Source: a virus. From it: a DNA stretch of 64,000 bases. Positions 1 through 64,000 of the stretch are shown here, piece after piece; position 1 is the stretch's first letter; the number at the start of each line of letters is the position of its first letter. The notes beneath the pieces are model-generated. The model saw nothing but the letters and a program-made list of their open reading frames with translations, was not told the DNA's origin and did not search any database. The stretch spans positions 64,001-128,000 of the IMG/VR virus record IMGVR_UViG_3300005805_009577; one strand, 5' to 3'. Both the position numbers and the translations under genes were made by a program.

Positions 1-1
1 T

Positions 2-181
2 AAATATTATGCAAAGTATGGTTATGGTCAAAAAAAGATCAAATACTTTGTTTTTATGTGCCCTGTAATTGATAGCAATGGAGACACAGGCCATTGTATT
101 TTATGGGACATGCAAGAACAGAAAATGATACAAATGGCACACACATATGAATTTAGACTCGTTACAGAAGAAGAGTTTTAA
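2..181 (+). CDS. hypothetical protein, 5'-truncated by window edge
   Basis: Open frame from base 2 (KYYAKYGYGQKK...VTEEEF) to TAA at 179-181, overlapping the next ATG. Confidence 0.5.
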   Translation, partial: KYYAKYGYGQKKIKYFVFMCPVIDSNGDTGHCILWDMQEQKMIQMAHTYEFRLVTEEEF

Positions 182-546
182 TGTACCCGAGAATAACACC
201 GATACCAACTCAACTACCAGTGAGAGAAACATACTTTATAAAGCCTTGTTCTAAAGATCCAAGATTAGATTGCTTTTTAACCCCATATAAGCTTGTAAAT
301 ACTTGTAGGTCTTATCCTGAGCAATACTTGATATACAAGGACGATAATCTTGTTGGTGCTGGAATAGTTGTAAATAATGAATTTTTAATAGAATCGACAG
401 GCGAATTAAAAAAAATACTTTATAAATCTTTTTTAAATAACGCTAAAACGAACTATGATTCATTTGTAGATGATGAACAAAGATTAACTCAATTGAAAAA
501 TGCTGTAAATTCATTAGACGATTATTATCTTTCTAAATCAGTTTGA
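181..546 (+). CDS. hypothetical protein
   Basis: 121-aa ORF coupled to the upstream stop; no recognisable motif. Confidence 0.55.
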   Translation: MYPRITPIPTQLPVRETYFIKPCSKDPRLDCFLTPYKLVNTCRSYPEQYLIYKDDNLVGAGIVVNNEFLIESTGELKKILYKSFLNNAKTNYDSFVDDEQRLTQLKNAVNSLDDYYLSKSV

Positions 547-576
547 TAAAATTTTAAAAAGCTTTATACTGCTTGT

Positions 577-2025
577 ATGAAGCTTTACAAAAAATTTAAA
601 AAACACACCGAAAAACTTTTTCACATTGAGTCCATCTCTAGTCTTTTAGGATGGGATCAAGAAATCTGCATGAGTCCCGATGCTATTGATTATCGGGCAA
701 GTCAAATCTCTAATTTGACTTCGATGCATCATGATTTGTTCTTAAGCAAAGAATTTAAAAAAACTTTAAATTATTTATACCGCAATAAAACCTTAAGTTT
801 AAAAAAAAGGAGAAATGTAGCATATTTTTATAAAAGCTATTTAGAGGCCACAAAACTTCCTAAAAAGTTTGTAGAAGAAACAAGTGAAATACAAACAAAA
901 GCATATGATGCTTGGCTTGTCGCCAAAAAAGAAAGTGATTTTTCTTTATTTAAAGTACATCTTTCTAAATTAATAGAAAATACAAAAGAACATTTATCTT
1001 TTGTTAATCAAAAAGGTTATAACTCTATACTTAAAAGTTTTGACAAAGGATTAAATACAAATTATTTAGATAAATTATTTAGTAGGGTTAAAGACAGTTT
1101 AATTCCAATAATAAAAGAAAAAGAAGAATTATCAAAAAATATAAAATCTATATCTGGGGATTTCCCCAAAGAAAAACAAAAAGAATATTGTTTAAAAATA
1201 CTTGAAAAAATAGGCTATGATTTAAGAAGAGGAAGATTGGACGAGTCTGAACACCCTTTTTCTTTGTTGGTATCGCCCTGTGATTCAAGAATAACAGTTA
1301 ATTATCAACAAGAAAATTTGGTTTCAATATGGTCTGCTTTGCATGAGGGCGGACACGGAATATATGAACAAAATCTTAATTATAAAGATTATTCTCTGCC
1401 CTCTGGTCAAGCATTAAACTACAGCATTCATGAATCCCAAAGCAGATTTTATGAAATTCTTATAGGCAAAAATATTAATTTTTGGAAAAATGAATATAAA
1501 AGTTTTTCTAAATTTTTTGGCTTAGATTTAAGTTTAGAAGAATTTGTAAAAACTTTAAACAAGGTTGAACGCACAACCGTAAGGTTAGAAGCAGATGATG
1601 TTTCTTATCACATGCATATAATTATTAGATATGAAATAGAAAAGATGATTTTTGATGAAAATGTTCCAACTTCTGATCTTCAAGAAATTTGGAACGAAAA
1701 ATATAAAGCTTATCTTGGAAAAGAACCAGAAAATGATGCAAGATCTATTTTACAAGATTGCCATTGGGCTATGGGTGGCGGATTTGGATATTTTCCGACC
1801 TACAGTCTGGGAACATTTTATGCTCATCAATTTTTTGAAAAATTAAACAAAGAACACCCTGACTTACTTTTAAATATTAATATTGAAAACTTAAGAGAAA
1901 TTAAAAAATGGCTTAATAAAAAAGTGCACAAACTTGGAGGCCATTTAACAGCGGATGAAGTCTGTAAAAAAGTTACTGGTGAAAAATTAAACCCTGATTA
2001 TTTTTTGAATTATTATGGAAAATAA
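577..2025 (+). CDS. M32 family metallocarboxypeptidase (carboxypeptidase Taq-like)
   Basis: HEGGH zinc motif, IHESQSRF, HPF, DCHW..GGFGYFPTYSLG and L.WDQE motifs typical of M32; 482 aa. Confidence 0.95.
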   Translation: MKLYKKFKKHTEKLFHIESISSLLGWDQEICMSPDAIDYRASQISNLTSMHHDLFLSKEFKKTLNYLYRNKTLSLKKRRNVAYFYKSYLEATKLPKKFVEETSEIQTKAYDAWLVAKKESDFSLFKVHLSKLIENTKEHLSFVNQKGYNSILKSFDKGLNTNYLDKLFSRVKDSLIPIIKEKEELSKNIKSISGDFPKEKQKEYCLKILEKIGYDLRRGRLDESEHPFSLLVSPCDSRITVNYQQENLVSIWSALHEGGHGIYEQNLNYKDYSLPSGQALNYSIHESQSRFYEILIGKNINFWKNEYKSFSKFFGLDLSLEEFVKTLNKVERTTVRLEADDVSYHMHIIIRYEIEKMIFDENVPTSDLQEIWNEKYKAYLGKEPENDARSILQDCHWAMGGGFGYFPTYSLGTFYAHQFFEKLNKEHPDLLLNINIENLREIKKWLNKKVHKLGGHLTADEVCKKVTGEKLNPDYFLNYYGK

Positions 2026-2383
2026 AAATTGTTTAAAAATAGTTTTTTTTGTTTCTATTTTTTTAAACTTATTTTTTTTGCTAATTATTTTATTTGCTTC
2101 AATTAAAAAAATAGAAAAAAAGGAATCAACTATGGATTTATCTCCTAAAAAACTATATAAAAAAATGATTGTTGCATATAAAAATCCATTCGGAACACAA
2201 TACGATCCTAGGTATTTATTAAAACTCGGCTCAGACCAAATTTTTAAATATAATCCAAAAAATAAACTAGCAATAGACATGCAAAATGCATGGAACAAAC
2301 CTTTTTCAAAAAAATATAACCATAGGGATTTGCTCAAATTGGGTGCAGAATACATAAAAGGAAGAATAGATGAAAAACTCTAA
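2015..2383 (+). CDS. hypothetical protein with N-terminal transmembrane segment
   Basis: Hydrophobic stretch IVFFVSIFLNLFFLLIILFA; overlaps both neighbouring genes. Confidence 0.6.
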   Translation: MENKNCLKIVFFVSIFLNLFFLLIILFASIKKIEKKESTMDLSPKKLYKKMIVAYKNPFGTQYDPRYLLKLGSDQIFKYNPKNKLAIDMQNAWNKPFSKKYNHRDLLKLGAEYIKGRIDEKL

Positions 2384-2723
2384 GACTTGGTTTATAGATT
2401 TTGATGGCACTTTAGTTTTACAAAAAAGTCATATGTCGGAAGATGATCATATTCTCCCTGGCACTGAGGACTTTTTCAACAAAATGGTTAAAGAAGATGA
2501 CCATGTAATAATAACTACCGCAAGAAAAAAAGAAGAACATGAAGAAAGAATAATCAGATTTTTAAAAAAATATAATATAAAATACAATAAAATAATTTGC
2601 GATCTTCCTTCTGGCAAGCGTGTATTAATAAATGATAAAAAACCAGATGGAACTTTGACTGCTTATTCTTATAATTTAGAAAGAGACAAAGGAATAGTTG
2701 TAGAAGAAATTGAAGGAATTTAA
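2370..2723 (+). CDS. small HAD-superfamily phosphatase
   Basis: FIDFDGTL motif I, ITTAR motif II, INDKKP motif. Confidence 0.85.
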   Translation: MKNSKTWFIDFDGTLVLQKSHMSEDDHILPGTEDFFNKMVKEDDHVIITTARKKEEHEERIIRFLKKYNIKYNKIICDLPSGKRVLINDKKPDGTLTAYSYNLERDKGIVVEEIEGI

Positions 2724-2725
2724 AA

Positions 2726-2977
2726 ATGACCTTGCCTGACGAAAGATACAGGGCAGTTGAAAGAACTAAAAGTTTTTTAATTGATTTGTTAGATCCAAAA
2801 AAAACTCCTAAAGTTCCTAAAAACATAAGACTAGCAGCTTCTAGTTTGCTGAAACATTATCCTAGTAGTTATGAAATGGAAATCGTTGCCGATACCTGCC
2901 CTAACATTTTTTCCAAAGATTCAATTTGGTATTTAAATAAGTTTAAAAAAGATGATCAAAATGAAAACGACTTTTAA
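2726..2977 (+). CDS. conserved phage hypothetical protein (MTLPDERYRAV type)
   Basis: N-terminus recalled as common in T4-like phages; LLKHYP motif. Confidence 0.65.
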   Translation: MTLPDERYRAVERTKSFLIDLLDPKKTPKVPKNIRLAASSLLKHYPSSYEMEIVADTCPNIFSKDSIWYLNKFKKDDQNENDF

Positions 2978-3450
2978 AAATAAAGCTTTGAGTCAATTTA
3001 AAGATTTGCCATCAAATTTCTTAGAATGGCTCCTCCAACCCGCAATAAATATTGGCTGGCATAAATATTCTTTGGAAGATGCTAAAAAAATTTATAAAGA
3101 AAATAGCGAAAAAGATTTAGGTTTTATTTATAGAAAATATCATCCTATGTCTGCCTCATTAGATAATAGCTGGTATGATGAATATGATGTTATTAATAGA
3201 ATAGAATTGAATATTTCTTCTATAGGCGAGCCAAATATTTTTTTTGGTTCTATTATTAATTATAAAACATTATTAGGCAACTTAATAATAGACAATAACA
3301 TTTCTCCTGTTAAAAATAGTTATAATGTTGTTGGTCCTTTGAGAAATTTTTATCAATTTGGTCAAATTTATTGCTTTAAAGAAAGTAAAATTAAAAACCC
3401 AATAGATATTTTTTAAAAATTTTTTATTTGAATTATTAAATTTTTTAGTT

Positions 3451-3696
3451 ATGATTCTAATTATGAAAACTTTCTGGAATTATCGAGTCATGAGAATCCA
3501 ACATCATGATAAAAATGATGAATATGGAGTTTTTGAGGTTTATTACAATAAAGATGGAAGTGTAGATGGTTGGACCGAAGACGCGGTTAGAATATACACA
3601 GATAACATAGAAGAGATTGAAGAAACTTTATTAAAAATGCAAGAATCTTTAAAAAAACCAATTTTAGATTATCAGACAGGTAAAGAAGTCAAATGA
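3451..3696 (+). CDS. hypothetical phage protein (WNYRV family)
   Basis: WNYRVM...YGVFEVYYNKDG resembles the partial ORF at 63873 (WEYRIS...YGIRQVHVNENG). Confidence 0.6.
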   Translation: MILIMKTFWNYRVMRIQHHDKNDEYGVFEVYYNKDGSVDGWTEDAVRIYTDNIEEIEETLLKMQESLKKPILDYQTGKEVK

Positions 3697-4133
3697 AAGT
3701 TCTTTTTTTGGACATAGATGGGGTTTTAAATACAAATAAAGATTTATATGAACATGGACCAACATATATAAATCCTTACTTGATTCATTTTTTAAAATTT
3801 ATAGTTCTTTCTACAAACGCTTCTATAGTATTGAGTTCTAGTTGGCGTTTGTTTGATGAGGCGAAAAAAATAGTAGAAGAAAATTTGTATATAAAAAAAC
3901 TTCATTTATTAGACACCACCCCTCATATGATTAAAAAGTTATCGATGTGGACACCTAGATCGGAAGAAATTGGAGTTTGGCTTACCAAGCACCCACAAGT
4001 TAAAAAATTTGCTATACTGGACGATGATTTAGATGCGGGAGAAGGCTTTTTGGAAAGTTTTTTTCAAACAGATCCTGAAGTTGGACTAACTATTGATCTG
4101 GCCGAAGAAGTTGTTAATCACTTGAACAGATAG
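3693..4133 (+). CDS. HAD domain protein, Swiss-Army-Knife RNA-repair type
   Basis: KVLFLDIDGVLN, IVLSSSWR, RSEEIGVWL, AILDD, TDPEVGLT motifs. Confidence 0.88.
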   Translation: MKVLFLDIDGVLNTNKDLYEHGPTYINPYLIHFLKFIVLSTNASIVLSSSWRLFDEAKKIVEENLYIKKLHLLDTTPHMIKKLSMWTPRSEEIGVWLTKHPQVKKFAILDDDLDAGEGFLESFFQTDPEVGLTIDLAEEVVNHLNR

Positions 4134-4141
4134 AAAGAAAC

Positions 4142-4858
4142 ATGGGCATTTTTGATTATATAAAATTTGAAGATCAGGTTTCTATACCTAAGCCAGAAAA
4201 TTTTAACTTGGATTTAAAGGACTTAGAATTTCAAACTAAGTCTTTTGATCCAAGCATGTCTTTATATATCGTTAAAAATGACGGCAGCTTATACCAAGAA
4301 GGATTTTTTAATGATAAGAAAGAAGTGCAAGTAAATTTTCATGGAAAAGTTATATTTTACGCTTATCATCAAACTGATTTGGCTGATTATATTTTAGATT
4401 ATGAAGCAAAATTTACTGACGGCTTATTAAAAGAAATAAAGCTTATTAACTATGAGGTTGTTGAACATGAATCTTTAAAGTTAAAAAGAGAGAAACTTTT
4501 AAAAGAAATAAATAAAGAAAACAATAGAATAACAAGAAAGCTTTGCTTTCTACTAAGCAAAATATTTATTATATATCCTCTTGGTTTTTTTGGAATAAAA
4601 GTCGTAACACTAAGCCCTGGATCTTTTAGAGGTAAGAACTATCTGCTGACCTTCCACAAGCCAGAAATTATTTTTGGATATAAAAAAGATTCTTTTAAAA
4701 GAAAAATTTATGGAATTTCTTTTAATAAGATAACTACTGAATTGTGTGTTGTAAAAGCAAGCGTGTCAAAAGAGTTTTCTTTTAAAATTTTAGGCTTTGG
4801 AATCGTTCTTTCTATTTTTGAAAAAATTAACTTTGAAATAACAAAAGGAGAAAATTAA
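4142..4858 (+). CDS. hypothetical phage protein
   Basis: MGIFDYI...FQTKSFD N-terminus; 238-aa ORF. Confidence 0.6.
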   Translation: MGIFDYIKFEDQVSIPKPENFNLDLKDLEFQTKSFDPSMSLYIVKNDGSLYQEGFFNDKKEVQVNFHGKVIFYAYHQTDLADYILDYEAKFTDGLLKEIKLINYEVVEHESLKLKREKLLKEINKENNRITRKLCFLLSKIFIIYPLGFFGIKVVTLSPGSFRGKNYLLTFHKPEIIFGYKKDSFKRKIYGISFNKITTELCVVKASVSKEFSFKILGFGIVLSIFEKINFEITKGEN

Positions 4859-5612
4859 TGCCTTTATTTGAACTAGATTCAATATCGATTTTTAAACATA
4901 AATACATTATAGAAGCAGATACTTTAGATAAAGCCATAAATTCTTTGGGTAAGTATAACTTAGAAGAATTAACACAAAAACATGTATCTGAAAATGTCAT
5001 AGAAAGTAAAAAAATAACAAAAAAAGAATTCAACGAGCTTATTAAAAAAGTAAATAAAAGCGACGTAATTTTATCAAATGCACATTTAGGAGAAAAAATT
5101 ATATTTAGGGCTTAGCTATAGAAGAAAAGTATAAAAGGCTAATGAATGGACTTTATCGCTATAATTACAAGCTAACATTTAAAGATAAGCTGTACACAAT
5201 GGTTGAACTTAAAAAAATACATTTAAAGCATAACTAGTATTAATATGCAAAATGAGATTTCTATTTTATTAGAAAGAATTGAAATTTTAAGCAATAAAAT
5301 TTTTTTGTTGGAAGCAAAGAATGAAGAATTAGCAGAAAAAATAAAAAGTTTGAACGAAGAAATAAAAAAAGATAAAATAGGACTTTACGAAAAATGATTA
5401 AATATGTTTGATTTTATTTTTTCTTTTACTTTTTATATTTTATTTTCTTTATTGCTTTTCTATCCTTTATTTTCTTTTTTTGCAATTAATCTAATAAGTT
5501 GTTTTAAATTATATAATTTAAGCTGCTATAATGGAAAATTTATTCTAAAATTTATAATAATTTTGAGTTTATTTCCCAGTTTTGTTATTTTAATGATAAA
5601 ATATGGTTTAAT

Positions 5613-6104
5613 TTGATCTATATATCTGGTATGTCTTATAAAGAAATAGAAATTATTAAGAATATAGAAAAAAAATCATACCCGCAATTTATGTGGCAAT
5701 ATGACGAGGCAGAAAGTCTAGATGATATATACGCCATAGTTAATAAAGATAAAAAAGAAGGCAAGCTTTTTTGTCATGTAGAGGAAAGTTGGTATCTGGT
5801 GGGGGTTGACAGAAAAGATGAAATAGCCATTTCCGATTTAGCCAGCACTAAAAATTTAGGTTTTTCAGAAATGAATCTCATGCTCAGTTTTATTAAAAAA
5901 TTAGGAAATAAAAAAGTAATAGCTGACTGTAGAGATTTGACAAGTTATAACCTTTTAAAACTTTTAGAACAAAGAGGTACAATAAAAATTATTAGCGAAA
6001 GCCCTTGGATTTGGGGCAATGAAAAAATGTATGAATTGACTTTTTCTATAAAGCCAAAAGGTTTTAGTGACTGGCTCAGATATACAGAATCAAAAAATGA
6101 ATAA
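5613..6104 (+). CDS. hypothetical protein
   Basis: 163-aa ORF; C-terminal GFSDWLRYTE resembles the leader motif found at N-termini elsewhere. Confidence 0.55.
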   Translation: MIYISGMSYKEIEIIKNIEKKSYPQFMWQYDEAESLDDIYAIVNKDKKEGKLFCHVEESWYLVGVDRKDEIAISDLASTKNLGFSEMNLMLSFIKKLGNKKVIADCRDLTSYNLLKLLEQRGTIKIISESPWIWGNEKMYELTFSIKPKGFSDWLRYTESKNE

Positions 6105-6110
6105 TAAATA
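6103..6110 (+). promoter_or_regulatory. T4-type late-promoter-like element (AATAAATA, 5 nt before ATG)
   Basis: Same element and 5-nt spacing at 8429, 43591, 60401 and 63521. Confidence 0.5.
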
Positions 6111-6115
6111 CTTTT

Positions 6116-7636
6116 ATGTCTATTAACTTCTATCAATTTCATAAACTTTTGAGTGAGTATGGCCAAAATCTAGTTCAAGACTTAATACAAAAGTTTCAAA
6201 AAGAAGATGCCGCCCTCACACCAGAAATAATAAAAATTTATATCGACAAATTTGAAAAAATAAAAAATACTCTTGCCGAAAAAGATATAAACAAATATTC
6301 TTGGAAAGAGCTAGAATCAACAATCGATAGCAGACAACCTAAGCAAAGAATAAAAGCAGGTAAATTAGATCCAACAGTAATAGACGCAAATCTTTTATAC
6401 AATAAAGATGGAATAAGAATCTATATTGGCAAAGATAAAAAAAGCTGTATTAGATATAGCAATGGATACAACTTTTGTATTGGTGCTAGAGGCGAAGATA
6501 GTATGTATAATTATTATAGAATAGGCAAAAAAGGATTGCCTTATTTTATATTTAATGATAATTTGCCACCCAGAGATGATAGACACTTATTAGTATTGTT
6601 TGTTTATGACAACTACGCTTTGCCCATTCCAACAAAATATAGATACTCCCTAACAAGAGCTAATAATGAAGGTGAAGATAACTATGAAAAGTTAATAGAG
6701 ATAATAAGAGACTATCCTTGGGTTTCCCCTATAGGACAATTTGTTGATGATAACAAAAAAGGAACCCTAGAGCCTGATCCTTTTGAGATCATAGAATATA
6801 CTTTTTACAACGCTTTGACTAATAAAAAAAGATTGCTAGAGAGTTCTTATTCTGGTCTAGGAAAGCCCTGGTCAACAATTAAATTTGGCGTACCTTACGA
6901 TGGTAAGTTAGAACATTTTGAAAAACGAGGACTTAGAAATCTTTTTATATCACTTAAAGAATTAATTTTTAATAAAGATCCATTGACTATCAATAATTTT
7001 ATAGAACAAAAAGATAATCAGAAAATTGCTTTTATAAGAATATATGAATCTAATAAAGATAATTCAATCTTTTCCTGGCCCAGAATGTTTTGTGTTTTTT
7101 GTAAAAATTCTGATGAGCTTTTGAAAGAAATTAGAAGAATAGCAAAGAATATAATAAAAGAGCCAAGCATTCATGGTGGTGAGTGGCCTAACGTTATTTC
7201 TAATTTGCAACCCAGCAAAAAAAATATAGAATCTTTGCTTGAGCCAATAGAAAAAAGCAAAAATAAGATATATGAATTATTAAGTAAAAATAAAGAATTA
7301 AGAGACAACATACCTGTTTTTATAAGTTATCAAGACAATAAGCCAGATTTTAGAGATGCAATAATGATGCCTTATTTTTTAGTTCAAATAAATGATATTA
7401 GAGAAATAGCATTGGACGTTATAGGACACAATAAAGAAATAGTAGAAGACTTGAATAATATTAAAACTAAATATAATAAGTATTTAGAATTAATAAAAAG
7501 CTTAAATAAAGAGCAGCAAAGCTTATTATTAGAAAAAATAGAAAGAATTGGAAAAGAAAACAAAGTAACTATTAATCAATTAAATTTCCCAATAACTATT
7601 ATTTTTGAGGCAGTAGAAGAATTTTTTAATTTATAA
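6116..7636 (+). CDS. large hypothetical protein, candidate virion-internal protein
   Basis: Leader MSINFYQFHKLLSE; CIRYSNGYNFCIG segment resembles CKYGKxTDWCTA of 38101 and 60414. Confidence 0.65.
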   Translation: MSINFYQFHKLLSEYGQNLVQDLIQKFQKEDAALTPEIIKIYIDKFEKIKNTLAEKDINKYSWKELESTIDSRQPKQRIKAGKLDPTVIDANLLYNKDGIRIYIGKDKKSCIRYSNGYNFCIGARGEDSMYNYYRIGKKGLPYFIFNDNLPPRDDRHLLVLFVYDNYALPIPTKYRYSLTRANNEGEDNYEKLIEIIRDYPWVSPIGQFVDDNKKGTLEPDPFEIIEYTFYNALTNKKRLLESSYSGLGKPWSTIKFGVPYDGKLEHFEKRGLRNLFISLKELIFNKDPLTINNFIEQKDNQKIAFIRIYESNKDNSIFSWPRMFCVFCKNSDELLKEIRRIAKNIIKEPSIHGGEWPNVISNLQPSKKNIESLLEPIEKSKNKIYELLSKNKELRDNIPVFISYQDNKPDFRDAIMMPYFLVQINDIREIALDVIGHNKEIVEDLNNIKTKYNKYLELIKSLNKEQQSLLLEKIERIGKENKVTINQLNFPITIIFEAVEEFFNL

Positions 7637-8396
7637 TAGGCCTAAATAATTTTGTTCTTTTATTATTTTGCCTTTCTACATATCTCGAATAATCGTAGGC
7701 CCAGTGTGGTTTTAATTTATATCTTCCAAATATCTTATTATCATTTTTTACATAATCTTCGGCCTTTTTTGATAAATTAGTTTTCAATGATATTGCATGA
7801 TAACTATTATTGTTTAATCTATAAATATAAAACATATTATCTAAGTTTATTTTTTCGCTATTATATTTTTCTTGTTTAAAAAATTTGTTAATTGTTAATT
7901 GATCTAATTCCAAGTCATCTGTTTCTAAATACCCTCCTGCCTGTTTAAAAGCAGATTTGTATATTGCCAAATTTGAGTGAAAAAGAGGAAATATTCCCCA
8001 ATACTTTAACGCACTAATTATTTTTGTTTTTTCCACCTCCACATAGCCCATTCTTGTATGAAATATATTTTTTTTATTTTCAAACATTTTGTTTATTGTA
8101 TAGCTAATCCTATGCGGCAGATATATATCATCATCCTCCCAGGCAAATAATATTTCCCCAGAACACAAATCAATCGTATTATTAAATTTTTCTCCTAAAA
8201 GATGAATTTTCTTTTTTAGATTAAAAACCTTTACTTCTGGGTGGTCAATATATAATTCGTGGTAAGGGCAATCATTTAATATTATAAGTTCTTTTTCACC
8301 CTTATAGTCTTGTCTTATAAAACTTTCTATTGCTTCCTCTAGTATTCTTGGGCGACCATAAGTTGCACAGTAAGCACTAACTTTCGGGAAATACAT
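7626..8396 (-). CDS. glycosyltransferase family 2 (GT-A)
   Basis: CATYGRPRILEEAIESFIRQDY, ELIILND, WEDDDIYLPHRI motifs. Confidence 0.9.
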   Translation of the reverse strand: MYFPKVSAYCATYGRPRILEEAIESFIRQDYKGEKELIILNDCPYHELYIDHPEVKVFNLKKKIHLLGEKFNNTIDLCSGEILFAWEDDDIYLPHRISYTINKMFENKKNIFHTRMGYVEVEKTKIISALKYWGIFPLFHSNLAIYKSAFKQAGGYLETDDLELDQLTINKFFKQEKYNSEKINLDNMFYIYRLNNNSYHAISLKTNLSKKAEDYVKNDNKIFGRYKLKPHWAYDYSRYVERQNNKRTKLFRPIIN

Positions 8397-8428
8397 AAAC
8401 TAATTATAGAAAAAAATACAGCTTTGTT

Positions 8429-8436
8429 TATAAATA
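8429..8436 (+). promoter_or_regulatory. T4-type late promoter consensus TATAAATA
   Basis: Exact TATAAATA 5 nt before ATG 8442. Confidence 0.6.
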
Positions 8437-8441
8437 TCTTT

Positions 8442-8708
8442 ATGAAAACATTTCAAGAATATATAAATTTAAACGAAGCAAACAATAGCAAAAAAGAGTC
8501 TAAAAAAGACAAAGATGAAACAAATAAGATTGACTGTGTTATGGATCTAGCCAAGGCCATACAAGACGTATTTAAAGATTATAGTCTAAACACAAGAAAA
8601 GAGGCTTGGAAGAGAATTAATTCTACCAAAGCTAAAGATTTGTTTCAAAAATTACTAGTAACTCCTAGCAAGTCTTTAAGTCCTTTTAAGAGCATAGCGG
8701 ATAAATAA
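8442..8708 (+). CDS. small protein with T4 internal-protein-like leader
   Basis: MKTFQEYINLNE versus T4 IPII/IPIII MKTYQEFIAE; start moved from 8424 to 8442. Confidence 0.7.
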   Translation: MKTFQEYINLNEANNSKKESKKDKDETNKIDCVMDLAKAIQDVFKDYSLNTRKEAWKRINSTKAKDLFQKLLVTPSKSLSPFKSIADK

Positions 8709-8953
8709 AATGAAAAGAAAAGCTATTTCTTTATTGATTATAACATTTGCTTTTTTTATTGGTTATTTTTTAGGTTTAGTGTTTTAAATTTAATAATAAA
8801 TAAAAACCGTGGCGGGGTACGTAAAAATTCCGGGATTATTTACTCATTAAATAATCCCGGTTAACCAAAGGAGTAAGTGATTGTCTCCGAATCACTTTGT
8901 AGACTTATCTTTTTAGTGCTACAAAATAGTAAAGTATAAAATTTATTATTTTT

Positions 8954-9310
8954 ATGAGAATAATTGAATCAAAAATGATTGAAGCCATTAAAAATAAGAA
9001 AAATTATAATGGCGGAAATACAAAAGTTATAACAAAAAAGAACAAATCTTTTGTTTATTTGTTTAATAATTTAATAGCCGAGATAACAGATAAAAAAGTA
9101 AGAATTAATAATTGTGGCTATAAAACAAAAACTACAAAAAGTAGATTGAATGCAATTTTAAACGAATTTGTCGGAGATAGACAAATTTACCAAAAGGATT
9201 TTAATTGGTATATTAGCGGAGAAATTTTAGAGGGATATTATTCTTGCGATTTCCCAAGTGGTTGGGTAGAATTTACAAATAAATTTATTTTAAACACTTT
9301 TAAAGCTTAA
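8954..9310 (+). CDS. conserved phage hypothetical protein
   Basis: MRIIESKMIEAI...TTKSRLNAIL...IYQKDFNWY. Confidence 0.65.
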   Translation: MRIIESKMIEAIKNKKNYNGGNTKVITKKNKSFVYLFNNLIAEITDKKVRINNCGYKTKTTKSRLNAILNEFVGDRQIYQKDFNWYISGEILEGYYSCDFPSGWVEFTNKFILNTFKA

Positions 9311-9311
9311 A

Positions 9312-9842
9312 ATGAACGTACTTGATAAATATAAAGAGTATGGTTGGAATGTAGATTTAATTAAGCAAGATATAGAAAAAAATACATTCCCTTATGCTGT
9401 CCTTATGGAAAATTTTAGAGGGGATTTCACTATAGGAAGTGTTTTAAGAAGCTGTAATGCTTTAGGCGGCAAGGAGATGTACTACTATGGCAGAAAAAAG
9501 TACGACAGAAGGGCTACTGTTGGTACTTATCATTATACGAGCATGATAAATATTAAAGATTTGGAAGGACTAATAAGTCTTAAAAGCAAGTATAAGTTTG
9601 TTGCTTTAGAAAACAATATTGAAAACACTATTCCTATTTATGATTATGAATGGAGTGAAAACTCTTTGATAGTCGTTGGAGAAGAGGGAACAGGTATCTC
9701 CAAGGAAGTTCTTGAAATTTGTGACGATTTCATTCATATTCCACAATACGGTAGTGTGAGAAGCATGAATGCCGCCGTTGCTGCAAGTATAGCAATGAAT
9801 GATTACGTTGGAAAATATTTAAGGAAAAAAAGTGAATACTGA
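9312..9842 (+). CDS. TrmH/SpoU family RNA 2'-O-methyltransferase
   Basis: SPOUT motifs: IGSVLRSCNALG, VVGEEGTGIS, IHIPQYGSVRSMNAAVAASIAM. Confidence 0.93.
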   Translation: MNVLDKYKEYGWNVDLIKQDIEKNTFPYAVLMENFRGDFTIGSVLRSCNALGGKEMYYYGRKKYDRRATVGTYHYTSMINIKDLEGLISLKSKYKFVALENNIENTIPIYDYEWSENSLIVVGEEGTGISKEVLEICDDFIHIPQYGSVRSMNAAVAASIAMNDYVGKYLRKKSEY

Positions 9843-10144
9843 TCTTAATTCTTTTATAAAATCACCAAAGTTAACAAATAAATCAACAGACTCCACAAGT
9901 TATTATGGAATGGACATAAGAACAACTATGGGAAATCTAATAAAAATATTAGGCCTCCCTAATGGTGAAGGTTGTGTAAAAGTTAACTATTGTTGGAACT
10001 GCGAACTTTCTACCGGAGAAGTTTTTACTATTTATGATTGGAAGTCACCTAAAAAAATAGAGATGAATGATATTGTGAGCTTTCATATAGGCGGCTTTAA
10101 TAAAAATGATACAGTTAGGGCTCGTAATGTTATTTTAAAAGAAC

Positions 10145-10687
10145 TTGGAGATAATCACTATAATGGGTAGTTATTCTGGTGAGGATTCGGTTAATATTGA
10201 GTGGACACTTCGTATATTTGAAAACTTCAATTCTCTTTTAGATAATTTTAAGAATGAAGAGAAAGAAAATTTTATAGATGTTCATATTGATAAAGAAAAT
10301 AAAATTCAAAAGTTTTATTTAAAACCTCTTGATATAGATATAAAAGAAGTTGTCACCGAAAAAGCTGCCAACTTTTTACTTGAAATTTTAGGAAGGCAAG
10401 AAAAGTATCTTTATGTAGACATGGAAATACAATACAGCGTTAATGGATACTATGACCCAGGCTGTACTTATGGACCACCTGAAAATTGTTATCCTCCTGA
10501 AAGTGACGAAGAAAGAACCGTGGAATACTCTACTTTGTGTTTAGCCAAAGATATATCGGTTGATATTCCGGATACTCATTTTAATAAAATCTATGATGCT
10601 TTTGAAAAGGAAATAACCAGCAGAGATTTTACACCAGACGACGACGGTGATTACGATTATGATTACGATGATCGAGATGATTATTAA
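10145..10687 (+). CDS. acidic hypothetical protein
   Basis: GPPENCYPPE motif; D/Y-rich tail DDDGDYDYDYDDRDDY. Confidence 0.6.
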   Translation: MEIITIMGSYSGEDSVNIEWTLRIFENFNSLLDNFKNEEKENFIDVHIDKENKIQKFYLKPLDIDIKEVVTEKAANFLLEILGRQEKYLYVDMEIQYSVNGYYDPGCTYGPPENCYPPESDEERTVEYSTLCLAKDISVDIPDTHFNKIYDAFEKEITSRDFTPDDDGDYDYDYDDRDDY

Positions 10688-10832
10688 TGAAAAACAACTG
10701 TAAATTTGAAGATTTAAATCAAACTTTATTAAAAGAAGATTTTGATAAAATGATTGCAGAAACGATATGGATGGCAGATAGGCCAAGAACTTGGTATGAG
10801 TGGTTTGTTTGGACTTTTTGGAACCAATTTAA

Positions 10833-11345
10833 ATGAGCTATTTTGTTGTTGATGTCGAAAGTGACGGCCCAATACCACCAGATTATTCTATGGTTTGTTT
10901 TGGTGCTGTTGTTTTGGATGAGTTTTTAAATAAAACTTTTTACGGAATGACAAAACCTATTTCTAAAAACTATCAACCACAAACACTTGAAATAAGTGGG
11001 GTCAGCAGAGAGAAACACGAGTCTTTTGAAGATCCTAAAGAAGTTTTTTTAAAATTCTTAGAATGGATCGAAAGCAATTCAATTGGAAAACCTATTTTTA
11101 TAAGCGATAATCCTTGCTATGATTGGCAGTGGATAAATTACTATTTTCATCATTTTATGGGTAAAAATCCATTTGGATATTCTGGCAGGAGAATAGGCGA
11201 TCTTTATTGCGGTCTTGTTAGAGATACAAGAGCACAATGGAAACATCTTAGAAAAACTATTCACGATCACAACCCAGTTAATGACGCTATAGGTAATGCA
11301 GAAGCTTTACTTGCTATAGAAAAAATGGGTTTAAAAATAAGGTAA
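10833..11345 (+). CDS. DEDDh 3'-5' exonuclease / exoribonuclease
   Basis: VVDVESDGP (ExoI), SDNPCYDW (ExoII), HNPVNDA (ExoIII). Confidence 0.9.
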   Translation: MSYFVVDVESDGPIPPDYSMVCFGAVVLDEFLNKTFYGMTKPISKNYQPQTLEISGVSREKHESFEDPKEVFLKFLEWIESNSIGKPIFISDNPCYDWQWINYYFHHFMGKNPFGYSGRRIGDLYCGLVRDTRAQWKHLRKTIHDHNPVNDAIGNAEALLAIEKMGLKIR

Positions 11346-11797
11346 CACTAATGTCAAAAAAGTTTCATTTTGACTGCGATTTAGATGGCTCTATTATAGT
11401 TTTGTGTGCATTGCAAAGTGTTTTAAAATATTCTTTATCTTCCCAAGAATCTGTAATTAAGCCTTTTCAAAGATGGATTAAAAATTATTGGGAAGATTTA
11501 GATGAAAATACAAGATTTATAATTGTTAGAGATATATTTGATTATTTAAAAAGTAATAGTAATCAAAAAGAAAGTTTTAATGGTTTGCAATCTTCATCAG
11601 ATAAATTTTACAAACTATTATTGTTGTGGAAAAAGTTTGTTGTGGAAAGATATTTAGATTTAAATTCAAAAGAAAAAATATACATTGATATGTATTTTCA
11701 CAAAGATGAATGGTATAACAAAAACTTCACACTAGATATCTTTAAGAAGTAAATAAGTTTTAAAGATTATTTTTTACAACCCACTACAATGTAAATC

Positions 11798-12826
11798 ATG
11801 AGAAAGCTAGCTAGCATACAACAAATTAAGTATAAAAAAGAAATATCAAACGCAGACTCTATAGAGTGCGTAGGTGTATTGGGATGGGAGTGTGTATCTA
11901 AAAAAAATGAATTTAAAGAAGGCGATAAGTGCATTTATATAGAAATTGATAGTCTTTTGCCCGTTATACCAGAATTCGAATTTCTTAGAAAAGGTTGCTA
12001 TAATCCTAATCTCGACAAGTTTAGAATAAAAAGCATAAAACTTAGAAAAACTTTGTCTCAAGGTATTGCCCTCCCGATTTCTTTGTTTCCTAGATTAATT
12101 GATTTAGAAATAGGAACAGACATAACAGATATTTTGGGAGTTATAAAATACGAACCTCCAATTCCTGCTCAAATTGCAGGTGATGCTCGAAGTTTTTCTT
12201 GGCCTATAGAAAAAACAGATGAAATCAGAGTTCAGCAAGATGATGAATATAATTTTATTAAAAGTTTGTCTGGCAAACCTTATTATATATCTCTTAAATT
12301 AGATGGAACAAGTTGCTCTTTTATACTAAATCCCGCTGATGGCGAGTTTCATGTATGTGGAAGAAACTATAGTTACAAAAAAAATGATTCACATAGTTTT
12401 TGGAAAATTGAAAATAAGTATGGAATAGAAAAAAATCTTAGAGACTTCGCAGAAAAAAATAAAATAATAGCACTTCAAGGGGAGTGCGTAGGCCCAGGAA
12501 TTCAAAAAAATCCTTTAGGGTTAAAAGAAGTAGACTTTTATGTATTTAATGTAATAGATGTATCTTCTAATAAGAGGCTTCATATAGAGGAGTCTGAAAA
12601 AATAGTTCGTGATTTTAATTTAAATTTTGTGCCTATTCTTGAAAAAGAAACAAAATTTAATTATTTGCAAGAACAACTTTTAGAAAAAGCAAAAGGAAAA
12701 TATTTTGAACACTTTAAATCAGCAAAACCAGACCAAGACAGAGAAGGAATTGTAATAAGAAGTTTGTGTGGAGAAATTAGTTTTAAAGCTATTAATAATG
12801 ATTTTCTTTTAAAGGAAAAAGATTGA
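11798..12826 (+). CDS. RNA ligase, DRB0094/Rnl2-like family with N-terminal OB-like domain
   Basis: MRKLASIQ N-terminus, KLDGTS adenylation motif, LQGECVGPGIQKN, REGIVIR, FKAINNDFLLK. Confidence 0.93.
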   Translation: MRKLASIQQIKYKKEISNADSIECVGVLGWECVSKKNEFKEGDKCIYIEIDSLLPVIPEFEFLRKGCYNPNLDKFRIKSIKLRKTLSQGIALPISLFPRLIDLEIGTDITDILGVIKYEPPIPAQIAGDARSFSWPIEKTDEIRVQQDDEYNFIKSLSGKPYYISLKLDGTSCSFILNPADGEFHVCGRNYSYKKNDSHSFWKIENKYGIEKNLRDFAEKNKIIALQGECVGPGIQKNPLGLKEVDFYVFNVIDVSSNKRLHIEESEKIVRDFNLNFVPILEKETKFNYLQEQLLEKAKGKYFEHFKSAKPDQDREGIVIRSLCGEISFKAINNDFLLKEKD

Positions 12827-12906
12827 TGCCATAAATCAAACAAATTCTCCATCTAGCAAATAATATTTTTTTTGTTATATTTGTCTCAGACTTCTGAGGC
12901 TAAAAC

Positions 12907-13584
12907 ATGACTAAAAAAATTAAAACTCGTTGGACAAAAGAAGAAATAAATAATTTAAAAAATGGAAAAGTAGTCCCCGGTAGGACTTTGCATTCTATTA
13001 AAAATCAAATTTTAAGGTTGGGTTTAATATCAAAGAAAAAAGCTAGAAGACCATGGACGGAAAAAGAAGTTGAAAAATTAAAAGAATTGCATATCCAAGG
13101 TTTTTCTGCAAAACAAATCTATGAAATGAAAATATTTAATACGGGTATTTTTGGAATACAACATAAGCTAAGAAGAATAGGATTGGTTCGTGGCAAAAAT
13201 ATACACAAGCTAAACAAAGAGACAAGAGAAAAACTCAAAGACTTTTTATTAAATAACTATCAAGGTAAAACACCAAAAGAACTAACGGATATTTGGAATA
13301 AAGAAAATTGTATCAAAATTTCTTACAAAAAGGTTCTTTCGTATCTTTATGTTTTGAAAATAAAAATACCTTACTACGAAGTTCAAAAAATTAATACTCT
13401 TCGTAAAAAAGAAAAAAAGTTAATTGAAGGCTCTAAATCAATAAGCACATCTGTTCAAACCGCTATAAGAGCAGAGAGAGTTAGGCTTATGAGAAAAAGA
13501 GTTGAGAGAAATTTAGATATTTGGAGCGGCTTGAAAATTGATAATCTTCAAGAAGTTTTAAAAGACGATGAATTGCTAATTTAG
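12907..13584 (+). CDS. repeat-containing helix-turn-helix (Myb/SANT-like) protein
   Basis: Repeated RWTKEEINNLK / RPWTEKEVEKLK units. Confidence 0.6.
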   Translation: MTKKIKTRWTKEEINNLKNGKVVPGRTLHSIKNQILRLGLISKKKARRPWTEKEVEKLKELHIQGFSAKQIYEMKIFNTGIFGIQHKLRRIGLVRGKNIHKLNKETREKLKDFLLNNYQGKTPKELTDIWNKENCIKISYKKVLSYLYVLKIKIPYYEVQKINTLRKKEKKLIEGSKSISTSVQTAIRAERVRLMRKRVERNLDIWSGLKIDNLQEVLKDDELLI

Positions 13585-13766
13585 TCATGCACTTTTATGC
13601 TAGGTTTTTTGCCACAGGTACACTTGTGGCAACAAGGGTTACCTGGTATGCAATTTTTTTCTGTGCATATGTTTCTGCATTCCATACCACAATTATTACA
13701 TTTGCATACACAAGGCATTTGGCAGCCTAGCGAAAAAATGACAGCCAAAAATATTAAAGCTCTCAT
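13581..13766 (-). CDS. small Cys-rich putative lipoprotein (metallothionein-like)
   Basis: MRALIFLAVIFSLGC signal/lipobox followed by 11 more Cys in about 40 aa; only the 3' part of track ORF 13581..14018. Confidence 0.6.
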   Translation of the reverse strand: MRALIFLAVIFSLGCQMPCVCKCNNCGMECRNICTEKNCIPGNPCCHKCTCGKKPSIKVHD

Positions 13767-13791
13767 ACTATTATGTATGTAGAAGCATATT

Positions 13792-14220
13792 ATGTTTAAT
13801 TCAATATTTACGTTTTTTAAAAATTTAGCCAAATATAAAGGAGAAATAAGTAGTTTATCTCCAGAAAAAGTAGAATTGTTAATTAGGTACAAAGGGGAAA
13901 TAGGCAGCTTATCTGCCGAAGAAATAGAAGTATTAAGTCTGCCGAGAAGTCCTTTTTGGAAAAAATTAAGAGAAGAGCATCTTCGAAAATCTCCAAATTG
14001 TTCAGTTTGCGGTAGCATAAAATCTGTTGTTCCTCATCATATTATTCCTTTTCATGTAAATCCTCAATTAGAATTAGACCCTAACAATCTTATAAGTTTG
14101 TGCGAAGGAGACACTTTTAACTGTCATTTATTTTTTGGTCATTTTAGAAAATGGACAAAGCACAATCCGGATGTTGTGCAAGATTCTTTGGAGTGGAGCA
14201 AAAAAATTAAAGGCATCTAA
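13792..14220 (+). CDS. HNH endonuclease
   Basis: CSVC...HHIIPF...NLISLC...CHLFFGH; duplicated N-terminal YKGEIxSLSxE unit. Confidence 0.88.
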   Translation: MFNSIFTFFKNLAKYKGEISSLSPEKVELLIRYKGEIGSLSAEEIEVLSLPRSPFWKKLREEHLRKSPNCSVCGSIKSVVPHHIIPFHVNPQLELDPNNLISLCEGDTFNCHLFFGHFRKWTKHNPDVVQDSLEWSKKIKGI

Positions 14221-15281
14221 TGAATTGGGAAGAAAATTGCTTAAAAGCTTTAGAATTGGCGTTCGATGAAAAGAAGCTTTTAGATCCTTTAAAACAACAA
14301 AATTTTGAAGAAGCTATTAACTTGTTTGAAGATTCAATAAAATTAAATCCAAATAGAGCTTGGCCATATTTAAAATTTGCCGATATGAAGGAAAAAGATG
14401 AAGATAAAATTTCTCTATATATCAAGTCTCTAATAGCAGAAGATAACAGTTATGCAAAACAACATATTAAAAATATACTAAAAAAATATTTTACAAATAA
14501 AGATATTATTGACAACTGTATAATAATAAACGGACTTGTTGTAATAGCGAATGACGATTTCTTGCGAGAGCGGTTAATAAATATTATGCCCAGCCTAGGA
14601 TGGATAAAAGATAGATTTATAAAAGATATTCTAAAAGTTTTGATAGTTGGAAAAGAAGAAAAATTTATTCCTTTTGCTGGGGATGTTTATTATTGGTTTG
14701 GAGAAGATGTAAATTTTGGTTTTAAAAAATTAAAAATAAAGCCTCAAGAAAAGTCCAAAGTAATAAGGCTTGGGTATATCGGACAAATCACAGAAGATAG
14801 TAATATAGATAAATTAATAAACGCTGTTATTAAAATTAACCAAGAAGAAAAAAAGTATTCTTTGAACATATTAACAAAAAAGTATATTAACGAATATCAA
14901 TCTTTATACAATAAATTAAAAAATATAAAAATTGAAGAAAAAGACTATAAAGAAGAAGATCTAATACAGTATTATTCAAATATAGATTGTTATGTTTCTG
15001 TCTGTGAAGAAACTATTCATTGTGAACATCCATATGAATCTATTTACTTAGAAATTCCATCAATACTATCTGATATAAAAGCACATAAAAAAATAAAAAA
15101 ATATTGTTGTATGGCAAGCGGAAAATACGGAGTAACTGAACAAAGTTTAACAAGGTGTTTAAAAGAATTTCATCAAAATTACAATAAATATAAAGAAATG
15201 GCCAAGATGGGCTCTTCTGACTTGTTAACTTTTTATTCTTGGAAGGGCGGATTAGAAAAAGTTTTATTTGAAATTTATTGA
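14220..15281 (+). CDS. TPR-containing glycosyltransferase-like (GT-B) protein
   Basis: N-terminal TPR (FEEAINLFEDSIKLNPNRAWPY); C-terminal GT4-like region (LGYIGQI, IDCYVSV, PYESIYLEIPSILSD). Confidence 0.6.
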   Translation: MNWEENCLKALELAFDEKKLLDPLKQQNFEEAINLFEDSIKLNPNRAWPYLKFADMKEKDEDKISLYIKSLIAEDNSYAKQHIKNILKKYFTNKDIIDNCIIINGLVVIANDDFLRERLINIMPSLGWIKDRFIKDILKVLIVGKEEKFIPFAGDVYYWFGEDVNFGFKKLKIKPQEKSKVIRLGYIGQITEDSNIDKLINAVIKINQEEKKYSLNILTKKYINEYQSLYNKLKNIKIEEKDYKEEDLIQYYSNIDCYVSVCEETIHCEHPYESIYLEIPSILSDIKAHKKIKKYCCMASGKYGVTEQSLTRCLKEFHQNYNKYKEMAKMGSSDLLTFYSWKGGLEKVLFEIY

Positions 15282-15309
15282 AATACTTTTGGTAGTACGT
15301 TTTTAGTTT

Positions 15310-15546
15310 ATGAAAATCGAAGAAGCATCCAAATATAGCATAAGAAACAAAGACTTCATCGAGAAGTCAGACCTTTGCAGTTGCTATTATTGTTTTTCGA
15401 CTTTTAAAAAAGAAGAAATAGACAACTGGGCTGATTCTGGTCAGACAGCCATTTGTCCAAAATGTAGTGTTGATTCTGTTCTAGGGGACTATACAATAAA
15501 GTTTGACAAAGAATTTTTTGAAAAACTTCACGAATATTGGTTCTAA
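15310..15546 (+). CDS. small Cys-rich (zinc-ribbon) conserved protein
   Basis: CSCYYC...AICPKCSVDSVLG. Confidence 0.75.
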   Translation: MKIEEASKYSIRNKDFIEKSDLCSCYYCFSTFKKEEIDNWADSGQTAICPKCSVDSVLGDYTIKFDKEFFEKLHEYWF

Positions 15547-15556
15547 ATAGAATAAA

Positions 15557-15907
15557 GGGGGCGAAAAGTATCGATTGGATAAATGTTTGCATAATGTGCA
15601 AGTAGAAGTTAATCGAGCGGCTTCTATAAAACTCGATTAAACGCTTTAACTGGCGTAAATCAGTTAGCCCTTGCTGCCTGATAAAAAAGGCCGCAACAGT
15701 TTTAGGAAGCGATAAAGGTAGCGTCCGAAAAACTGTCGTAAAATCCTTTTGCTTCGGGTGATTCAACTAATCCCGATTAAGACTTAGTTGAAAGAAAAGA
15801 ACTGGGATTTGTTTTTTGTTCCCATCTTTTCTAACAAACAAAAGACTAAACTTGTAGATCATATGTGAATTTTATCGCAAGACTTGGCTGCGATGCCAAC
15901 GCCTCCA
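15557..15907 (+). ncRNA. ssrA: tmRNA
   Basis: GGGGGCG/CGCCTCC-A acceptor stem; PK1 pseudoknot (tagaag/cttcta and aatcgag/ctcgatt); resume context ttaactGGC; tag GVNQLALAA then TGA TAA (15652-15684); T-arm ttggc/gccaa. Confidence 0.93.
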
Positions 15908-15910
15908 CTT

Positions 15911-15944
15911 AACCCTAGCCATTAATTAATGGCTAGGGTTTTTT
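15911..15944 (+). terminator. intrinsic terminator after tmRNA
   Basis: aaccctagccatta/taatggctagggtt stem followed by a T-run. Confidence 0.85.
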
Positions 15945-16007
15945 ATTTATTTTTTTTATTTATTTATTTATTTGAAGTAAAAAAATGATTAAATATAATA
16001 GAAGTTA

Positions 16008-16538
16008 ATGGCTTCTATTATTGTTAAGTGCTATAATTGCGAAAAGAGTTTCAAAAGAAATTCTTCTGAAATTAATAGAAACAAAAAGAAAAAAAGAAAA
16101 ACTTTTTGCAACCTATCTTGTGCAGGCAAATATACAATAAAAAACATTCCAAAAAATAAAAAAAGATGGGACCATTTAAATCCAGCGAACAGAAAAGATG
16201 AATATTCAAAGTTTAGATTTTTTTTAAAAGTGTGCAGAAAAAGATCTAAGCAAAAAAATAGAAAAATTAATATAACCTTACAAGATTTAAAGAATCAATG
16301 GAACAAACAAAAAGGAATCTGCCCTTACACAGGTTGGAAATTAATTGCCTTTAAAACAACTAACAATATTTTGCCCAAAACACCCGATAGGGCAAGTTTA
16401 GATAGAATAGACTCGTCTAAAGGTTATGTTAAAGGAAATGTACAATTTATATCATTAATAGCTCAATATGCTAAAAATGATTGGGATAAGAATGTAATTT
16501 TTAAGTTTTGCAAAAGCGTTGAAAAAAGAAAGAAATAA
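16008..16538 (+). CDS. HNH-like (His-Me finger) endonuclease, likely free-standing homing type
   Basis: CYNC...FCNLSC N-terminal Zn region; GICPYTG, ASLDRIDSSKGYVKGNVQFIS. Confidence 0.85.
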   Translation: MASIIVKCYNCEKSFKRNSSEINRNKKKKRKTFCNLSCAGKYTIKNIPKNKKRWDHLNPANRKDEYSKFRFFLKVCRKRSKQKNRKINITLQDLKNQWNKQKGICPYTGWKLIAFKTTNNILPKTPDRASLDRIDSSKGYVKGNVQFISLIAQYAKNDWDKNVIFKFCKSVEKRKK

Positions 16539-16541
16539 AAT

Positions 16542-17354
16542 ATGGAGAAAGACAAAAAAATCATTAAGTGGATATTACCAGCACAAAAAAAATCCGCTTA
16601 TAAAGTGAAGTTGCCTGAAAAAAAAAGAGAGTGGATGGATGTAAATAACGGACACGCATATAAGTGTTTGCCTTTAACGGTTGCAAATGGTTATGGATGG
16701 GAAGTGCTTAATCCAGTAAAGTTTGATGCAACATGGACTGGCGATTTGTCTCCAAAAAATCAAATAAAATTTAATTTTTATCCAGAGAATGAAGAGGAGC
16801 AAAGACTTACAAAGCAAATTTATTCTCATTTTGGGAACGGAATAATAACTTTTTCTTCTTTAAATTTTATATTCAGAACAACTGAAGGCCACAATCTTTT
16901 TATAAAAGGGCCAACAAATCATTTTAAGCATGGGGCACACGCATTAGAAGCAATTGTAGAAACGGATTGGCTTCCTTATACTTTTACTCTAAATTGGAAA
17001 TTAACCAAAGCAAATGAAACAGTTTTTTTTGAAAAAGGAGAACCAATCTCTTGTATTTTTCCCATACAAAGAGGATATTTAGAAAGTTTTGACGCAGTTG
17101 AATATTTGGGTGATCCGGATTCTGAATTCAGCAAACAACATGATTTTTGGGCCAATAAAAGAAGCGAGTTAAAAACAAATAAAAATAGAGATCATGCTTA
17201 TTATATTAAAGGTCTCCAGGATGCAGAAGAAAAAAGAGTTTATGAAAGTCATCAAAAAGTAATAAGGGCATCAGAATTTAGGGTCTTAGAGTTTGATCAA
17301 ATTAAAGAGCATGAAAATAAATTTATATTCGAACAAGAAAACACAAACAAATAA
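16542..17354 (+). CDS. DUF6065-like protein
   Basis: AYKCLPLTVANGYGWEV, SHFGNGIITF, ETDWLPYTFTLNWK motifs recalled for this family. Confidence 0.75.
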   Translation: MEKDKKIIKWILPAQKKSAYKVKLPEKKREWMDVNNGHAYKCLPLTVANGYGWEVLNPVKFDATWTGDLSPKNQIKFNFYPENEEEQRLTKQIYSHFGNGIITFSSLNFIFRTTEGHNLFIKGPTNHFKHGAHALEAIVETDWLPYTFTLNWKLTKANETVFFEKGEPISCIFPIQRGYLESFDAVEYLGDPDSEFSKQHDFWANKRSELKTNKNRDHAYYIKGLQDAEEKRVYESHQKVIRASEFRVLEFDQIKEHENKFIFEQENTNK

Positions 17355-17446
17355 AAGGAAAGCTATTTTTTGGACTTTTGATAAAAATAAAGCTTTAAAT
17401 TATATAAATTGGGATTAACAATATTCTAACAAAAATGTGCAAAATA

Positions 17447-17474
17447 TTGACATAAATATTTTGTATGTTACAAT
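17447..17474 (+). promoter_or_regulatory. sigma70-like promoter
   Basis: TTGACA-16 nt-TACAAT with extended -10 TG, in an intergenic gap. Confidence 0.55.
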
Positions 17475-18436
17475 ATTTTACAAAGTTCTTTAAGAAAAAA
17501 ACAAAAAACAAAAAACAAATAATTAAATACAAGTTTGATTATTTGAAAAAAAAATCATAAAAAATTTAATTGGTTTTTTAACACCGTATATGGGTACGGT
17601 TTTTTTATGTCGAGTTTAATTACTTAAAAAGGAGTGCTATTTTTTTATGACGACCGTTAGGCAACTTCGTCAAAATGGATATAAAGTCAGGGTTTTGCAT
17701 CATCGAATCAAGCGAATTGTAGCCATTGAAAATAATCCAAACGGCCATAAAAAAGAAATTATACACAATTTAGGTGGTAGCACCCAAATTATTATTGACG
17801 GCCCGGATGGCGAGCATTTTGAGGGCAAGGCTATTTGTTCTATGGTCGATAACTACAACAAAAAGCTTGGAGTTCAAATTGCTCTAGGTCGAGCAATGCT
17901 TAATCCTTTAAATTCGGTGAACTCATGATAATTGCATTTTATTGTCTCACCGTTTTTCTTCTTTTATACTGCGTTTATTTAACTTATAGGCTTGGAGAGG
18001 TTTTTATATTTGTTTTGTCTTTAAAAGAAAGGCTAAACATGATACAGGCTAAAGAATCTAATAAAATTGATTGAGTTTTTATTAAACATACTTAATAATA
18101 TAGTACACTATATTATTATCCAATTAAGCTCTCTATTTAACCAGATTTACTGGTTCTTGTGGTCTTATTTAGACGAAGTGAAGGTTAATGGTTACTTTAT
18201 TTTGGGTTATATAATTTTTCTAGAAGTGACAGGGATTACGAGCATTACAATAGACATTATAATTGAAGATATATTAAAACCAAGAAAGTTAAAAATAATA
18301 AAATATAAACAGTGAGTTATCCAATCAAATTGTACACAGCGATTAATCAAATCAATAAATATTTTAAAAGTTTTACCCGGTATGCCGATATTTTGGAATA
18401 ATTGTAGAATTAATTAAATATTTTTAGTTCAACAAA

Positions 18437-18889
18437 ATGTTTGCTACTATCTACACAGACGCATCTAGCAATAATAAACAAAAAATTTGGAGCTATGCTT
18501 ATTATACTCGCTGCGATAAAGGAGTATATTCTGGCTCTGGTGTTGTTTCTGAATATTGTCAAGACATAAATTATGCAGAAATGTATTGTATAGTGAAAGC
18601 CGTAGAAGAAAGTATCGAAAAGTTTAGAAGTATTTCAAGAATTTTAGTTGTTACAGATAGTATATCTGCCCAATATTCTCTTTGGAGAGGCAGCAAAAAA
18701 CCTAAATATCAAAATATAATTAGAGAGTTCAGACAATTAGAAAAAAAAGTAGAAAAAATAATGATTAAGTGGACCAAAGGCCATAGGTCAGATGATAGTG
18801 ATCGTGCTTATTTAAATAACAAATGTGATGAAAGAGCTAAGCAAGTTATAAAAAATTTAGATGACACCCATATTGTTTTAGAGTGGTAA
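18437..18889 (+). CDS. ribonuclease HI-like protein
   Basis: IYTDAS, NYAEMYCI, VTDSISA, KWTKGH, NNKCDERAK RNase H motifs. Confidence 0.88.
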   Translation: MFATIYTDASSNNKQKIWSYAYYTRCDKGVYSGSGVVSEYCQDINYAEMYCIVKAVEESIEKFRSISRILVVTDSISAQYSLWRGSKKPKYQNIIREFRQLEKKVEKIMIKWTKGHRSDDSDRAYLNNKCDERAKQVIKNLDDTHIVLEW

Positions 18890-20448
18890 AGCGGTAATTG
18901 ATGACTATTCATTCTGATTATATTCGCTTAAATTTAAAAGAATTATCTGACTTTCCAAAAATGCTTGTAGAGAAAGCATTTGAATTTTTAAACATAGAAA
19001 TAAAAGATCTTAGTTTAAGATTAAATTTTACAGATGTTAGTAATAGTCATGGAGCCCCTATTGGCAAAAAAACTAATTGGGGAGGCAGAGATCCTGACGA
19101 ACCGAGAAGTTATTTAGGTTGGCAAGGACAAATTTATTGTGTTGTTCTTGACAAAAGAGAAAATAATCATTATTGGTCAACAAGTGCCGGTCAAGTTCTT
19201 TTTGGAAGCGGACAATTTTATGACAAATATGGAAACGGGTTTAATGGGTTCCATACAGGAACAGGTTGTCCTGGTTATCCGAATGGAAATTCTGCTATGA
19301 ATATTAGTTTTTATTTCTTTTTAGATGATTTTCCTTTATTAAAATCTAATTACGAAAAGTGGAAATCTTTAACAAGCTTTAAAAATGAAAAAGAAGATTG
19401 GAAAAATATTAAATTAAAATATGGGCAATTTATTAATAAAGACTGGATTTAGACATGGATATTAAAGAATGTGTGATTATTAAAAATTATATCAAAAATT
19501 TAATTGATTATCATGTAAGGTTGGCAACGCCTAAATATAAAATATATGAAAAAGAACTAAAACAATTAGTAAAAGTTTCAAAAGATATATTTTGCATGAT
19601 GTATGAAGATAAACATATATCTACGCAAAATCAGTTTCTTTTATATTTAGATGATATAGTATTTTTAGATATTAACTATAATGATTTTAGAAAAAAATAC
19701 TTTCCAGTACACATGGCTACTAATAATAGAGAAGTTATAATTTTTGGTAGCAGGCAGTTTGGAGATTTTCTTATAATTACTATCGAGGATGCAAAAAAAA
19801 TATTAAAGCGTTCTCGTTTAAAAACTTTTCAAAGGAATCAAAATGAATAAAGAAGAAAAAACAAGATATTATTTAGATTTATGTAGTCTTATATTTGTGA
19901 TCACAGGCTACTTGCTAATTTATTATGCTCTTGGATTTTTGCCTGTCTTGGGTTTATTTTTAATTAGCTGGGGTGAAAATATAAATGCTTGTAGAAGATT
20001 AGAAAAAATTGGCGTAAAAGATTTTTGGACAAAAATATGAATATGCTCTTTTCAAGAAAGTTTTAATAAATGAATCTTTTAGAAATTTTCACAGATATAA
20101 TTAAAGAAGAGTGTGATAATGCCAAAAACTATAAAATATTTGGCACACAAGACTTTCATATTGAATCTATTGAAAAAATTGAAGATAAAGACGGAGCACT
20201 TTGTTTCAAAGTTACTACATGGAACGAAGTGCCAGAAAATTTTGATGAGAGTTCTAGACAAGTGAAAGAAATGAGTCTTTTTGAAATAATGGATCTTTTA
20301 GGAAGGATTATTGGTCATAGAGGTTGCAACAAGGCCGTTGATATTTTCATTTCTAATTCTCGACCAAAATGGCGGGGCATAAATTCAGATTAGTTTTCTG
20401 TTTCATCAAATAGACAAAAAAATAAAAAAAGAATAAAATAGTGTTATT

Positions 20449-20521
20449 GGCACCTTGACCCGAGAGGCTAGGGAGCGGATTGCAAATCCGTTTTACGCCG
20501 GTTCGAATCCGGCAGGTGCCT
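20449..20521 (+). tRNA. tRNA-Cys(GCA)
   Basis: ggcacct/aggtgcc acceptor stem; gcgga-ttGCAaa-tccgt anticodon arm; gccgg-ttcgaat-ccggc T-arm; CCA not encoded. Confidence 0.95.
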
Positions 20522-20523
20522 TT

Positions 20524-20703
20524 ATGAACAATAAAGACTTGCTAAATAATTTTAAAAAAGAAAATTGTTCAAAATGCGGACAACCAACTAATAGAAAACA
20601 AACACGTTTAGAAAAAATGATTGGAACAATTTGGTGCAAAGACTGCATTTACAGCTACACTGTCCCTTTTGGCGGTAAAACAAATGACGTTGGTCCAAAA
20701 TAA
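20524..20703 (+). CDS. zinc-ribbon miniprotein (tandem copy 1)
   Basis: CSKC...WCKDC; ATG lies 3 nt after the tRNA end (track start 20455 is inside the tRNA). Confidence 0.65.
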   Translation: MNNKDLLNNFKKENCSKCGQPTNRKQTRLEKMIGTIWCKDCIYSYTVPFGGKTNDVGPK

Positions 20704-20935
20704 ATTAGATAATTTTAGAAAAAAAACTTGCTCTTTTTGCCGAAAAATAACATATGAAGAGTCAATGAAAATATTATTTAATAACAAAGAAATTGAAGCT
20801 ACTTTTTGTCAAAAATGCCAAGATATTAGCGAAGAAGAAAAAGCAATTATATGCCTAGGTCAAATAATTAAAAGTAACCCAGATAAGAATGTATCGGACA
20901 TACTAAAAATAATGGGCATGAATATTGATGAATGA
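20684..20935 (+). CDS. zinc-ribbon miniprotein (tandem copy 2)
   Basis: LDNFRKKTCSFC...FCQKC; start reassigned to ATG 20684. Confidence 0.6.
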   Translation: MTLVQNKLDNFRKKTCSFCRKITYEESMKILFNNKEIEATFCQKCQDISEEEKAIICLGQIIKSNPDKNVSDILKIMGMNIDE

Positions 20936-21134
20936 TGATTTAGAAAAATTTGAAAAGAAAAAATGTAGTTCTTGCAACAATTACTTTTATGAACTTCATG
21001 TGGAGCTTCCAAAATATAAAATTTTTATTTGCAAAGGTTGTAGTGAAAAAAACAACAACAAAACTACCGACATGTTTATTAGTATGTTAAAGTATGGTCG
21101 AATTAATATTAAAAATCAAAACAAGAAGTATTAA
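20925..21134 (+). CDS. zinc-ribbon miniprotein (tandem copy 3)
   Basis: LEKFEKKKCSSC...ICKGC. Confidence 0.65.
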   Translation: MMNDDLEKFEKKKCSSCNNYFYELHVELPKYKIFICKGCSEKNNNKTTDMFISMLKYGRINIKNQNKKY

Positions 21135-21410
21135 ATGCTAATTACAAAAAACCTTGTTCTTACAAACGAAGTAAACGAAAAAGTAAGAGAAGCTTCTGCA
21201 TTTAGGGCTTTTATTAACAGTTGTATAAAAAGACATTTTAATTTAGATTTTGGAAACATAGATGATCACGACAAAGAAATTAACTTAAAAGCAGTTAAAT
21301 TCGGCGGAAGAGTAATGTCTGTATACGAATACAGCCCGATAACTAAAATTTATATTATCACAGAAGCAGATAGATCTGTAACCACTATACTTTTTCCAGA
21401 GGAATACTAA
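21135..21410 (+). CDS. conserved plasmid/phage-related small protein
   Basis: GGRVMSVY...IYIITEADRSVTTILFPEEY signature. Confidence 0.75.
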   Translation: MLITKNLVLTNEVNEKVREASAFRAFINSCIKRHFNLDFGNIDDHDKEINLKAVKFGGRVMSVYEYSPITKIYIITEADRSVTTILFPEEY

Positions 21411-21947
21411 TGGGATATTTGACTACATTTACAATTTATAATGATGGCGTGGACTTGTTAGACGATAAAGAAAAGGCACTGAAGTTTGTTGAAGAATTAA
21501 AAGATGCTGCCCATGGTTTGCAAGAAAAAGATATATCTTTAGGAAGCTTTTGCAACTTTTGTAGAGTGCAAAAGCCTAGACATGCTGACGATAGAACAAT
21601 TTATGTTCATGCCGGAAATACTGTGCTTAACGTGGATCCTTATACGACAAATAAAATAATGGATGGAAATAAAGTTGTTGACGAGAGATTGATGAAATCA
21701 ATGTATAAAAGAAATAAAAATTATTTTAAGAAAATATTAGAAACAATAGCCCAAGATACAAAAGAATTGGTAGATATGATGGAAGAAGAGGACGTAAAGC
21801 AGTGCATAATCGAAGATACAGGCATTCTTCCCAATAAGAAATTATCAGACAAAATTCACCAAGAATTGATGCTTGAAGGTTTTAGAAACAAAGAAAATTT
21901 CACTTTGAACAACTATATTAAACTTTTTAATTAAAGGAATAATAAAG

Positions 21948-23282
21948 ATGGCTACTATTAAATCTTTTAAAAAAGGCAAAAAACAAGCAAAGATTGAATT
22001 GAATGGATTTACTATAAACGAATTAATAAACGTATTACAACAAGAAAAAAAGAAGAAAAAAGAAAAAGCTAAAATTACTATTTATGATAATTTACAAAGC
22101 ATATACGAATCAGAAGATAAAAAAGCGATAGTTTTTTCTTTTGAAAATGGAAACAAGTTTAAATTTAATTTACCCGACAGCAGATTTTATCATGCACATA
22201 GTAACAAATTAATTAATTCTAATAATTTTGATATAAAATGTTACGATTTAAGTTCTGCAGAAATGTCTAATTTATCTACAGAAACTTGGATTAAAACTTT
22301 TTTTAACTTGATAGAAAATCTTGCTCCTTACGGAAGAAGACAATTATTAGATATAATAGATGCTTCTTTTTCTAAAAGGAAAGTCGATAAAGATATTCTT
22401 TTTTTATGGGAACAAGCAAGCAAACAAGAGTTTGTACAGAAACTAAATAAAGATCAGATAAGTCTTTTAGCCGAGATTATAAGCGATAATGATGATTACT
22501 CTATACTTAGAGAAATTATAAAAAATAAAAAAGATTATTGTTGGCTTTTTGAAAACTACTCACGCAGAAATGTTAATATTGACAGACACGACGGAACAAT
22601 TTTGTTTTTCTTTAATATCGCAAAAAGACTTGGTTGTTTGGAGCATTTAAAATATGCTTTCGACAACTATAGGTATGTGTTTAGCCATGAAGATTGGGAA
22701 ATTATTAAATATCTCTTGAAGAATGGCTATGAAGCAACAAGGCTATTAACTTATATCTGTCGAGATATGCCCAATCAAGGAATAGATTATTATAATCATG
22801 ATAATGATGAGTGTTGTTTGCATATACTGCGTGATTATGTAAGAATGAACATTCAAATGAAAAATGATTTTGAAAAATATCCAAGATATCTTAGAACTTA
22901 TCATGATGTAACTGTTAAGAATTACAATATAGCAAAAAATAAGTCTTTTAATACAAGAATGAAAAGAGTTGCCAAGAGCTTAGAAAAATATCATTACCAA
23001 AATGATGTTTATTCTATTGTTGCTCCAAAGTCTGCTGAAGATTTGATAGAAGAAGGCATAAGGCTTAACCATTGCGTAGCAAGCTATATAGAAGATGTCG
23101 CAAATAAAGAAACAGCGATATTATTTCTTAGAAAAAATAGTGATTTGAAAAGTTCTTTAGTTACCATGGAAATAAAAAATAATAGAATAGTTCAAGCAAA
23201 AGGTAAAAATAACTCTAATCCACAGCCTGAAGAAAAAAGGTTTATAGATGATTATAAGAAGTATTTGGCCAATATAAAATGA
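21948..23282 (+). CDS. PcfJ-like domain protein (paralog A)
   Basis: YPRYLRTYHD, IVAPKSAEDLIEEGIRLNHCVASY, ILFLRK, SLVTMEI, VQAKGKNN. Confidence 0.8.
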   Translation: MATIKSFKKGKKQAKIELNGFTINELINVLQQEKKKKKEKAKITIYDNLQSIYESEDKKAIVFSFENGNKFKFNLPDSRFYHAHSNKLINSNNFDIKCYDLSSAEMSNLSTETWIKTFFNLIENLAPYGRRQLLDIIDASFSKRKVDKDILFLWEQASKQEFVQKLNKDQISLLAEIISDNDDYSILREIIKNKKDYCWLFENYSRRNVNIDRHDGTILFFFNIAKRLGCLEHLKYAFDNYRYVFSHEDWEIIKYLLKNGYEATRLLTYICRDMPNQGIDYYNHDNDECCLHILRDYVRMNIQMKNDFEKYPRYLRTYHDVTVKNYNIAKNKSFNTRMKRVAKSLEKYHYQNDVYSIVAPKSAEDLIEEGIRLNHCVASYIEDVANKETAILFLRKNSDLKSSLVTMEIKNNRIVQAKGKNNSNPQPEEKRFIDDYKKYLANIK

Positions 23283-23839
23283 GCAAGTCAATATTTTCTT
23301 CATGTAAATTAGCAACTCCTTTGGCAAAGAAATATTGCAAGGGTGGCATATTAACTTTAGAATATGACAAAGATATAAAAAATCTTAGGGTAGGACCCAA
23401 GTTAAATGCACTTAGTCCTAAAATAGAAGTGGCAGAAAAAATGAGGCAAATACATGCCATATTTTACATGCGTCAACTTTATCCAAATATAGAAAATATT
23501 CCAACTTTCCCTGATTACGAGAAAGAAATAAAAAGATATCCTTTTCCCAGCTTTATTTATTCCTATTACTTTCTTAAAAAACCGTGGCCAGAAGCAGAAA
23601 GAATAATATCGCAAGACAAAACGGCCAGCATACTATACTCGATACATGTTTTAAAAAGAAGATTTGAATTGGGTGAAGATGCCATGAAAAATGACCCTGA
23701 AATTTGCCTTGCATATTGCATAAAAATATTTAAAAGAAAAAGACTACCAAATAAAATGCACCAAGCAATGTTATTAAATTCGCTAAAAGAGAGCAACCGA
23801 TCAATCGAAAGATATTTAAATTACAAGAATGTAAAATAA
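23279..23839 (+). CDS. WPEAE-repeat hypothetical protein
   Basis: KPWPEAERIISQD / RRFELGEDAMKND repeats, also seen in 52817..53626. Confidence 0.6.
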   Translation: MSKSIFSSCKLATPLAKKYCKGGILTLEYDKDIKNLRVGPKLNALSPKIEVAEKMRQIHAIFYMRQLYPNIENIPTFPDYEKEIKRYPFPSFIYSYYFLKKPWPEAERIISQDKTASILYSIHVLKRRFELGEDAMKNDPEICLAYCIKIFKRKRLPNKMHQAMLLNSLKESNRSIERYLNYKNVK

Positions 23840-23841
23840 AA

Positions 23842-23873
23842 CACCCCGCATAAACTTGCATCTATGCGGGGTG
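23842..23873. terminator. hairpin between convergent genes
   Basis: caccccgcata/tatgcggggtg 11-bp stem. Confidence 0.7.
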
Positions 23874-23893
23874 CTATTGGATAATAAAATAAA

Positions 23894-24109
23894 TTATACT
23901 AAGAAATCTAACTCTTCGACATAAGGAACATCGGCATTAAAAACATCGCCATCTTTTTTTCTTCCAATTACTTTTCCCACAACACTTAGCATTTCAACCG
24001 TTCTTTGATTGCTTAATCCATTACGAACACTTGTATCTAAACAACCTTCTGTGGTGTACTTATCATTAACTATATTTGTCAATTTAACTGTGTAATTAAC
24101 TGCTGCCAT
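23894..24109 (-). CDS. hypothetical protein
   Basis: MAAVNYTV start with GGAGGA RBS on the minus strand (24115-24120). Confidence 0.6.
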   Translation of the reverse strand: MAAVNYTVKLTNIVNDKYTTEGCLDTSVRNGLSNQRTVEMLSVVGKVIGRKKDGDVFNADVPYVEELDFLV

Positions 24110-24172
24110 TGAAATCCTCCTTGTTAAAGTAATAGATGAATAATTCATCTATAATTATTTATTAAAACAAAT

Positions 24173-24670
24173 ATGAATTTTTTACAAAATATTTATAAAA
24201 AAGCAAAAGAATTTTCTAGAGATGCTCACGAAAGCATAGGTCAGAAAAGAAAAGTAAGTGGCGGGAAATATTATCTTCACACATGGGCTGTGGCCGAGCT
24301 TGTTTATACAAAAACAAAAGACGAAGAAATTTTGGCTGCTGCTTGTTTGCACGATGTAATAGAAGATGTTTTCCCTAAAAATCCTATTTACAATGCCGGC
24401 TTGATACAACAGGAATTTGGAGAAAGAGTTTTAGGCTTAGTTTTAGAGCTTACAGATGAATACACAAAAACAAATTATCCAGACCTCAGTAGAAAAGAAA
24501 GAAAAAGATTAGAGGCAATTAGAATAAGCCAAATATCCGAAGATGCAAAATTAATAAAAAGAGCTGATTTACATCATAATTCCCTAGAAATAGGAGTAGA
24601 TGAATTTTTTAATAAAACTTGGTTGGCCGAAAAAGAAAATATTGAAAAATTTATAGGTAAATGGCAATAA
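24173..24670 (+). CDS. HD-domain (p)ppGpp hydrolase, RelA/SpoT hydrolase-only (Mesh1/SAH-like)
   Basis: RK..YYLHTWAVA, ILAAACLHDVIED, EFGERV..LVLELTD, LIKRADLHHN; no synthetase domain. Confidence 0.85.
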   Translation: MNFLQNIYKKAKEFSRDAHESIGQKRKVSGGKYYLHTWAVAELVYTKTKDEEILAAACLHDVIEDVFPKNPIYNAGLIQQEFGERVLGLVLELTDEYTKTNYPDLSRKERKRLEAIRISQISEDAKLIKRADLHHNSLEIGVDEFFNKTWLAEKENIEKFIGKWQ

Positions 24671-24685
24671 ATATTCATTGCCACT

Positions 24686-25369
24686 ATGAATTTTGAATTA
24701 ATTAAAACAATTTCTCATGATATAAACGCTTATACACAAGGATATTTTTTTAAAGATGGCTTTTTGTATGAGAGTACAGGTTTATACGGTAAGTCTTCTT
24801 TAAGAAAAATAAGCACAGAAGACGGCAGTATAATCAAAAATATAAATATAGAAAAAAAATATTTTTCAGAAGGAATTGAATATTATAAAAATAATATTTA
24901 TATGTTGACCTGGCGTGAGCAGGTTTGCAAAGTTTTTGATTTTAATAATTTTCAAGAAATAAAAAACTTTCAATATTCCGGCGAAGGCTGGGGCATTTCT
25001 TTATTTAAAAGTAAATTTTATATGAGCAATGGATCTAATACCATTAAAGTATTAGATCCAGAAAATTTTAATACACTAGAAGAGTTTAATGTTTTTGATG
25101 AAAATAAAAACCCTATAAAATGGTTGAATGAACTCCAAGTGGTTGACAACTTTCTTTTAGCCAATATATGGTTTACAGATAAAATTGTTGTTATAGACAT
25201 AGAAAATAAGAAATTTATCAAGACAATAGATTTTAGCAGCCTAAGAGTTTATTTAAAAAACAAGAACGCAGAAGTTATGAATGGAATAGCATATGATGAA
25301 AAAGAAAAAATATTTTATATAACTGGCAAGTTTTGGGATCTTTCTTTTAAAACAAAAATTTATTTTTAG
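24686..25369 (+). CDS. glutaminyl-peptide cyclotransferase (plant/bacterial type)
   Basis: YTQG, LYESTGLYGKSSLR, YFSEGI, LTWRE, GEGWG, LNELQ, ANIW, VMNGIAYD, ITGKFW. Confidence 0.92.
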   Translation: MNFELIKTISHDINAYTQGYFFKDGFLYESTGLYGKSSLRKISTEDGSIIKNINIEKKYFSEGIEYYKNNIYMLTWREQVCKVFDFNNFQEIKNFQYSGEGWGISLFKSKFYMSNGSNTIKVLDPENFNTLEEFNVFDENKNPIKWLNELQVVDNFLLANIWFTDKIVVIDIENKKFIKTIDFSSLRVYLKNKNAEVMNGIAYDEKEKIFYITGKFWDLSFKTKIYF

Positions 25370-25585
25370 TTATTCGTCTTTGTTAAACAACATTTGAATC
25401 ATGGCTGTAACGCATAAAAGACTAAAAACTGCAATAACTGAAGTAAGAGAAACCAACAAAACTACAGAACATATTTGTAAAATATTTGAAACTAACATAA
25501 CATAAATATAGTTAAATTAAAAAAAAATTAATTGCTAAACTGGGTACGCCTAGAAAATGGTTATTTTATACTAAAAATTATTTGC

Positions 25586-25615
25586 TTGACAAAAATGATT
25601 AAAAATTAGTATAAT
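25586..25615 (+). promoter_or_regulatory. sigma70-like promoter
   Basis: TTGACA-18 nt-TATAAT, intergenic. Confidence 0.65.
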
Positions 25616-26685
25616 TTGATTTTAATCACGGAGGGTTGAAATGAATTTTGATTTTTATAGTGCTGCTGTTGGGTTTTTTATAGGTATTTTTGCAAGTTAT
25701 TTTGTAAGCGACTTGGTTTTTGCATACTGGTTTAAAAAGAAGGACTAAAAATGGAAAAAAGCACGGTTGAAACATTTTGCCAAGTTGCCAAAAAAATTTC
25801 TCAAGCAAGGACGTTTGTTGATCGAGAGACAAAAATTATACTAAACGACGCTCTTGAATTAATGGCTTTGCATTGTGATTGCTCTGTGGACAAGTTGATA
25901 AGAAACATGTCCGATCAAATTTTTGAAAATATTGAGCATGATCAACAAAAAAAGCTTAAATGACTTTATAAATTTAAATGACTTGCCTCCCATAGATAAA
26001 TACAAAGGAGGACATATAGAGGCTTTATATTTTTTAAAAATATATAGTGCCATTTTAAAAAAAGGTGGCGGAAGAGAATTGATGGCAAAATACATTGGTA
26101 GAAAGCCAATGAGCGTTAAGAAAAAGTTAAAAAGTATTATAAAAGAATATAACAAAAGGCAACTTTGGCACAACCATTTTGGGTTAGTGGTTATAAAAGA
26201 TATAGCACACTTAGAAGAAGGATTGTTAAACAGTACTTTGGAGTATTAAAATGAGTGCTGACAATGGAATATACATTGCAAAGTTTAACAGTGGATATAA
26301 AGTTATACACGCAGGATGTATTGATAACTTAGACTATTATGATGTTGGTACTAAAAAAAGAAAACAAATTTGGAAAAAATACTTTAAGGATGCTAAAACT
26401 TTTAAGGAAAAAAGCAATGCCTTAGAATACGCTATTAAACTTTTCGAGGCAGAAACCATAGTTGAGTATGGCATTGTAGATCTTGGACAAGGAGAAGAAT
26501 ATGAAGACTAAAATAGTTGAACTTAATATAAACGGCGATCCTTATGGGCGGGGCTACACGGGATCTGAATCTTCCGATGGAGGAAAAACTTGGTATTATA
26601 GGGGCGATGTAGGTGCCATGCCTAGAAGTTGGTGGAGAATGTATTGTAGGAAAAACAACATAATTTTAAGAGAGGTCAGGAGATA

Positions 26686-26982
26686 ATGTCGTATAAAATG
26701 TTTTTAGACGACGAAAGAAAGCCACCAGACAATGAATATGTTGTGTGTAGAAGTACAGATGAGGCTTTAGATTATATTAAAAAAAATGGTTGGCCTTATC
26801 ATTTTAGCTTTGATCATGATTTAGGTGGCGAAGATACTACTATGGTTTTTCTAAAAAAACTGTATAATTATTGGGATGAGAAAACTACAATTCCATCTTA
26901 TTATGTTCATTCTGCTAATCCTATTGGCAAAAAGAATATAATAAGTTTTATGGATAGTTGGAAGAAGGCGTATGATGATTGA
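26686..26982 (+). CDS. cyclic-phosphate-processing receiver domain protein
   Basis: MFLDDER, SFDHDLG, VHSANPIG motifs. Confidence 0.8.
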   Translation: MSYKMFLDDERKPPDNEYVVCRSTDEALDYIKKNGWPYHFSFDHDLGGEDTTMVFLKKLYNYWDEKTTIPSYYVHSANPIGKKNIISFMDSWKKAYDD

Positions 26983-27410
26983 AACACTCAAAAAATACTT
27001 AGGCGAATTTAGTCTTCATGCAACTAATGTGAAAGAAAACAGTCCAGAAGGCTGGATAAGCGTTGAGTTCTTTTCTGCTTATCAAGTAGAAAGATTTTTT
27101 AATATGATCGCATTGTATGATGTAGATCCCAACTCTATGTATAATCGAATTAGAAAGGAATGGGATAAAGAAGATAAAAGTGATTTTTGGAAATATGTGG
27201 TTAAGCCTGTCGATTATGGCGTAGAACAAAAAGAAGAAAATGGAAATATAACGGAAAAATTTAAAGGGGGATCTTTATTTAAACTTGCTATTATTGTTAA
27301 GTTTCCTGTAAAAGATTTAGAAGAAGTTTGCAAAAATTTTAGAGATTATAAATATATGTTTGCTAAACCTGAAACCGAGGATAGCAAAGATTCTAAAGAT
27401 AAAATAGAAA

Positions 27411-28064
27411 ATGAATAAAGAAATTAATATTTTTAGGAAAAGAATAAAAAATTTAGAGGAAGATTTATCCTGCTTTAGGAAAATAGAAAACGCTAAACTA
27501 CTTGTACAAATTTTAAACAATAAAAATTCCATATCTAGTCTTGAAAATATTATAGACATAGATCATCTAAGAAAAGAAAAAGAAAATTCCTGGTCTGCTA
27601 ATTGTTTTTTAGAAAGTTACGACGAACAGAAAATAGAAAAAATAATTTTGGATTTTGCAGTTTATGATGGTCACCCCAAAATATTTAACAGATACATAAA
27701 AGATAGAGATTTATTTCTTAATTTTTTTGGATCAGTATATTCTAGGCAAAAAATAGTACTAATAAAAAGAATTTTTAAATTCAATAAAATAGAACCTAAA
27801 GATTTCTGCAGAACATATGAATTGGATTTTAAAGATATTTTAAAAATGTATTATGGCAATGTGGAATTGCCAAATGAACATTACTCCAATTCAGAACGAG
27901 ATCTTGTAATAAACTTGTGTAAATACTTTGGAATAAAAATCCCAGAAAGTTTTAAAGATCCATATAAAAATTGTAGATGCTTAATTTGTGGTGAAAGTTA
28001 TAGGTCTGAATTTGTTTTAAAATTGCATTTAAAAGAAAATCATGGGATTAAAAGTGAAGACTAA
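27411..28064 (+). CDS. protein with C-terminal classical C2H2 zinc finger (paralog A)
   Basis: CLICGESYRSEFVLKLHLKENH = C-x2-C-x12-H-x4-H. Confidence 0.75.
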   Translation: MNKEINIFRKRIKNLEEDLSCFRKIENAKLLVQILNNKNSISSLENIIDIDHLRKEKENSWSANCFLESYDEQKIEKIILDFAVYDGHPKIFNRYIKDRDLFLNFFGSVYSRQKIVLIKRIFKFNKIEPKDFCRTYELDFKDILKMYYGNVELPNEHYSNSERDLVINLCKYFGIKIPESFKDPYKNCRCLICGESYRSEFVLKLHLKENHGIKSED

Positions 28065-28920
28065 AATAGCTAATTATATTCCAAACAGTTTAATCACAAG
28101 CAATAATTCTTGTCTTAGTAAGAAAAAAATTAAACTTATAGTCCAGGTTTTACAAGATGAAAAACCAATGTCGGCTTTAGACTTTGACTTTGAAAAGTTT
28201 AATCAAGAGTGTGAAAATGATAAAGAATTTAAAGATGATTATGGTTGGTTTTCTTTGACCAAGGAAAGCCTTATAAAATTAGTAACAGATTGGACGGCAT
28301 CAGAGGCAGAGCAAGGAGATCAATATAACGAAGAGTGGTACATACCAGAATATTTTATAAAGTATTTAGACTTAAAAGTATTTTTAAGTGTTTATGCGTT
28401 CTTATGTAAGTGTTCTTATGGTATAAAAGACTTTAATAAAAAGTCTTTTATATCTAATAGGCATAATTGTTATAAAATCCTAGAAGAATATGTTGATAAA
28501 AATAATAAGCACAAAAACTATAGGCTATATAACTTTTTGAAAAAGGAAATAGAATATAATCATGTGTATGATGAGTTTCAATCTGTAATTATAGATCAAA
28601 TTGAAGATGATTCGATAGATGGAAATCTCAAGATAATACTCTGTATCAGCGATAGCATAAAATTTGCTAAATCTTTAGAATTAAAAATAGATTATATTAA
28701 AGACTACACAAGTCGTTTTTTAGAAATGGAAGAGGACTATCGTATTAATGAAAATCTTTTTAATGCCGAAATACAATTTTTGGCTAATGATGTCGGTCTG
28801 CCAGAGGAAGAAATTAAAGAAATCGTAAATAATTTTAAAAGCTTTTTTAAAGAGTGGTATTCTGATCACTTCTATAAGAAGTATATTGATTAAATCTTGG
28901 CAATCTACTTGGCTAAAAAG

Positions 28921-28935
28921 TCTTTTTTGGGTACG
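28921..28935 (+). promoter_or_regulatory. T-run-GTACG motif copy
   Basis: tcttttttggGTACG, intergenic, upstream of 28992. Confidence 0.65.
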
Positions 28936-28991
28936 TCTCTCCGGTGTCGTTCGTCTGCAAACATAATCTAAAATAATTGGAGAAAAATTTT

Positions 28992-29318
28992 ATGGGTCGC
29001 CCTCCTGCTGGCACTGGTATTGACATGGATCACTTCATTACTGTATGGATTGAGGCTTACAAGTCCGGAAAGAATCAAAGTGATGTTAGCCGAATCCTTG
29101 GAGTGACTCCTGCTGCTGTTTCAACCAAGGCTAAGAAGTTTCGTGAAATGGGCATTGAACTTCCCGAACTTCAGCGGTCTAGTGGCGTTAACACTGTGAA
29201 TGTGAGTGCGGCAAAGCAGTTAATGAGCCGTCTTATGAATGAAGTCAATCAGGAGACTGACCGACAGATCAAGGAAGTTGAAAAGAATGAGTTTGATGAT
29301 GGCGGAGATTTTCTGTGA
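28992..29318 (+). CDS. HTH-type DNA-binding protein (family member 1)
   Basis: NQSDVSRILGVTPAAVSTKAKKFREMGIELPEL; GGAG RBS supports start at 28992. Confidence 0.7.
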   Translation: MGRPPAGTGIDMDHFITVWIEAYKSGKNQSDVSRILGVTPAAVSTKAKKFREMGIELPELQRSSGVNTVNVSAAKQLMSRLMNEVNQETDRQIKEVEKNEFDDGGDFL

Positions 29319-30969
29319 ACAATGTAAGAAGTTTTCTCGAAAAAGGTTTTCCATGTAGGTCAATTACTATTAGATACCATATAAGTGGTGCTAGGGTTTC
29401 AATTAGCGACTTTGAACATGGAGAAGTAATTAGTCGAGTTAAATCTACCGTCGAACAAGCCCTTCAATCTTGTATGGATGATTTTGATGAAAGTATTAAG
29501 CTTAAAGTTTCTGAGAAGGTTGAGCGTTTAGAAAAAAAGAGAAAAGAGATAGAAAAGGAATTAAATTCTATTTCACGAGATATTAGTAGTCTTAAACTTA
29601 ATTATTTTAAGGATAAGTAATGTTATACTACGATGACAATTTTGGCGAATATAACATCGAAAGCGAAGAAGATATTGAGTTTTATCATGAAATGCAAAAA
29701 ATGTCCGTAGAAAAAATTTGCGTAGATTGTGGTAAAACTGTTCGAATAAAGTCTGATTATGAAGTTTGTAATAATTGTGCTGATCGTAGAGAGCGTGGAT
29801 TAGCGTATTAAGAGGTATAATTATGTTTTTTATTAACATAAACGGATACGAAGTTCCGGAAAATTATAGCGAAAAAAGCAAGAAAGTAATTAAAACTCTT
29901 TCAGAGTGTGGATGTGTAGAAGTTCAATTTGACGATGAAACAATTTTTGTTAGTAGTGAACTTTTAAGTTTTGCTGTTGAAAAGGGCGTAACAGCCTACA
30001 AAAAAGATTATAGTTTAATTCTTTGCGACAACCCTGTTAAACATACTTTTTAGGAGATTTGATATGAACATTAATGTTAATAAAAACTACGATAAACTCT
30101 CTGTGACGGTAAACGAATATTCTGATGACCCGAATGTTGATATTAAATTTTTGACCACCACACCAGATGATGTAACAAGTTCTTTTGATTTTATTAATAT
30201 AACTGTCTTTGACAAAGAATATAAAGAAAGTGCTAATATTACTTTTGCAAAAGACGCACTTGAAAAATTTGTTTGCAGGATGGAAAAAGCTATTAAGGCT
30301 TATAGGGAAAAAAATCTTATTTCTATCGAATCTTAATTTGGAGATAAAATGAAAAATAAAATTATAATGTGGATGGACGAAAATACAGGCAAGTATTATT
30401 CTTGTGAGGTCACTAAGAACTATAGAGTTGCTTTTGGAGATAATATCGAAGAATGCGTGCAAAACATCGAACCAGAAATTTACGAAAAGGCTTCTATTGC
30501 AAAAGATGTTGCTAAAAAAGTTGTTGCCAACACAGGCATGAGTGCTTTGGTTTTACATGTAACCAAATATAAAAGCTTTCCGCAAAATCAGACAAAAGAC
30601 AAGAAAGTAAAGATTGTCCATATGATTATGGGCAAGAATGAAAAGAATCGTGTTCGTAAGACCTTAGCTAATAGCTAGTTTTTAAAAGGGAAAAAATGAA
30701 TAATCAACAAAATGGTTGTGGTTTTTTGCTTGCAATGATTTTCGGTGCCGCCTTGTTATCTTCTATGATTCAATCTTGTAATGGTTCTTCAAGTAATTAT
30801 GTTCCTCAAAGTAACACAAATAGTTTTGAGCATAGATATGTAAAAGAACGGGTAAAATTAGAAGGATATTCTGACGCAGAAGCAAAACAAGCGGCAGACG
30901 CTATTATCCGGTTTCATGAGGCTCAAAAAGCCAGACAACGGTAAAATATTTTTTAAAATTACTTTAAAC

Positions 30970-31002
30970 AAAACCCATGCTATTTATAGCATGGGTTTTT
31001 TT
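30970..31002 (+). terminator. intrinsic terminator
   Basis: aaaacccatgcta/tagcatgggtttt stem plus T-run. Confidence 0.8.
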
Positions 31003-31047
31003 ATTAAAATTTTTTAATAATTTAATATATAAGTAGTGGAGAAAATT

Positions 31048-31407
31048 ATGAATTTTAACAAATTAAATAAAATAATTTCCGAAGACAAAACGTGGAAATT
31101 AGAAGAAGAAATGGCACCTAGCCTTCCAATGAATGGCCAAACGAACAGTCAGATAAATAATCCTGCCCAAGATATACGGGGCAATCTAAATATTCAAATG
31201 CTGACCAAATATCTTCCTAGCCAAGATCCTGTAAAGCTGAAGATTGCCATTTCTAATGTTATGAAGGGTAGCAGGCTGAACAACATACAGTTGATGTCTC
31301 TTGGAAATGCTTTTATTGATTTGTTAAAAGCCAATACCCAAGAAACTATGAAGGTCATGAATTTACTAAAAAGAGTTTCTATGGAAAATGATGGAGGACA
31401 AAATTAA
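31048..31407 (+). CDS. hypothetical protein with leader MNFNKLNKIISE
   Basis: Leader similarity to other candidate internal proteins; start moved to 31048. Confidence 0.55.
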   Translation: MNFNKLNKIISEDKTWKLEEEMAPSLPMNGQTNSQINNPAQDIRGNLNIQMLTKYLPSQDPVKLKIAISNVMKGSRLNNIQLMSLGNAFIDLLKANTQETMKVMNLLKRVSMENDGGQN

Positions 31408-31408
31408 A

Positions 31409-31573
31409 ATGAAAAAGTTTAATGATTGGATGAAAGAAAAAGCTTTGGGAATGAAAAAAGAACATCCACATAAAATAGAGGAACCAGGAACAGTGAAAGA
31501 TGTTCAAGTTAAGCCTGGCACTGTGGACGGCGATAAGTCAAAGCCAGTTAAAAAAGACAAAGAAAGTCTTTAA
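31409..31573 (+). CDS. small basic protein with leader MKKFNDWMKE
   Basis: GGAGG RBS upstream of 31409. Confidence 0.55.
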   Translation: MKKFNDWMKEKALGMKKEHPHKIEEPGTVKDVQVKPGTVDGDKSKPVKKDKESL

Positions 31574-31614
31574 TTTTTATTAGATAAAAAATATTTTTTT
31601 AATATAATAAGGTT

Positions 31615-32262
31615 ATGAAAATCAAACTAACCTTATTGCTTCTTTTTTTAGTTTTAGCTCTCGCTCTTAATGAGTACTACCAGAATAAATATAGCATAAA
31701 AAAGACTATAGAGACCGAAAAAAGCTTGTCTTTTTTAGTAGACAAAGAATTTTCCTTAATTAGAAAATCTTTAGTTCAAGGTAAATTCGAGGAAGAAATA
31801 TTAAAAATAAATAATGCCACTGTTTTAGAAAAAAAATGGAATGATTTAAATCTTTATTTAGAGAGGCCTTTAAGAAAAGACAGGTATTGGGATCTTAAAG
31901 GAAATATGATTGCTAAAATTAAAATAAATAATGATAACACAGGCAAAGAAGAAATAGAGATGAATCATAATATTGAAGTGGGAAGTTCAAATGTAAAAAT
32001 TTTAGCATCTTTAGAAAATCCTATTGAAAAAATAGGATTAACAACGCTAGAACAAGAAATTAAGTTAGAGCCTGGACAACAAAATAAAACAATTGCAAAC
32101 GTCCGTATAAAAATGAAGGTTAAAAGAATGATACCCAGCGTTATGGAAAAATATGCTCAAGAAAAGCTGGATTCTGCAGCAAACGATTATATAGAAAAAA
32201 CAAAGCATATAATAGAATCTATGCCTGAAACCAAGACAGGGATATTTATACAATTCAAATGA
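31615..32262 (+). CDS. signal-anchored hypothetical protein
   Basis: N-terminal hydrophobic LTLLLLFLVLALAL. Confidence 0.6.
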   Translation: MKIKLTLLLLFLVLALALNEYYQNKYSIKKTIETEKSLSFLVDKEFSLIRKSLVQGKFEEEILKINNATVLEKKWNDLNLYLERPLRKDRYWDLKGNMIAKIKINNDNTGKEEIEMNHNIEVGSSNVKILASLENPIEKIGLTTLEQEIKLEPGQQNKTIANVRIKMKVKRMIPSVMEKYAQEKLDSAANDYIEKTKHIIESMPETKTGIFIQFK

Positions 32263-32729
32263 ATAAAGAACAAGATTTTATAGTAAAAAATAATATTCAT
32301 AACAACTGGCAGGTTGTTCACCAGCACTTATTGCCAGAAGAAAAAGAAAAAAACTTTTGGAATCCTAAGACTTTTAATAAGTTAAGAGAATCAATATTTA
32401 ATAGGTTTAAAAATAGTATTGATGAAGAAAAAGAAGAAGATTGGATAAAATATAAAAAGCTAAATAACATTACAGATGCAAACCCCAAAAGAATAAAGTT
32501 TTGCTGGGAGACCGTTTTGCACAACGAGAAAATAAATAATAAAAATAAAATCGCTGGTGCTTCAGAGGTAGAGTTAGAATATTATGATGAAAGCAATAAA
32601 CTTGTAATAATTAAAGATCCTGTTATTGGTATAAGTTGGGATTATGACGAGCCCAAAGAAGGTTTGTGGATTGGAATTCCAGAAAAGTTGGCAGAAAAAT
32701 TTATAGCAATGGAAAGTTTTAAAAAATAA
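32259..32729 (+). CDS. hypothetical protein, IPxKLA C-terminal family
   Basis: Ends IGIPEKLAEKFIAMESFKK. Confidence 0.6.
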   Translation: MNKEQDFIVKNNIHNNWQVVHQHLLPEEKEKNFWNPKTFNKLRESIFNRFKNSIDEEKEEDWIKYKKLNNITDANPKRIKFCWETVLHNEKINNKNKIAGASEVELEYYDESNKLVIIKDPVIGISWDYDEPKEGLWIGIPEKLAEKFIAMESFKK

Positions 32730-32982
32730 ATACTATTTTAAAGCATGTATAAGCCATGCATATTAATAGTATCTTCCGCACTTTCTATTACGCCTTTAGA
32801 AAAAAATCAACCAATTAATTTAAAGGGCGATTATAGTTTAGAAGCTAAAATATATTTGGAAAAAAATCAAGAAAATAAGACAAAAAATATTAATGATATA
32901 CTTTATGAAATTATAGCAAAAGAAATTGAAGAAGGAATGCACGAAGAATCAATTGGTGAAGATTTAGAAGTTAAAAATAAAA

Positions 32983-33519
32983 ATGAAAAATGAATTTTGG
33001 TCTACTGCTAATTTTAAAAGATTGAAAAATGCACTATGGCAATTATACTGGGATGATTTTTTAATCCCTGCCTTTACCCATCGGGGCAAGGGATTTTCAG
33101 CTTCAGCCTCAGCAAGATCAGATTTTAAACATGAAGACATAGCTGCTGGTTCTTTGGCATTTGCAAACTGGAAAAAATATAAAGAAAAAAATAATATAAA
33201 GCCATCCAAGCCAAAAGTAAGAATCGAGGCTATTTATTACCCAAACAGCATAAGTGTAACTGCTGACGAGTATCGAAGTGTGGAAGAAGAGTATTACAAT
33301 AGCCAAGATGACGTTGTTGTAATACAAAATCCTCTTTATGCTTCTTTATGCACCTTGCGTGGAGTATCTAATAAATATGCAGCCAATGAATTTTTTAATC
33401 CAAATTCAACATGGGCTGAAAATGCTATCTCCACTGATTTAAATGAAAAATATATAGAAATACCAGAAAAATTTGCTAGACAGATTTTGGTTTTAAAAAG
33501 TTTTAAAATTAAGATTTGA
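32983..33519 (+). CDS. hypothetical protein, IPxKLA C-terminal family
   Basis: Ends IEIPEKFARQILVLKSFKIKI; FW...F.RL N-terminal segment shared with 32259. Confidence 0.6.
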   Translation: MKNEFWSTANFKRLKNALWQLYWDDFLIPAFTHRGKGFSASASARSDFKHEDIAAGSLAFANWKKYKEKNNIKPSKPKVRIEAIYYPNSISVTADEYRSVEEEYYNSQDDVVVIQNPLYASLCTLRGVSNKYAANEFFNPNSTWAENAISTDLNEKYIEIPEKFARQILVLKSFKIKI

Positions 33520-33860
33520 ATAATAAAAATTATATAATATAATAAACATTATGGAACAAATAATTACATTGCAAATTAGTAGAAAAGACGACACCCCAGC
33601 AAACGAATATAATTGGGCCGAACTTTTAAAATTAAATGAAGACGAAAGTGTCACGGTCATAGATCATTGGATGATTAGAGGCACTTTGCCTCCTTCTTCC
33701 GAATGCCAGAATAAATGCAAAAAAGACGAAGGTTTTGTCTCCCAAAAAACCCAGATAATAAAATGCAAAAAAGAAGGCTGTAGTTTTAAATGCAAAAAAC
33801 TACATGGGGAAAGTGACTCTTAATAAATATATGCTAAATTAAAAGACTTAATTACAAAAT

Positions 33861-33875
33861 CCTTTTTTGAGTACG
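33861..33875 (+). promoter_or_regulatory. T-run-GTACG motif copy
   Basis: ccttttttgaGTACG followed by hairpin ccggtc-gtgt-ggccgg. Confidence 0.65.
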
Positions 33876-33937
33876 TCTTAGGATTGTAGCCGGTCGTGTG
33901 GCCGGAAGGATTATAACTCTTGATAATGAGGTGATTT

Positions 33938-34177
33938 ATGGCTCGTGTTGATGCTATGTCTTTTGTGGATGCGTGGGTTAAGATTTATGAGCAGGGTGGC
34001 TCGCAGAGTGATGTTGCTCGTGAAATTGGCACTTCGGCCGCCAATGTTTCTACTCGTGCTAAGAAGTTGCGTGAGGCCGGAGTTGATCTGCCTGAACTCA
34101 AGGTTACTCGTACTGGCACTACGATTGACGTTGATTCGCTTAACGAGCGTCTTTCGGCTCGACTTGCGAAGGCTTGA
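33938..34177 (+). CDS. HTH-type DNA-binding protein (family member 2)
   Basis: SQSDVAREIGTSAANVSTRAKKLREAGVDLPEL; GAGGTG RBS. Confidence 0.75.
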   Translation: MARVDAMSFVDAWVKIYEQGGSQSDVAREIGTSAANVSTRAKKLREAGVDLPELKVTRTGTTIDVDSLNERLSARLAKA

Positions 34178-34206
34178 ACTTAAAGGGTGTAAATTTCACC
34201 CGTCCA

Positions 34207-34243
34207 CAACCCTGGGTTTTAAAAACCCAGGGTTGTTTTTTTT
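34207..34243 (+). terminator. intrinsic terminator
   Basis: caaccctgggtttt/aaaacccagggttg stem plus T-run. Confidence 0.85.
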
Positions 34244-34590
34244 ATAAACATCAAACATATGAATAATCTACTAGAAAAATTTGCCAAAGTTAAAAAAATA
34301 TCTATATTTGGGAAAAGGTGGTTTCAAAAAACATATGGAAACACTTACCATAGTTCCGAAATATATGTGAACGATAAACTTGTTCATAAAATAGAATTTT
34401 GCTATGGCTATGGAAGTCAATATGAATGGAATTCATTTACCTGGTTGAAGCAAAATGGTTATATTAAATTGTCAGAAAAAGATAAGCATTATTGCTTAGG
34501 TCGTTACTGCAGAGAAAATAATATAGAGCTTTGCAACGATGTTGTTGACGTAAACAGAAAAAAAGATCTTTAAAAGATTTAAGTGACGAG

Positions 34591-34606
34591 TCCTTTTTTG
34601 GGTACG
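34591..34606 (+). promoter_or_regulatory. T-run-GTACG motif copy
   Basis: tccttttttggGTACG upstream of 34644 (AGGAG RBS). Confidence 0.65.
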
Positions 34607-35999
34607 CCCTCTCTTTACGCAGATGGTTTACTAGGAGACAAATATGTTTAAAGCCGCTCCGGTGATATTTTTATCATTATCTTTAATTGGAAATATTGAA
34701 GGTATAAAAGAAAATAACATCAACCAAGTTAATAATGTTAATAAAAAAACTATTAAATTTTTAAATAAAAAGGCTACTTTTAAGCAACATTTAAAGGACA
34801 TAGAAAATCAATTCAACATATCTATTAAAATTGACAAACAGTCCCTTCAAAAACATGGCATTTCAATTAATCAAAGCATAGTGATTGAAGAAAAAGAATA
34901 TACATTTTCTGAATCACTGGATTTATTGACTACAAAAATTTGTATTTTTAATCGACAAAAAGTTGTTTTTTGGTCTATTGACGAAGTTAACAACGTAATG
35001 ATTTTTGGCAAATAATCAAGGAGGTTAAATTGGCTATTATTCAGTTGGTAGTTAGTACCTTGGGATTGCTTTGGTTTATTTTTGGCGATAACAGTATAGC
35101 AATTAAAAGAATGACGCCTATAAAGCAAACAAATTTGCAAATAGGAGTTATAAAACAGCCAATTCAAAATCAAAAAGCAGGAGTTCAGTGGATATACAGA
35201 GGAAGAGACAACTACTATTACTATTACAGTGATATTTCTAACACTTATTTATGCAGAGTAAATATAGTTACTGGTGCGGTTGACTATAAAATTTAGTCTT
35301 TAGTTTTATTGGCCAGCCTAATAAATGCATATGCTATAGAAAGTTCTATAAACATTATAATTGGCCAGCAAACTAATATTGGGTAAATTTGTTGCATTGT
35401 ACAATAATATAGTGATCTGACTTAAATTTTTATAGGTGTAAAATGAATAAAATTGTTTACGGAAAAGTTAGCGGAACAGGCGAATTTCCACTTGATATGC
35501 TTAGGTATGATGTTTGTTCTCCTGCTACAGAACAAGATAGTTATTTAATTTCACGCACATTTAATCTTGAATCAAGGTGTCGTGGTGTTTGGGAAATTTA
35601 TGTAAAAAGAATTCTTTTAGAGCATAAAAAAGGAATGAACACCTTCACTTATGATAGGTGGCGGAGTTTCGGCTGTAGAGTGGAAGAGACTAAGGATGGA
35701 ATTCACGGCCAACGTCAAGGAAACTTATTTTAAGGAAAAATAAATGTTTTTTGCACCAGATCATCATGCTAATATAAAGATAATGAAGTGGGTTGAATCG
35801 GCCATGCAAAGTGCCATGATAATTCAGTATGAAGTTTCAATGGGCAAAATTAATAAATGTCATTTTCAAACAATGATAAACAGCGTTTCTTACAATGTGA
35901 CCAAAGAAATTATTAAAGAAAAGACTCTATTAAGGTGCGAACCCAGCGTTAATTAGCACACAGGCTTGAAAAATTTTCACAATCTTCTATAATATTTTT

Positions 36000-36608
36000 A
36001 TGAATTCTGTTACTTTTTTAGGTGATGTTCATGGAAAGTATAAGAGACTCCATGAAATAATAAGAGAAAAAGAACGAAATCCTTTTATTGTTCAGGTTGG
36101 CGACTTTGGATTTGACTATGAAACTCTTAGAAATGTAGATCCAAAAAACTTCGTTATAGTAGGCGGAAATCACGATAATTATCAAAAAATAATTAACACT
36201 CCTCATTATTTAGGGGATTACGGATACACTAGTTTTAATGGGTTGGAATTTTTCTATTATCGGGGTGCTTATAGCATAGACAAACAATATCGAACTATTG
36301 GCATAGATTGGTGGAAAGAAGAACAGCTAAATATAGAGTTATTTATGAAAGCGAGAGAAGCATATAGAGAAATAAAACCCAAATTAATGGTAACGCATGA
36401 TTGTCCAGAATTTTTAGTAGGGCGGTATATAGGGCCGTATGGAAGAGTTTATCAAAATATTACCAACTGGGCTTTGCAAGAACTTTTTAATATACATCAG
36501 CCAGATACGTGGATTCATGGACACTATCATTTATCTAAAAAAACTATATATGATAAAACAACTTTTATATGTTTGGATGAATTAGAAGCATATAAAATGT
36601 CTTTTTAA
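36000..36608 (+). CDS. calcineurin-like metallophosphoesterase
   Basis: LGDVHG, QVGDFG, GGNHD, VTHDCP, WIHGHYH. Confidence 0.92.
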   Translation: MNSVTFLGDVHGKYKRLHEIIREKERNPFIVQVGDFGFDYETLRNVDPKNFVIVGGNHDNYQKIINTPHYLGDYGYTSFNGLEFFYYRGAYSIDKQYRTIGIDWWKEEQLNIELFMKAREAYREIKPKLMVTHDCPEFLVGRYIGPYGRVYQNITNWALQELFNIHQPDTWIHGHYHLSKKTIYDKTTFICLDELEAYKMSF

Positions 36609-36637
36609 AAAATCTTTTTAAAAAATTTTTAAATTTT

Positions 36638-36668
36638 AAACCAACTTTGTAAAAAGTTGGTTTTTTTT
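36638..36668 (+). terminator. intrinsic terminator
   Basis: aaaccaacttt/aaagttggttt stem plus T-run. Confidence 0.75.
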
Positions 36669-36714
36669 GTTACTTTAATTAATAAATAATATTAGAGTTA
36701 CATGGAGGTAAGTA

Positions 36715-37509
36715 ATGAAAAAACAATATATGTTATTTAGTTTTCCTCGTCAAGGAACTGACTTTTTTATGGATTGTCTCATTTCAAGCAATTCTAATTT
36801 GAAATATTATAGAGAGTTTTTTAATCCTATTTGTGCTGTGCCTAAATATACAAAAAAAATAAGTGAGGCATTCGGCAGCGAGAACAACTATAAAAAAATT
36901 TTTTTCTATAATGAAGATTTGTTAGAGGGTGTTTATTCCGATACTTGGAAGCTTGAAAATTTTAATATAACAAAAGAAGTTTTTAGTTTTTCTAAAATTT
37001 ATTTTTTTAAAAAACACTTTGAGCTATTTGCACTATACAGAAGTAGAAGAAATACGTTTCCGACAAGCAGACCAGATTTTATATTACCTATATTCAATTC
37101 TTTTATTGAAGAAAATTATTTTCATTTTGAAGTGAAAAATGAAATTAAAAATTATCTTAAGACTTTTTTCTTTAATAATATTGAAAAACAAGTCTTATCT
37201 CATATTTTTTGTTGGTTTTTGCAATTTCATGAAATTCAGAAAAGTGAAATAAAATTAATTCAATACTATCCTTTGATGAGCTTAGAAAAAGATGGATTAG
37301 ATGAATATTTAAATAAAAATATTCCAGAAGAATTATATAATAAAGCACTCTCAGAAAGTATAATTAAAAAAAGAAATAAAGAAATACAGCCAAAAAGATA
37401 TTGTGATTATAAAGACTTAAATGTTGAAAGTACATGTTTAAATTTTATTAAATTTTTAGAAAAGTTAAATACAGGATTAGAAGACAAATATTGGGATATG
37501 CTTGTTTAG
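36715..37509 (+). CDS. sulfotransferase-like P-loop protein
   Basis: LFSFPRQGTDFFMDCL resembles the 5'-PSB loop (PRSGT); YREFFNP. Confidence 0.55.
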   Translation: MKKQYMLFSFPRQGTDFFMDCLISSNSNLKYYREFFNPICAVPKYTKKISEAFGSENNYKKIFFYNEDLLEGVYSDTWKLENFNITKEVFSFSKIYFFKKHFELFALYRSRRNTFPTSRPDFILPIFNSFIEENYFHFEVKNEIKNYLKTFFFNNIEKQVLSHIFCWFLQFHEIQKSEIKLIQYYPLMSLEKDGLDEYLNKNIPEELYNKALSESIIKKRNKEIQPKRYCDYKDLNVESTCLNFIKFLEKLNTGLEDKYWDMLV

Positions 37510-38044
37510 TTGTTTGAAAAAAATTATTTTTTTTGTATTATTTGTTTTGCCGACCCGCCAGAGGAAATAAATTTTCAAAGGACGAAAATGAAAAAAGAAA
37601 ACTTTATTAATACAACTTTTAGTTTTATGTTTATTTTTGCGATATTGTTTGCTTTTGCCTTTGCTTATAGTTATTTTAAATATAATTTAATAGCAAATAA
37701 TAAAGGAGCATACGAAAACGAGGATAAAGAAAAACAATATCAAGAATATGAAGCTAAAATAGTTTATGAAAATTTTCCATCTTTAGAAAATGCTTCTTTA
37801 GAACAAAAAATATACTGGGAGTCGTATCAAAGAGGGAGAAAGGTGTTATTTGGACAAATGGGGGTAGAATTGAAAGATAAAAATGAAAAGCAGTTTGACT
37901 ATACTAGCATGATAAGTAAAGAAGGAATATCAGAAGAAGATAAGGCTAAATATGAAGAAATAAGGTCAAAGGCTTATGTTGACGGTTATCACAAAGCAGC
38001 AGATAGTTTTTATTGTCCTAGATAAAAGTATTAATAAATTTTTT

Positions 38045-38076
38045 AAAGCCTAGGCATTAATGCCTAGGCTTTTTTT
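38045..38076 (+). terminator. intrinsic terminator
   Basis: aagcctaggcat/atgcctaggctt stem plus T-run. Confidence 0.85.
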
Positions 38077-38100
38077 ATTTAAATTAAACTATATAATTTT

Positions 38101-39924
38101 ATGCTATTTAAAGACTGGCTCGTAATAAATGAAAATATAGAAAGTAATTTTGATTCTTGGGTTAGAAGTATACAAAAATATTCAAAACCATCTGAAGTTA
38201 TTCTGCTAAAATCTTTAGGAATATACGTTCCAGAAGATGAAAAATATCCTGGGCGAGGAGATATAGCGAACGAGTTTAATATAAGACTAAAAACTTTTAA
38301 AGAAATAATAATTAAAGTTCTTAAAAAGAAGAATCTAGAAAACTTAAATTGGTTGGCGTTTAGTGTAGGCTACTTAGTAGTCAAGACATTTCACGAAGAA
38401 GATTTGGAGCTAGCGATTGAAGTAACTAAACAAAGAATTGCCAGCGGGGAATTGCCAAAGTCAGAAATAGGATCTAAAGGATGGATGCAAATTGGAAATG
38501 AAGCTTTAGAACATGTTCAAGAGTACTTAAGACAACAACAGGAAATAAGCAATAGACAAAAAGAAAAATTGAAAAAATTAGGTGGAACTTTAGAAGAAGA
38601 TGAAAGTAAAGATTTAATACAATTGGTGGCCAAAGAAGTTTATGTAAAAGGAACTGTACGGGACGAATTAAAGTTATATAAACTTCCATCTTTAAATATA
38701 CACCCAGATTCAGTTGAACAGGCATATTCGCTGATAGCGGGAGTAATCTTGTCAAAGATAATCGCATCCCCAAAGTCTAAGATAGAATCTAGAAAAAGGT
38801 TGTTGTGTAAATACGGAAAAGGCACAGATTGGTGTACTGCAAATCCTTCTGGTGATTATGATCGATATTATATGAATAATGACATTTTTATAATGCATGA
38901 AAATAATCATCCTAAATATCAGTTTACTTCTTGTATAGACGATGGAAGAGCCGGTAGTGGCGGCAAACAATTTATGGATCCTTTAGATAGAAATGTTAGC
39001 AAAATAAAGTTAGAAGAAAAAGAGTTTTTAGAAAAGCACGCTTTAAAAGAAACCGAATGTTATATCCCTGGATTTAAAATAATTTTTTCAAGCTTAGAAA
39101 GTTATCTAAGCTCCGATGAAGATATTAAGAGAAAAATAGATCCAAAAAGTATAGTTGACTTGGTGAAAGATAAAAATTTTAAAAACGCTACAAAAAAACA
39201 ATTTATAGAACTTATATTAAACATCAACATAGACGACATACCTTCAAATGTTTTTAAGAGTTTTTTAAGAAATCTACCCGATAACTTTAATATTGACGCT
39301 TTAAATGATAAAAAAATATTTAATTCTATAGTTAAACTTCAATATGTGGACTATGAAGATTTAGATAAAAAAATAAGCAAAGAAAGACTAGAAAAGTTTT
39401 TAAACAACTATAAAAATGATTTATTTGACGATGAAATAAATCCTAAATACGAACAGGAAGTTCAGAATTCAAGAAAATCAACTATAAGAAATTTATTAAT
39501 TGCAGGGCACAGTTTAGAGTCAATGTTAAGTATATTATCTTTTTTAGTTAAAAAAATTAGCATAGGACCGGCAGAAGCCTATACCATATTCGATACAGTT
39601 ATAAGTCAAATACAAAGTGCTTTTTCTCAAAATTTAATATCGACTCCTACTGCCTTAAATTCTTTGGATTTATTTGCAAAAATTTTAGGCAAAGAAAATA
39701 TCAATAAAATTGATTTGAATAGATTTCAAGAAAGAATGAAAGTAAAACTAATACCAGAAGGAAATAAATTTAGAATAGATAAAACAGAAGATATAGGTGC
39801 AAAAAGAATCACTAAAAGTAGATTGTTGGCTTTGGGTTCTGCTAAAGATTTGATGATAAGGTTTTTAGAAAAACATGATGATAGAATAATTACTTCCTGG
39901 GAAGCAGAGTGGGATAAACAATAG
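38101..39924 (+). CDS. large candidate virion-internal protein (CKYG-WCTAN family, paralog A)
   Basis: Leader MLFKDWLVINE; N-terminal half clearly homologous to 60414..62021. Confidence 0.7.
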   Translation: MLFKDWLVINENIESNFDSWVRSIQKYSKPSEVILLKSLGIYVPEDEKYPGRGDIANEFNIRLKTFKEIIIKVLKKKNLENLNWLAFSVGYLVVKTFHEEDLELAIEVTKQRIASGELPKSEIGSKGWMQIGNEALEHVQEYLRQQQEISNRQKEKLKKLGGTLEEDESKDLIQLVAKEVYVKGTVRDELKLYKLPSLNIHPDSVEQAYSLIAGVILSKIIASPKSKIESRKRLLCKYGKGTDWCTANPSGDYDRYYMNNDIFIMHENNHPKYQFTSCIDDGRAGSGGKQFMDPLDRNVSKIKLEEKEFLEKHALKETECYIPGFKIIFSSLESYLSSDEDIKRKIDPKSIVDLVKDKNFKNATKKQFIELILNINIDDIPSNVFKSFLRNLPDNFNIDALNDKKIFNSIVKLQYVDYEDLDKKISKERLEKFLNNYKNDLFDDEINPKYEQEVQNSRKSTIRNLLIAGHSLESMLSILSFLVKKISIGPAEAYTIFDTVISQIQSAFSQNLISTPTALNSLDLFAKILGKENINKIDLNRFQERMKVKLIPEGNKFRIDKTEDIGAKRITKSRLLALGSAKDLMIRFLEKHDDRIITSWEAEWDKQ

Positions 39925-39940
39925 CATTGGGGTTAAAAGT

Positions 39941-39955
39941 CTTTCTTTGAGTACG
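39941..39955 (+). promoter_or_regulatory. T-run-GTACG motif copy
   Basis: ctttctttgaGTACG upstream of an unlisted small ORF 40007..40165 (MTLDRAAEIVK...). Confidence 0.6.
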
Positions 39956-40519
39956 CCCTCGTGTTGTCACCCGTGTTCTTTCTCACCTTAATTTAAAGGT
40001 ATAAAAATGACGCTTGACAGAGCAGCAGAAATTGTTAAGGTTCTTCCTATGGGTAGTATGAAGTTAGAATTGTTTGACCATTTTTGCGGATTGTTCAATC
40101 TTAATGAAAATAAAATTCTTAGAGACAAGTTTGTTATTGATTGTGGTTATAAGTTGGAGGGCTGAAACAAATGGAATGGAATAACTCTCATAAAAATCCC
40201 CCAACCGTTGGACAGAAGGTTTATTATTTTGGGGAGAATATCGGTATAGGGATTGGCCATTATTCATATGAAGAAAGAAGGATTATGGTTCCTTATACCT
40301 ACAATGATAAAAATGAAAAGGAATATACCAACAAAGAAATAGAACTCTGTCCCCATGTTTTTACTAATGTAAGTTTTGGAGTGGTGGATGCTTGTGATGC
40401 TCCTTTCTGGTATCCTTATGATGAAGAAAGAGCAAAAAGTTGGTGCCCTATTATTCCGAAAAAATATACAAAAGATTTGTATGATTGAAACTATATAAAA
40501 ATAGTTTTAAGGGCTAAAA

Positions 40520-41308
40520 ATGGAAAGTTTTAAACAATTTTTAAAATCTAAAAAAGCAATTGTTTATCACGTTAGCCCTAATTCTTCTATAAAAAAATTA
40601 AGGCCAACTGGTTCTCATAAGGGCCAACAAAGCATTAAAATGGGACGTGGCGGCATATATGTTGCCCCAAAGTTTAAAGATGCTGTTGCTTGGGCTACAT
40701 CTTATGTTGGCGGCAAAAAATATCATACTCAAAAACCAAATGATAGACTTAAAGAGCGAGAGTCTGGTGGTGGTTGGCACGGAGACAAAGGTCCAAAAAA
40801 TTACAAAAATCTCACTATTTACGAACTAGAAGTTCCGGAAGAATTGTTAAAAAATTCTTGGAGTAATTCTTTCTGGGAACCAGAGTATTTCATTTCTGCA
40901 GAATACATGAATCATATTAAAGTAATTAAATCTACCACGTATTCTCTTGATGAATTAATGGTGCTAGACAGGGTGAACAGTCAAAAAAGAATGGAATTGA
41001 TATCTTCTAAAGAATTAATAGAAATAAAAAGAGCAAGCAAGACAAACCAGGCTGCTCGTTACTATTTGGAACTTTTAGATTCTTATAATCAGCACTTATT
41101 AAAAGGTAAAAACCCAATAATAAATCAAGATTCAGATATTAAAAATGATCATGTAATAAGACAAAAGACAGAAAAACTAAAAGACTATATATTTTATAGT
41201 GATAATAATTGGACTAGCTTAAAAATAATAGAAAAATTAAATAAAGATCAAAAAAGAGAAGCAGAACAAATATACCAAGATGTTAAGAAGTTAATACAAA
41301 GTCTTTAG
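40520..41308 (+). CDS. putative ADP-ribosyltransferase-fold protein with internal-protein-like leader
   Basis: IVYHVS...GGIYVA...AVAWA...IYELEV...PEYFI pattern of H-Y-E ARTs; leader MESFKQFL. Confidence 0.55.
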   Translation: MESFKQFLKSKKAIVYHVSPNSSIKKLRPTGSHKGQQSIKMGRGGIYVAPKFKDAVAWATSYVGGKKYHTQKPNDRLKERESGGGWHGDKGPKNYKNLTIYELEVPEELLKNSWSNSFWEPEYFISAEYMNHIKVIKSTTYSLDELMVLDRVNSQKRMELISSKELIEIKRASKTNQAARYYLELLDSYNQHLLKGKNPIINQDSDIKNDHVIRQKTEKLKDYIFYSDNNWTSLKIIEKLNKDQKREAEQIYQDVKKLIQSL

Positions 41309-41318
41309 ATTAAAACCT

Positions 41319-41332
41319 CTTTTTTGAGTACG
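41319..41332 (+). promoter_or_regulatory. T-run-GTACG motif copy
   Basis: cttttttgaGTACG upstream of 41374. Confidence 0.65.
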
Positions 41333-41373
41333 CCCGTCTTTTGCCCCCTCGCTATATCTATAGGTAATATACA

Positions 41374-42789
41374 ATGCAAATTAAAGACGAAAACGGAAAA
41401 GTTATTGCAAGTATTGATCTTCAAGAAGGTTGCTCTATTTCCGACCTTTTAAAGAGTATTTCTTCTGGCAAGAAAGAAAAGAATTCTCTTAATACTCTCA
41501 AGGAAATTAAAGAAAGTGAAGACAAAAAGCAAATAGTTTTCAATTTTAACGATGGCTTTATATGTTATGATCTGCCTACAAAGACTTTTGTTAGGAAAAA
41601 TGGACTGAAAATTGGTGAAGGCTCCTTTAAGAGCATCAAGCTTAATCTTAAAAATAAGATTGTAACTCTAAATCATAGGGAAAGAGATACTTTCTGGCTT
41701 GAGTTAAAAGAAAAGACAGATGTTGTTTGGATTAAGACATTTTTTAGTCTTATAGACATATGGGCTAATAACAAGCATAAGCAAGGTCATTGGCAAAGTG
41801 TTAGAGATAGAAATGCCAAGAATAAAATTCAAGTCTTGACTAAAGACAAAAAGTTTTTTGACTCGCTAGAAGCATTTTCTAAGTTGACAAAAATTCAGTC
41901 TTTGAATGAAGACGATCTTAAGAGTCTTTATGATAATCTTCTTGAAATTAGCAACAAAGAAAATAAAGAAGACAAAAGTGCTCTAGGTTACAGCGTGAGA
42001 ATAAGTCCAAAAAGCACTATAGATAAATGGTTCATTGAAAGGTGTGACAAAGCTGTATCAGAAAACTATTCTAATGGCGAATCCTTAATTAATCACATGG
42101 GCGATTACATCAAGTGTAGTACGCATAAGGTAAAAGACTTATTTCAGTATGTATTTGAAGAGTACAATGGAGTGATTGCTTTTAAGCAAATAGAAAAAAT
42201 CAAGAAGTTAATTGGTTTTGGCTATGAGCCTAAAAGGTTGATGGACTATCTTTATAGAGACATTTATAATCAGGGCTTAGAATTAGATTTAGAAACTAGG
42301 TGGCATAATTCTGATTGTGCACTTTCTATGCTCTGTGATTATGCAAGCATGAATCAAGATATGAATCTAGTATATGAAAAGTATCCTAGGTATCTTTCTA
42401 CGTATCATGACGTTACGCAAAAGAATTATAAGATTGAAGAAGATAAAATAATTAAAGAAAAATTTCATAAAAGGGTTCTAGGGTTAAAAGAACAAGGATT
42501 AGAATATTCTGATAAGGAGTATTCTATTGTTCTTCCAAAGAATGGCGAAGAATTAGTTATCGAAGGACAAGATCTAAGTCATTGCGTTGCTAGTTACTAT
42601 AAACGAATGGCTTGTGGCGAAACTGCTGTCGTGTTTCTTAGAAAGAATAGCAGTATCAATCAAAGCCTTGTAACCATAGAAATTAAAGATAATGACATAG
42701 TACAAGCAAAAGGTAAAAACAACTCTAATCCGCAAGAAAAAGAAATAGAATTCATCAACAAGTATAAAAATTATTTACTAAAAAAGTAA
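41374..42789 (+). CDS. PcfJ-like domain protein (paralog B)
   Basis: YPRYLSTYHD, IVLPKNGEELVIEGQDLSHCVASY, VFLRK, SLVTIEI, VQAKGKNN. Confidence 0.8.
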   Translation: MQIKDENGKVIASIDLQEGCSISDLLKSISSGKKEKNSLNTLKEIKESEDKKQIVFNFNDGFICYDLPTKTFVRKNGLKIGEGSFKSIKLNLKNKIVTLNHRERDTFWLELKEKTDVVWIKTFFSLIDIWANNKHKQGHWQSVRDRNAKNKIQVLTKDKKFFDSLEAFSKLTKIQSLNEDDLKSLYDNLLEISNKENKEDKSALGYSVRISPKSTIDKWFIERCDKAVSENYSNGESLINHMGDYIKCSTHKVKDLFQYVFEEYNGVIAFKQIEKIKKLIGFGYEPKRLMDYLYRDIYNQGLELDLETRWHNSDCALSMLCDYASMNQDMNLVYEKYPRYLSTYHDVTQKNYKIEEDKIIKEKFHKRVLGLKEQGLEYSDKEYSIVLPKNGEELVIEGQDLSHCVASYYKRMACGETAVVFLRKNSSINQSLVTIEIKDNDIVQAKGKNNSNPQEKEIEFINKYKNYLLKK

Positions 42790-42810
42790 ATTATATAATT
42801 TAGATACAAT

Positions 42811-42842
42811 AAAAACCCTGCCAGAAATGGCAGGGTTTTTTT
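42811..42842 (+). terminator. intrinsic terminator
   Basis: aaaaccctgcca/tggcagggtttt stem. Confidence 0.85.
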
Positions 42843-42867
42843 ATAAATATAACTAAATTATATATAA

Positions 42868-43599
42868 ATGTTATTTTTACAAGATTTGGATTATTTGATA
42901 TATTCTTCTCATAAAACAGCAACTCAATCTTTGCTTTCAATATTTAAAGCAAATGAAGTAAATTCTAAACATTGTCATTACATAGAGCATCTAAGAAGAG
43001 GAGATAAAAGTAAGATAAAAACATATGCAGAAATGAAAAAAGCTTTTATAGATGATTTAAACGAATACAAAAAATATTACAATAAAAAAATAAACATAGT
43101 TAGTATAATTAGAAATCCAATAGATAGATTGCCTAGTTCTTTTTTTCAAACACACCACACAGACGAAATTTCTTTTTTTAAAAAAGAAGAGCAGGAAACA
43201 ACCGTTTCAAAAAATACAATAGAAGAATTAATTCTTATATTCATTGATAAAATCAAAAATAAAAAATTAAGAGGAGGAGTAGAATCGATAGACGAAATGT
43301 CTCATATATTTCAAGTTGACATAATTTCAATGCTCAAATATAATAATTATTATTACTATTTTGAAAACGAATTAATTAATTTATTTGTATTAGATTTTAA
43401 TAAAATAATATCCGATAAAAATTTAGAGTATTTACATAAGTGTCTTGGGTTAAATTTGACTAAAAATTCAAGTGCAAACTTGTCTAGCCAAAAGATTTAC
43501 TACGAAAAATACAAAGAATTTAAAAAAGTTCTTCCAAGCATAGAAAATATATTAAAATCTAATTACAATATATTTTATTTTGAAGCATTTAATAAATAA
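42868..43599 (+). CDS. sulfotransferase-like / capsular polysaccharide synthesis family protein
   Basis: YSSHKTATQSL, IVSIIRNPIDRLPSSFFQ. Confidence 0.6.
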   Translation: MLFLQDLDYLIYSSHKTATQSLLSIFKANEVNSKHCHYIEHLRRGDKSKIKTYAEMKKAFIDDLNEYKKYYNKKINIVSIIRNPIDRLPSSFFQTHHTDEISFFKKEEQETTVSKNTIEELILIFIDKIKNKKLRGGVESIDEMSHIFQVDIISMLKYNNYYYYFENELINLFVLDFNKIISDKNLEYLHKCLGLNLTKNSSANLSSQKIYYEKYKEFKKVLPSIENILKSNYNIFYFEAFNK

Positions 43600-43774
43600 A
43601 ATTATGAAAGAAAAAGAAAATTATTTTAAAACCGAAGATGGATATTTTATAAAAGAAAATTCTAAGGGCTGGTGCTTTTTGCCTTTTGAAAAATTTTACG
43701 AAATATCAGAGATACTAAAAATAGCAGAAAAGTTAAAGGATCTCAATTCAGAGTAAAAAAGCATATATAATATT

Positions 43775-44656
43775 ATGAATTGTATAATGTATTCTGCTTT
43801 TTTGCCAAAACTATCAGATATAAATCACACCAACCAACAAATATTTTCTCAATTATATTATTCGATAGAAACACTAACAGATACAGGTTATTCTGGGAAG
43901 GTGTTTTTATTTTATGACGCAGATGTAGATATAAAAAACTTTTTATATAAAAAAAAATACAGTTTAAAAAAATTTAGCAACCTAGTGTGCGTGAGAGCTA
44001 ACTATGACGAGAACATCATAAAAAAAACAAAATGTGCATTTCATAAGTGGTATTATTTAAAGTTGTTTTATGATAAGTTTAAATTCAATAGAGTTTTATG
44101 TGTAGACAACGATACTATTTTTAATAAAAATCCAGAAATAATTTTTAATGAAAATAGCGATCTAGATGTTTTTTACGGAAAACAATATCGCTGGAATGAT
44201 GATTTAATTAAAGAAAAATTAAATATGGAGGCACAGTGTCTCAATACAGGACAATTTTTGGTTAGTAGCAAAATAATGCAAGTTTTGGGAGATAAATTTT
44301 TAGAAGACGTATTAGAAAATTATTTTTTAACATTAAAAATAACAAATGAATTTAAAAAAGACTTGGCTGGACATATGATTTGGATTGGAGAAGAATATGC
44401 GATTACAAAAACACTAGAAGAAAAAAAAATAAAAATAATAAATTTAAGCGATAAGTATGCAACATATTCTGGTGTTAATAAAAAGCCTGTTTTCTGTCAT
44501 TATTATTCTTGCAACACAAGAAATGCAGTTCCCGAAGAATATTGGTCTATACATACTTCTGAAAGAACCGTAACATGGTATAGTCATTTGGCGGAAAAAG
44601 AAACTAAAAAAATAGAAAAATTTCAGCCTATCTTAAATTTTTATAAAAAATCTTGA
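43775..44656 (+). CDS. GT-A fold glycosyltransferase-like protein
   Basis: HKW, VLCVDNDTIF (DxD), LNTGQFL, EEYAI, FCHYYS. Confidence 0.65.
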   Translation: MNCIMYSAFLPKLSDINHTNQQIFSQLYYSIETLTDTGYSGKVFLFYDADVDIKNFLYKKKYSLKKFSNLVCVRANYDENIIKKTKCAFHKWYYLKLFYDKFKFNRVLCVDNDTIFNKNPEIIFNENSDLDVFYGKQYRWNDDLIKEKLNMEAQCLNTGQFLVSSKIMQVLGDKFLEDVLENYFLTLKITNEFKKDLAGHMIWIGEEYAITKTLEEKKIKIINLSDKYATYSGVNKKPVFCHYYSCNTRNAVPEEYWSIHTSERTVTWYSHLAEKETKKIEKFQPILNFYKKS

Positions 44657-44687
44657 CACTTAGAATTAAATTTGATAAATTAATTAA

Positions 44688-45539
44688 ATGAAAAGAATTT
44701 TTATTGGCGATGGAAAAGTAAGTAAAATTATTAGAAAAAAAAATGATATTGTATTAAATCATAAAGACATAGAAATAACTAGCTTAGATAGCGTAAATAA
44801 AGCTTTAAGTTTGATAATTGATGAAAACGCTGTAGTTATAAACACCGCCGCAGAAATAAACCTTGAGTCTTGTGAAAAAAATAAAAATAAAAGCTTTTTA
44901 GTTAATACGCTTGGCCCTTTAAATATAATAGAAGTTTGTTCTAATAATAAAGCGAAATTAGTTCACATAAGTAGTGGTTGCATATATGATGGAAATGAAA
45001 TAGAATTTAGCGAAAATACTATTCCAAAACCTGCCGCATGGTACACTAGAACAAAAACATGGGCAGACGAAGCTTTAATAAATTATGGATATGAAAATTT
45101 ACTTATATTAAGACCTAGACAACTTATAAGCAGCTATCCTTATAAAACTAATATGCTAACCAAATTTTTAAGTATAAAAAATCTAAAATGTATAGAAGAG
45201 CAAAATAGTTTAACTTGTATAGAAGACCTTGAAGAAATGTTAGACCATCTACTTTTTATTAATGCAAATGGTATTTATAATGTCGCCAACACAGGAACAA
45301 TCAGTCCATATGAAATAGCCTTAGAGCTAAAAAAGATAGACAAAGATTTAAGTGTAGAAAAGATTTCATATGATAAATATTTAAAAAATGTAGCTGTTAA
45401 AAGAGTAAACACCATTTTAGATTTAACAAAATTATTAGCTACAGGATACTCTCCTAGAAGTTGTCAAGAGGCATTAAAATATTGTGTTAAAAATTATGGC
45501 AAAAATATAGAAGGAAAAGTTTATGATTACACTTGCTAA
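44688..45539 (+). CDS. rmlD: dTDP-4-dehydrorhamnose reductase-like SDR
   Basis: VINTAA, VNTLGP, HISSGCIYDG, YTRTK (YxxxK), ILRPRQL. Confidence 0.8.
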   Translation: MKRIFIGDGKVSKIIRKKNDIVLNHKDIEITSLDSVNKALSLIIDENAVVINTAAEINLESCEKNKNKSFLVNTLGPLNIIEVCSNNKAKLVHISSGCIYDGNEIEFSENTIPKPAAWYTRTKTWADEALINYGYENLLILRPRQLISSYPYKTNMLTKFLSIKNLKCIEEQNSLTCIEDLEEMLDHLLFINANGIYNVANTGTISPYEIALELKKIDKDLSVEKISYDKYLKNVAVKRVNTILDLTKLLATGYSPRSCQEALKYCVKNYGKNIEGKVYDYTC

Positions 45540-45661
45540 GATTGCTATTGTTTTAATTGTTCTCTTTTTCGTATCATTTTTAACTTTATTTTGGTATTTC
45601 ATTATATCCACGGGCATACGATCTATAATTAAGTCTGTAAAAAATAAGAAAGGCAAATAAA

Positions 45662-46603
45662 TTGAAAATATTAATCACTGGTGCCTGCGGTTTTATTGGC
45701 GGGCATTTTTTAGACAAAATTTTAGAAGATTCTAATTATGAAGTATCAGTAATAGATAAAATCACCTACGCAGCAAATTCAGACAACTTAAAAAAAATAT
45801 TTACTAAAAATATTCCTTTTTTTCCTTTTGGAATAGAAGAAACAAAAAAAGTAAATGAAATTATTAAAAATTTAAATATAGACGTAATTTTAAACTTTGC
45901 TGCAGAAACACATGTCGATAATTCTATAAAAGATTTACGACCCTTTATTGCTTCTAACATAAATGGTGTATATTCTTTGTTGGAGTCTTGTCGAACTTTT
46001 GGCACAAAATTAATTCACATCAGCACAGATGAAGTTTACGGACCTGCTAATTGGGATCCATTTAAAGAAGATGATAAATTAAATCCATTAAATCCATATT
46101 CCGCCACCAAGGCTGCATCAGAACATCTAATACTAAGTTATTGCAATACATTTAAAATTGATTACTTAATAGTTAGGCCCAGCAATAATTATGGGCCAAG
46201 ACAAAATAAAGAAAAATTTATTCCAAAGTATATTAATTGTCTAAAAGAAAATAAAAAATTTCCTCTTTATGGCGATGGGTTACAAGTAAGAGAGTGGTTT
46301 TTTGTAAAAGATTGTGCAGATTCAATAAAAAGACTATTGCCACCCTCCAGAACATTAAATAATGTTTATAATATCGGTTGTCCGCGTAGCAAACAGTTTA
46401 ATATTGATGTTCTTAAAATAATCCATAGTTTTTATAATCCAAACAATACTGCATTTGAAAATACTATAGAATTTGTAGAAGACAGAAAAGGTCACGATAA
46501 AAAATATGCAATAAATATAGAAAGATTTTTTAAAGAATTTAAAAATTTAAACTCTACTCCTTTAGAAGAAGGATTAAAACAAACAATAGATTATTACAAG
46601 TAA
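45662..46603 (+). CDS. rmlB: dTDP-glucose 4,6-dehydratase
   Basis: ITGACGFIG, DKITYAAN, FAAETHVDNSI, STDEVYG, NPYSATK, SNNYGPRQ, YGDGLQVREW, DRKGHD. Confidence 0.95.
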   Translation: MKILITGACGFIGGHFLDKILEDSNYEVSVIDKITYAANSDNLKKIFTKNIPFFPFGIEETKKVNEIIKNLNIDVILNFAAETHVDNSIKDLRPFIASNINGVYSLLESCRTFGTKLIHISTDEVYGPANWDPFKEDDKLNPLNPYSATKAASEHLILSYCNTFKIDYLIVRPSNNYGPRQNKEKFIPKYINCLKENKKFPLYGDGLQVREWFFVKDCADSIKRLLPPSRTLNNVYNIGCPRSKQFNIDVLKIIHSFYNPNNTAFENTIEFVEDRKGHDKKYAINIERFFKEFKNLNSTPLEEGLKQTIDYYK

Positions 46604-46620
46604 ACAATTGTGTGGGCAGC

Positions 46621-46635
46621 CCTTTTTTGGGTACG
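46621..46635 (+). promoter_or_regulatory. T-run-GTACG motif copy
   Basis: ccttttttggGTACG followed by a GC-rich structured leader. Confidence 0.65.
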
Positions 46636-46736
46636 GTCGTAGGGGGAGCGGCTGAATAAGGGCGTGGAGTCGCCCCGAAAGATTTGCATTTATTCATTAT
46701 TTTTTTTAAAAATGCAAAACGAATAGGGGCGGAAAA

Positions 46737-46997
46737 ATGAAAACAGAATTTGATATTTATAGAGACAAGGTTTGGAATTATCTCAAAAGCGAATATAAAG
46801 AGTCAATGGATCTAATGTATGACCATTTATCTAAGGATCCATTAAACACTGTGTTAAGTAGAGAAACGGTAAACAACATTCTTCTCAATAACATTGAATA
46901 TCTTATCAAAGATTGCTATAAGGACGAAATTAGCATACCCTTTTGTGCAAACAAAGTGTTATTATTGTTTTCTTTTTGTGGAATGAAGAGAAAATAA
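46737..46997 (+). CDS. hypothetical protein (D.YR.KVW.Y family)
   Basis: FDIYRDKVWNYLKSEY matches LDTYRKKVWEYIKLEY of 52559. Confidence 0.65.
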   Translation: MKTEFDIYRDKVWNYLKSEYKESMDLMYDHLSKDPLNTVLSRETVNNILLNNIEYLIKDCYKDEISIPFCANKVLLLFSFCGMKRK

Positions 46998-47261
46998 TTG
47001 AATAAAGCCTTAGAGTTTTTTGAATTTTTTATTTATGTTTTTGTGTTGGTGATAGTTTATTTTATCTTAAAAAATTTATAAAGGATAATAAATGACAATT
47101 ATTAAAGTCAAGAGAGTTTTTCGAAATAATGTTTGTGGTTGCGGCAGCGGCAAAAAAAGTAAAATTTGTTGTAAAAGCGTAAATGAATACAATGTAATAA
47201 ATAATAGCAACATTGAAGAAAAGCCTATTGACAACAAAGATAATTCCGAGGATAATACCTA

Positions 47262-47492
47262 ATGTTCTTTCCAAATGAAGATAGTGATTTGAATATGTTT
47301 GTTGATACTTGGATGGAAGCAAGCATTCAAGATAAAGATAACATAGAAATTAATGTTTGCAAAATGCTTAAAATTAATATGAAAGAAGCAATTCGTAGGG
47401 CAAGTGCTATTAATAATCAAGGAATAAAGCTTCCTTATTATGATCGAAAGCATATGAAAAAATTGCGTAAGTTAACAGAAAAAGACATTTAA
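47262..47492 (+). CDS. divergent HTH family member 3
   Basis: FVDTWMEA...GIKLP aligns with the 28992 and 33938 proteins. Confidence 0.5.
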   Translation: MFFPNEDSDLNMFVDTWMEASIQDKDNIEINVCKMLKINMKEAIRRASAINNQGIKLPYYDRKHMKKLRKLTEKDI

Positions 47493-48110
47493 TTTTAAGA
47501 TTGCCAAAAGGACAAAGTATGAAAAATTTTAGTGTTCCAAAATACACTGTAATAAAGTATCTTCGTGACAAGAAGCATAATCCAAGGGGAGTTCTTGTTG
47601 CAGTTAAACTTGCTAGCGGGGAAATTAGCATTCATTATAGTTATTGCAACAACAAACTTGATACTTTTAACAAGACCACTGCACTTAAAATTGCTGTAAA
47701 TCGTGCACTATCTAATAAACTTAACTCGTGTATTCCGCCTAGGCAGGTGATTAAAGAGATTGATCAATTTAACGACAGAGTAAGTCGTTATTATCGCGTA
47801 AATAAAAATGATCTTCTTACATGGTGGGGCGATGATGAATTTGTTAGAATGCCAGTTGACAAAGAGGCAATTGAAGAGTATAAACAAAGCTTCACAAGGC
47901 AATAAAAATGAAACTAACTTTATTTTTCTTAATCATTCTTGGTTTTTGTTTGTTTGTTAATTTTACTTGGTATCTATTTTTGCAATTGTTTAGGATGTTC
48001 GATAATTATATGATGGACAAACAATTCAAAAAAATTAATTATGAAAAAATGAAATGCGAGAATGGAAAAACTTGGTATGTAGGCTAGTTTTTCTTTGTCA
48101 ATAAAAAAGC

Positions 48111-48143
48111 AAAAAAGAGGAGAGAAATCTCCTCTTTTTTTTT
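48111..48143 (+). terminator. intrinsic terminator
   Basis: aaaaaagaggaga/tctcctctttttt stem. Confidence 0.8.
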
Positions 48144-48699
48144 ATCTATTGACAAAATATAAGTTTAAATTAAAATAAAAAAGCAAAAGGAAAAACAAAA
48201 TGATAGAAAAAGCGATTCTTGAAAAAGGACAAACTAGTCCTGTAAACAAAATATCTTTGCTTGAAAAAACAAGCAAATTATATGAAATATTTAGTAAAAA
48301 AATAGATGATATAACTGAAAACTCTGGTTTTAACTCTGCCATTAAGCTTAAAGAATATTTAGACTCTTTGTTGCCGGATGTAGTAGATGCCTTTGAATTT
48401 GGAATGATACACTTAATAAACACCGGTCAGGCGGATAATTGCTATGCTATTATCAACCCTTATAATCCAAATAAAGTTTTATTAATAAAGAGAGATTACG
48501 CTGAAAATATAATTAAAAATGGTATTTTATAATTTGAAATAATTTATTCATATCTTTAATATATAAAAGATATGAATGAAATAAATGACTTAGGACTAAT
48601 GAAAGACTATGGACAATTTATAATGTCCATAGTGCTTTTATTTTATGGTTTTCTTTATCAATATTTAGAAAATCAATATTTAGAAATAGAGGAATAAAA

Positions 48700-48933
48700 A
48701 TGAAATTTTCTTTATGGTTGGAAAAAAGAGTTAGAAATCAAAAAACCCAAACTAAAATGCCTAGAGTTAAAAACGGCACAGAAAGAGTTGTATCTGATGC
48801 TAACATGAGAATAAGCCAAATGGTCGGCCATGGTCAATATAAAACACATGGTAAGGCCGGAAAAATGAATTATAAAAAAGATAAAGGTTCTAGATCAGAA
48901 AAAAATAGACTAGCAATAACAGACCAGCAATAA
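48700..48933 (+). CDS. small basic protein with leader MKFSLWLE
   Basis: GAGGA RBS; K/R-rich. Confidence 0.65.
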   Translation: MKFSLWLEKRVRNQKTQTKMPRVKNGTERVVSDANMRISQMVGHGQYKTHGKAGKMNYKKDKGSRSEKNRLAITDQQ

Positions 48934-48946
48934 TATAGGAGAATAC

Positions 48947-49246
48947 ATGAAAACATTTTACGAGTGGTTAATGATTGAGCAAAAAGAATTTTTATTATTT
49001 GAAGATGGTCAAAAAAAATTGTATAGAGAAGTGGTGTCAAAACTAAGAAAAGCAGGATTTGAATTTGTAAGAGTGGCAAATGATGCACACGACGTATGGA
49101 TAAAAGACGGAACTGAAGTGAATGTATTGAGAAATGTTAGAGGAAATCCAAATATAATATTTAATCAGACAATAAGAGCTTGGGAAAACACCAAAACAAG
49201 AAATCAAGAGTTAAAAAATAAAAGAGAAAAAGTTGCTTCTAAGTAG
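48947..49246 (+). CDS. HicA-like (dsRBD-fold) protein with leader MKTFYEWLMIE
   Basis: YREVVSKLRKAGFEFVRVANDAHDVWIKDGTEVNV resembles HicA R-E-V..L...GF...R..GSH..W. Confidence 0.5.
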   Translation: MKTFYEWLMIEQKEFLLFEDGQKKLYREVVSKLRKAGFEFVRVANDAHDVWIKDGTEVNVLRNVRGNPNIIFNQTIRAWENTKTRNQELKNKREKVASK

Positions 49247-50062
49247 CAACACGGACTTGATTGTTTATTCTTGACAAAAATGCCACAACTCTGCTATAAA
49301 CCATCTAGGAAATTTTATGATATTTTTCATGATATTTTTCTCTGGACTTTTGATAGGGTTTTTTCTTGGTTTTATTTACTCTATAGTTGCTACCTGCAAT
49401 ATGTTAGATGAATATAGCCAAGAAATAGATAGAAAAGAAAAATGAAATATAAAAATTTAATTGGAAAAAAAGTTCAAATAATTGCCAAAAGAAAAGCGTG
49501 TGAATTTTTAACAAAATTAAACTTTGAATCTTACTCTTTTGAAGCAACGCTACAAGAAGTTAATAAAGATTATATTGTAATAAAAAAACAAAGCGGCATG
49601 ATAGGCTATTTTCCAATTGAAGACAAATATGTAGCTATTGAAAAAATAATTTTGGTTTAAAATGTCTAAAAAACCCAAAAAACATGTATGTAGTATTTGT
49701 GGTGCCAACACAGATATTTATACAAATGTGCATTCTAAAAATAAATTTATAGATAACAACTTTTACGACAAAGTTTGTTTTACATGTTATTTTGTTCCAA
49801 AAACAATCCATCAAACATATAATAGAGAAGGCCTAGTGGCAGAGGAAACAGAACTGGAGTATTGTAGTGAAAATTTACACACTCCAAAAGAGCTTGTTTT
49901 GGGAGGAAGTGCAGAAAATATTAAAGAAGCAAAAAGAAGTTATGAATCTATAGTTAATCTTTGCAAAAAAAAGAAAAAAAATAAAACTAAATTGTTAAGA
50001 CCAAAACCAGAGTGGCGTATAGTTTAAAAATAAGGATTGTGTTATGAATAATATATAACAAC

Positions 50063-50871
50063 ATGAATGTTTTGTTTGTAAATGATACTTCTGCATATCA
50101 TTGTGGTAGTTTCTTAACCTGTAGAGTGTTGACTAGTTTGATTAAAAAAAAATGTAGCTCACTAGAAATATTAAGACGTAGCACCAAAAAAAAATGAGTT
50201 TTTATGATATAATAATTATAAATGGAGAGGGATCTTTTCATCATAACAAAACGCATAAACCAGCCCAAGGGATATATTATTGTGCTGAAGAGTTCAAGAA
50301 AATAGGCAAAAAAGTTTTTTTAATAAATACTGTAATTCATGAAATAACTTATGACTTGAGTATATTTGATGCTATTTTTACCAGGGAAAGTTTAAGTTCT
50401 CAGGGTGAACATAAAGTGGTTAATGATGCTTGTTTTTATAATATATTAGATAATTCAAAAAACAAAGAAAACTATGTTTTATTTTTAGACAGTGTATTGC
50501 CCGAAGTTAATAAAAAAATTTTAAAAGAATATGAAAGCTATGCTGGTGAAAAGAAATATATAAAAATGGATGAAAATAAATTTGACCTCGATAAGTTTAT
50601 AAAAGTTTGCCAGAATGCAAGTTGTATTATAACAGGAAGGTATCATGGTGTAGTTTTTTCTATTATGTGTGAAAAAAAGTTCATAGCACTTGAGTCAAAT
50701 ACTCATAAAATATCAGGGCTTTTAAAAGATTTAGATTTATTACAAAATTTAACAGATGACTTAAGCGATTTGGAAAAAAAAATATATTTATCTAAAAAAC
50801 CAAAAGTAGATATTCATAAAATAAAAAAAGATATAGAGGATATGATTGATTTTTGTTTGATGAAATTATAA
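50063..50871 (+). pseudogene. polysaccharide pyruvyl transferase-like gene split by a frameshift in an A9 run (may still be functional)
   Basis: 50063 MNVLFVNDTSAYHCGS stops at TGA 50195; one extra A in 50186-50194 fuses it to IIINGEGSFHH...ITGRYHG...ESNTHKISGL. Confidence 0.6.
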
Positions 50872-50974
50872 AGAGATATGAACAAACCATATGCCGTCTT
50901 ATGAAGAAGAATTTGTTAATAAATTAATTTCTATGCATCAAAATGTAAATATTATTAATAAGTAAATTTTTCCA

Positions 50975-51682
50975 ATGAATGAAATATTATTAAAAATAAA
51001 AGAAGTTAATCAAAATAAATGCTATGAAGAATGGCAAAAGCTTATATTTAATAAAAATGTTTGTATAGTTGGACAATCAAGTTACTTATTAAACCAAGAA
51101 CAAGGCTCAAAAATAGACGCTTATGACATCGTAGTCAGAATTAATGAGGCTTTTATTGATATTCAAGAATACAAAAAAGATTATGGAGAAAGATACGATA
51201 TATTATACATAACAAATGATCATAGAATGTATGATTCTGGATTTTTAATAAATAATTATGATAAAATCATTAATAAAATGGTGAGTTTATTCGGGGTTCC
51301 AGAATACCACTATACTTATAAAAGTTTTCAAAAATTTTACCAACTTTTAAGTAATAAAAATAGCATAATAAATAATGATGCAAAAAGAAAATTGGTAAAA
51401 GATTACTTGAATAATAAATTTCCTACTACTGGATTTTTTGCTATTTTAGATATTCTTTCGTTTGGGCCTGAATCTTTGTATATTCCAGGATTTTGTTTTT
51501 ATCTAGACTACACAAGAATTTTAAAAAGATTCGAAGGATATAACAAGCCGGTAAATTCCATACATAACTCTATAACAGAAATAAATATTTTTAAGAATCT
51601 TAGAAAAGAGCATAAAATAATAGTAGATGATTACACTGAAATAAAATTATCGGAATTTAAAAATAATTCTCTAAAAAATTAA
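50975..51682 (+). CDS. GT29 (sialyltransferase-like) family protein
   Basis: VCIVGQSSYLLNQEQGSKIDAYDIVVRIN (sialylmotif L-like); PTTGFFAI (motif S-like); HNSITE. Confidence 0.7.
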   Translation: MNEILLKIKEVNQNKCYEEWQKLIFNKNVCIVGQSSYLLNQEQGSKIDAYDIVVRINEAFIDIQEYKKDYGERYDILYITNDHRMYDSGFLINNYDKIINKMVSLFGVPEYHYTYKSFQKFYQLLSNKNSIINNDAKRKLVKDYLNNKFPTTGFFAILDILSFGPESLYIPGFCFYLDYTRILKRFEGYNKPVNSIHNSITEINIFKNLRKEHKIIVDDYTEIKLSEFKNNSLKN

Positions 51683-51746
51683 AAGTGTATATGGGTACGC
51701 TTTTTAAGTGTTGTGACCGTATTGTAATCTTTAACAAATTATAAAA

Positions 51747-52184
51747 ATGAACTTAAATATAGATTTTGAAAACGAAGATGTTTGTAAAAAGCTTCAAAAG
51801 ATTTTTCTTGATAAGATACTAGAAATATCCGAGAACATTAAGAGTACAGGCAATAAAAAAGAAGATGAAAAAGCATTTCAAGAAGAATATTCTAAATATC
51901 TTTTTAAACACGGTATATTTGTAATGGGAATAAAACATGTTTACAAATATTGTAATTCTAAAACACCTCATTATATTTGTATAGAAAATCCCGAAGGCGA
52001 TCTTTTTGAAAAAACTAATTGGAATGTAGATCCGCCTACAGAAGAAAATGAGTTGAAATTTCTTTTAAACCGCTCAGATGGTAGTTTTAGAAAAATTCTT
52101 ACAGACAGAATAATTGATGATTTCTGGTATACTATTCCGACAAAACTTGCAGAAAAGGCACTTGCTTTAGGAAAATTGCCTTAA
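51747..52184 (+). CDS. hypothetical protein, IPxKLA C-terminal family
   Basis: Ends YTIPTKLAEKALALGKLP; partial GGTACG motif at 51694. Confidence 0.6.
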   Translation: MNLNIDFENEDVCKKLQKIFLDKILEISENIKSTGNKKEDEKAFQEEYSKYLFKHGIFVMGIKHVYKYCNSKTPHYICIENPEGDLFEKTNWNVDPPTEENELKFLLNRSDGSFRKILTDRIIDDFWYTIPTKLAEKALALGKLP

Positions 52185-52478
52185 TGCACACTAAGAATTT
52201 GTTATGAAAAACAAAACAATTTTAGAAGAATTTAAACTTTGCATTTGTGGAAAGAAAAAAGTTTTCGAATTAGATGCTTTTGCATATTGTGACCCATCTT
52301 TTGCGATTGATGCAAATATAATAAAAATCAGATACTGTGGGAATAATGAGTGCTATAACAAACTAATTTCAGAAAATTTAAAAAACGAAGAAGCGTTTTA
52401 TATAAATATGCATGAATTTTAAAAAATGGTTTGTGGAATATAAAACATCTTAAAAAATAGGAATACAAAGTTACCGGA

Positions 52479-52493
52479 CTTTTTTGGAGTACG
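52479..52493 (+). promoter_or_regulatory. T-run-GTACG motif copy
   Basis: cttttttggaGTACG; lies inside the track's TTG-extended ORF, true start probably 52559. Confidence 0.6.
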
Positions 52494-52558
52494 CCCTCCT
52501 GTTATGGTCTGCGGTTTACGGCCAAGAAGTTTTTTTACTCTTACCTTTTAATATCAAA

Positions 52559-52813
52559 ATGAGCATTGATCTTGATACTTATCGTAAAAAGGTTTGGGAA
52601 TATATTAAATTAGAATATAATGAAACGACAGAGCGTTTTAATGAAACTGCTATGATAGCACATCAAAACTATGTAAGTGTTCTCAGAAGCAGCATAGATC
52701 AGTGTATAGAAGAGCATTATAGAATAAATGATAGTCTTGGAAATGTCGCAAGCATTATAACAAAAGTTTATTTGATTGATTTTATCGAAAACAGAGGCTA
52801 CTCAATAGGCTAA
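52559..52813 (+). CDS. hypothetical protein (D.YR.KVW.Y family)
   Basis: MSIDLDTYRKKVWEY; paralog of 46737. Confidence 0.65.
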   Translation: MSIDLDTYRKKVWEYIKLEYNETTERFNETAMIAHQNYVSVLRSSIDQCIEEHYRINDSLGNVASIITKVYLIDFIENRGYSIG

Positions 52814-52816
52814 ATC

Positions 52817-53626
52817 ATGCCCGTCCAATTTAATTATAAAATTTACGCTACTATCGAAAAACAAGACAAAACACTAGAGCCTTTTATCTCCAAAAGCAAT
52901 AAGAGTAGTTATGAATATTCTAAAAGGGTCTTAAACCGACGCTGGCGGCCAGCAGAAGATATTATTTTAGATTGCTGTAGTAATCATTGGGCATATTATG
53001 ATAGTGCCGAATATGTTTATTTATATGCCAAAAATGTGATCAAAAAACGCTGGCCAGAGGGCGAAAAAGCTTTAATTGATTTTTATTCTAAGAGTAGATA
53101 TACCAAAACTAAACCAGAAGCACTAACTCTTTATGCCAAATACGTAATTAAAGGCCGCTGGAGAGAAGTAGAGTCTTTTATTCTTCAAGGAAATCAAATT
53201 GGAAATTACCTTGGAATATTAAAAAATCCAACAGATATTAAAGAATTTCAAAATGCAATACAACTTCATGCTCTAAAAGGCGTCGAAGCCGCTATAAACT
53301 TTAATACTTGGAAGCCTAATTTTAGTTTTAAAATTCCAGGGAAAAAAGCATTTGATGTAATGGTGGTGCGAAACCTTTATAAAGATCATATACAAAGAAG
53401 TGACAGGTCTCCAGATTATTTGGTTTTTCAACAAACAGAATGGTTGGATTTAGCAAAAGCTTATCATAACAAGAATCATTGTAGAACTAAACTTGGCTGT
53501 CATAGTTTAATTGATTTAAATGCAGAAGAAATTAGCAAAAATGTAACTTGGAATAATAATAGAAGGTATTATTATACTCCAAAAGATAAGATTCCAAAGG
53601 TTGAATTAAAGGTTAGTTCAAAGTGA
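52817..53626 (+). CDS. WPEAE-repeat hypothetical protein
   Basis: Three Y(A/S)K.V(I/L)..RW..(A/G/V)E repeats. Confidence 0.6.
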   Translation: MPVQFNYKIYATIEKQDKTLEPFISKSNKSSYEYSKRVLNRRWRPAEDIILDCCSNHWAYYDSAEYVYLYAKNVIKKRWPEGEKALIDFYSKSRYTKTKPEALTLYAKYVIKGRWREVESFILQGNQIGNYLGILKNPTDIKEFQNAIQLHALKGVEAAINFNTWKPNFSFKIPGKKAFDVMVVRNLYKDHIQRSDRSPDYLVFQQTEWLDLAKAYHNKNHCRTKLGCHSLIDLNAEEISKNVTWNNNRRYYYTPKDKIPKVELKVSSK

Positions 53627-53948
53627 CTTACGAAGAGTTAATAAATTGGTTTGATCTTTTTGAAAATGAAATAGTAACAAAAAGAAAGTTACTTAGAGGA
53701 TATGTTTTTTCTGGAGCGAGAATTGAAGTTTTTTCAGATGGCGGAGTAAGTATTGTTTTGACCCCTGGGGTTAGAGGGAAAACTAAAGAGGAAAGAAGTT
53801 GGGATGCTTATCGCCAACTAACTGACGAAAGTCCAGACCGAGAACTTTTTATTGATCTTGAAAGAATTGAATTAGAAAAAGTGGTTCGCGGAGAAAGGAT
53901 TATTTCCGAAACAGATTGGACTTGGACAGACGAAGAATAAATGATAGA

Positions 53949-54173
53949 ATGTCATGGAAGACAAAAATGAAAGAAAAAGTATTAGATTTTTTGAGAAATA
54001 AATTTAATCAACCAATAGATGAAAACTCATTTCTTGCTGAATTTAGTGAAGACAGCATGAGTAGAGTGGAAATTCTTTTTGAACTAGAGCGGTTGATTGG
54101 CAAAAAATTAAACGAAGAAGATATTTTAAACATTGAAACAGTTCAAGATTTAATTAATGTGGTGAGCAAGTGA
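53949..54173 (+). CDS. acyl carrier protein-like
   Basis: EDSMSRVEILFELE (DS phosphopantetheine site) and IETVQDLINVV, as in ACP. Confidence 0.75.
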   Translation: MSWKTKMKEKVLDFLRNKFNQPIDENSFLAEFSEDSMSRVEILFELERLIGKKLNEEDILNIETVQDLINVVSK

Positions 54174-54930
54174 GCAAAAAATCTGAGAAAGAAATTTTTA
54201 TTTTAGGAATGGTTTTAATAGCATTGGCTATAGGTTCTTATATTTTGCAAATACAAATGGAATTAAGAAAAATTAGAGCCCAAAAAAATATTTCTTATTT
54301 CGAATATACCTTAACCAACTTAAAATAAATAAAAGCATGCTTTTAGAAAATAAAAAGATAATATCTTTCAAAAAAGAAATTAGTGTTAAAGAGTTATGGG
54401 ATAGCATAAAAAATGAAGTTTACGAAATAGAAATTGAAACATATACAGTCGGAACTACTTATAATTTATATAAAATAAACAATTATAAAGTTAACAGAAT
54501 AGCAAGTAACTTTTTTAAATTAGATTATTTAAGTTTTCATTATAACTCTAATGGTGTAAATATTACCTGGGAATTTCCTTTAAACAGTATTGCAAAAAGA
54601 TCCGATGATGGCTTTATTTTAATTAATAGGCTTGATGGCGATGAATACTTTGTTAGTTTTTTTAAGAGAGAAAGAATTGTTGTTTAACTTAATATGAATT
54701 CAGATCTAAAAACTTTTATAAATCCAATAAAAGTGTCCGGAGCCGAAATTAAAGTCGGTGATATTTTCATACTAAACGAACATTTCCAAGCAAAAGTAAA
54801 AAGCATAAAAAGCTTATACCCAAAAGATTCAGAAATTATAATAAATTTTGAATTAGGTAGTGAAAATAATTTGCCTATAATAATTAACGGCAATGAATCT
54901 TATTCTATAAGGCCTTGTTAAGTTTGATGG

Positions 54931-54945
54931 TCTTTTCGGGGTACG
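54931..54945 (+). promoter_or_regulatory. T-run-GTACG motif copy
   Basis: tcttttcgggGTACG upstream of 54989. Confidence 0.65.
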
Positions 54946-54988
54946 GCCGGTAGTTGGTAGTCGAGAGAACAATACAAGGAACATTAAA

Positions 54989-55204
54989 ATGGCGTCGGTT
55001 ATTGTTGGAGAAAATATTGACCGTTTTCGTCTCCTTACTATTGCTAGTGCTTTGCGACTTGAAAGCAAAGGGCTTAAGGGCAAGATTAAGGCAAGTGTAA
55101 TTGCTCGACAAATTCTTAAGGCTAACGGAATTGTTCCTGCTAAACTGCTGGTAGAACTTTGCGAGCAGTTTAAGAACTTTGTTGTTGAAAAGAACAAGGA
55201 ATAA
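54989..55204 (+). CDS. hypothetical small protein
   Basis: AAGGA RBS; T-ending codon bias like other motif-headed genes. Confidence 0.6.
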   Translation: MASVIVGENIDRFRLLTIASALRLESKGLKGKIKASVIARQILKANGIVPAKLLVELCEQFKNFVVEKNKE

Positions 55205-55323
55205 AGAGTGAATAATAACATTGTTTTTTTACTTGATGAAATTTTTTACGTTCCCGGCTGGTTGCAGACCCTCTTGATCGAAAGTTTGATTGACGGTAAA
55301 ATGATTGTGGTTGATTAAAAAAC

Positions 55324-55396
55324 GGCCCCATAGTATAACGGTTCAGTATATCGGGCTTTCATCCCGAAGATCGGAGTTCGATTCTCCGTGGGGTCA
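55324..55396 (+). tRNA. tRNA-Glu(TTC)
   Basis: ggcccca/tggggtc acceptor stem; tcggg-ctTTCat-cccga anticodon arm; T-arm with ttcgatt loop. Confidence 0.93.
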
Positions 55397-55431
55397 TTTT
55401 AAAAATTAAATTAAAAGGTTTAAACGAAAAG

Positions 55432-55447
55432 CCCTTTTCGGGGTACG
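55432..55447 (+). promoter_or_regulatory. T-run-GTACG motif copy
   Basis: cccttttcgggGTACG between the two tRNAs. Confidence 0.65.
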
Positions 55448-55522
55448 GTCACTGGTTGACGATGGAAGGAAAGCCCGATATAATTAAAATTTTAAAGTAA
55501 AATAAAAACGACAAACAAAACT

Positions 55523-55595
55523 GGGTCATTAACTCAATTGGCAGAGTAGCTGGCTTTTAACCAGTAAGTTCTAGGTTCGAGTCCTAGATGACCCA
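55523..55595 (+). tRNA. tRNA-Lys(TTT)
   Basis: gggtcat/atgaccc acceptor stem; gctgg-ctTTTaa-ccagt anticodon arm; ctagg-ttcgagt-cctag T-arm. Confidence 0.95.
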
Positions 55596-55598
55596 CTA

Positions 55599-55700
55599 AT
55601 TGAACCGCTGATTAAGTTCAGCGGAGTTTGTCGCGGGTATCAAACTATATTCAATAACCGTAGAGTTTATGGGGAAATTTCTGTAAGACTGAAATGTCCC
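55599..55700 (+). ncRNA. candidate structured RNA downstream of tRNA-Lys
   Basis: attgaa/ttcaat closes two hairpins (ccgctga/tcagcgg and agtttg/caaact); an imperfect third hairpin follows. Confidence 0.4.
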
Positions 55701-55711
55701 TTTCTGGATAT

Positions 55712-56170
55712 ATGCGTAAAATAGTTTTTCTTGATGTTGATGGAGTTCTTAACGACCTTCATGTTCTTAGCACTAGAAGCGAACTAGGGACAGAACATCT
55801 TCTTAATTTTAAAAGCCTAGTACTTGCAACTAAGTGTGAAATTGTTTTAAGTAGTAGTTGACGAATAATTGAAGATTGGAAGCGAACTCTTAAACTTGCT
55901 TTTAAGGAACATAATATTCCTGTTTGGATAAGTGAAACTCCTAGATTAAACAGTACAGATTTCACAATAGTTCCAAGGCGAGATGAAATTTTACTTTGGA
56001 TAAATGAAAATATAACTGAACCTTCCAAAGTTATTGTATTGGATGATGAATGGGATGCTGATATAAATGGACACGGAATAAAGCATATAAAAGACAAATT
56101 TATACATACTAGCATGAACACTGGGTTGACACAAGATCACGTTAATATTGCTATAAGTTTTTTGTCATAA
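55712..56170 (+). pseudogene. second SAK-type HAD phosphatase with one in-frame TGA at a conserved Trp
   Basis: MRKIVFLDVDGVLN...IVLSSS*R...RRDEILLWI...IVLDD...NTGLT; TGA at 55859-55861; missing from the ORF track. Confidence 0.8.
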
Positions 56171-57341
56171 GAAGAAAAAATTATGAGCCATCCCGACCCA
56201 CTTTTTGATTATGAAAATTGTGAAGAAAACGATATTGAAGAAAGTGGAATAGACGGCATAGAAGGTTGCTACGACAAAAACGGATTATTTCACGAATACA
56301 TGAAAGAGGAAGGTTGGTACGGCCCTTTTGAGGAAAATAAATGAATTACTCTAACGAACACACAACAGATTGGGCTATTGGCGATAAAGATATGGAAACC
56401 ATCCTTTCTGCCCTTGAACATTATACAGAAAGCATGGTTAAGTTTCGTCATGTTCCCGGTATGCACGATTATATTACCTATGTTGAAGAATTGTGCCAAA
56501 GTATGGAAAATGCTTGGCATCCTAAACAAGAGGAAGAAAAATGAATACGAATGAAATTATTATTGATAAGATTATGGAAATCATTAAAGAAAACGATGAT
56601 TACACTGCTGCCGATGTAATCAAAAACATAATGCTTGAATTGGCAAGTGTTGGTGGAAATGTTGATCGAGAAGGCAGCGTCAATAGAACTATAGATATGG
56701 TTTGTGAAGAAACCTTTGGTTAAAAACATGGTTAAAATAAATTGGATAGGATTTGCTGGGGTAGAGAATATAAGAGACTTGTTGAATTATGGAACTAGAT
56801 TTAATAGTGGTGTGCCATATTCTTTTTTTCGAATTGGACCCATAATTATTAAAAAATATTTATAGGAAAAAACAATGACACGCGGAGAAATGATTGAGTT
56901 TGTTAATGACCAAACAGAAAAAACCGATAGAGAAAATGCTATCAGGCTGCTTGCGTATTTTCTTGAACACGACGACCCAGTAAATCCCGAGCTTTATTTT
57001 CAGCAAATGGTTGGCGGAGAATAATGGGAAATTATCACTACGATATATTACTTTTGCCGGTTATAGTCATGGCAATTATTGCATTGTTCACTAGCCTTAA
57101 TGATTATTAAATGAGAAATCCTAGTCAATTAATTAATATTCTAAATAATAGCAGCGGATCTGAGGGCTTTGAAAAGTTTGTCGATCAACTGACATTTGAA
57201 GAAATGACACAAATAATGATGATTGCAGAGTTGATTATCGAATGTCCTGAGTTGAGCAGTAAAAAGAATATTGATTTTAAAGAATTCTTAAATTATATGC
57301 AAAATAAGCGGAAAGCATTTATAGAAAAAAATTAGATAGCT

Positions 57342-57983
57342 TTGGTAATGATTAACAAAGGCATAAATCTATTCAAGAATAGAGTCAAAGACCCTCATGA
57401 ACTGGATTTGCTTTCTTCTCAAGAGAACATAAGCCTAGTCAAACAAATACTTGAGGGAGATAAACCAATAAGTTTTTTGGAAAGCATCATTGACATAGAT
57501 TATATAAGAAATAATGCTTTTGATGAAGACTTTATTGAAATGTTTGATGAAAACCGCACAGAAGAAATAGTGATTACTTTTTTCTCTTATGGCCATCCAA
57601 GTATTTATGGTTATTTTTTAAAAAGCAAAGATAACTTTAATAAGTACTTTAATCATATAAGTCATGAAAGAGTTCGAGAAATTAAAAGAATCTTTAAATA
57701 TTACAAAATAAATCCCAAAGAATTTGCTGTTAAAAATAATATAATTTTTCATACTTTGTTTGAAATTTGTTGTAAATATTTTAAAGATCTTGATGAAATT
57801 AACGGAGCCAAATATGAAGAATTACATGAATTGTGTAATTATTTTAAAATAAGTGTTAAAGATAGTTTTAAGGATGAAAATAGACTCTACAGGTGCAAAA
57901 TCTGTAGTGAAAGTTATAGAAATAAATTTCTTTTGGTTGAACATTTAGAAAAAAAACATAACTTAAAAATACTTAAAATTTAA
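57342..57983 (+). CDS. protein with C-terminal classical C2H2 zinc finger (paralog B)
   Basis: CKICSESYRNKFLLVEHLEKKH; LESIIDIDYIR...GHPSIY...LCNYFKISVKDSFKD aligns with 27411. Confidence 0.75.
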   Translation: MVMINKGINLFKNRVKDPHELDLLSSQENISLVKQILEGDKPISFLESIIDIDYIRNNAFDEDFIEMFDENRTEEIVITFFSYGHPSIYGYFLKSKDNFNKYFNHISHERVREIKRIFKYYKINPKEFAVKNNIIFHTLFEICCKYFKDLDEINGAKYEELHELCNYFKISVKDSFKDENRLYRCKICSESYRNKFLLVEHLEKKHNLKILKI

Positions 57984-58058
57984 TCTAAAATAAGAAAAGA
58001 TTTAAATATATGTTTATTTTAAATAAATTCAATCTAAATCTAGGTACGCTATAGCGTT

Positions 58059-58203
58059 GCATCAGGAATGTATGCCATTGAGCGTACAAGCAACCTGCCG
58101 ACGCAAGGCAAGGTGCTTTCAGTAACACTTGTTATTGAGATGTGCGTGAGAGGATTATCTCACGAACTATATTGCGTGGGTTATTATAACCCATTTCTGA
58201 TGC
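58059..58203 (+). ncRNA. candidate multi-stem structured RNA
   Basis: gcatcaggaa(tg)/(ca)tttctgatgc long-range helix enclosing cgtgaga/tctcacg, tgggtta/taaccca and tgcc/ggca hairpins. Confidence 0.5.
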
Positions 58204-58212
58204 GTTCCCGTT

Positions 58213-58569
58213 TTGGTGAATGCAATGATCAACCAAAAAGATTTATCTTTCCTAGAAGAATACTTTACTGATAAAGCTAATGAACGCCTTCCAGAAGGCA
58301 AATGGCCAATGTATATTTATAAAAATTCTATAATTGAATTCAAAGAAAATGATATACGAGTAGTAAACTTTTTAGAAGATCATGTAATAATAAAAATAAG
58401 TCCAAAAACTTATAACTGTTATCCCTCTTGTGCTGCATTTTGTGGTGGTGCATCAAAAGAAGTTATTGAAAAAACAAAAAGAACAATGAACCCAGAACCA
58501 ACAATATTGGCTGTGCCTAAAAAATTATCTAATACTATATTGTCTCTTAAAAATTTTAATAATAAATAA
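58213..58569 (+). CDS. hypothetical protein, IPxKLA C-terminal family
   Basis: Ends LAVPKKLSNTILSLKNF. Confidence 0.55.
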   Translation: MVNAMINQKDLSFLEEYFTDKANERLPEGKWPMYIYKNSIIEFKENDIRVVNFLEDHVIIKISPKTYNCYPSCAAFCGGASKEVIEKTKRTMNPEPTILAVPKKLSNTILSLKNFNNK

Positions 58570-59354
58570 AAATAAAAAACGCTGAAATTCATATTTATAA
58601 AAACCTTTAATTATTAGTATCCATGCTTCCACTTCCGAATAAAATTACATTTTTTGAGCAAGAACTAACCAAAAAAACAAAAGAAGAGTTAGAAAAAATG
58701 ATCAAAGAAATAGAAGAGTATAAGCCCATTAATTGGCTCAGTGCTATCGCTAAAACGTCTCAATTAGAAATACTCAAAAAACTACATATAGAAAAATAAA
58801 AATGAATAGTCAAAATATATTAGCGGCTGAGTTGGCAAATTATTTAATTAATAACTCTAAAGGAGAACGCTTGCTTGAAAGAACCGTAGCAATAATTGTT
58901 GCCTTAGAGTATGAGTCGGCTTGTATTTTCTTTAAAATAATAATGAGTGAAGGAAAAGAAGAAATAAAAACAAAAGCGTATCACAGTAAAATAATTGATA
59001 AGTGGATAAAAAAGAATAACAAAAAGATTACCGAGGATATTACTAATGGCAACGGAGTATTTGCAAGAGCAATTTAAGAAATACAATGGAAAAACCAGCT
59101 AAAAACACAAAAGGATATTTGCTATACAGTCCTTTTCGCAAAAAAGATCCATACTTTTTTAGAATTTATAATGAAGATGGTAGTTTTACTGACTATGATT
59201 TGAATATTGAAGAATTAGAAATAGAGATAATTTCAGAATTCGCTAGTTTTTATGAAGAAGGTGAAAACAAAAGAATAGATTGGAGTAGCGAAACTTTAGG
59301 CAAAAAAAATATTTAAAAATAGTATAAATAAAATAAACACCAGAGGATTAAATC

Positions 59355-60191
59355 TTGATAAAAACTATAGGGATAATAGGACAGGGATTCGTTGGAAATG
59401 CAGTAAAAGAAGGAATGAAAAGTTTTTTTAAAATAGAGACTTTTGATATTATAAAAGAAAAGTCTACAGCAATTAGTGTCGATGAGCTTTTCAAAAAATC
59501 AGATGTTATATTTGTTTGCTTGCCTACTCCTATGAAAAAGTCTGGCGAGTGTGATATAAGTATAATAGAGCCAGTAGTATCAAATATAAACTCGCTAGGT
59601 TCTAAGACAGTAATTTTAAAATCTACAATTCCTCCAGGAACTTGTGATTATCTTCAAAATAAGTGTGAAAATTTAAAAATAATATTTAACCCAGAGTTTT
59701 TAACAGAAGCGGCAGCAGTACAAGATTTTATTAATCAAAATAGAATAGTCTTAGGCGGAAAAGACGACAATGCTCTAAATGATGTTGAAGAAATGTTTAA
59801 AAAAGCTTTTCCAAAAGCAAATATCATAAAGACCACAACCAAAATAGCAGAATCAGTAAAATATGTAACAAATTGCTTTTTATCATTAAAGGTTTCTTTT
59901 GCAAATCAGCTTTATGACTTGTGCAATACTTGCGGCATAAACTATAATGAAGTAGTAGAAATATCAAAACTAGATAATCGTTTAGGAAATAGTCATTGGA
60001 AAGTTCCTGGGCCGGATGGAGATAGAGGGTATGGCGGACATTGCTTTCCTAAAGACATGCAAGCTTTTTTAAAGTTTGCAAAAAATAATAATATAGACAT
60101 GTCTTTAATAGAAGAAGCCATAAAATATAATGACACTATTAGAAAAGACAGAGACTGGGAAAAAATGAAGGGCAGAGCAGTCTCGGAGTAA
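59355..60191 (+). CDS. UDP-glucose/GDP-mannose dehydrogenase family protein (short, no C-terminal domain)
   Basis: IGQGFVG, VCLPTP, KSTIPPGT, NPEFLTE, KYVTNCF, GYGGHCFPKD catalytic Cys. Confidence 0.9.
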   Translation: MIKTIGIIGQGFVGNAVKEGMKSFFKIETFDIIKEKSTAISVDELFKKSDVIFVCLPTPMKKSGECDISIIEPVVSNINSLGSKTVILKSTIPPGTCDYLQNKCENLKIIFNPEFLTEAAAVQDFINQNRIVLGGKDDNALNDVEEMFKKAFPKANIIKTTTKIAESVKYVTNCFLSLKVSFANQLYDLCNTCGINYNEVVEISKLDNRLGNSHWKVPGPDGDRGYGGHCFPKDMQAFLKFAKNNNIDMSLIEEAIKYNDTIRKDRDWEKMKGRAVSE

Positions 60192-60413
60192 AGCATTTAT
60201 GAAAGTCAATATTAAAGAAGAACTAGAAAAATTAGATAGGAATGATTTTAATAAAGTTTGCAACTTAGTTGACAAAATAATAAAAGACATTAAAGAAGTT
60301 ACTAGAGATGCAGATATGGGCAATGAAATTATTTTTGATATGGTCATAGACTATATGATCGAATTAATAAATCCAGAATTATTAAAATTTTAGTAAAATT
60401 GATAAATAAATTT

Positions 60414-62021
60414 ATGCCACTTAACTTTTACGAATTATATAACTTACTAAACGAAAATGTAGAAGAAAGCTTTGATAAGTGGCTAGAACTTGTATTTCAA
60501 TACACCAAAAAAAATACAGATGCCGAAAAAGTTTTAATGAAAATATCAGGAGTTCCTGTAAGAGCAGATCTTATAGGAAAAAATGCCAAAGATTGGCAGG
60601 ATTCAGAAAAAGCACAACTAAAATACATTATAGATGGACCACAAGAAGTATACATTAAACAAGTATTAAAAGAAAAAAACATTGAAAACTTTAATTGGTT
60701 TAGCTTTTGTATAGGTTATTTCAGCACAAAACCAAGCTTCTTTAAAGAAGATTTAGAATTAGCAATAGAAGTAACAAAAAATAGAATAGCCAGCAGAGAA
60801 CTTCCTAAAACTGAAATAGGGGGTAAAGGCTGGCTGCTGATTGGTTATGAATCTTTGGATCATGTTAAAAAGTATTTAAGACAACAGCAAGAACTTAGTA
60901 ATAGACAAAAACTAAAACTAAGAAAAAAGGGAGAAACACTAGAAGAAGACGAAAGTTTAATAAAATTATTAGATCAGAAAAATAACTTTAAACTTTATTT
61001 TTTACCCAGTATAGCAACTGATAAAGATAATAAATATCATGATAGTTGGAGTGCTGCTGAATACGTAAACAAAAGAGAAAGTAGAAAAAGATTACTGTGT
61101 AAATACGGAAAAGATACAGATTGGTGTACTGCTAATCCTACAGGCGGATATCATGAGTATTACGTTGATCAAGATATTTATATTTTACATGAAAATGATA
61201 AGCCAAAATATCAATTTACCGGGTGTCATAGAGGAATAAGACCTCAATTTATGAATGTTAAAGACGAAACAGTAGAAGCAATTTCTCAAAAAGAAATGGA
61301 ATTTTTATATTATCATCTTGGAAAATGTTATGAAGACATGGAAGTAAAATTAGAAGATCCAGAACAATATTTAAATTCAGAATTTAAAGAAAGAATAAGC
61401 TTAGAAGATATATTGGATTTGTGTCAAAATAAAGAAGCTTCTCCCGAAGTTTTAAAAGACATATATTCTCGTCATTCAAGAAAAGATTATAGAGGATCGG
61501 GATCGTGGAGCGGATTTGGGGGTATACTAGATTTATTATGTAAAAATCCTAACACACCAGAAGAAATATTAGTAGATATATATAAAAAAGATATTCCTCT
61601 GCCAGGGGGAACTAAAAAATCACTTGCAGAAAATCCTAGTACGCCAAAAGAAATATTAAAAGAAATATCTGAATTTATTCTAGATCCTGGGTCTGGCAAG
61701 AGCAAAAGATTATATACAGATATAGCAAATCCTTTGGCTAAAAACAAAAATTCAGACATTGAAGTTCTAAAAAATCTTCTTACATTCTTAAAAAGAGTAG
61801 ACAATAGAGATTATAAGGCTCGTTTTGGAGTAGATATATTAAAAAACCCAAACTCAAAAAAAGATCCGGAACTTGTAGAAGAAATAGTAAAAATAGTAAG
61901 AGGAATAATACTTGATCAAGAAACCTATGATTTTACTTTAACCTATTTAAGACAACAAGAAGATTTGCCAAGTGATTTATCCTCAGCCTTGTTGTTTGCA
62001 AGAAAAACTTCTTGGCGTTAA
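60414..62021 (+). CDS. large candidate virion-internal protein (CKYG-WCTAN family, paralog B) with LRV-like C-terminal repeats
   Basis: GATAAATA-N5-ATG; leader MPLNFYELYNLLNE; repeats NPNTPEEIL, ENPSTPKEIL, KNKNSDIEVL. Confidence 0.7.
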   Translation: MPLNFYELYNLLNENVEESFDKWLELVFQYTKKNTDAEKVLMKISGVPVRADLIGKNAKDWQDSEKAQLKYIIDGPQEVYIKQVLKEKNIENFNWFSFCIGYFSTKPSFFKEDLELAIEVTKNRIASRELPKTEIGGKGWLLIGYESLDHVKKYLRQQQELSNRQKLKLRKKGETLEEDESLIKLLDQKNNFKLYFLPSIATDKDNKYHDSWSAAEYVNKRESRKRLLCKYGKDTDWCTANPTGGYHEYYVDQDIYILHENDKPKYQFTGCHRGIRPQFMNVKDETVEAISQKEMEFLYYHLGKCYEDMEVKLEDPEQYLNSEFKERISLEDILDLCQNKEASPEVLKDIYSRHSRKDYRGSGSWSGFGGILDLLCKNPNTPEEILVDIYKKDIPLPGGTKKSLAENPSTPKEILKEISEFILDPGSGKSKRLYTDIANPLAKNKNSDIEVLKNLLTFLKRVDNRDYKARFGVDILKNPNSKKDPELVEEIVKIVRGIILDQETYDFTLTYLRQQEDLPSDLSSALLFARKTSWR

Positions 62022-62586
62022 TTATTTCATAGCACTCTAATGCGTTTATTGAAACATTTTAAAAAGCTAAATTAAAAATTATTCACGGTACGCTCAAGAT
62101 TTGTAGGGTAGCGGTGTAAATTTAAGAATTAAGTTATAATCTCAGCAAATAAAATCAGAACAGTTTTGTGGAACAAATTATGATCATTAAGTATTTTAAA
62201 ATTGATGTAAGTTTGAAAGAAATTAATTCTTATTTAAAAAAAGAATTAAAGTTATATTGCTTTAGAGATTTTCTAGAATTAATGATAAACGAATTAACAG
62301 AATTATATGAACTTTATAACTATAGTGAAGGCTTTGGAGAAAATTGGGTTTTTTCAGTAGCAGAAGGTGCAGATGTAATAAAAATAGAAATTCCCGATAA
62401 TAGTTTTACCAAATTTAAAAGCCACGATGCAGCAGTAAGAAAGTTTTTAGACTTATTGAAAGAAGAAGGAATTTACGAAGGATCATTAGACGGCACAAAT
62501 AGCACAGATAAGATGGGTTATGATTGGAACTATAAAATATTAGACGGAATAGAGTCTTTGTATTTAATAAGAAAAGAAAATAGATC

Positions 62587-63294
62587 ATGATCACAGACAC
62601 CAGAACTAAAAATCAAGATCTTCCAGATTATTTTTATTTAAAAATAATATTAGACTTTGAGACTTTAAGAAAAGAAGTAATAAAGTGTAAATTTAAAGGC
62701 AACAAAGAGTATAAAAGAAAAAGAAAAAATTATTGGCCCAGCCATCCAGAAAAAATATACAAGAATAAAGAATGGAAAGGTTGGTGCCATTTTTTAGGCA
62801 AAGAAGAACGTAAAAAATGGCCAAATTTTGAAAGCTTGAGAAAAGAAGTAAAATTAAAATTTAAAAATAAAAGAGATTATTTAAAAAACAGAAAAAAGAA
62901 TTGGCCAGGATGTCCGCAAATTGTTTACAAACAATGGAAAGGCTGGGAATATTTTCTAGGATATCATAAATTGAGTTTTGAAGAATGCAGAAAAGAAGTA
63001 ATAAAGTGTAAATTTAAAGGAAACAAAGAGTATAAAAGAAAAAGAAAGAAAAACTGGGCGGGTAATCCAGAGGTATTTTATGCTAAAGAATGGAAAGGTT
63101 GGTGCCATTTTTTAGGCAAAGAAGAACGTTTTAAACAATGGCCAGATTTTGAAAGCTTGAGAAAAGAAGTAATAAAACTTAAACTTAAAAGTATAGAACA
63201 ATACAAAGAAAAAAGAAAAAAGAATTGGCCTTATTGTCCGAACAGAACTTATAAAAAAAGCTGGAAAGGCTGGGAAGATTTTTTAGGCAAATAA
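62587..63294 (+). CDS. phage-integrase-repeat-type tandem repeat protein (no catalytic integrase domain)
   Basis: Four units ending W..(H/C/N)P...Y...WKGW..FLG; internal DNA duplication with about 318-321 nt offset. Confidence 0.75.
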   Translation: MITDTRTKNQDLPDYFYLKIILDFETLRKEVIKCKFKGNKEYKRKRKNYWPSHPEKIYKNKEWKGWCHFLGKEERKKWPNFESLRKEVKLKFKNKRDYLKNRKKNWPGCPQIVYKQWKGWEYFLGYHKLSFEECRKEVIKCKFKGNKEYKRKRKKNWAGNPEVFYAKEWKGWCHFLGKEERFKQWPDFESLRKEVIKLKLKSIEQYKEKRKKNWPYCPNRTYKKSWKGWEDFLGK

Positions 63295-63296
63295 TC

Positions 63297-63494
63297 ATGA
63301 ATAACAAAGATTTTTTAAAAAGCTTTTCAGAATCATGTGAATTTTGTAATGAAAAAATAAAATATGTAAATAAAACTAAGTTTGTATGCAAACTTAATAA
63401 AGATTTTATATTAGATTTTAAACATGAAAGTGAATGCAAAAGACCATTTTACGGCACTTGTCTTTATAAGCCGCCGCCTATTTTTTCTAAATAG
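63297..63494 (+). CDS. small Cys-rich protein
   Basis: MNNKDFLKSF..SCEFC resembles 20524 MNNKDLLNNF...CSKC. Confidence 0.55.
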   Translation: MNNKDFLKSFSESCEFCNEKIKYVNKTKFVCKLNKDFILDFKHESECKRPFYGTCLYKPPPIFSK

Positions 63495-63533
63495 TCGGCA
63501 AATAAAAACGTAACAGTTTTTATAAATAACCTT

Positions 63534-63770
63534 ATGCCGCTTAACTTTTACGAATTATACCACTTACTAAATGAAAATACAGTAAGCCAAGAGCTTAAAA
63601 GCTTAAAAAAGAACTTCCCAAGGCTAAGCGGAGATATAATAGAAGCTAAAAAAGAAATGGCAAATGATCCAAACATAGTAAAAAACGTTAATGGAAATAA
63701 AATTAATGACCTTGCAAACTATGTAATAAGCCAAAGATTAGAAAGACAACATCTCGACCAGAATAATTAG
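63534..63770 (+). CDS. small protein with leader MPLNFYELYHLLNE
   Basis: TATAAATA (63521-63528)-N5-ATG; leader nearly identical to that of 60414. Confidence 0.7.
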   Translation: MPLNFYELYHLLNENTVSQELKSLKKNFPRLSGDIIEAKKEMANDPNIVKNVNGNKINDLANYVISQRLERQHLDQNN

Positions 63771-63872
63771 TTATAACAAGACAAACATGTTTCTTCGTGC
63801 TTATATTTGTTTTTGCACTTATATTTGTTATAATAAACTGCTGAATAACAAAACATTAAAAAGGATCTAAAA

Positions 63873-64000
63873 ATGGGATGGGAATATAGAATAAGCAAAG
63901 AAATTAGAACTCACAAATATCTTCATTATGATCCCAAGATAGTTTACGGCATCAGGCAGGTACACGTTAATGAAAACGGAGAAGTTGACTATAACAAAGC
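63873..64000 (+). CDS. hypothetical protein (WNYRV family), 3'-truncated
   Basis: AAGGA RBS; MGWEYRISKE...YGIRQVHVNENGEVDY runs off the window. Confidence 0.55.
   Translation, partial: MGWEYRISKEIRTHKYLHYDPKIVYGIRQVHVNENGEVDYNK

Follow-up and report, generated by a model that had tools for sequence, protein, structure and literature searches.

A leader resembling the T4 capsid-targeting sequence precedes diverse proteins of a huge uncultured freshwater phage and its relatives

Introduction

The three internal proteins of phage T4 are the textbook case of proteins injected together with phage DNA, and IPI* is an anti-restriction factor. As reviews and later papers summarize the work of Mullaney and Black (1996), a capsid-targeting sequence (CTS) is carried by IPI, IPII, IPIII and the Alt propeptide and is removed by gp21 (PMC9026906, PMC3012670, PMC5694885). 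In IPIII, residues 4 and 7 serve targeting and residues 8 and 10 serve processing (PMC9026906). Polymorphic CTS-bearing internal proteins are attributed to the T-even phages by the papers that cite Repoila et al. 1994 (PMC9026906, PMC3012670), and the literature on that group already contains the principle of varied internal proteins behind one conserved CTS. Ejection and inner-body propeptides are also described for the phiKZ-like giants SPN3US, phiKZ and 201phi2-1 (PMC5694885). The T4 late promoter, TATAAATA at -13 to -6, is read by gp55, gp33 and gp45 (PMC1524935).

IMGVR_UViG_3300005805_009577 comes from a huge phage of fresh water that is uncultured and related to T4. Its contig (G000) is a fragment, 78% complete, and the window analysed here is a 64,000-nt stretch of it, positions 64,001 to 128,000. 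An earlier note had proposed that ten genes of the window, c1 to c10, all on the plus strand between window positions 6116 and 63770, share a T4-like capsid-targeting leader; all ten N-termini are present where it placed them. G000 has 94 of its 339 genes in common with the relative G008. Its GC content is 29-30%, and that of G002-G004, which belong to another T4-like lineage, is similar.

Results

The leader was defined by the motif [FYW]xx[FYW][LIVM]x(0-4)E with its first residue at 2-6, and the expectation was taken from internal positions. Eleven genes of G000 carry it against 2.1 expected (p 1e-5); shuffled N-termini gave a mean of 1.9, and rejected ORFs 1 in 230. The same holds for three relatives: 9 genes against 1.3 expected in G001, 22 against 1.8 in G008 (p 6e-17), and 11 of 109 genes against 0.27 in G006 (p 1e-14). 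N-termini are thus 5-40 fold richer in the motif than internal positions, and the leader is a real shared motif, as had been claimed. None of the genes of G002-G004 has the pattern, and phage T4 has it in 4 of 259 genes, ipII and ipIII among them. Some of the pattern matches are probably false, about 2 per genome being expected by chance. Of all N-termini, 12% have the loose ending [ILM]-x-E. The genes at genome positions 55369 and 35975 have orthologs without the leader.

A PSSM trained only on the leaders of G001 and G008 was scored on 2,735 candidate starts in G000. The top 11 starts include c5, c2, c8, c4 and c7, which are five of the ten reported genes, and two genes outside the window; 7 of the 8 genes with a class-1 leader (see below) fall within them. 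Further leader genes lie beyond the window at genome 4776, 149146, 149784 (minus strand) and 172978.

The leader occurs independently of cargo homology, since the 54 leader proteins represent 44 different cargo clusters, and the proposal of a CTS-like leader on diverse cargoes is supported. Synonymous codons are free to vary within it (Phe TTT/TTC 50:19, Asn AAT/AAC 46:43, and all six Leu codons), indicating that selection acts on the leader peptide. Leaders are kept in orthologs, and the linkers behind them diverge.

The logo of 44 anchored leaders reads M1 K2 [KNST]3 F4 [KN]5 [ED]6 W7 L8 ... E. Position 4 is F in 41 of the 44, and position 7 is W, Y or F in every one. The T4 counterpart, MKTYQEFIAE, has Y4 and F7, and each functionally mapped position of the T4 CTS is matched by the clade consensus. 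Two classes of leader are seen, MKxFxEWL... (class 1) and MNFYxLYxLLNE (class 2). The leader is without hydrophobic signal-peptide character. It is separable from the cargo: AF2 pLDDT is <50 over the leader, and a natural paralog begins directly behind it.

A [LIVM]-x-E site ending at residues 6-17 is found in 39 of 54 leaders, compared with about 20% of other genes. The clade prefers L-N-E, and in most large leader proteins [LIV]NE is unique to the leader site. The earlier rule that most of the ten leaders end in [ILM]-x-E holds for c1, c2, c3, c5, c8, c9 and c10, and for c4 with M-K-E; c6 and c7 fit it poorly, because c6 has no Glu and c7 ends in W-L-E.

Relatives of the phage encode a T4-type gp21 protease and gp23 capsid protein. 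Matches to Peptidase_S77 (E 1e-28) and Gp23 (E 1e-90) are present in G006, G007 and G008, and gp21 of G008 can be aligned with T4 gp21 over the GELxHP, SSRG and DAV segments. Searches of the incomplete G000 contig, tblastn included, found no head genes and no gp21-type protease; from the sequences of these relatives we infer that the G000 phage would possess both.

Gene c1 (nt 6116-7636) encodes 506 residues, with the class-2 leader MSINFYQFHKLLSE and, behind it, a conserved domain. The leader is kept in 60 homologs with E14 invariant, and the AF2 model has pLDDT <50 at residues 1-15. Comparison of the c1 fold with PDB and viral structures gave no match. In LR756511.1 the distance between gp23 and a member of the c1 family, which has a class-1 leader, is 3.4 kb.

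Genes c5 (nt 38101-39924, 607 residues) and c9 (nt 60414-62021, 535 residues) are paralogs with 46% identity over 360 residues. The c5 protein begins with MLFKDWLVINE, followed by a second leader-like motif; its PSSM score of 24.4 is the highest in the genome, and its only [LIV]NE is at residue 9. The c9 protein starts with the class-2 leader MPLNFYELYNLLNE; its N-domain is conserved, and its C-terminal part, residues ~313-535, is an ARM/HEAT-like helical repeat (Z ~10, ~190-200 residues aligned, rmsd ~4.5). A third copy at genome 20008-21033 has no leader, so that this family is found naturally both with and without it. Gene c1 may be a remote relative of c5 and c9 (hhalign probability 31%, E 5e-4), and the class-2 leader of the three may be partly common by descent.

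Gene c10 (nt 63534-63770) encodes 78 residues, of which residues 1-15 are 14/15 identical to c9 and the remainder is unrelated; the part common to c10, c9 and a G001 protein is only the first ~20 residues. At the DNA level the stretch shared by c9 and c10 consists of box, spacer and leader. Being alike only in the leader and the upstream box, the two genes fit an exchange at the leader. The ten proteins had been called unrelated, which is true of c10 beyond its leader and untrue of the paralogs c5 and c9, perhaps of c1 as well.

Gene c2 (nt 8442-8708) encodes 88 residues of pI 9.6, comprising the leader MKTFQEYINLNE, a variable linker rich in Lys and Glu, and a domain of ~60 residues conserved in the family alignment. 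Its PSSM score is 20.4, and c2 orthologs with leaders adjoin the gp21-gp22-gp23 cluster in G008 and G006. Gene c3 (nt 31048-31407, 119 residues) has the class-2 leader MNFNKLNKIISE; its counterpart in G008 (219756) is alike in the leader and the next segment. In tandem behind it is c4 (nt 31409-31573), encoding a Lys-rich protein of 54 residues. The c4 leader, MKKFNDWMKE, is spaced exactly as in T4, with aromatics at 4 and 7, an aliphatic at 8 and Glu at 10 (PSSM 11.2). The internal ATG codons taken as the starts of c2, c3, c4 and c9 are plausible: a GGAG-type ribosome-binding site precedes c3 and c4, and a TATAAATA-type box lies 5 nt upstream of c2 and c9.

Gene c6 (nt 40520-41308, 262 residues) has a leader-like start, MESFKQFL, with a PSSM score of 6.2, and is a weak member because it has no Glu site. 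Pfam and PHROG searches with c6 gave no match. Weak structure-atlas leads (PARP, Arr, DUF3990 and ART-PolyVal; score ~0.90, TM 0.34-0.37) make an ADP-ribosyltransferase-like fold possible, as a lead only. Gene c7 (nt 48700-48933, 77 residues, pI 10.5) starts with MKFSLWLE (PSSM 10.0), and its site is atypical because Glu directly follows Leu. Gene c8 (nt 48947-49246, 99 residues, pI 10.0) has the leader MKTFYEWLMIE (PSSM 11.3). Residues 26-58 of c8 match HicA (PF07927) at 21.4 bits, below the Pfam gathering cut-off of 27, and c8 was rejected as a HicA toxin on that score; a sequence search of solved structures found no relative of c8. The toxin-like domains of the earlier note come down to the sub-threshold matches of c8 and c6, which are weak leads.

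The small leader cargoes are basic, with a median pI of 9.2 vs 6.8 (p 7e-4). Some tagged enzymes do not appear obviously suited to a capsid, namely an SNF2 helicase, an FMN-reductase-like protein and a CCA-adding-type enzyme.

Late-promoter-like boxes stand close to the start codons, on the plus strand. The box AATAAATA (nt 6103-6110) is 5 nt before the c1 ATG. An exact TATAAATA is found 5 nt before c2 (nt 8429-8436) and c10 (nt 63521-63528), GATAAATA 5 nt before c9 (nt 60401-60408), and TATATAA 4 nt before c5 (nt 38090-38096); these genes have no Shine-Dalgarno (SD) sequence. A TATATAA box (nt 31026-31032) lies 15 nt upstream of c3. TATATA is present upstream of 23/52 leader genes vs 88/1064 others (p 3e-11), and a box 4-5 nt from the ATG in 18/53 leader genes vs 27/1063 others. 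Another promoter-like motif, GTACG, precedes none of 53 leader genes and 106 of 1063 others. The gp23 gene of G006 is preceded by an exact TATAAATA, and the non-leader genes with a box form a mixed set, only partly structural. A box about 5 nt from the ATG predicts leaderless late mRNAs. Since tblastn of G000, G001 and G008 detected none of T4 gp55, gp33 and gp45, the late-promoter reading is made by analogy.

Discussion

We favor the reading that the common N-terminal stretches are propeptides for capsid targeting, of the same type as the T4 CTS, and give it a probability of roughly 0.6. Several independent lines support it: the agreement with T4 at the functional positions, gp21 and gp23 in the clade, c2 orthologs next to the head cluster, the late-promoter-like boxes, the basic small cargoes, and a family that occurs both with and without the leader. 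By analogy with T4, the leader proteins would probably appear late in infection, enter the head, lose the leader to the head protease and pass into the next host together with the DNA. The leader genes would be transcribed from T4-late-type promoters, with the box in half of the window cases too near the ATG for any mRNA 5′ leader. The first 10-14 residues, with their aromatics at 4 and 7 and aliphatic at 8, would bind the cargo to the scaffolding core while the prohead assembles. A gp21-type prohead protease would then cut after the Glu of [L/I]-x-E, mostly L-N-E, and the mature cargo would stay in the head with the DNA until it is injected at the next infection. Such cargoes would include small basic proteins, perhaps some enzymes, and two large families, in one of which the ARM/HEAT-like tail varies.

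Any system in which one partner handles many clients could give unrelated proteins a common N-terminal tag, and several tagged proteins are enzymes. The leader might thus be a tag for another shared partner, such as a modifying enzyme or a chaperone, or direct the proteins to a membrane or secretion route or to degradation. We hold this to be unlikely, at a small though real share of the probability, as the leader agrees with the T4 CTS wherever function has been mapped and closes with the gp21 cleavage rule, and as orthologs of c2 and a member of the c1 family are neighbours of head genes. Hydrophobic character is lacking for a signal peptide, and no radical-SAM gene (PF04055) was found in the incomplete contigs G000, G001, G006 and G008, compared with matches in 14/14 control genomes.

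The N-termini could also be alike without any common function, through the paralogy of c1, c5, c9 and c10, an AT-rich bias to K, N, F, L and E, and chance. The kinship of c5 and c9, possibly extending to c1, would suit this account, as would a GC content of 29-30% and the frequency of [ILM]-x-E among all N-termini. The enrichment, however, holds against internal positions, against shuffled N-termini and against rejected ORFs, at equal composition; the 44 cargo clusters are unrelated; leaders are conserved in orthologs while linkers diverge; and the motif is absent in G002-G004 at similar GC. This account is very improbable, being already largely refuted by the enrichment, the cargo clusters and the PSSM. 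A shade less probable still is a signal in the nucleic acid, by which the first codons would serve as the initially transcribed region or as a translation signal of leaderless mRNAs. It is favored by the 18/53 leader genes in which the box ends 4-5 nt before the ATG with no SD, and by the box, spacer and leader that c9 and c10 have in common as DNA. Yet synonymous codons vary freely in the leaders, an equally placed box precedes 27 genes that lack the peptide, and c3, c4, c8 and G008 294104 combine the same peptide motif with an ordinary SD and longer 5′ regions.

Beyond the T4-type targeting reading itself, we suggest tentatively, at rather less than even odds, that a clade of T4-related freshwater phages of >320 kb uses the T4 capsid-targeting peptide as a general label. 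Each genome would have dozens of labelled genes, among them multi-copy families of 450-1,076 residues that have variable ARM/HEAT-like tails and may have enzyme- or toxin-like domains. With such a label the phage would inject a large, fast-changing protein arsenal. Late box, 5 nt, ATG and leader would form a portable unit that yields leaderless late mRNAs and lets cargoes be swapped by recombination at the leader.

If the short tag does mark what is packaged, sequence would be enough to list the proteins that uncultured T4-like phages inject. The injected set in the clade would be ten times that of T4, and would include big multi-copy families of unassigned fold as candidate counter-defence or takeover factors of the first minute. 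The predicted leaderless late mRNAs, if true, would be a new feature of T4-type late expression. The leaders are also candidate new packaging tags for T4-based protein delivery vectors.

The phiKZ-like phages offer a partial parallel. Many of their head-internal proteins are cut after Glu by a gp21-related protease, and SPN3US has paralogs with identical N-termini and a divergent remainder (PMC5694885). Their propeptides differ, being mostly >100 residues long, with the site A/S/G-x-E and without the T4-like aromatic 4/7 core (PMC5694885), and their gp23 and gene order are not T4-type.

The likeness to the T-even internal proteins, as the citing papers portray them, is closer, with a conserved leader before exchangeable, fast-evolving cargo genes. 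The published T-even cases that they describe concern close relatives of T4 and few loci, whereas here a distant huge-phage clade has tagged genes genome-wide.

With the T4 CTS the clade leader shares a length of 10-14 residues, aromatics at 4 and 7, an aliphatic at 8 and a final Glu in L/I-x-E. The cargoes are likewise unrelated, many small ones being basic, and T4-type gp21 and gp23 occur in the clade. Unlike T4, which has 3-4 tagged genes, this uncultured clade has 9-23 per partial genome (10% of G006 genes), with two leader classes, a preference for L-N-E, and cargo families of 450-1,076 residues in several copies per genome. The boxes before the leader genes and G006 gp23 have the same octamer as T4 late promoters, and in both an A is tolerated as the first base. 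In T4, however, some 25-30 nt separate the boxes of gp22, gp24 and alt from the ATG that follows, whereas the clade box is often only 5 nt away, so that many leader genes have a late-type box fused to the start codon.

Leader classes and correspondence with the T4 targeting sequence

The ten N-termini listed in the earlier note, those of window proteins c1 to c10, were all found at their reported positions. They fall into two overlapping leader classes. Class 1, which is close to the T4 capsid targeting sequence (CTS), includes c2, c4, c5 and c8 and, more loosely, c6 and c7. Class 2, with the form M(xx)NF[YN]x[LF]xx[LI][LI][NS]E, comprises c1, c3, c9 and c10. Homologs carry forms that bridge the two classes, for instance MNFYQWLLLNE. 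Alignment of 44 leaders from the contig under study (G000) and two clade relatives (G001 and G008), anchored on the first aromatic residue, gave the consensus M1 K2 [KNST]3 F4 [KN]5 [ED]6 W7 L8 ... E. In the T4 record, ipII and ipIII begin with MKTYQEFIAE. Mutational work on the T4 CTS assigned targeting to residues 4 and 7 and processing to residues 8 and 10 (reviewed in PMC9026906). The likeness between the consensus and the T4 CTS thus falls exactly on the functionally important positions. The T4 spacing is kept residue for residue in c4 and in the genes at nt 4776, 149146 and 149784 of G000. T4 gp61.1, a hypothetical protein of 54 residues (L107:18966–19130, minus strand), starts with MKTFKEFIKE, near the CTS of ipII and ipIII.

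Frequency of the leader at N-termini

The leader is commoner at N-termini than expected by chance. The pattern counted was the leader core plus a nearby Glu, the expectation being computed from positions inside the same proteins. This pattern occurred at 11 N-termini of G000 against 2.1 expected, 9 of G001 against 1.3, 22 of G008 against 1.8, and 11 of a further relative, G006, against 0.27. The comparison of N-terminal with other positions and the scan of relatives, both proposed in the earlier note, therefore gave an N-terminal excess in all four genomes. Because the pattern was written after G000 had been seen, the other three are the fair tests. No N-terminus matched in G002–G004, a different T4-like lineage of similar base composition, and shuffled N-termini and discarded ORFs gave background counts. 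Of 2,735 candidate starts in G000, the 11 ranked highest by a weight matrix trained solely on G001 and G008 include those of c5, c2, c8, c4, c7 and two more genes. As a control, 4 of the 259 T4 genes match the pattern, namely ipII, ipIII, gp61.1 and one likely chance match; ipI escapes it due to the Thr at residue 8.

Within the first 13 codons of 54 leader genes (G000, G001 and G008), Asn and Tyr codons tend to end in C, with AAC at 48% and TAC at 65%; elsewhere in the proteome the figures are 27% and 25%. The c2 ortholog of G008 (nt 286715–286930, minus strand, L103) apparently starts at TTG, and a call at the first ATG yields a 60-residue protein in which the leader is hidden. More leader genes are probably hidden by start-codon calls, such as that at nt 205528 of G008, which has the leader at an internal Met.

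Modularity and identity of the cargoes

The earlier note described the proteins behind the leaders as unrelated. This holds for most of them, but c5 and c9 are paralogs, and c1 may be a very distant relative of the c5/c9 family. A third c5/c9 paralog lies upstream of the window (nt 20008–21033 of G000; L002:8–1033, plus strand). It begins exactly past the leader, closely preceded by stop codons, and is a natural leaderless member of a tagged family, which shows the leader to be a separable module. The stretch that c10 has in common with c9 and with a 494-residue G001 protein is only about 20 residues. After removal of the first 15 residues, 54 leader proteins of three genomes form 44 clusters. 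Members of the c2 family conserve the leader and, at the C-terminus, a domain of about 60 residues, and the Lys/Glu-rich linker between them varies in length. For each of the two large families there are dozens of homologs in metagenomes, with several on a contig, and all have a leader and its invariant Glu. In G001, the closest relative, seven large leader-bearing genes from three families, those of c9 and c1 and one more, stand in tandem at nt 166709–184150 (L046–L047). The window's large proteins contain no internal [LIV]NE joints, and a polyprotein reading of them was rejected on that ground.

Pfam and PHROGs family searches with the ten window proteins gave nothing above threshold. No significant fold match to c1 was found in PDB or BFVD, nor any to the conserved N-domain of c9. 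The C-terminus of c9 resembles a generic ARM/HEAT-like helical repeat, with a Foldseek probability near 1 but an E value of only about 1e-2; its Z of about 10 by VIA is not decisive, as for helical repeats it may reflect merely a common arrangement. The AF2 models of c1 and c9 (overall pLDDT 78 and 81) both leave the leader at low confidence and unpacked against the fold. A HicA-like match to c8, below threshold, starts after a 25-residue extension. For c6 there are weak atlas leads to ADP-ribosyltransferase-like families; if borne out, such a cargo would echo the packaged Alt of T4. The gene at nt 4776 has an FMN-reductase-type domain from residue 21. Some tagged proteins of the relatives have SNF2, CCA-adding-type, kinase or RNA-ligase-like domains, a few of which may be chance pattern matches.

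Promoter-like boxes at the start codons

An upstream ATA[AT]ATA/TATAAATA box is strongly associated with the leader genes. Of 52 leader genes, 23 have TATATA in the 45 nt upstream, versus 88 of 1,064 others (p 3e-11). The distance from box to ATG peaks sharply at 4–5 nt, found in 18 of 53 leader genes versus 27 of 1,063 others, three of the 27 being near-miss leaders. In c1, c2, c9 and c10 the arrangement is (T/A/G)ATAAATA, 5 nt and ATG, without a Shine-Dalgarno sequence; c5 has a TATATAA box with a 4-nt spacer. These box-to-ATG regions are at window nt 6103–6118 (c1), 8429–8444 (c2), 38090–38103 (c5), 60401–60416 (c9) and 63521–63536 (c10).

T4 late promoters have TATAAATA at −13 to −6, with a first base that varies in relatives (PMC1524935). 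With this geometry and a 5-nt spacer, the first transcribed base would be the A of the ATG. Across G000, G001 and G008, 45 genes, 27 of them for proteins without the leader, have a T4-late-promoter-like box 4–5 nt from the ATG and no Shine-Dalgarno sequence, and T4 promoter geometry predicts leaderless late mRNAs for them. We found no published description of a box abutting the ATG, or of leaderless late mRNAs, in T4-type phages. In the relatives, the exact TATAAATA stands upstream of G006 gp23, and G008 gp21 is preceded by a similar box. Another promoter-like motif, GTACG, occurs within 80 nt upstream of none of the 53 leader genes versus 106 of 1,063 others (about 10%; p about 0.005 by estimate). 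The boxes and the lack of GTACG would fit a late expression class, with timing judged from these motifs. The box-bearing genes without leaders are mixed, including one tail-like protein, an RCC1-repeat giant protein and glycosyltransferases.

The phage and the head genes of its relatives

G000, the IMG/VR viral contig of which the window covers bases 64001–128000, has 181,145 bases, about 30% GC, and almost all genes on one strand. It carries rIIA, an rIIB-like gene, DNA ligase, RNA ligase and many small genes; no head genes were found on the whole contig. Three paralogs of 442–471 residues (window nt 21948–23282 and 41374–42789, and L001:11967–13295) have in common an rIIB-like C-terminal domain, PHROG 3169/8470/7484, of unknown function. 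The end of rIIB is matched as well by the paralog adjoining rIIA, so the phage has extra copies of this domain.

G000 has 81 genes in common with G001 and, out of its 339 genes, 94 with G008, at about 46% identity; with G002–G004 it has only 2–9 in common. Nucleotide and protein searches found no close relative among deposited phages; c5 had no match there, and c1 a sole match, in the 595-kb uncultured huge phage LR756511.1. This is also the nearest deposited match of the G008 capsid gene (gp23 75% identical), cultured phages reaching 30–40% at best. Single-protein queries against IMG/VR gave no matches; the homologs there were reached by alignment-based searches. G000 most likely represents part of the genome of a very large freshwater phage related to T4. 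Its CheckV completeness of 78% is probably too high, since its clade (G001, 187 kb; G006, 87 kb; G007, 251 kb) extends to 323 kb in the still incomplete G008, the nearest deposited genome has 595 kb, and G000 is without any structural module.

G006, G007 and G008, which have leader-bearing c5/c9 homologs, also encode a member of Peptidase_S77, the family of T4 gp21, at E about 1e-28, and Gp23 at E about 1e-90. The alignment of gp21 from G008 with that of T4 spans the GELxHP, SSRG and DAV segments. In G008 and G006 a tandem pair of small leader genes, the second being the c2 ortholog, is divergent from the cluster 595-residue ORF, gp21, gp22 and gp23. LR756511.1 has a sole c1-family gene, located 3.4 kb from gp23; its product, of 1,076 residues, bears a leader of the class-1 type. 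The ORF directly upstream of gp21 is conserved at about 595–616 residues (L103:7517–9301 in G008, nt 33070–34851 in G006, nt 526639–528489 in LR756511.1) without a PHROG match. That of G008 had no family match; it was rejected as the portal, because the match of T4 gp20 in G008 lies elsewhere, at about 313 kb. T4 gp55, gp33, gp45, gp22, gp67, gp68, the internal proteins and Alt gave no tblastn matches in G000, G001 and G008. The small leader cargoes are markedly basic: their median pI is 9.2, and that of the remaining small proteins 6.8 (p 7e-4). CTS-bearing internal proteins of T-even phages are described as basic (PMC9026906).

Interpretation and comparison with T-even phages

The resemblance among the leaders could in principle arise from composition or paralogy alone, an explanation that the N-terminal controls contradict. 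A signal acting in the RNA would account for a conserved gene start; it is contradicted by the free variation of synonymous codons within the leaders, which places the constraint on the peptide, and by leader genes that have a normal ribosome-binding site. The leader may instead be recognised by a shared partner other than the prohead core. One specific version, with a radical-SAM enzyme as that partner, is unsupported here, no such enzyme (PF04055) having been found on the incomplete contigs G000, G001, G006 and G008, whereas all 14 control genomes gave matches.

Of the T4-like leader claimed in the earlier note, the shared leader itself is confirmed and reaches beyond the window. Capsid targeting of the T4 CTS type is the best-supported reading, to which we give a probability of about 0.6; loading, processing and the other steps after translation are predicted.

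The features particular to this system were not found reported in the open-access literature, and the CTS is not discussed in Petrov 2010. The principle, a CTS on varied internal proteins, is already published for T-even phages. New are the number of genes that bear the tag, the division of the leaders into two classes with an L-N-E site, the existence of large cargo families in multiple copies, the late-type promoter fused to the start codon, and the occurrence of such a system in a huge uncultured T4-related clade.

Follow-up and report, generated by a model that had tools for sequence, protein, structure and literature searches.

The motif and its sites

The window, the whole 64,000-nucleotide stretch analysed here, is part of a 181-kb phage record (G000). 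Along its plus strand, small HTH-like genes, short ORFs, a PcfJ-like gene and a tRNA gene stand directly behind copies of one intergenic motif, described in the earlier note as C(T)5-6-K-R-GTACG. The nine full copies listed there are borne out (ends at 28935, 33875, 34606, 39955, 41332, 46635, 52493, 54945 and 55447), all on the plus strand; they do lie outside coding sequence, 13-40 nt past the upstream stop codon or tRNA-Glu, and the next feature after each of the nine is a gene or tRNA-Lys. Numbering the G of GTACG as 0, and scoring with a weight matrix of 45 columns (site threshold, 14 bits), we obtain the following catalogue in window coordinates.

28921..28946, plus strand: full site, C-T6-GG-GTACG with GTG at positions 13-15, 38.9 bits; 108-aa HTH-like gene from 28992
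33861..33886, plus strand: full site, TTG at 13-15, 37.6 bits; then a 79-aa small-HTH-family gene (33938)
34592..34617, plus strand: full site, 35.3 bits; then a 123-aa gene (34644)
39941..39966, plus strand: full site, TTG at 13-15, 38.6 bits; then a 52-aa ORF (40007)
41318..41343, plus strand: full site, 34.3 bits; then a PcfJ-like 471-aa gene (41374)
46621..46646, plus strand: full site, 36.6 bits; a 95-nt structured GC-rich leader, then an 86-aa ORF (46737)
52479..52504, plus strand: full site, 35.0 bits; then an 84-aa ORF (52559)
54931..54956, plus strand: full site, CTTTTCGGGGTACG, TTG at 13-15, 37.4 bits; then a 71-aa gene (54989)
55433..55484, plus strand: full site between tRNA-Glu and tRNA-Lys, 43.9 bits
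15285..15310, plus strand: weaker-class site, 16.8 bits; ATG of a 78-aa gene exactly at position 15
17584..17609, plus strand: weaker-class site, 21.8 bits; then a 93-aa gene (17647)
51685..51710, plus strand: degenerate site, GGGTACGCT, TG at 14-15, no T-tract, 13.0 bits; 145-aa gene (51747)
58034..58059, plus strand: degenerate site, GGTACGCT-N6-TTG, no T-tract, 9.5 bits
62078..62103, plus strand: degenerate site, GGTACGCT-N6-TTG, no T-tract, 11.9 bits; 140-aa gene (62168)
25534..25559, plus strand: core-only copy of uncertain status, GGTACG-N9-TG, below 8 bits

The site ending at 17598 had been overlooked. The six core-only RGTACG copies reported earlier are present, their listed coordinates being starts, not ends; four of them (25543, 51694, 58043 and 62087) fit GGTACG-N9-TG, 15294 is AGTACG with TG at the same distance, and 8816 lacks TG there. 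The copy at 25534..25559 is followed by a perfect TTGACA-N18-TATAAT at 25586.

Strand and intergenic enrichment, the first check named in the earlier note, is seen over the whole record: the matrix finds 45 sites of at least 14 bits on the plus strand and none on the minus strand, against ~0.1 expected, and ten Markov simulations yield one match in total. All 45 sites are intergenic and co-oriented with the genes. In an unsupervised count over upstream regions, GGTACG ranks first among 6-mers. Within the window, CTTTTTNNNGTACG with at most one mismatch gives 11 matches (1.7 expected), and RGTACG gives 23 (9.7 expected), 20 of them on the plus strand.

The element is longer than first described, with an A-rich stretch followed by CC-TTTT-n-GGG-GTACG-KY-N5-GGTTG; the conserved TTG, at a fixed distance downstream of the core, was absent from the first description. 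T1 and A2 are 99% invariant and G0, C3 and G4 98% invariant; all 45 sites have a purine at position 15, and 77-78% have T at position 14. A GC-rich zone behind the motif, also claimed earlier, is confirmed, with a GC fraction of 0.45-0.56 between -10 and +30, where the genome has 0.30.

Start-site signals and a predicted promoter layout

From these features we infer that transcription would begin at the motif, and we propose a start, a reading protein and a timing. We consider it fairly likely that the motif is a phage-specific promoter class, probably read by the phage's own sigma factor. In the layout that we propose, G-TAC-G would sit in the -10 region, with T1-A2 as T-12/A-11 of a TAnnnT-type hexamer, and the start would fall ~10 nt past GTACG, at the invariant purine 15, after T14. 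The CC-TTTT-n-GGG box, which differs between lineages, would occupy roughly -25 to -16, within the spacer, and the GC-rich stretch would supply the discriminator and the beginning of the 5' leader. Both sequence-level promoter signals, TA at the -12/-11 equivalent and a pyrimidine-purine step at a fixed distance, are present, and T14 with purine 15 fits the usual pyrimidine -1/purine +1 rule. Counted from the putative hexamer, position 15 is the ninth base downstream, near the upper limit of the usual distances. No -35 element is found at normal spacing at G000 sites.

The ribosome-binding sites agree with such a start. Almost no Shine-Dalgarno purine run begins before position 13, and there is a pile-up exactly at 15 (9 sites in four genomes); one site in the related phage G002 has its Shine-Dalgarno at position 7. 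This boundary may reflect no more than where the conserved element ends on its 3' side. At 34592..34617 the Shine-Dalgarno lies at position 31, and the start must therefore precede position 31. The 78-aa gene at 15310-15546 (phrog_30788 match, E 5e-18) has no Shine-Dalgarno and an in-frame TAG 6 nt upstream, and is a candidate leaderless message.

The earlier note held that it matches neither sigma-70 nor sigma-54, and we agree on both counts: no -35/-10 consensus lies within the motif, and separate sigma-70-like promoters occur elsewhere. In the sigma-54 consensus GG-N10-GC (TGGCACG-N4-TTGC), the two doublets are separated by exactly 10 bp; GGTACG and TTG(c) look like its two boxes, but their spacing is 4 bp too long, and a sigma-54 promoter is rejected on that ground. 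The T4-type late sequence TATAAATA shows no strand or position pattern and is likewise rejected. We also reject, as a general model, the downstream TTG as the -35 of a further promoter, since several genes begin 21-42 nt past GTACG and leave no room for one. That model applies to tandem cases alone, 55456-55484 being one: at the site 55433..55484 the downstream TTGACG would double as the -35 of a sigma-70-like TTGACG-N17-TATAAT, making a predicted tandem promoter ahead of tRNA-Lys (55523).

The earlier note further described a small hairpin behind many copies, and this is unsupported: the mean folding z is 0.05 downstream, with 3/27 sites below -1.5. Upstream, the mean z is -0.57 and no hairpin is significant among the 11 window sites of at least 14 bits, whose folds range from -0.4 to -5.6 kcal/mol with z of -0.7 to +1.0 in 10/11; the remaining one, at 17598, reaches z -2.34 from a weak A/U-only stem (-4.4 kcal/mol). 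Upstream hairpins are limited to some copies in the 139-142 kb array, plus 7498. A conserved RNA hairpin at the motif, downstream or upstream, is rejected. Rfam gives no match except tRNAs. The structured leader reported after one full copy does stand (46646-46740, z -2.55).

The phage sigma factor and its relatives

The phage encodes a sigma-70-family factor of 300 aa (G000:C1:23328-24230), whose gene lies 40 kb ahead of the window and whose domains match Sigma70_r2 (29.6 bits) and Sigma70_r4 (28.9 bits). The profile of its family aligns best with regions 2 and 4.2 of group 1/2 sigmas; region 2.3 retains its FKFSTY block, and region 2.4 is changed. Host core RNA polymerase with this factor is the likely reader of the motif. 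No copy of the motif lies upstream of the sigma gene, and consensus matches for a promoter of its own are no commoner there than in shuffles. No match to a T7-type single-subunit RNA polymerase (PF00940) is found in the 181 kb, and control genomes also give none; the record is ~78% complete, and its missing part could encode another polymerase or factor.

The motif would form a second, middle class of promoter, switched on after the sigma-70-like TTGACA/TATAAT promoters. The earlier note had suggested a phage-specific early class. For a phage-specific promoter class there is good support: strand and position, a fixed geometry, retention in relatives and a sigma gene in the phage itself. A middle class is more likely than an early one, provided that the motif is read by the phage's own sigma, since that factor must be made first.

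Three related large phages (G001, G002 and G003), with sigmas 42-52% identical, all carry a GTAC-N10-TG frame, beside which the upstream boxes are lineage-specific (10-bp boxes adjoining the frame: CTTTTnGGG, GTTTCCTCCC and AAATAATT). Counts of GGTACG-N9-TG on the gene strand and the other strand are 26/0 in G000, 21/0 in G003 and 12/1 in G001, against 0-3 for reversed-pattern controls; in G002, TTGTACCCTA-N6-TG gives 81 vs 13. Four records with sigmas 28-34% identical show no enrichment. The GTAC core follows the sigma clade, being found in 4/4 records at identities of at least 42% and 0/4 at 34% or below. This link is a co-occurrence within one clade, which shared ancestry could explain. From the sigma alignment we predict that factors with STY-C, as in G000, G001 and G003, would pair with GTACG, and factors with STY-Y/F, the G002 type, with GTACCC. 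In G003, exact TTGACA occurs in 4/37 sites, always at offset -21 and at no other, which corresponds to a 16-bp spacer to TACGCT.

The motif also stays with orthologous genes at 40-80% protein identity. By hand count, it is kept upstream of the G001 orthologues in 8/12 motif-led units, including rIIA, an AAA_5 ATPase and a small HTH gene, compared with ~4/90 for genes without the motif. The G003 orthologue of the PcfJ-like 471-aa gene has its own-lineage motif, and that of the 71-aa gene (54989) carries the motif as well.

The sigma family appears, from database searches, to be without a cultured member. The closest sigma-bearing contigs have homologues 63-68% identical, and tblastn of the sigma against 50,697 phage records returns weak partial matches only. 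No close relative was found by megablast of 20 kb against the same number of phage records, nor by protein in IMG/VR scans with the sigma and the PcfJ-like protein. The exact pattern CTTTTNGGGGTACG-N9-TG gives single chance-level matches across IMG/VR, in unrelated contigs, and a literature search for the motif or the sigma family retrieved nothing relevant.

Alternative readings and known systems

The strongest competing explanation, which we regard as rather unlikely, is a promoter read by the host holoenzyme with its primary sigma, helped by a phage activator or appropriator on the lineage-specific box, as MotA/AsiA do at T4 middle promoters, with the phage sigma serving other genes. T4 middle promoters use a loose TAnnnT -10, to which TACGCT (G003), TACCCT (G002) and TACGKY (G000) all conform, and a box that varies by lineage is what a factor-binding site would look like. 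Candidate factors are the amplified small HTH proteins, whose genes directly follow many sites, and a multi-HTH protein (G000:C1:45851-46594); beside one site lies the gene for a 247-aa protein containing two HTH domains. Host sigma-70, however, needs none of the near-invariant G0, C3 and G4, the T at position 6 (the -7 equivalent) stands in only 42% of G000 sites, a non-exhaustive search found no MotA or AsiA homologue, and the GTAC core tracks the sigma clade.

A broader claim, that an undescribed sigma clade reads GTAC-N10-TG with a box rewritten per lineage and that the same signals are cassette-exchange joints, seems to us quite improbable; if true, it would provide a non-sigma-70 counterpart of PeSL shuffling. 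It is very unlikely that the motif is mainly a PeSL-like recombination joint for cassette exchange, with promoter activity secondary. The sites do stand in a plastic region, at the head of small ORFan-rich units, but only ~14-26 bp are conserved and the flanks are not, which is short for homologous exchange, and retention with diverged orthologues is the behaviour of a regulatory signal. Gaps bearing the motif are no more often non-syntenic than others (23/26 vs 58/61), in a comparison for which the available relatives are too diverged, and the PeSL stem-loop and sigma-70 consensus are absent at the window copies. Less probable still is an RNA-level element (a processing site, stabilising 5' element or translational operator in read-through transcripts, with 5' ends near 15), which the GC-rich zone, the occasional structured leader and the Shine-Dalgarno boundary, suited to any element ending at 15, would fit, but against which stand the lack of a conserved fold or an Rfam family, a conserved element of which half, the T-tract and A-rich DNA, precedes the core, and an exact TTGACA at promoter spacing in G003 that would be meaningless in RNA.

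On the main reading, a promoter class probably read by a phage sigma, the motif, with a core that related giant phages share, would be a new example of a familiar kind of phage gene control. It offers a concrete promoter consensus and a predicted start for a sigma family so far seen in metagenomic sequences of very large phages only (uncultured, 135 kb to >381 kb), and sorts ~45 phage genes into one putative regulon, whose members include rIIA, a ligase-like gene, an AAA ATPase, PcfJ-like proteins, small HTH proteins and a tRNA. The GTAC-N10-TG frame with its lineage-specific boxes is a natural series for the evolution of sigma specificity, and the motif would help to annotate operons and their timing in uncultured jumbo phages.

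The PeSL (promoter-early stem-loop) cassettes of the T4-type phages RB49 and phi1 have as their defining features an E. coli sigma-70 consensus promoter and a stable terminator stem-loop (Arbiol et al. 2010, PMC2839356). Like them, the motif is a repeated intergenic signal just past the upstream stop codon, in AT-rich DNA, and stands before small ORFan genes in a plastic, one-directional region. The analogy drawn in the earlier note nevertheless fails on both sequence-defined features at the window copies: the motif is non-sigma-70, and 0/11 window sites of at least 14 bits have a significant hairpin.

T4 late promoters, read with gp55, consist of a -10 element only, TATAAATA. The element here is likewise without a recognisable -35, but its sigma keeps region 4, some sites of a relative have TTGACA at the normal distance, and the genes served are not structural. 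T4 middle promoters combine a MotA box at -30 with a TAnnnT -10, and depend on sigma appropriation by AsiA. They resemble the present sites in the loose TAnnnT-like -10, in the phage-specific upstream box replacing a normal -35 and in serving non-structural genes, among them rIIA; they differ in that the box here abuts the -10 region instead of being centred at -30, in the extra invariant G, C and G that sigma-70 does not require, and in that this phage encodes a complete sigma of its own, regions 2 and 4 included, and no MotA/AsiA was found in the non-exhaustive search.

Phage-encoded sigma-70-family factors include gp28 and gp33/34 of Bacillus phage SPO1 and gp36 of coliphage phiEco32. The consensus here (GTACG core, fixed-distance TG, T-tract/GGG box, no -35) is unrelated to theirs. 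Phages of the phiEco32 type are treated in PMC4331800. With both systems our phage shares an encoded sigma and a phage-wide, strand-specific, non-host consensus before a subset of genes, and the host-type promoters that stand alongside suggest a cascade.

An oriented intergenic element and its variants in related phages

The nine full copies of the intergenic C(T)5-6-K-R-GTACG element reported in the earlier note all lie where it had placed them, outside coding sequence, each in a gap 13-40 nt past an upstream stop codon or tRNA. The IMG/VR virus record that carries them (G000; 181,145 bp, 30% GC), of which the window covers bases 64001-128000, is ~78% complete by CheckV and has no terminal repeats or close cultured relative that we could find. 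Nearly all of its genes up to ~143 kb are on the + strand; it encodes rIIA, tRNAs and many small ORFs, and three tRNAs were the sole matches of an Rfam scan. The strand and intergenic enrichment that the note had proposed to check is evident genome-wide: a weight matrix anchored on GTACG, iterated until convergence and cut off at 14 bits, returned 45 sites of at least 14 bits, 45/45 on the + strand, against one match in total over ten first-order Markov simulations. Counting the G of GTACG as position 0, the consensus is A-rich, CC-TTTT-n-GGG-GTACG-(G/T)(C/T)-N5-GGTTG-t. Strong sites (30-45 bits) span 92.9 to 142.4 kb, and the looser ones at 7 to 82 kb retain TTTT, the GTACG core and the TG downstream of it. 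The matrix additionally picked up window sites 15299 and 17598, and the 'core-only' copies at 51699, 58048 and 62092 score 9.5-13 bits and read GGTACGCT-N6-TTG. An unsupervised count likewise ranks GGTACG first among upstream-region 6-mers. The GC-rich zone noted around the copies is real (GC 0.45-0.56 from -10 to +30 vs 0.30 for the genome); the small hairpin said often to follow is not recurrent downstream (mean z 0.05), nor is there one upstream of the window sites.

Nine IMG/VR loci were retrieved with an alignment of the phage sigma factor described below. GGTACG-N9-TG occurs 26 times forward and never in reverse in G000, 21/0 in the related big-phage record G003 (sigma 42% identical), and once forward and 12 times in reverse in G001, whose 52% identical sigma is on the reverse strand; reversed-pattern controls gave 0-3. 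Sites in G003 read aaGTTTCyTCCyG-GTACG-CT-N7-TG, and 4 of 37 contain an exact TTGACA, always (4/4) at offset -21, a 16-bp spacer to TACGCT, and at no other offset. GGTACG is absent from G002 (381 kb, sigma 47% identical), where the top upstream word is TTGTACCCTA (81 + vs 13 -) and TG once more occupies positions 14-15. This very strong signal of the megaphage, AAATAATTGTACCCTA-N6-TG, heads many genes (L076-L095, 381 kb) and is dense at 272-310 kb; AAGGAG begins exactly at position 15 in four G002 sites. Four records with more distant sigmas (28-34% identical) showed no such enrichment. In summary, a GTAC-N10-TG frame is common to the closer sigma clade, with an adjoining box that varies by lineage.

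The element is also conserved together with its genes. By hand count, GTACG lies within 160 nt upstream of the G001 orthologue for 8 of the 12 motif-led G000 units that have one, vs ~4/90 for genes without the motif. The eight include the units of rIIA, an AAA_5 ATPase, a 341-aa gene and the small HTH gene; several G003 orthologues, a PcfJ-like gene among them, keep it likewise.

Predicted start point and candidate reader

Position 15 is a purine in 45/45 sites, preceded by T in 77-78%. Across four genomes the Shine-Dalgarno purine run almost never begins before position 13, and in nine sites its first base is position 15. Several genes start just 21-42 nt past GTACG, so any transcription start would have to fall within or just after the motif. 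In a 78-aa gene at window 15310-15546 (phrog_30788, E 5e-18) the ATG falls precisely on position 15, the predicted start, with an in-frame stop 6 nt before it and no Shine-Dalgarno sequence, which makes its transcript a leaderless candidate. Taken together, these features fit transcription beginning near position 15 and G-TAC-G spanning the -10 region, although the boundary may do no more than mark where the conserved element ends on its 3' side. Similar, less certain ATG arrangements occur at G000 52735 and G003 49577.

We are fairly confident in reading the motif as a promoter class. Six-frame searches of the record found one gene with both sigma domains above Pfam cut-offs:

G000:C1:23328-24230: sigma gene, 300 aa, Sigma70_r2 and Sigma70_r4

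Its family profile finds its best alignment in primary-like sigmas, at regions 2 and 4.2. The FKFSTY block is kept and is followed by NVLQT, the E. coli counterpart being WWIRQ; this replacement would suit a changed -10 specificity. All homologues found come from uncultured material, many of them on 130-590 kb contigs, and no motif copy lies upstream of the sigma gene itself. In the A1 alignment the residue after KFSTY is Cys in sigmas of GTACG phages, and Tyr or Phe in that of G002 (GTACCC) and several others; this residue may determine promoter specificity.

This sigma acting with host core polymerase is the probable reader, in which case the promoters would form a middle class. The main rival, for which we see a modest chance, is that host holoenzyme reads the motif with the aid of a phage activator that binds the upstream box. 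No T7-type polymerase was found in the record, in a search that was itself uninformative. Action at the RNA level is unlikely, since the sites share no conserved fold, upstream T/A-rich DNA makes up half of the element, and a TTGACA at promoter spacing would be meaningless in RNA.

Genes served and neighbouring signals

Genes behind the motif include rIIA, a ligase-like gene, an AAA ATPase, PcfJ-like proteins and tRNA-Lys, with many small HTH and ORFan genes and no structural genes among them. Two PcfJ-like paralogues (window 21948-23282 and 41374-42789, only the latter motif-headed) best match G003 gene 151322 (58% and 35% identity), which is headed by the G003 version. As the earlier note held, separate TTGACA..TATAAT promoters exist: twenty near-consensus TTGACA-N16-18-TATAAT matches lie on the + strand, two of which (window 55456; genome coordinate 140621) take the motif's own TTGAC as -35. 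The tRNA-Lys appears to be preceded by two promoters, each of its own class:

window 55324-55596: tRNA-Glu, motif, overlapping TTGACG-N17-TATAAT promoter, tRNA-Lys

The leader behind the 46635 site (window 46646-46740) has a long-range fold (-25.8 kcal/mol, z -2.55) in which GUCGCCCC pairs with GGGGCGG just before start codon 46737, and may be a translational switch or small RNA. A gene immediately preceding a motif site (G000:C1:45851-46594, L003:5851-6594) encodes a candidate co-regulator of the class, a 247-aa protein whose two HTH domains are HTH_3 and HTH_23 / sigma r4-like. Two - strand genes share an upstream CTTTCTCTAATGGTCGGCAAATAAAACGTTAACAGTTTT-like element of ~40 nt (G000:C1 ~146400-146550 and 149030-149130), possibly a separate regulatory signal used by the block of genes on that strand.

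Comparison with known systems

Full-text literature searches returned no description of the consensus or of the sigma family. With regard to recombination at the motif, non-syntenic gaps against the diverged G001 number 23/26 among motif-bearing and 58/61 among other gaps. The promoter-early stem-loop (PeSL) cassettes of T4-type phages, proposed earlier as an analogy, have three defining features: a sigma-70 consensus promoter, a terminator stem-loop and recombination between copies (PMC2839356). The analogy fails on the first two, since the motif copies in the window, unlike PeSL copies, carry neither that consensus nor such a stem-loop. Phage sigmas that read promoter sets of their own are a well-known kind of system.

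Follow-up and report, generated by a model that had tools for sequence, protein, structure and literature searches.

A probable SAM-I/IV riboswitch in the leader of an orphan gene of a large uncultured lake phage

SAM riboswitches and metabolite sensors carried by phages

Structures are reported for two types of SAM riboswitch, that of SAM-I by Montange and Batey in 2006 and the crystal structure of the env87 aptamer, a SAM-I/IV RNA, by Trausch et al. in 2014. SAM-I (S-box, RF00162) and SAM-IV (RF00634) share the ligand core of the clan, which consists of P1, J1/2, P3 and the junction to P1, and both have a K-turn or internal loop in P2 as well as PK-1; SAM-I is without P5 and PK-2, and SAM-IV is without P4. 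By contrast, SAM-I/IV as described from cryo-EM work combines an unsplit P2 with a P4 and with P5 plus PK-2, and it lacks PK-1 (PMC6890682); the P2 of this class is likewise unbroken in supplementary file 1 of the earlier description of the family (PMC2864571). In the SAM-I/IV seed alignment of Weinberg 2010, many members have the CAUCAGGAG variant of J1/2 and many have an optional hairpin between P3 and the 3' strand of P1, while GAUGUGCG is followed by a hairpin and the 3' tail is complementary to the P3 loop (PMC2864571).

Riboswitches are described as rare in phages, where the glutamine type has been described in marine myophages (PMC9004378). In Melnitz, Pelagibacter phage Mosig and cyanophages this bacterial metabolite sensor, the glnA RNA, precedes a phage gene and not a host metabolic gene (PMC9004378). 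The locus described here shares that arrangement, but its ligand, fold and regulated gene all differ from those of the glnA RNA riboswitches. In the literature searched, the coverage of which was incomplete, no paper describing a phage-borne SAM riboswitch was found.

The window, i.e., the whole stretch of 64,000 nucleotides that was analysed, comprises bases 64001-128000 of an AT-rich, 181-kb record of an uncultured virus, which is estimated to be 78% complete. A segment of it that had been flagged in a sequence-only reading as a structured RNA is a GC island (44% G+C, versus 18-30% around it) and lies between a 213-aa ORF (57342-57983) and a 114-aa ORF (58225-58569), all on the + strand. In our view 58059-58223 is very probably (at roughly 0.85) a complete SAM-I/IV riboswitch, made up of an aptamer and an expression platform, that forms the 5' leader of the 114-aa ORF, and the assignment of the RNA to the SAM-I/IV class (Rfam RF01725) appears firmer still. 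The carrier is a large uncultured lake phage, so that the sensor itself is ordinary and its location in a phage is what has rarely been reported. The same RNA precedes the gene for a homologue of the 114-aa protein, P0002, which is encoded on two short contigs, L239 and L240. The features of the locus are as follows:

58043-58048, + strand: GGTACG, core of a promoter-like motif that recurs in the phage; TCT(A)GGTACG is also found in L239
58047-58056: palindrome CGCTATAGCG, overlapping GGTACG
58059-58063, + strand: 5' strand of P1, GCAUC, pairing with 58139-58143 (Rfam alignment)
58064-58067, + strand: J1/2, AGGA (Rfam alignment)
58068-58271, + strand: overlapping ATG-initiated ORF of 67 aa (ORF list)
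58069-58088, + strand: P2 hairpin, continuous, 58069-58075 / 58082-58088 (Rfam alignment)
58089-58117, + strand: P3, AGC-AA-CC-UGCC / GGCA-A-GG-U-GCU, 58089-58099 / 58107-58117 (Rfam alignment)
58100-58106, + strand: P3 loop of 7 nt, GACGCAA
58119-58138, + strand: P4 hairpin of 8 bp with loop ACUU, 58119-58126 / 58131-58138, between P3 and the 3' strand of P1 (folding)
58139-58143, + strand: 3' strand of P1, GAUGU; the GAUGUGCG box is common to many seed members (Rfam alignment)
58145-58164, + strand: P5 hairpin CGUGAGA / UCUCACG, 58145-58151 / 58158-58164 (Rfam alignment and folding)
58172-58177, + strand: 3' strand of PK-2, UUGCGU; its partner is ACGCAA of the P3 loop (58101-58106); the same in L239
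58177-58193, + strand: linker hairpin UGGGUUA / UAACCCA, -8.7 kcal/mol; phage-specific and absent from the bacterial relatives
58192-58204, + strand: putative switching strand CAUUUCUGAUGCG, complementary to 58058-58070 (5' strand of P1, J1/2 and start of P2)
58202-58223, + strand: hairpin covering the SD, 58202-58209 / 58215-58223 with U217 bulged; SD GGUGA at 58215-58219
58225-58569, + strand: putatively regulated ORF of 114 aa (P0001), which with P0002 makes up an orphan family of two

Architecture and class of the RNA

At gathering thresholds, Rfam returned three tRNA genes only in the window, all on the + strand (20449-20521, 55324-55396 and 55523-55595). A permissive Rfam scan of the 500 nt at 57900-58400 matched the whole of RF01725 (model positions 1-99) to 58054-58181 with 38.6 bits (E = 8.8e-5), 2.5 bits under the Rfam gathering score of 41.1 bits, and the homologous element of L239/L240 reached 42.1 bits, which is above it. 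The score of the window copy is lowered by three insertions, the largest of which is the hairpin 58119-58138 between P3 and the 3' strand of P1. On the entire 181-kb record this was the sole match to RF01725 (E = 7.6e-6), and neither SAM-I (RF00162) nor SAM-IV (RF00634) matched anywhere in the record at E up to 10. The element does match a known Rfam family, contrary to the sequence-only reading, in which no Rfam consensus was recognised.

The core boxes of the SAM clan, CAUC-AGGA, CAACC, AAGGUG and AGAUG, are intact at 58060-58067, 58091-58095, 58110-58115 and 58138-58142, respectively; the variant CAUCAGGA is common in the published SAM-I/IV seed. With nucleotides numbered by the last digits of their positions, the tandem A61-U141 / U62-A140 and G66 agree with the core of the SAM-I clan. 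Four sets of core positions, which in the SAM-I structure shape the SAM pocket, are all present in the window, namely the tandem A-U/U-A in P1, the G of J1/2, the AA bulge and, within GGUG of P3, the U that stays unpaired. The P3 of the window also has the same CAACC and AAGGUG boxes as the seed (PMC2864571).

Around this core, the P1-P4 junction, the unbroken P2, P5 and a 6-bp PK-2 that ties the P3 loop to the 3' tail amount to the full SAM-I/IV architecture, and every SAM-I/IV feature of the cryo-EM description was found in the window element (PMC6890682). P2 is a continuous stem of 7 bp with neither a K-turn nor an internal loop, and its loop has no PK-1 partner because J3/4 is a single nucleotide, U118. 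The element thereby differs from SAM-I and SAM-IV, both of which have these two features, and it combines P4, P5 and PK-2. The first P2 pair of the RF01725 model is mismatched, as A.A in the window and A.G in L239, while an alternative register, U69-A88, restores a pair at the base of P2. PK-2 consists of six Watson-Crick pairs, compared to a mean of 3.0 for shuffled tails, of which 2/200 reach six. The pentamer UGCGU occurs three times (58143-58147, 58173-58177 and 58201-58205), each copy being complementary to ACGCA of the P3 loop and all being kept in L239; where the switching strand meets the SD hairpin, the third copy could be an alternative partner of the P3 loop.

Compared with RF01725 as a family, the element has the end-to-end match, P1, the unbroken P2, the P3 boxes, the optional P4, P5, PK-2 and the position as a 5' leader on the gene strand in common. 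What sets it apart is that it sits in a phage genome, with AT-rich stems, that an extra linker hairpin follows PK-2, and that the gene behind it is an orphan and not one of the methionine or SAM genes that usually follow RF01725 leaders. Its position is that of a cis element, since it lies on the same strand as the ORF and ends 2 nt before the start codon, an arrangement kept in L239.

Folding of the + strand gave a minimum free energy of -72.1 kcal/mol, versus -49.7 +/- 4.4 for 200 shuffles (z = -5.05, with 0/200 as good); for the minus strand z was -4.04. The sequence-only reading was right in seeing an unannotated, multi-branched structured RNA, which lies on the + strand, and the three hairpins named there are present: UGCC-GACGCAA-GGCA at 58096-58110 in P3, CGUGAGA/UCUCACG at 58145-58164 (P5) and UGGGUUA/UAACCCA at 58177-58193 (the linker hairpin). 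To these are added the hairpin 58119-58126 / 58131-58138 and the loop-tail pseudoknot. The GGTACG motif and the palindrome that overlaps it are both present as described before, and the palindrome is not kept in L239, which has GTTACAGTGC there. TNNGTACG occurs in 11 copies in the window, 11/11 of them on the + strand. Together with the conservation of GGTACG, these all-plus-strand copies suggest that the leader starts just upstream of P1, and the GGTACG region is the probable start region of the riboswitch transcript.

Bacterial relatives and the expression platform

A pattern made of the core boxes recovered 30 metagenome contigs, from soil and freshwater, and 2 MAG contigs, from a Myxococcales and a Verrucomicrobia genome (loci L241-L272), which reduce to 18 distinct leaders of 51-60% G+C. 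P2, P4 and P5 are at the same places with different sequences in 18/18 of these leaders. Downstream, and outside the search pattern, PK-2 lies at +21 to +28 after P1 in all of them, and a strand YCYUGAUG(C), which is complementary to the 5' strand of P1 plus J1/2, invariably follows 3' of PK-2; behind this strand comes a terminator, made up of a GC-rich hairpin and a U tract. The order of parts is thus identical to that of the phage leader up to and including the switching strand that pairs with the 5' strand of P1 and J1/2. Beyond this strand, an intrinsic terminator complete with U tract ends the GC-rich bacterial leaders, whereas the phage copy is without a U tract and the SD hairpin occupies the place of the terminator. 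One type of bacterial leader (L246) precedes metK, and it is the only one of this subtype to do so; most of the others (L241, L243, L244, L251 and similar soil contigs) are followed by short ORFs without a family match or by none on that strand.

A covariance model was built from the bacterial leaders and used to re-align 20 leaders. In this alignment 92.5% of the cells are paired, versus 73.8% with shuffled partners and at most 43% when partners are slid by 1-3 columns, counts that lean towards the structure because the rows were fitted to the model and had been chosen with a pattern fixing the core boxes, and that understate the pairing of the window because its row is out of register in P4. 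Changes on both sides are seen at 29/38 pairs, including every pair of P4 and P5, such that 9/9 model pairs covary in P4, 8/8 in P5 and all in P2; P4 itself is found in 20/20 compared leaders, with differing sequences. PK-2 reads ACGCAA/UUGCGU in the phage and UGGAGA/UCUCCA in the nearest bacterial leaders, and since the phage P3 loop forms no more than 4 pairs with bacterial tails, and vice versa, as against six between the phage loop and the phage tail, loop and tail have changed together. Primary similarity is confined to the conserved boxes, so that none of these leaders can be the recent source of the phage copy.

The recurrence of the switching strand in bacterial leaders bears on a long helix between 58059-58070 and 58192-58203 that was regarded in the sequence-only reading as the closing stem of the RNA domain. 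The helix itself is real in the sense of pairing potential, with 12 pairs including one G-U (G66-U196), or 13 pairs when U58-G204 is counted. Because the same strand recurs in the bacterial leaders, it is better read as the switching helix of the expression platform, which does not close the domain and instead competes with P1 and J1/2, by the same device as in bacterial SAM-I/IV leaders. In the bacteria this strand would overlap the terminator and compete with it, and in the phage it would compete with the SD hairpin.

From pairing potential, conservation and analogy with the bacterial relatives, the following steps can be proposed. By homology, SAM would bind between P1 and P3 and lock P1 and J1/2, so that strand 58192-58204 stays free, the full SD hairpin can form and translation would be blocked. 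Without SAM, 58192-58204 would invade and pair with 58058-58070 over 13 bp, thereby breaking the aptamer core, and the three basal pairs of the SD hairpin 58202-58223 would be lost, allowing translation of the ORF. The 114-aa protein would consequently be made when SAM is low. By analogy with the other members of the SAM clan, the gene is likely repressed at high SAM and expressed when SAM is scarce; that this OFF logic operates through the competing helix seems a reasonably good bet. The 13-bp switching duplex (58058-58070 / 58192-58204) has a predicted energy of -18.5 kcal/mol, versus -5.8 for P1.

Whether translation, rather than another output, is what the switch controls is a more evenly balanced question, for which we would put the chances at about half. 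The SD, GGUGA in the window and GGAGA in L239, lies 5 nt before a conserved AUG, and the three differences between the two phages within the SD hairpin fall in its loop or bulge only. Once the switching helix takes G202-G204, this hairpin keeps only -1.5 of its -8.1 kcal/mol in the window, and with the equivalent nucleotides taken it keeps -2.0 of -8.5 kcal/mol in L239; when the aptamer is constrained, i.e., locked, the unpaired probability of the SD is <=0.02. However, the switching helix and the SD hairpin overlap by 3 nt only, and in ligand-free folds of the whole leader the SD guanines are still mostly paired in both phages, in the window via a non-conserved local hairpin and in L239 via the shortened one. 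It is therefore mainly the energies of the isolated hairpins that speak for a translational read-out, which on this modelling is plausible but not secure. The hairpin UUUUGGU/ACCAAAA at 58211-58238, which is formed in the ligand-free fold of the window, was set aside as not conserved in L239.

The same uncertainty gives some room to a reading in which the aptamer is the same but SAM controls premature termination, Rho access or RNA decay, or in which a stable riboswitch-derived sRNA ends near 58177-58193 plus UUUCU. An output of this kind would be in keeping with the intrinsic terminator found in 18/18 bacterial relatives with the same switching strand, with the short U-rich run directly 3' of the hairpin 58177-58193, and with the fact that whole-leader folding of the ligand-free state does not cleanly free the SD. 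It is nevertheless unlikely on balance, as a scan of the phage leader detected no + strand terminator and no hairpin followed by a proper U tract, and the hairpin that replaces the terminator holds the SD in both phages, with the differences between them avoiding its stem.

Nucleotide identity between the window and L239 is 91% for the leader and 93% for 58059-58204, as compared to 86% for the upstream gene and 64% for the downstream gene, the protein product of which is 41% identical. Thus, neither flanking gene is as well conserved as the RNA, whose substitutions preserve its structure: in P4 of L239, A121-U136 is replaced by G-C, a compensatory change, and G122.U135 by A-U, while in P2 U73.G84 becomes U-A and U69-A88 becomes U.G, giving one compensatory and two wobble-to-Watson-Crick changes in the stems. 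The change in the P3 loop falls outside PK-2, both indels (L239 has lost 1 nt from the P5 loop and gained 2 nt in the loop of the linker hairpin) are in hairpin loops, the helices of the platform are invariant, and the start codon and its GAAUGCAAUGAU context are kept. Judging from this pattern of substitutions, the RNA is kept by selection as RNA, although covariation within the phage lineage is thin because there are only two phage copies; three more contigs carry the 114-aa ORF with an RNA identical to that of the window and so add no variation.

An aptamer maintained in this way could still be a relic or have been re-tuned, such that the SAM-I/IV fold no longer binds SAM, or binds SAH or an analogue made by the phage, and is kept for another reason. 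The sub-threshold Rfam score of the window copy, the mismatch of the first model P2 pair in both phages (A.A and A.G) and the absence of a SAM link for the orphan gene could all be taken in this sense. We consider this improbable, since the strongly conserved core boxes are all intact, the RNA is conserved above both flanking genes with structure-preserving substitutions, and the U69-A88 register restores the basal pair of P2. Less probable again is an independent RNA that acts in trans (sRNA, protein sponge or ribozyme) and is closed by 58059-58070 / 58192-58203, as had been suggested in the sequence-only reading. The unconstrained minimum-free-energy fold does use the long helix as a closing stem, but the element matches a riboswitch family over its full length, a start codon of the same strand follows 20 nt downstream, and the long helix cannot coexist with the conserved core of P1 and J1/2 and bears the same relation to the terminator in bacterial leaders; the element is thus more readily understood as a cis-acting riboswitch leader of the next gene. 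That the 67-aa ORF at 58068-58271 is a real gene and the structure incidental has its ATG-initiated frame in its favour but is refuted by L239, where the loss of 1 nt from the P5 loop puts the ORF out of frame, with stop codons after ~40 codons, so that the peptide is not what is conserved. The refuting test named in the sequence-only reading, homologues keeping the peptide in place of base pairing, thus comes out in favour of RNA. Altogether, the sequence-only reading is supported as to the structured nature of the RNA, its selection as RNA and the lack of conservation of the peptide, and not as to the kind of RNA and its recognisability.

The putatively regulated gene, its distribution and implications

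The 114-aa protein that is presumably controlled by the SAM-I/IV riboswitch is an orphan: when 5.8 billion proteins were searched by word index, only the protein itself came back, and an exhaustive HMMER search of 1.84 billion representatives added one relative, P0002 (123 aa, 41% identity). No match was found in Pfam, PHROGs, NCBIfam, PADLOC or PDB sequences, and no usable match in the ESM Atlas; the AlphaFold2 model is unusable, with a mean pLDDT of 39. Nothing known connects the gene with SAM or methionine, and neither a SAM lyase (PF23780) nor a MetK SAM synthetase (PF02773) was found in the 181-kb record, which is 78% complete. As to the neighbouring genes, the upstream 213-aa ORF (57342-57983) has a weak C-terminal motif resembling a C2H2 zinc finger (Pfam E = 8e-4, below the cut-off), and its homologues in related phage contigs are 80-89% identical at the amino acid level, with an in-frame TAG shortening those of L277-L281. 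Four genes downstream of the riboswitch, a 278-aa ORF (59355-60191) matches the N-terminal and central domains of UDP-glucose/GDP-mannose dehydrogenase, with no match to the C-terminal domain.

A blastn search of 57300-58650 against 50,697 phage records gave no match, and no relatives of the 114-aa, the upstream 213-aa or a 91-aa ORF were found in IMG/VR. There, a specific pattern found nothing; a loose pattern, CATCAGGA...CAACC...AAGGTG, matched 117 loci, none of which proved similar to the element in blastn, in nhmmer or under a pairing filter; they are regarded as chance matches, as are all three matches of a pattern restricted to P3. A broader clan pattern gave 118 loci, and true SAM-I/IV RNAs were present in 4/37 pre-filtered IMG/VR records. 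Two of these four, G021, which is a provirus, and G018, were inspected; both are rated complete, and their canonical SAM-I/IV riboswitches score 51 and 48 bits, respectively, across L237:1501-1613 (-) and L238:1501-1613 (-). The riboswitch of G021 precedes an 86-aa ORF without a family, as is also true of the ORF at the same place in G018, and genes with a MutS domain and a rhodanese domain (G018) or for a GNAT acetyltransferase (G021) are nearby. The surroundings of these two riboswitches are probably host-derived sequence.

Relatives of the upstream gene on contigs L276-L282 are without the riboswitch. In L276 (1556-1600) the upstream gene and approximately the first 35 nt of the leader (GGTGC...ACATCGGGAAT) are followed by unrelated sequence and a different gene, which looks like a recombination joint inside the riboswitch at which the cassette was replaced. 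Since the riboswitch is missing from L276-L282 and L276 switches to other sequence after ~35 nt, the riboswitch and the ORF behave as an exchangeable cassette.

SAM is required by many restriction-modification and related defence systems, and some phages encode SAM lyases that destroy it. Against this background, one may speculate, with considerable reservation, that the phage reads the SAM level of its host, and that low SAM, whether caused by starvation, by a SAM-consuming or SAM-dependent defence, or by destruction through a competing phage, turns on an orphan protein that acts on SAM-dependent processes, e.g., in counter-defence or as a modulator of SAM metabolism. If true, this would be a metabolite-sensing circuit owned by the phage and not the leftover of a captured host leader. 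The finding extends the family without adding a new mechanism, because the class of the RNA and its general logic were already known; what it documents is a known aptamer that has been rebuilt with AT-rich stems and with a ribosome-binding-site hairpin in place of the bacterial terminator. With its intact SAM sensor ahead of an orphan gene, this phage would provide a handle on whether phages read the SAM status of their hosts, and the same pairing of sensor and gene would provide one on the role of the 114-aa protein.
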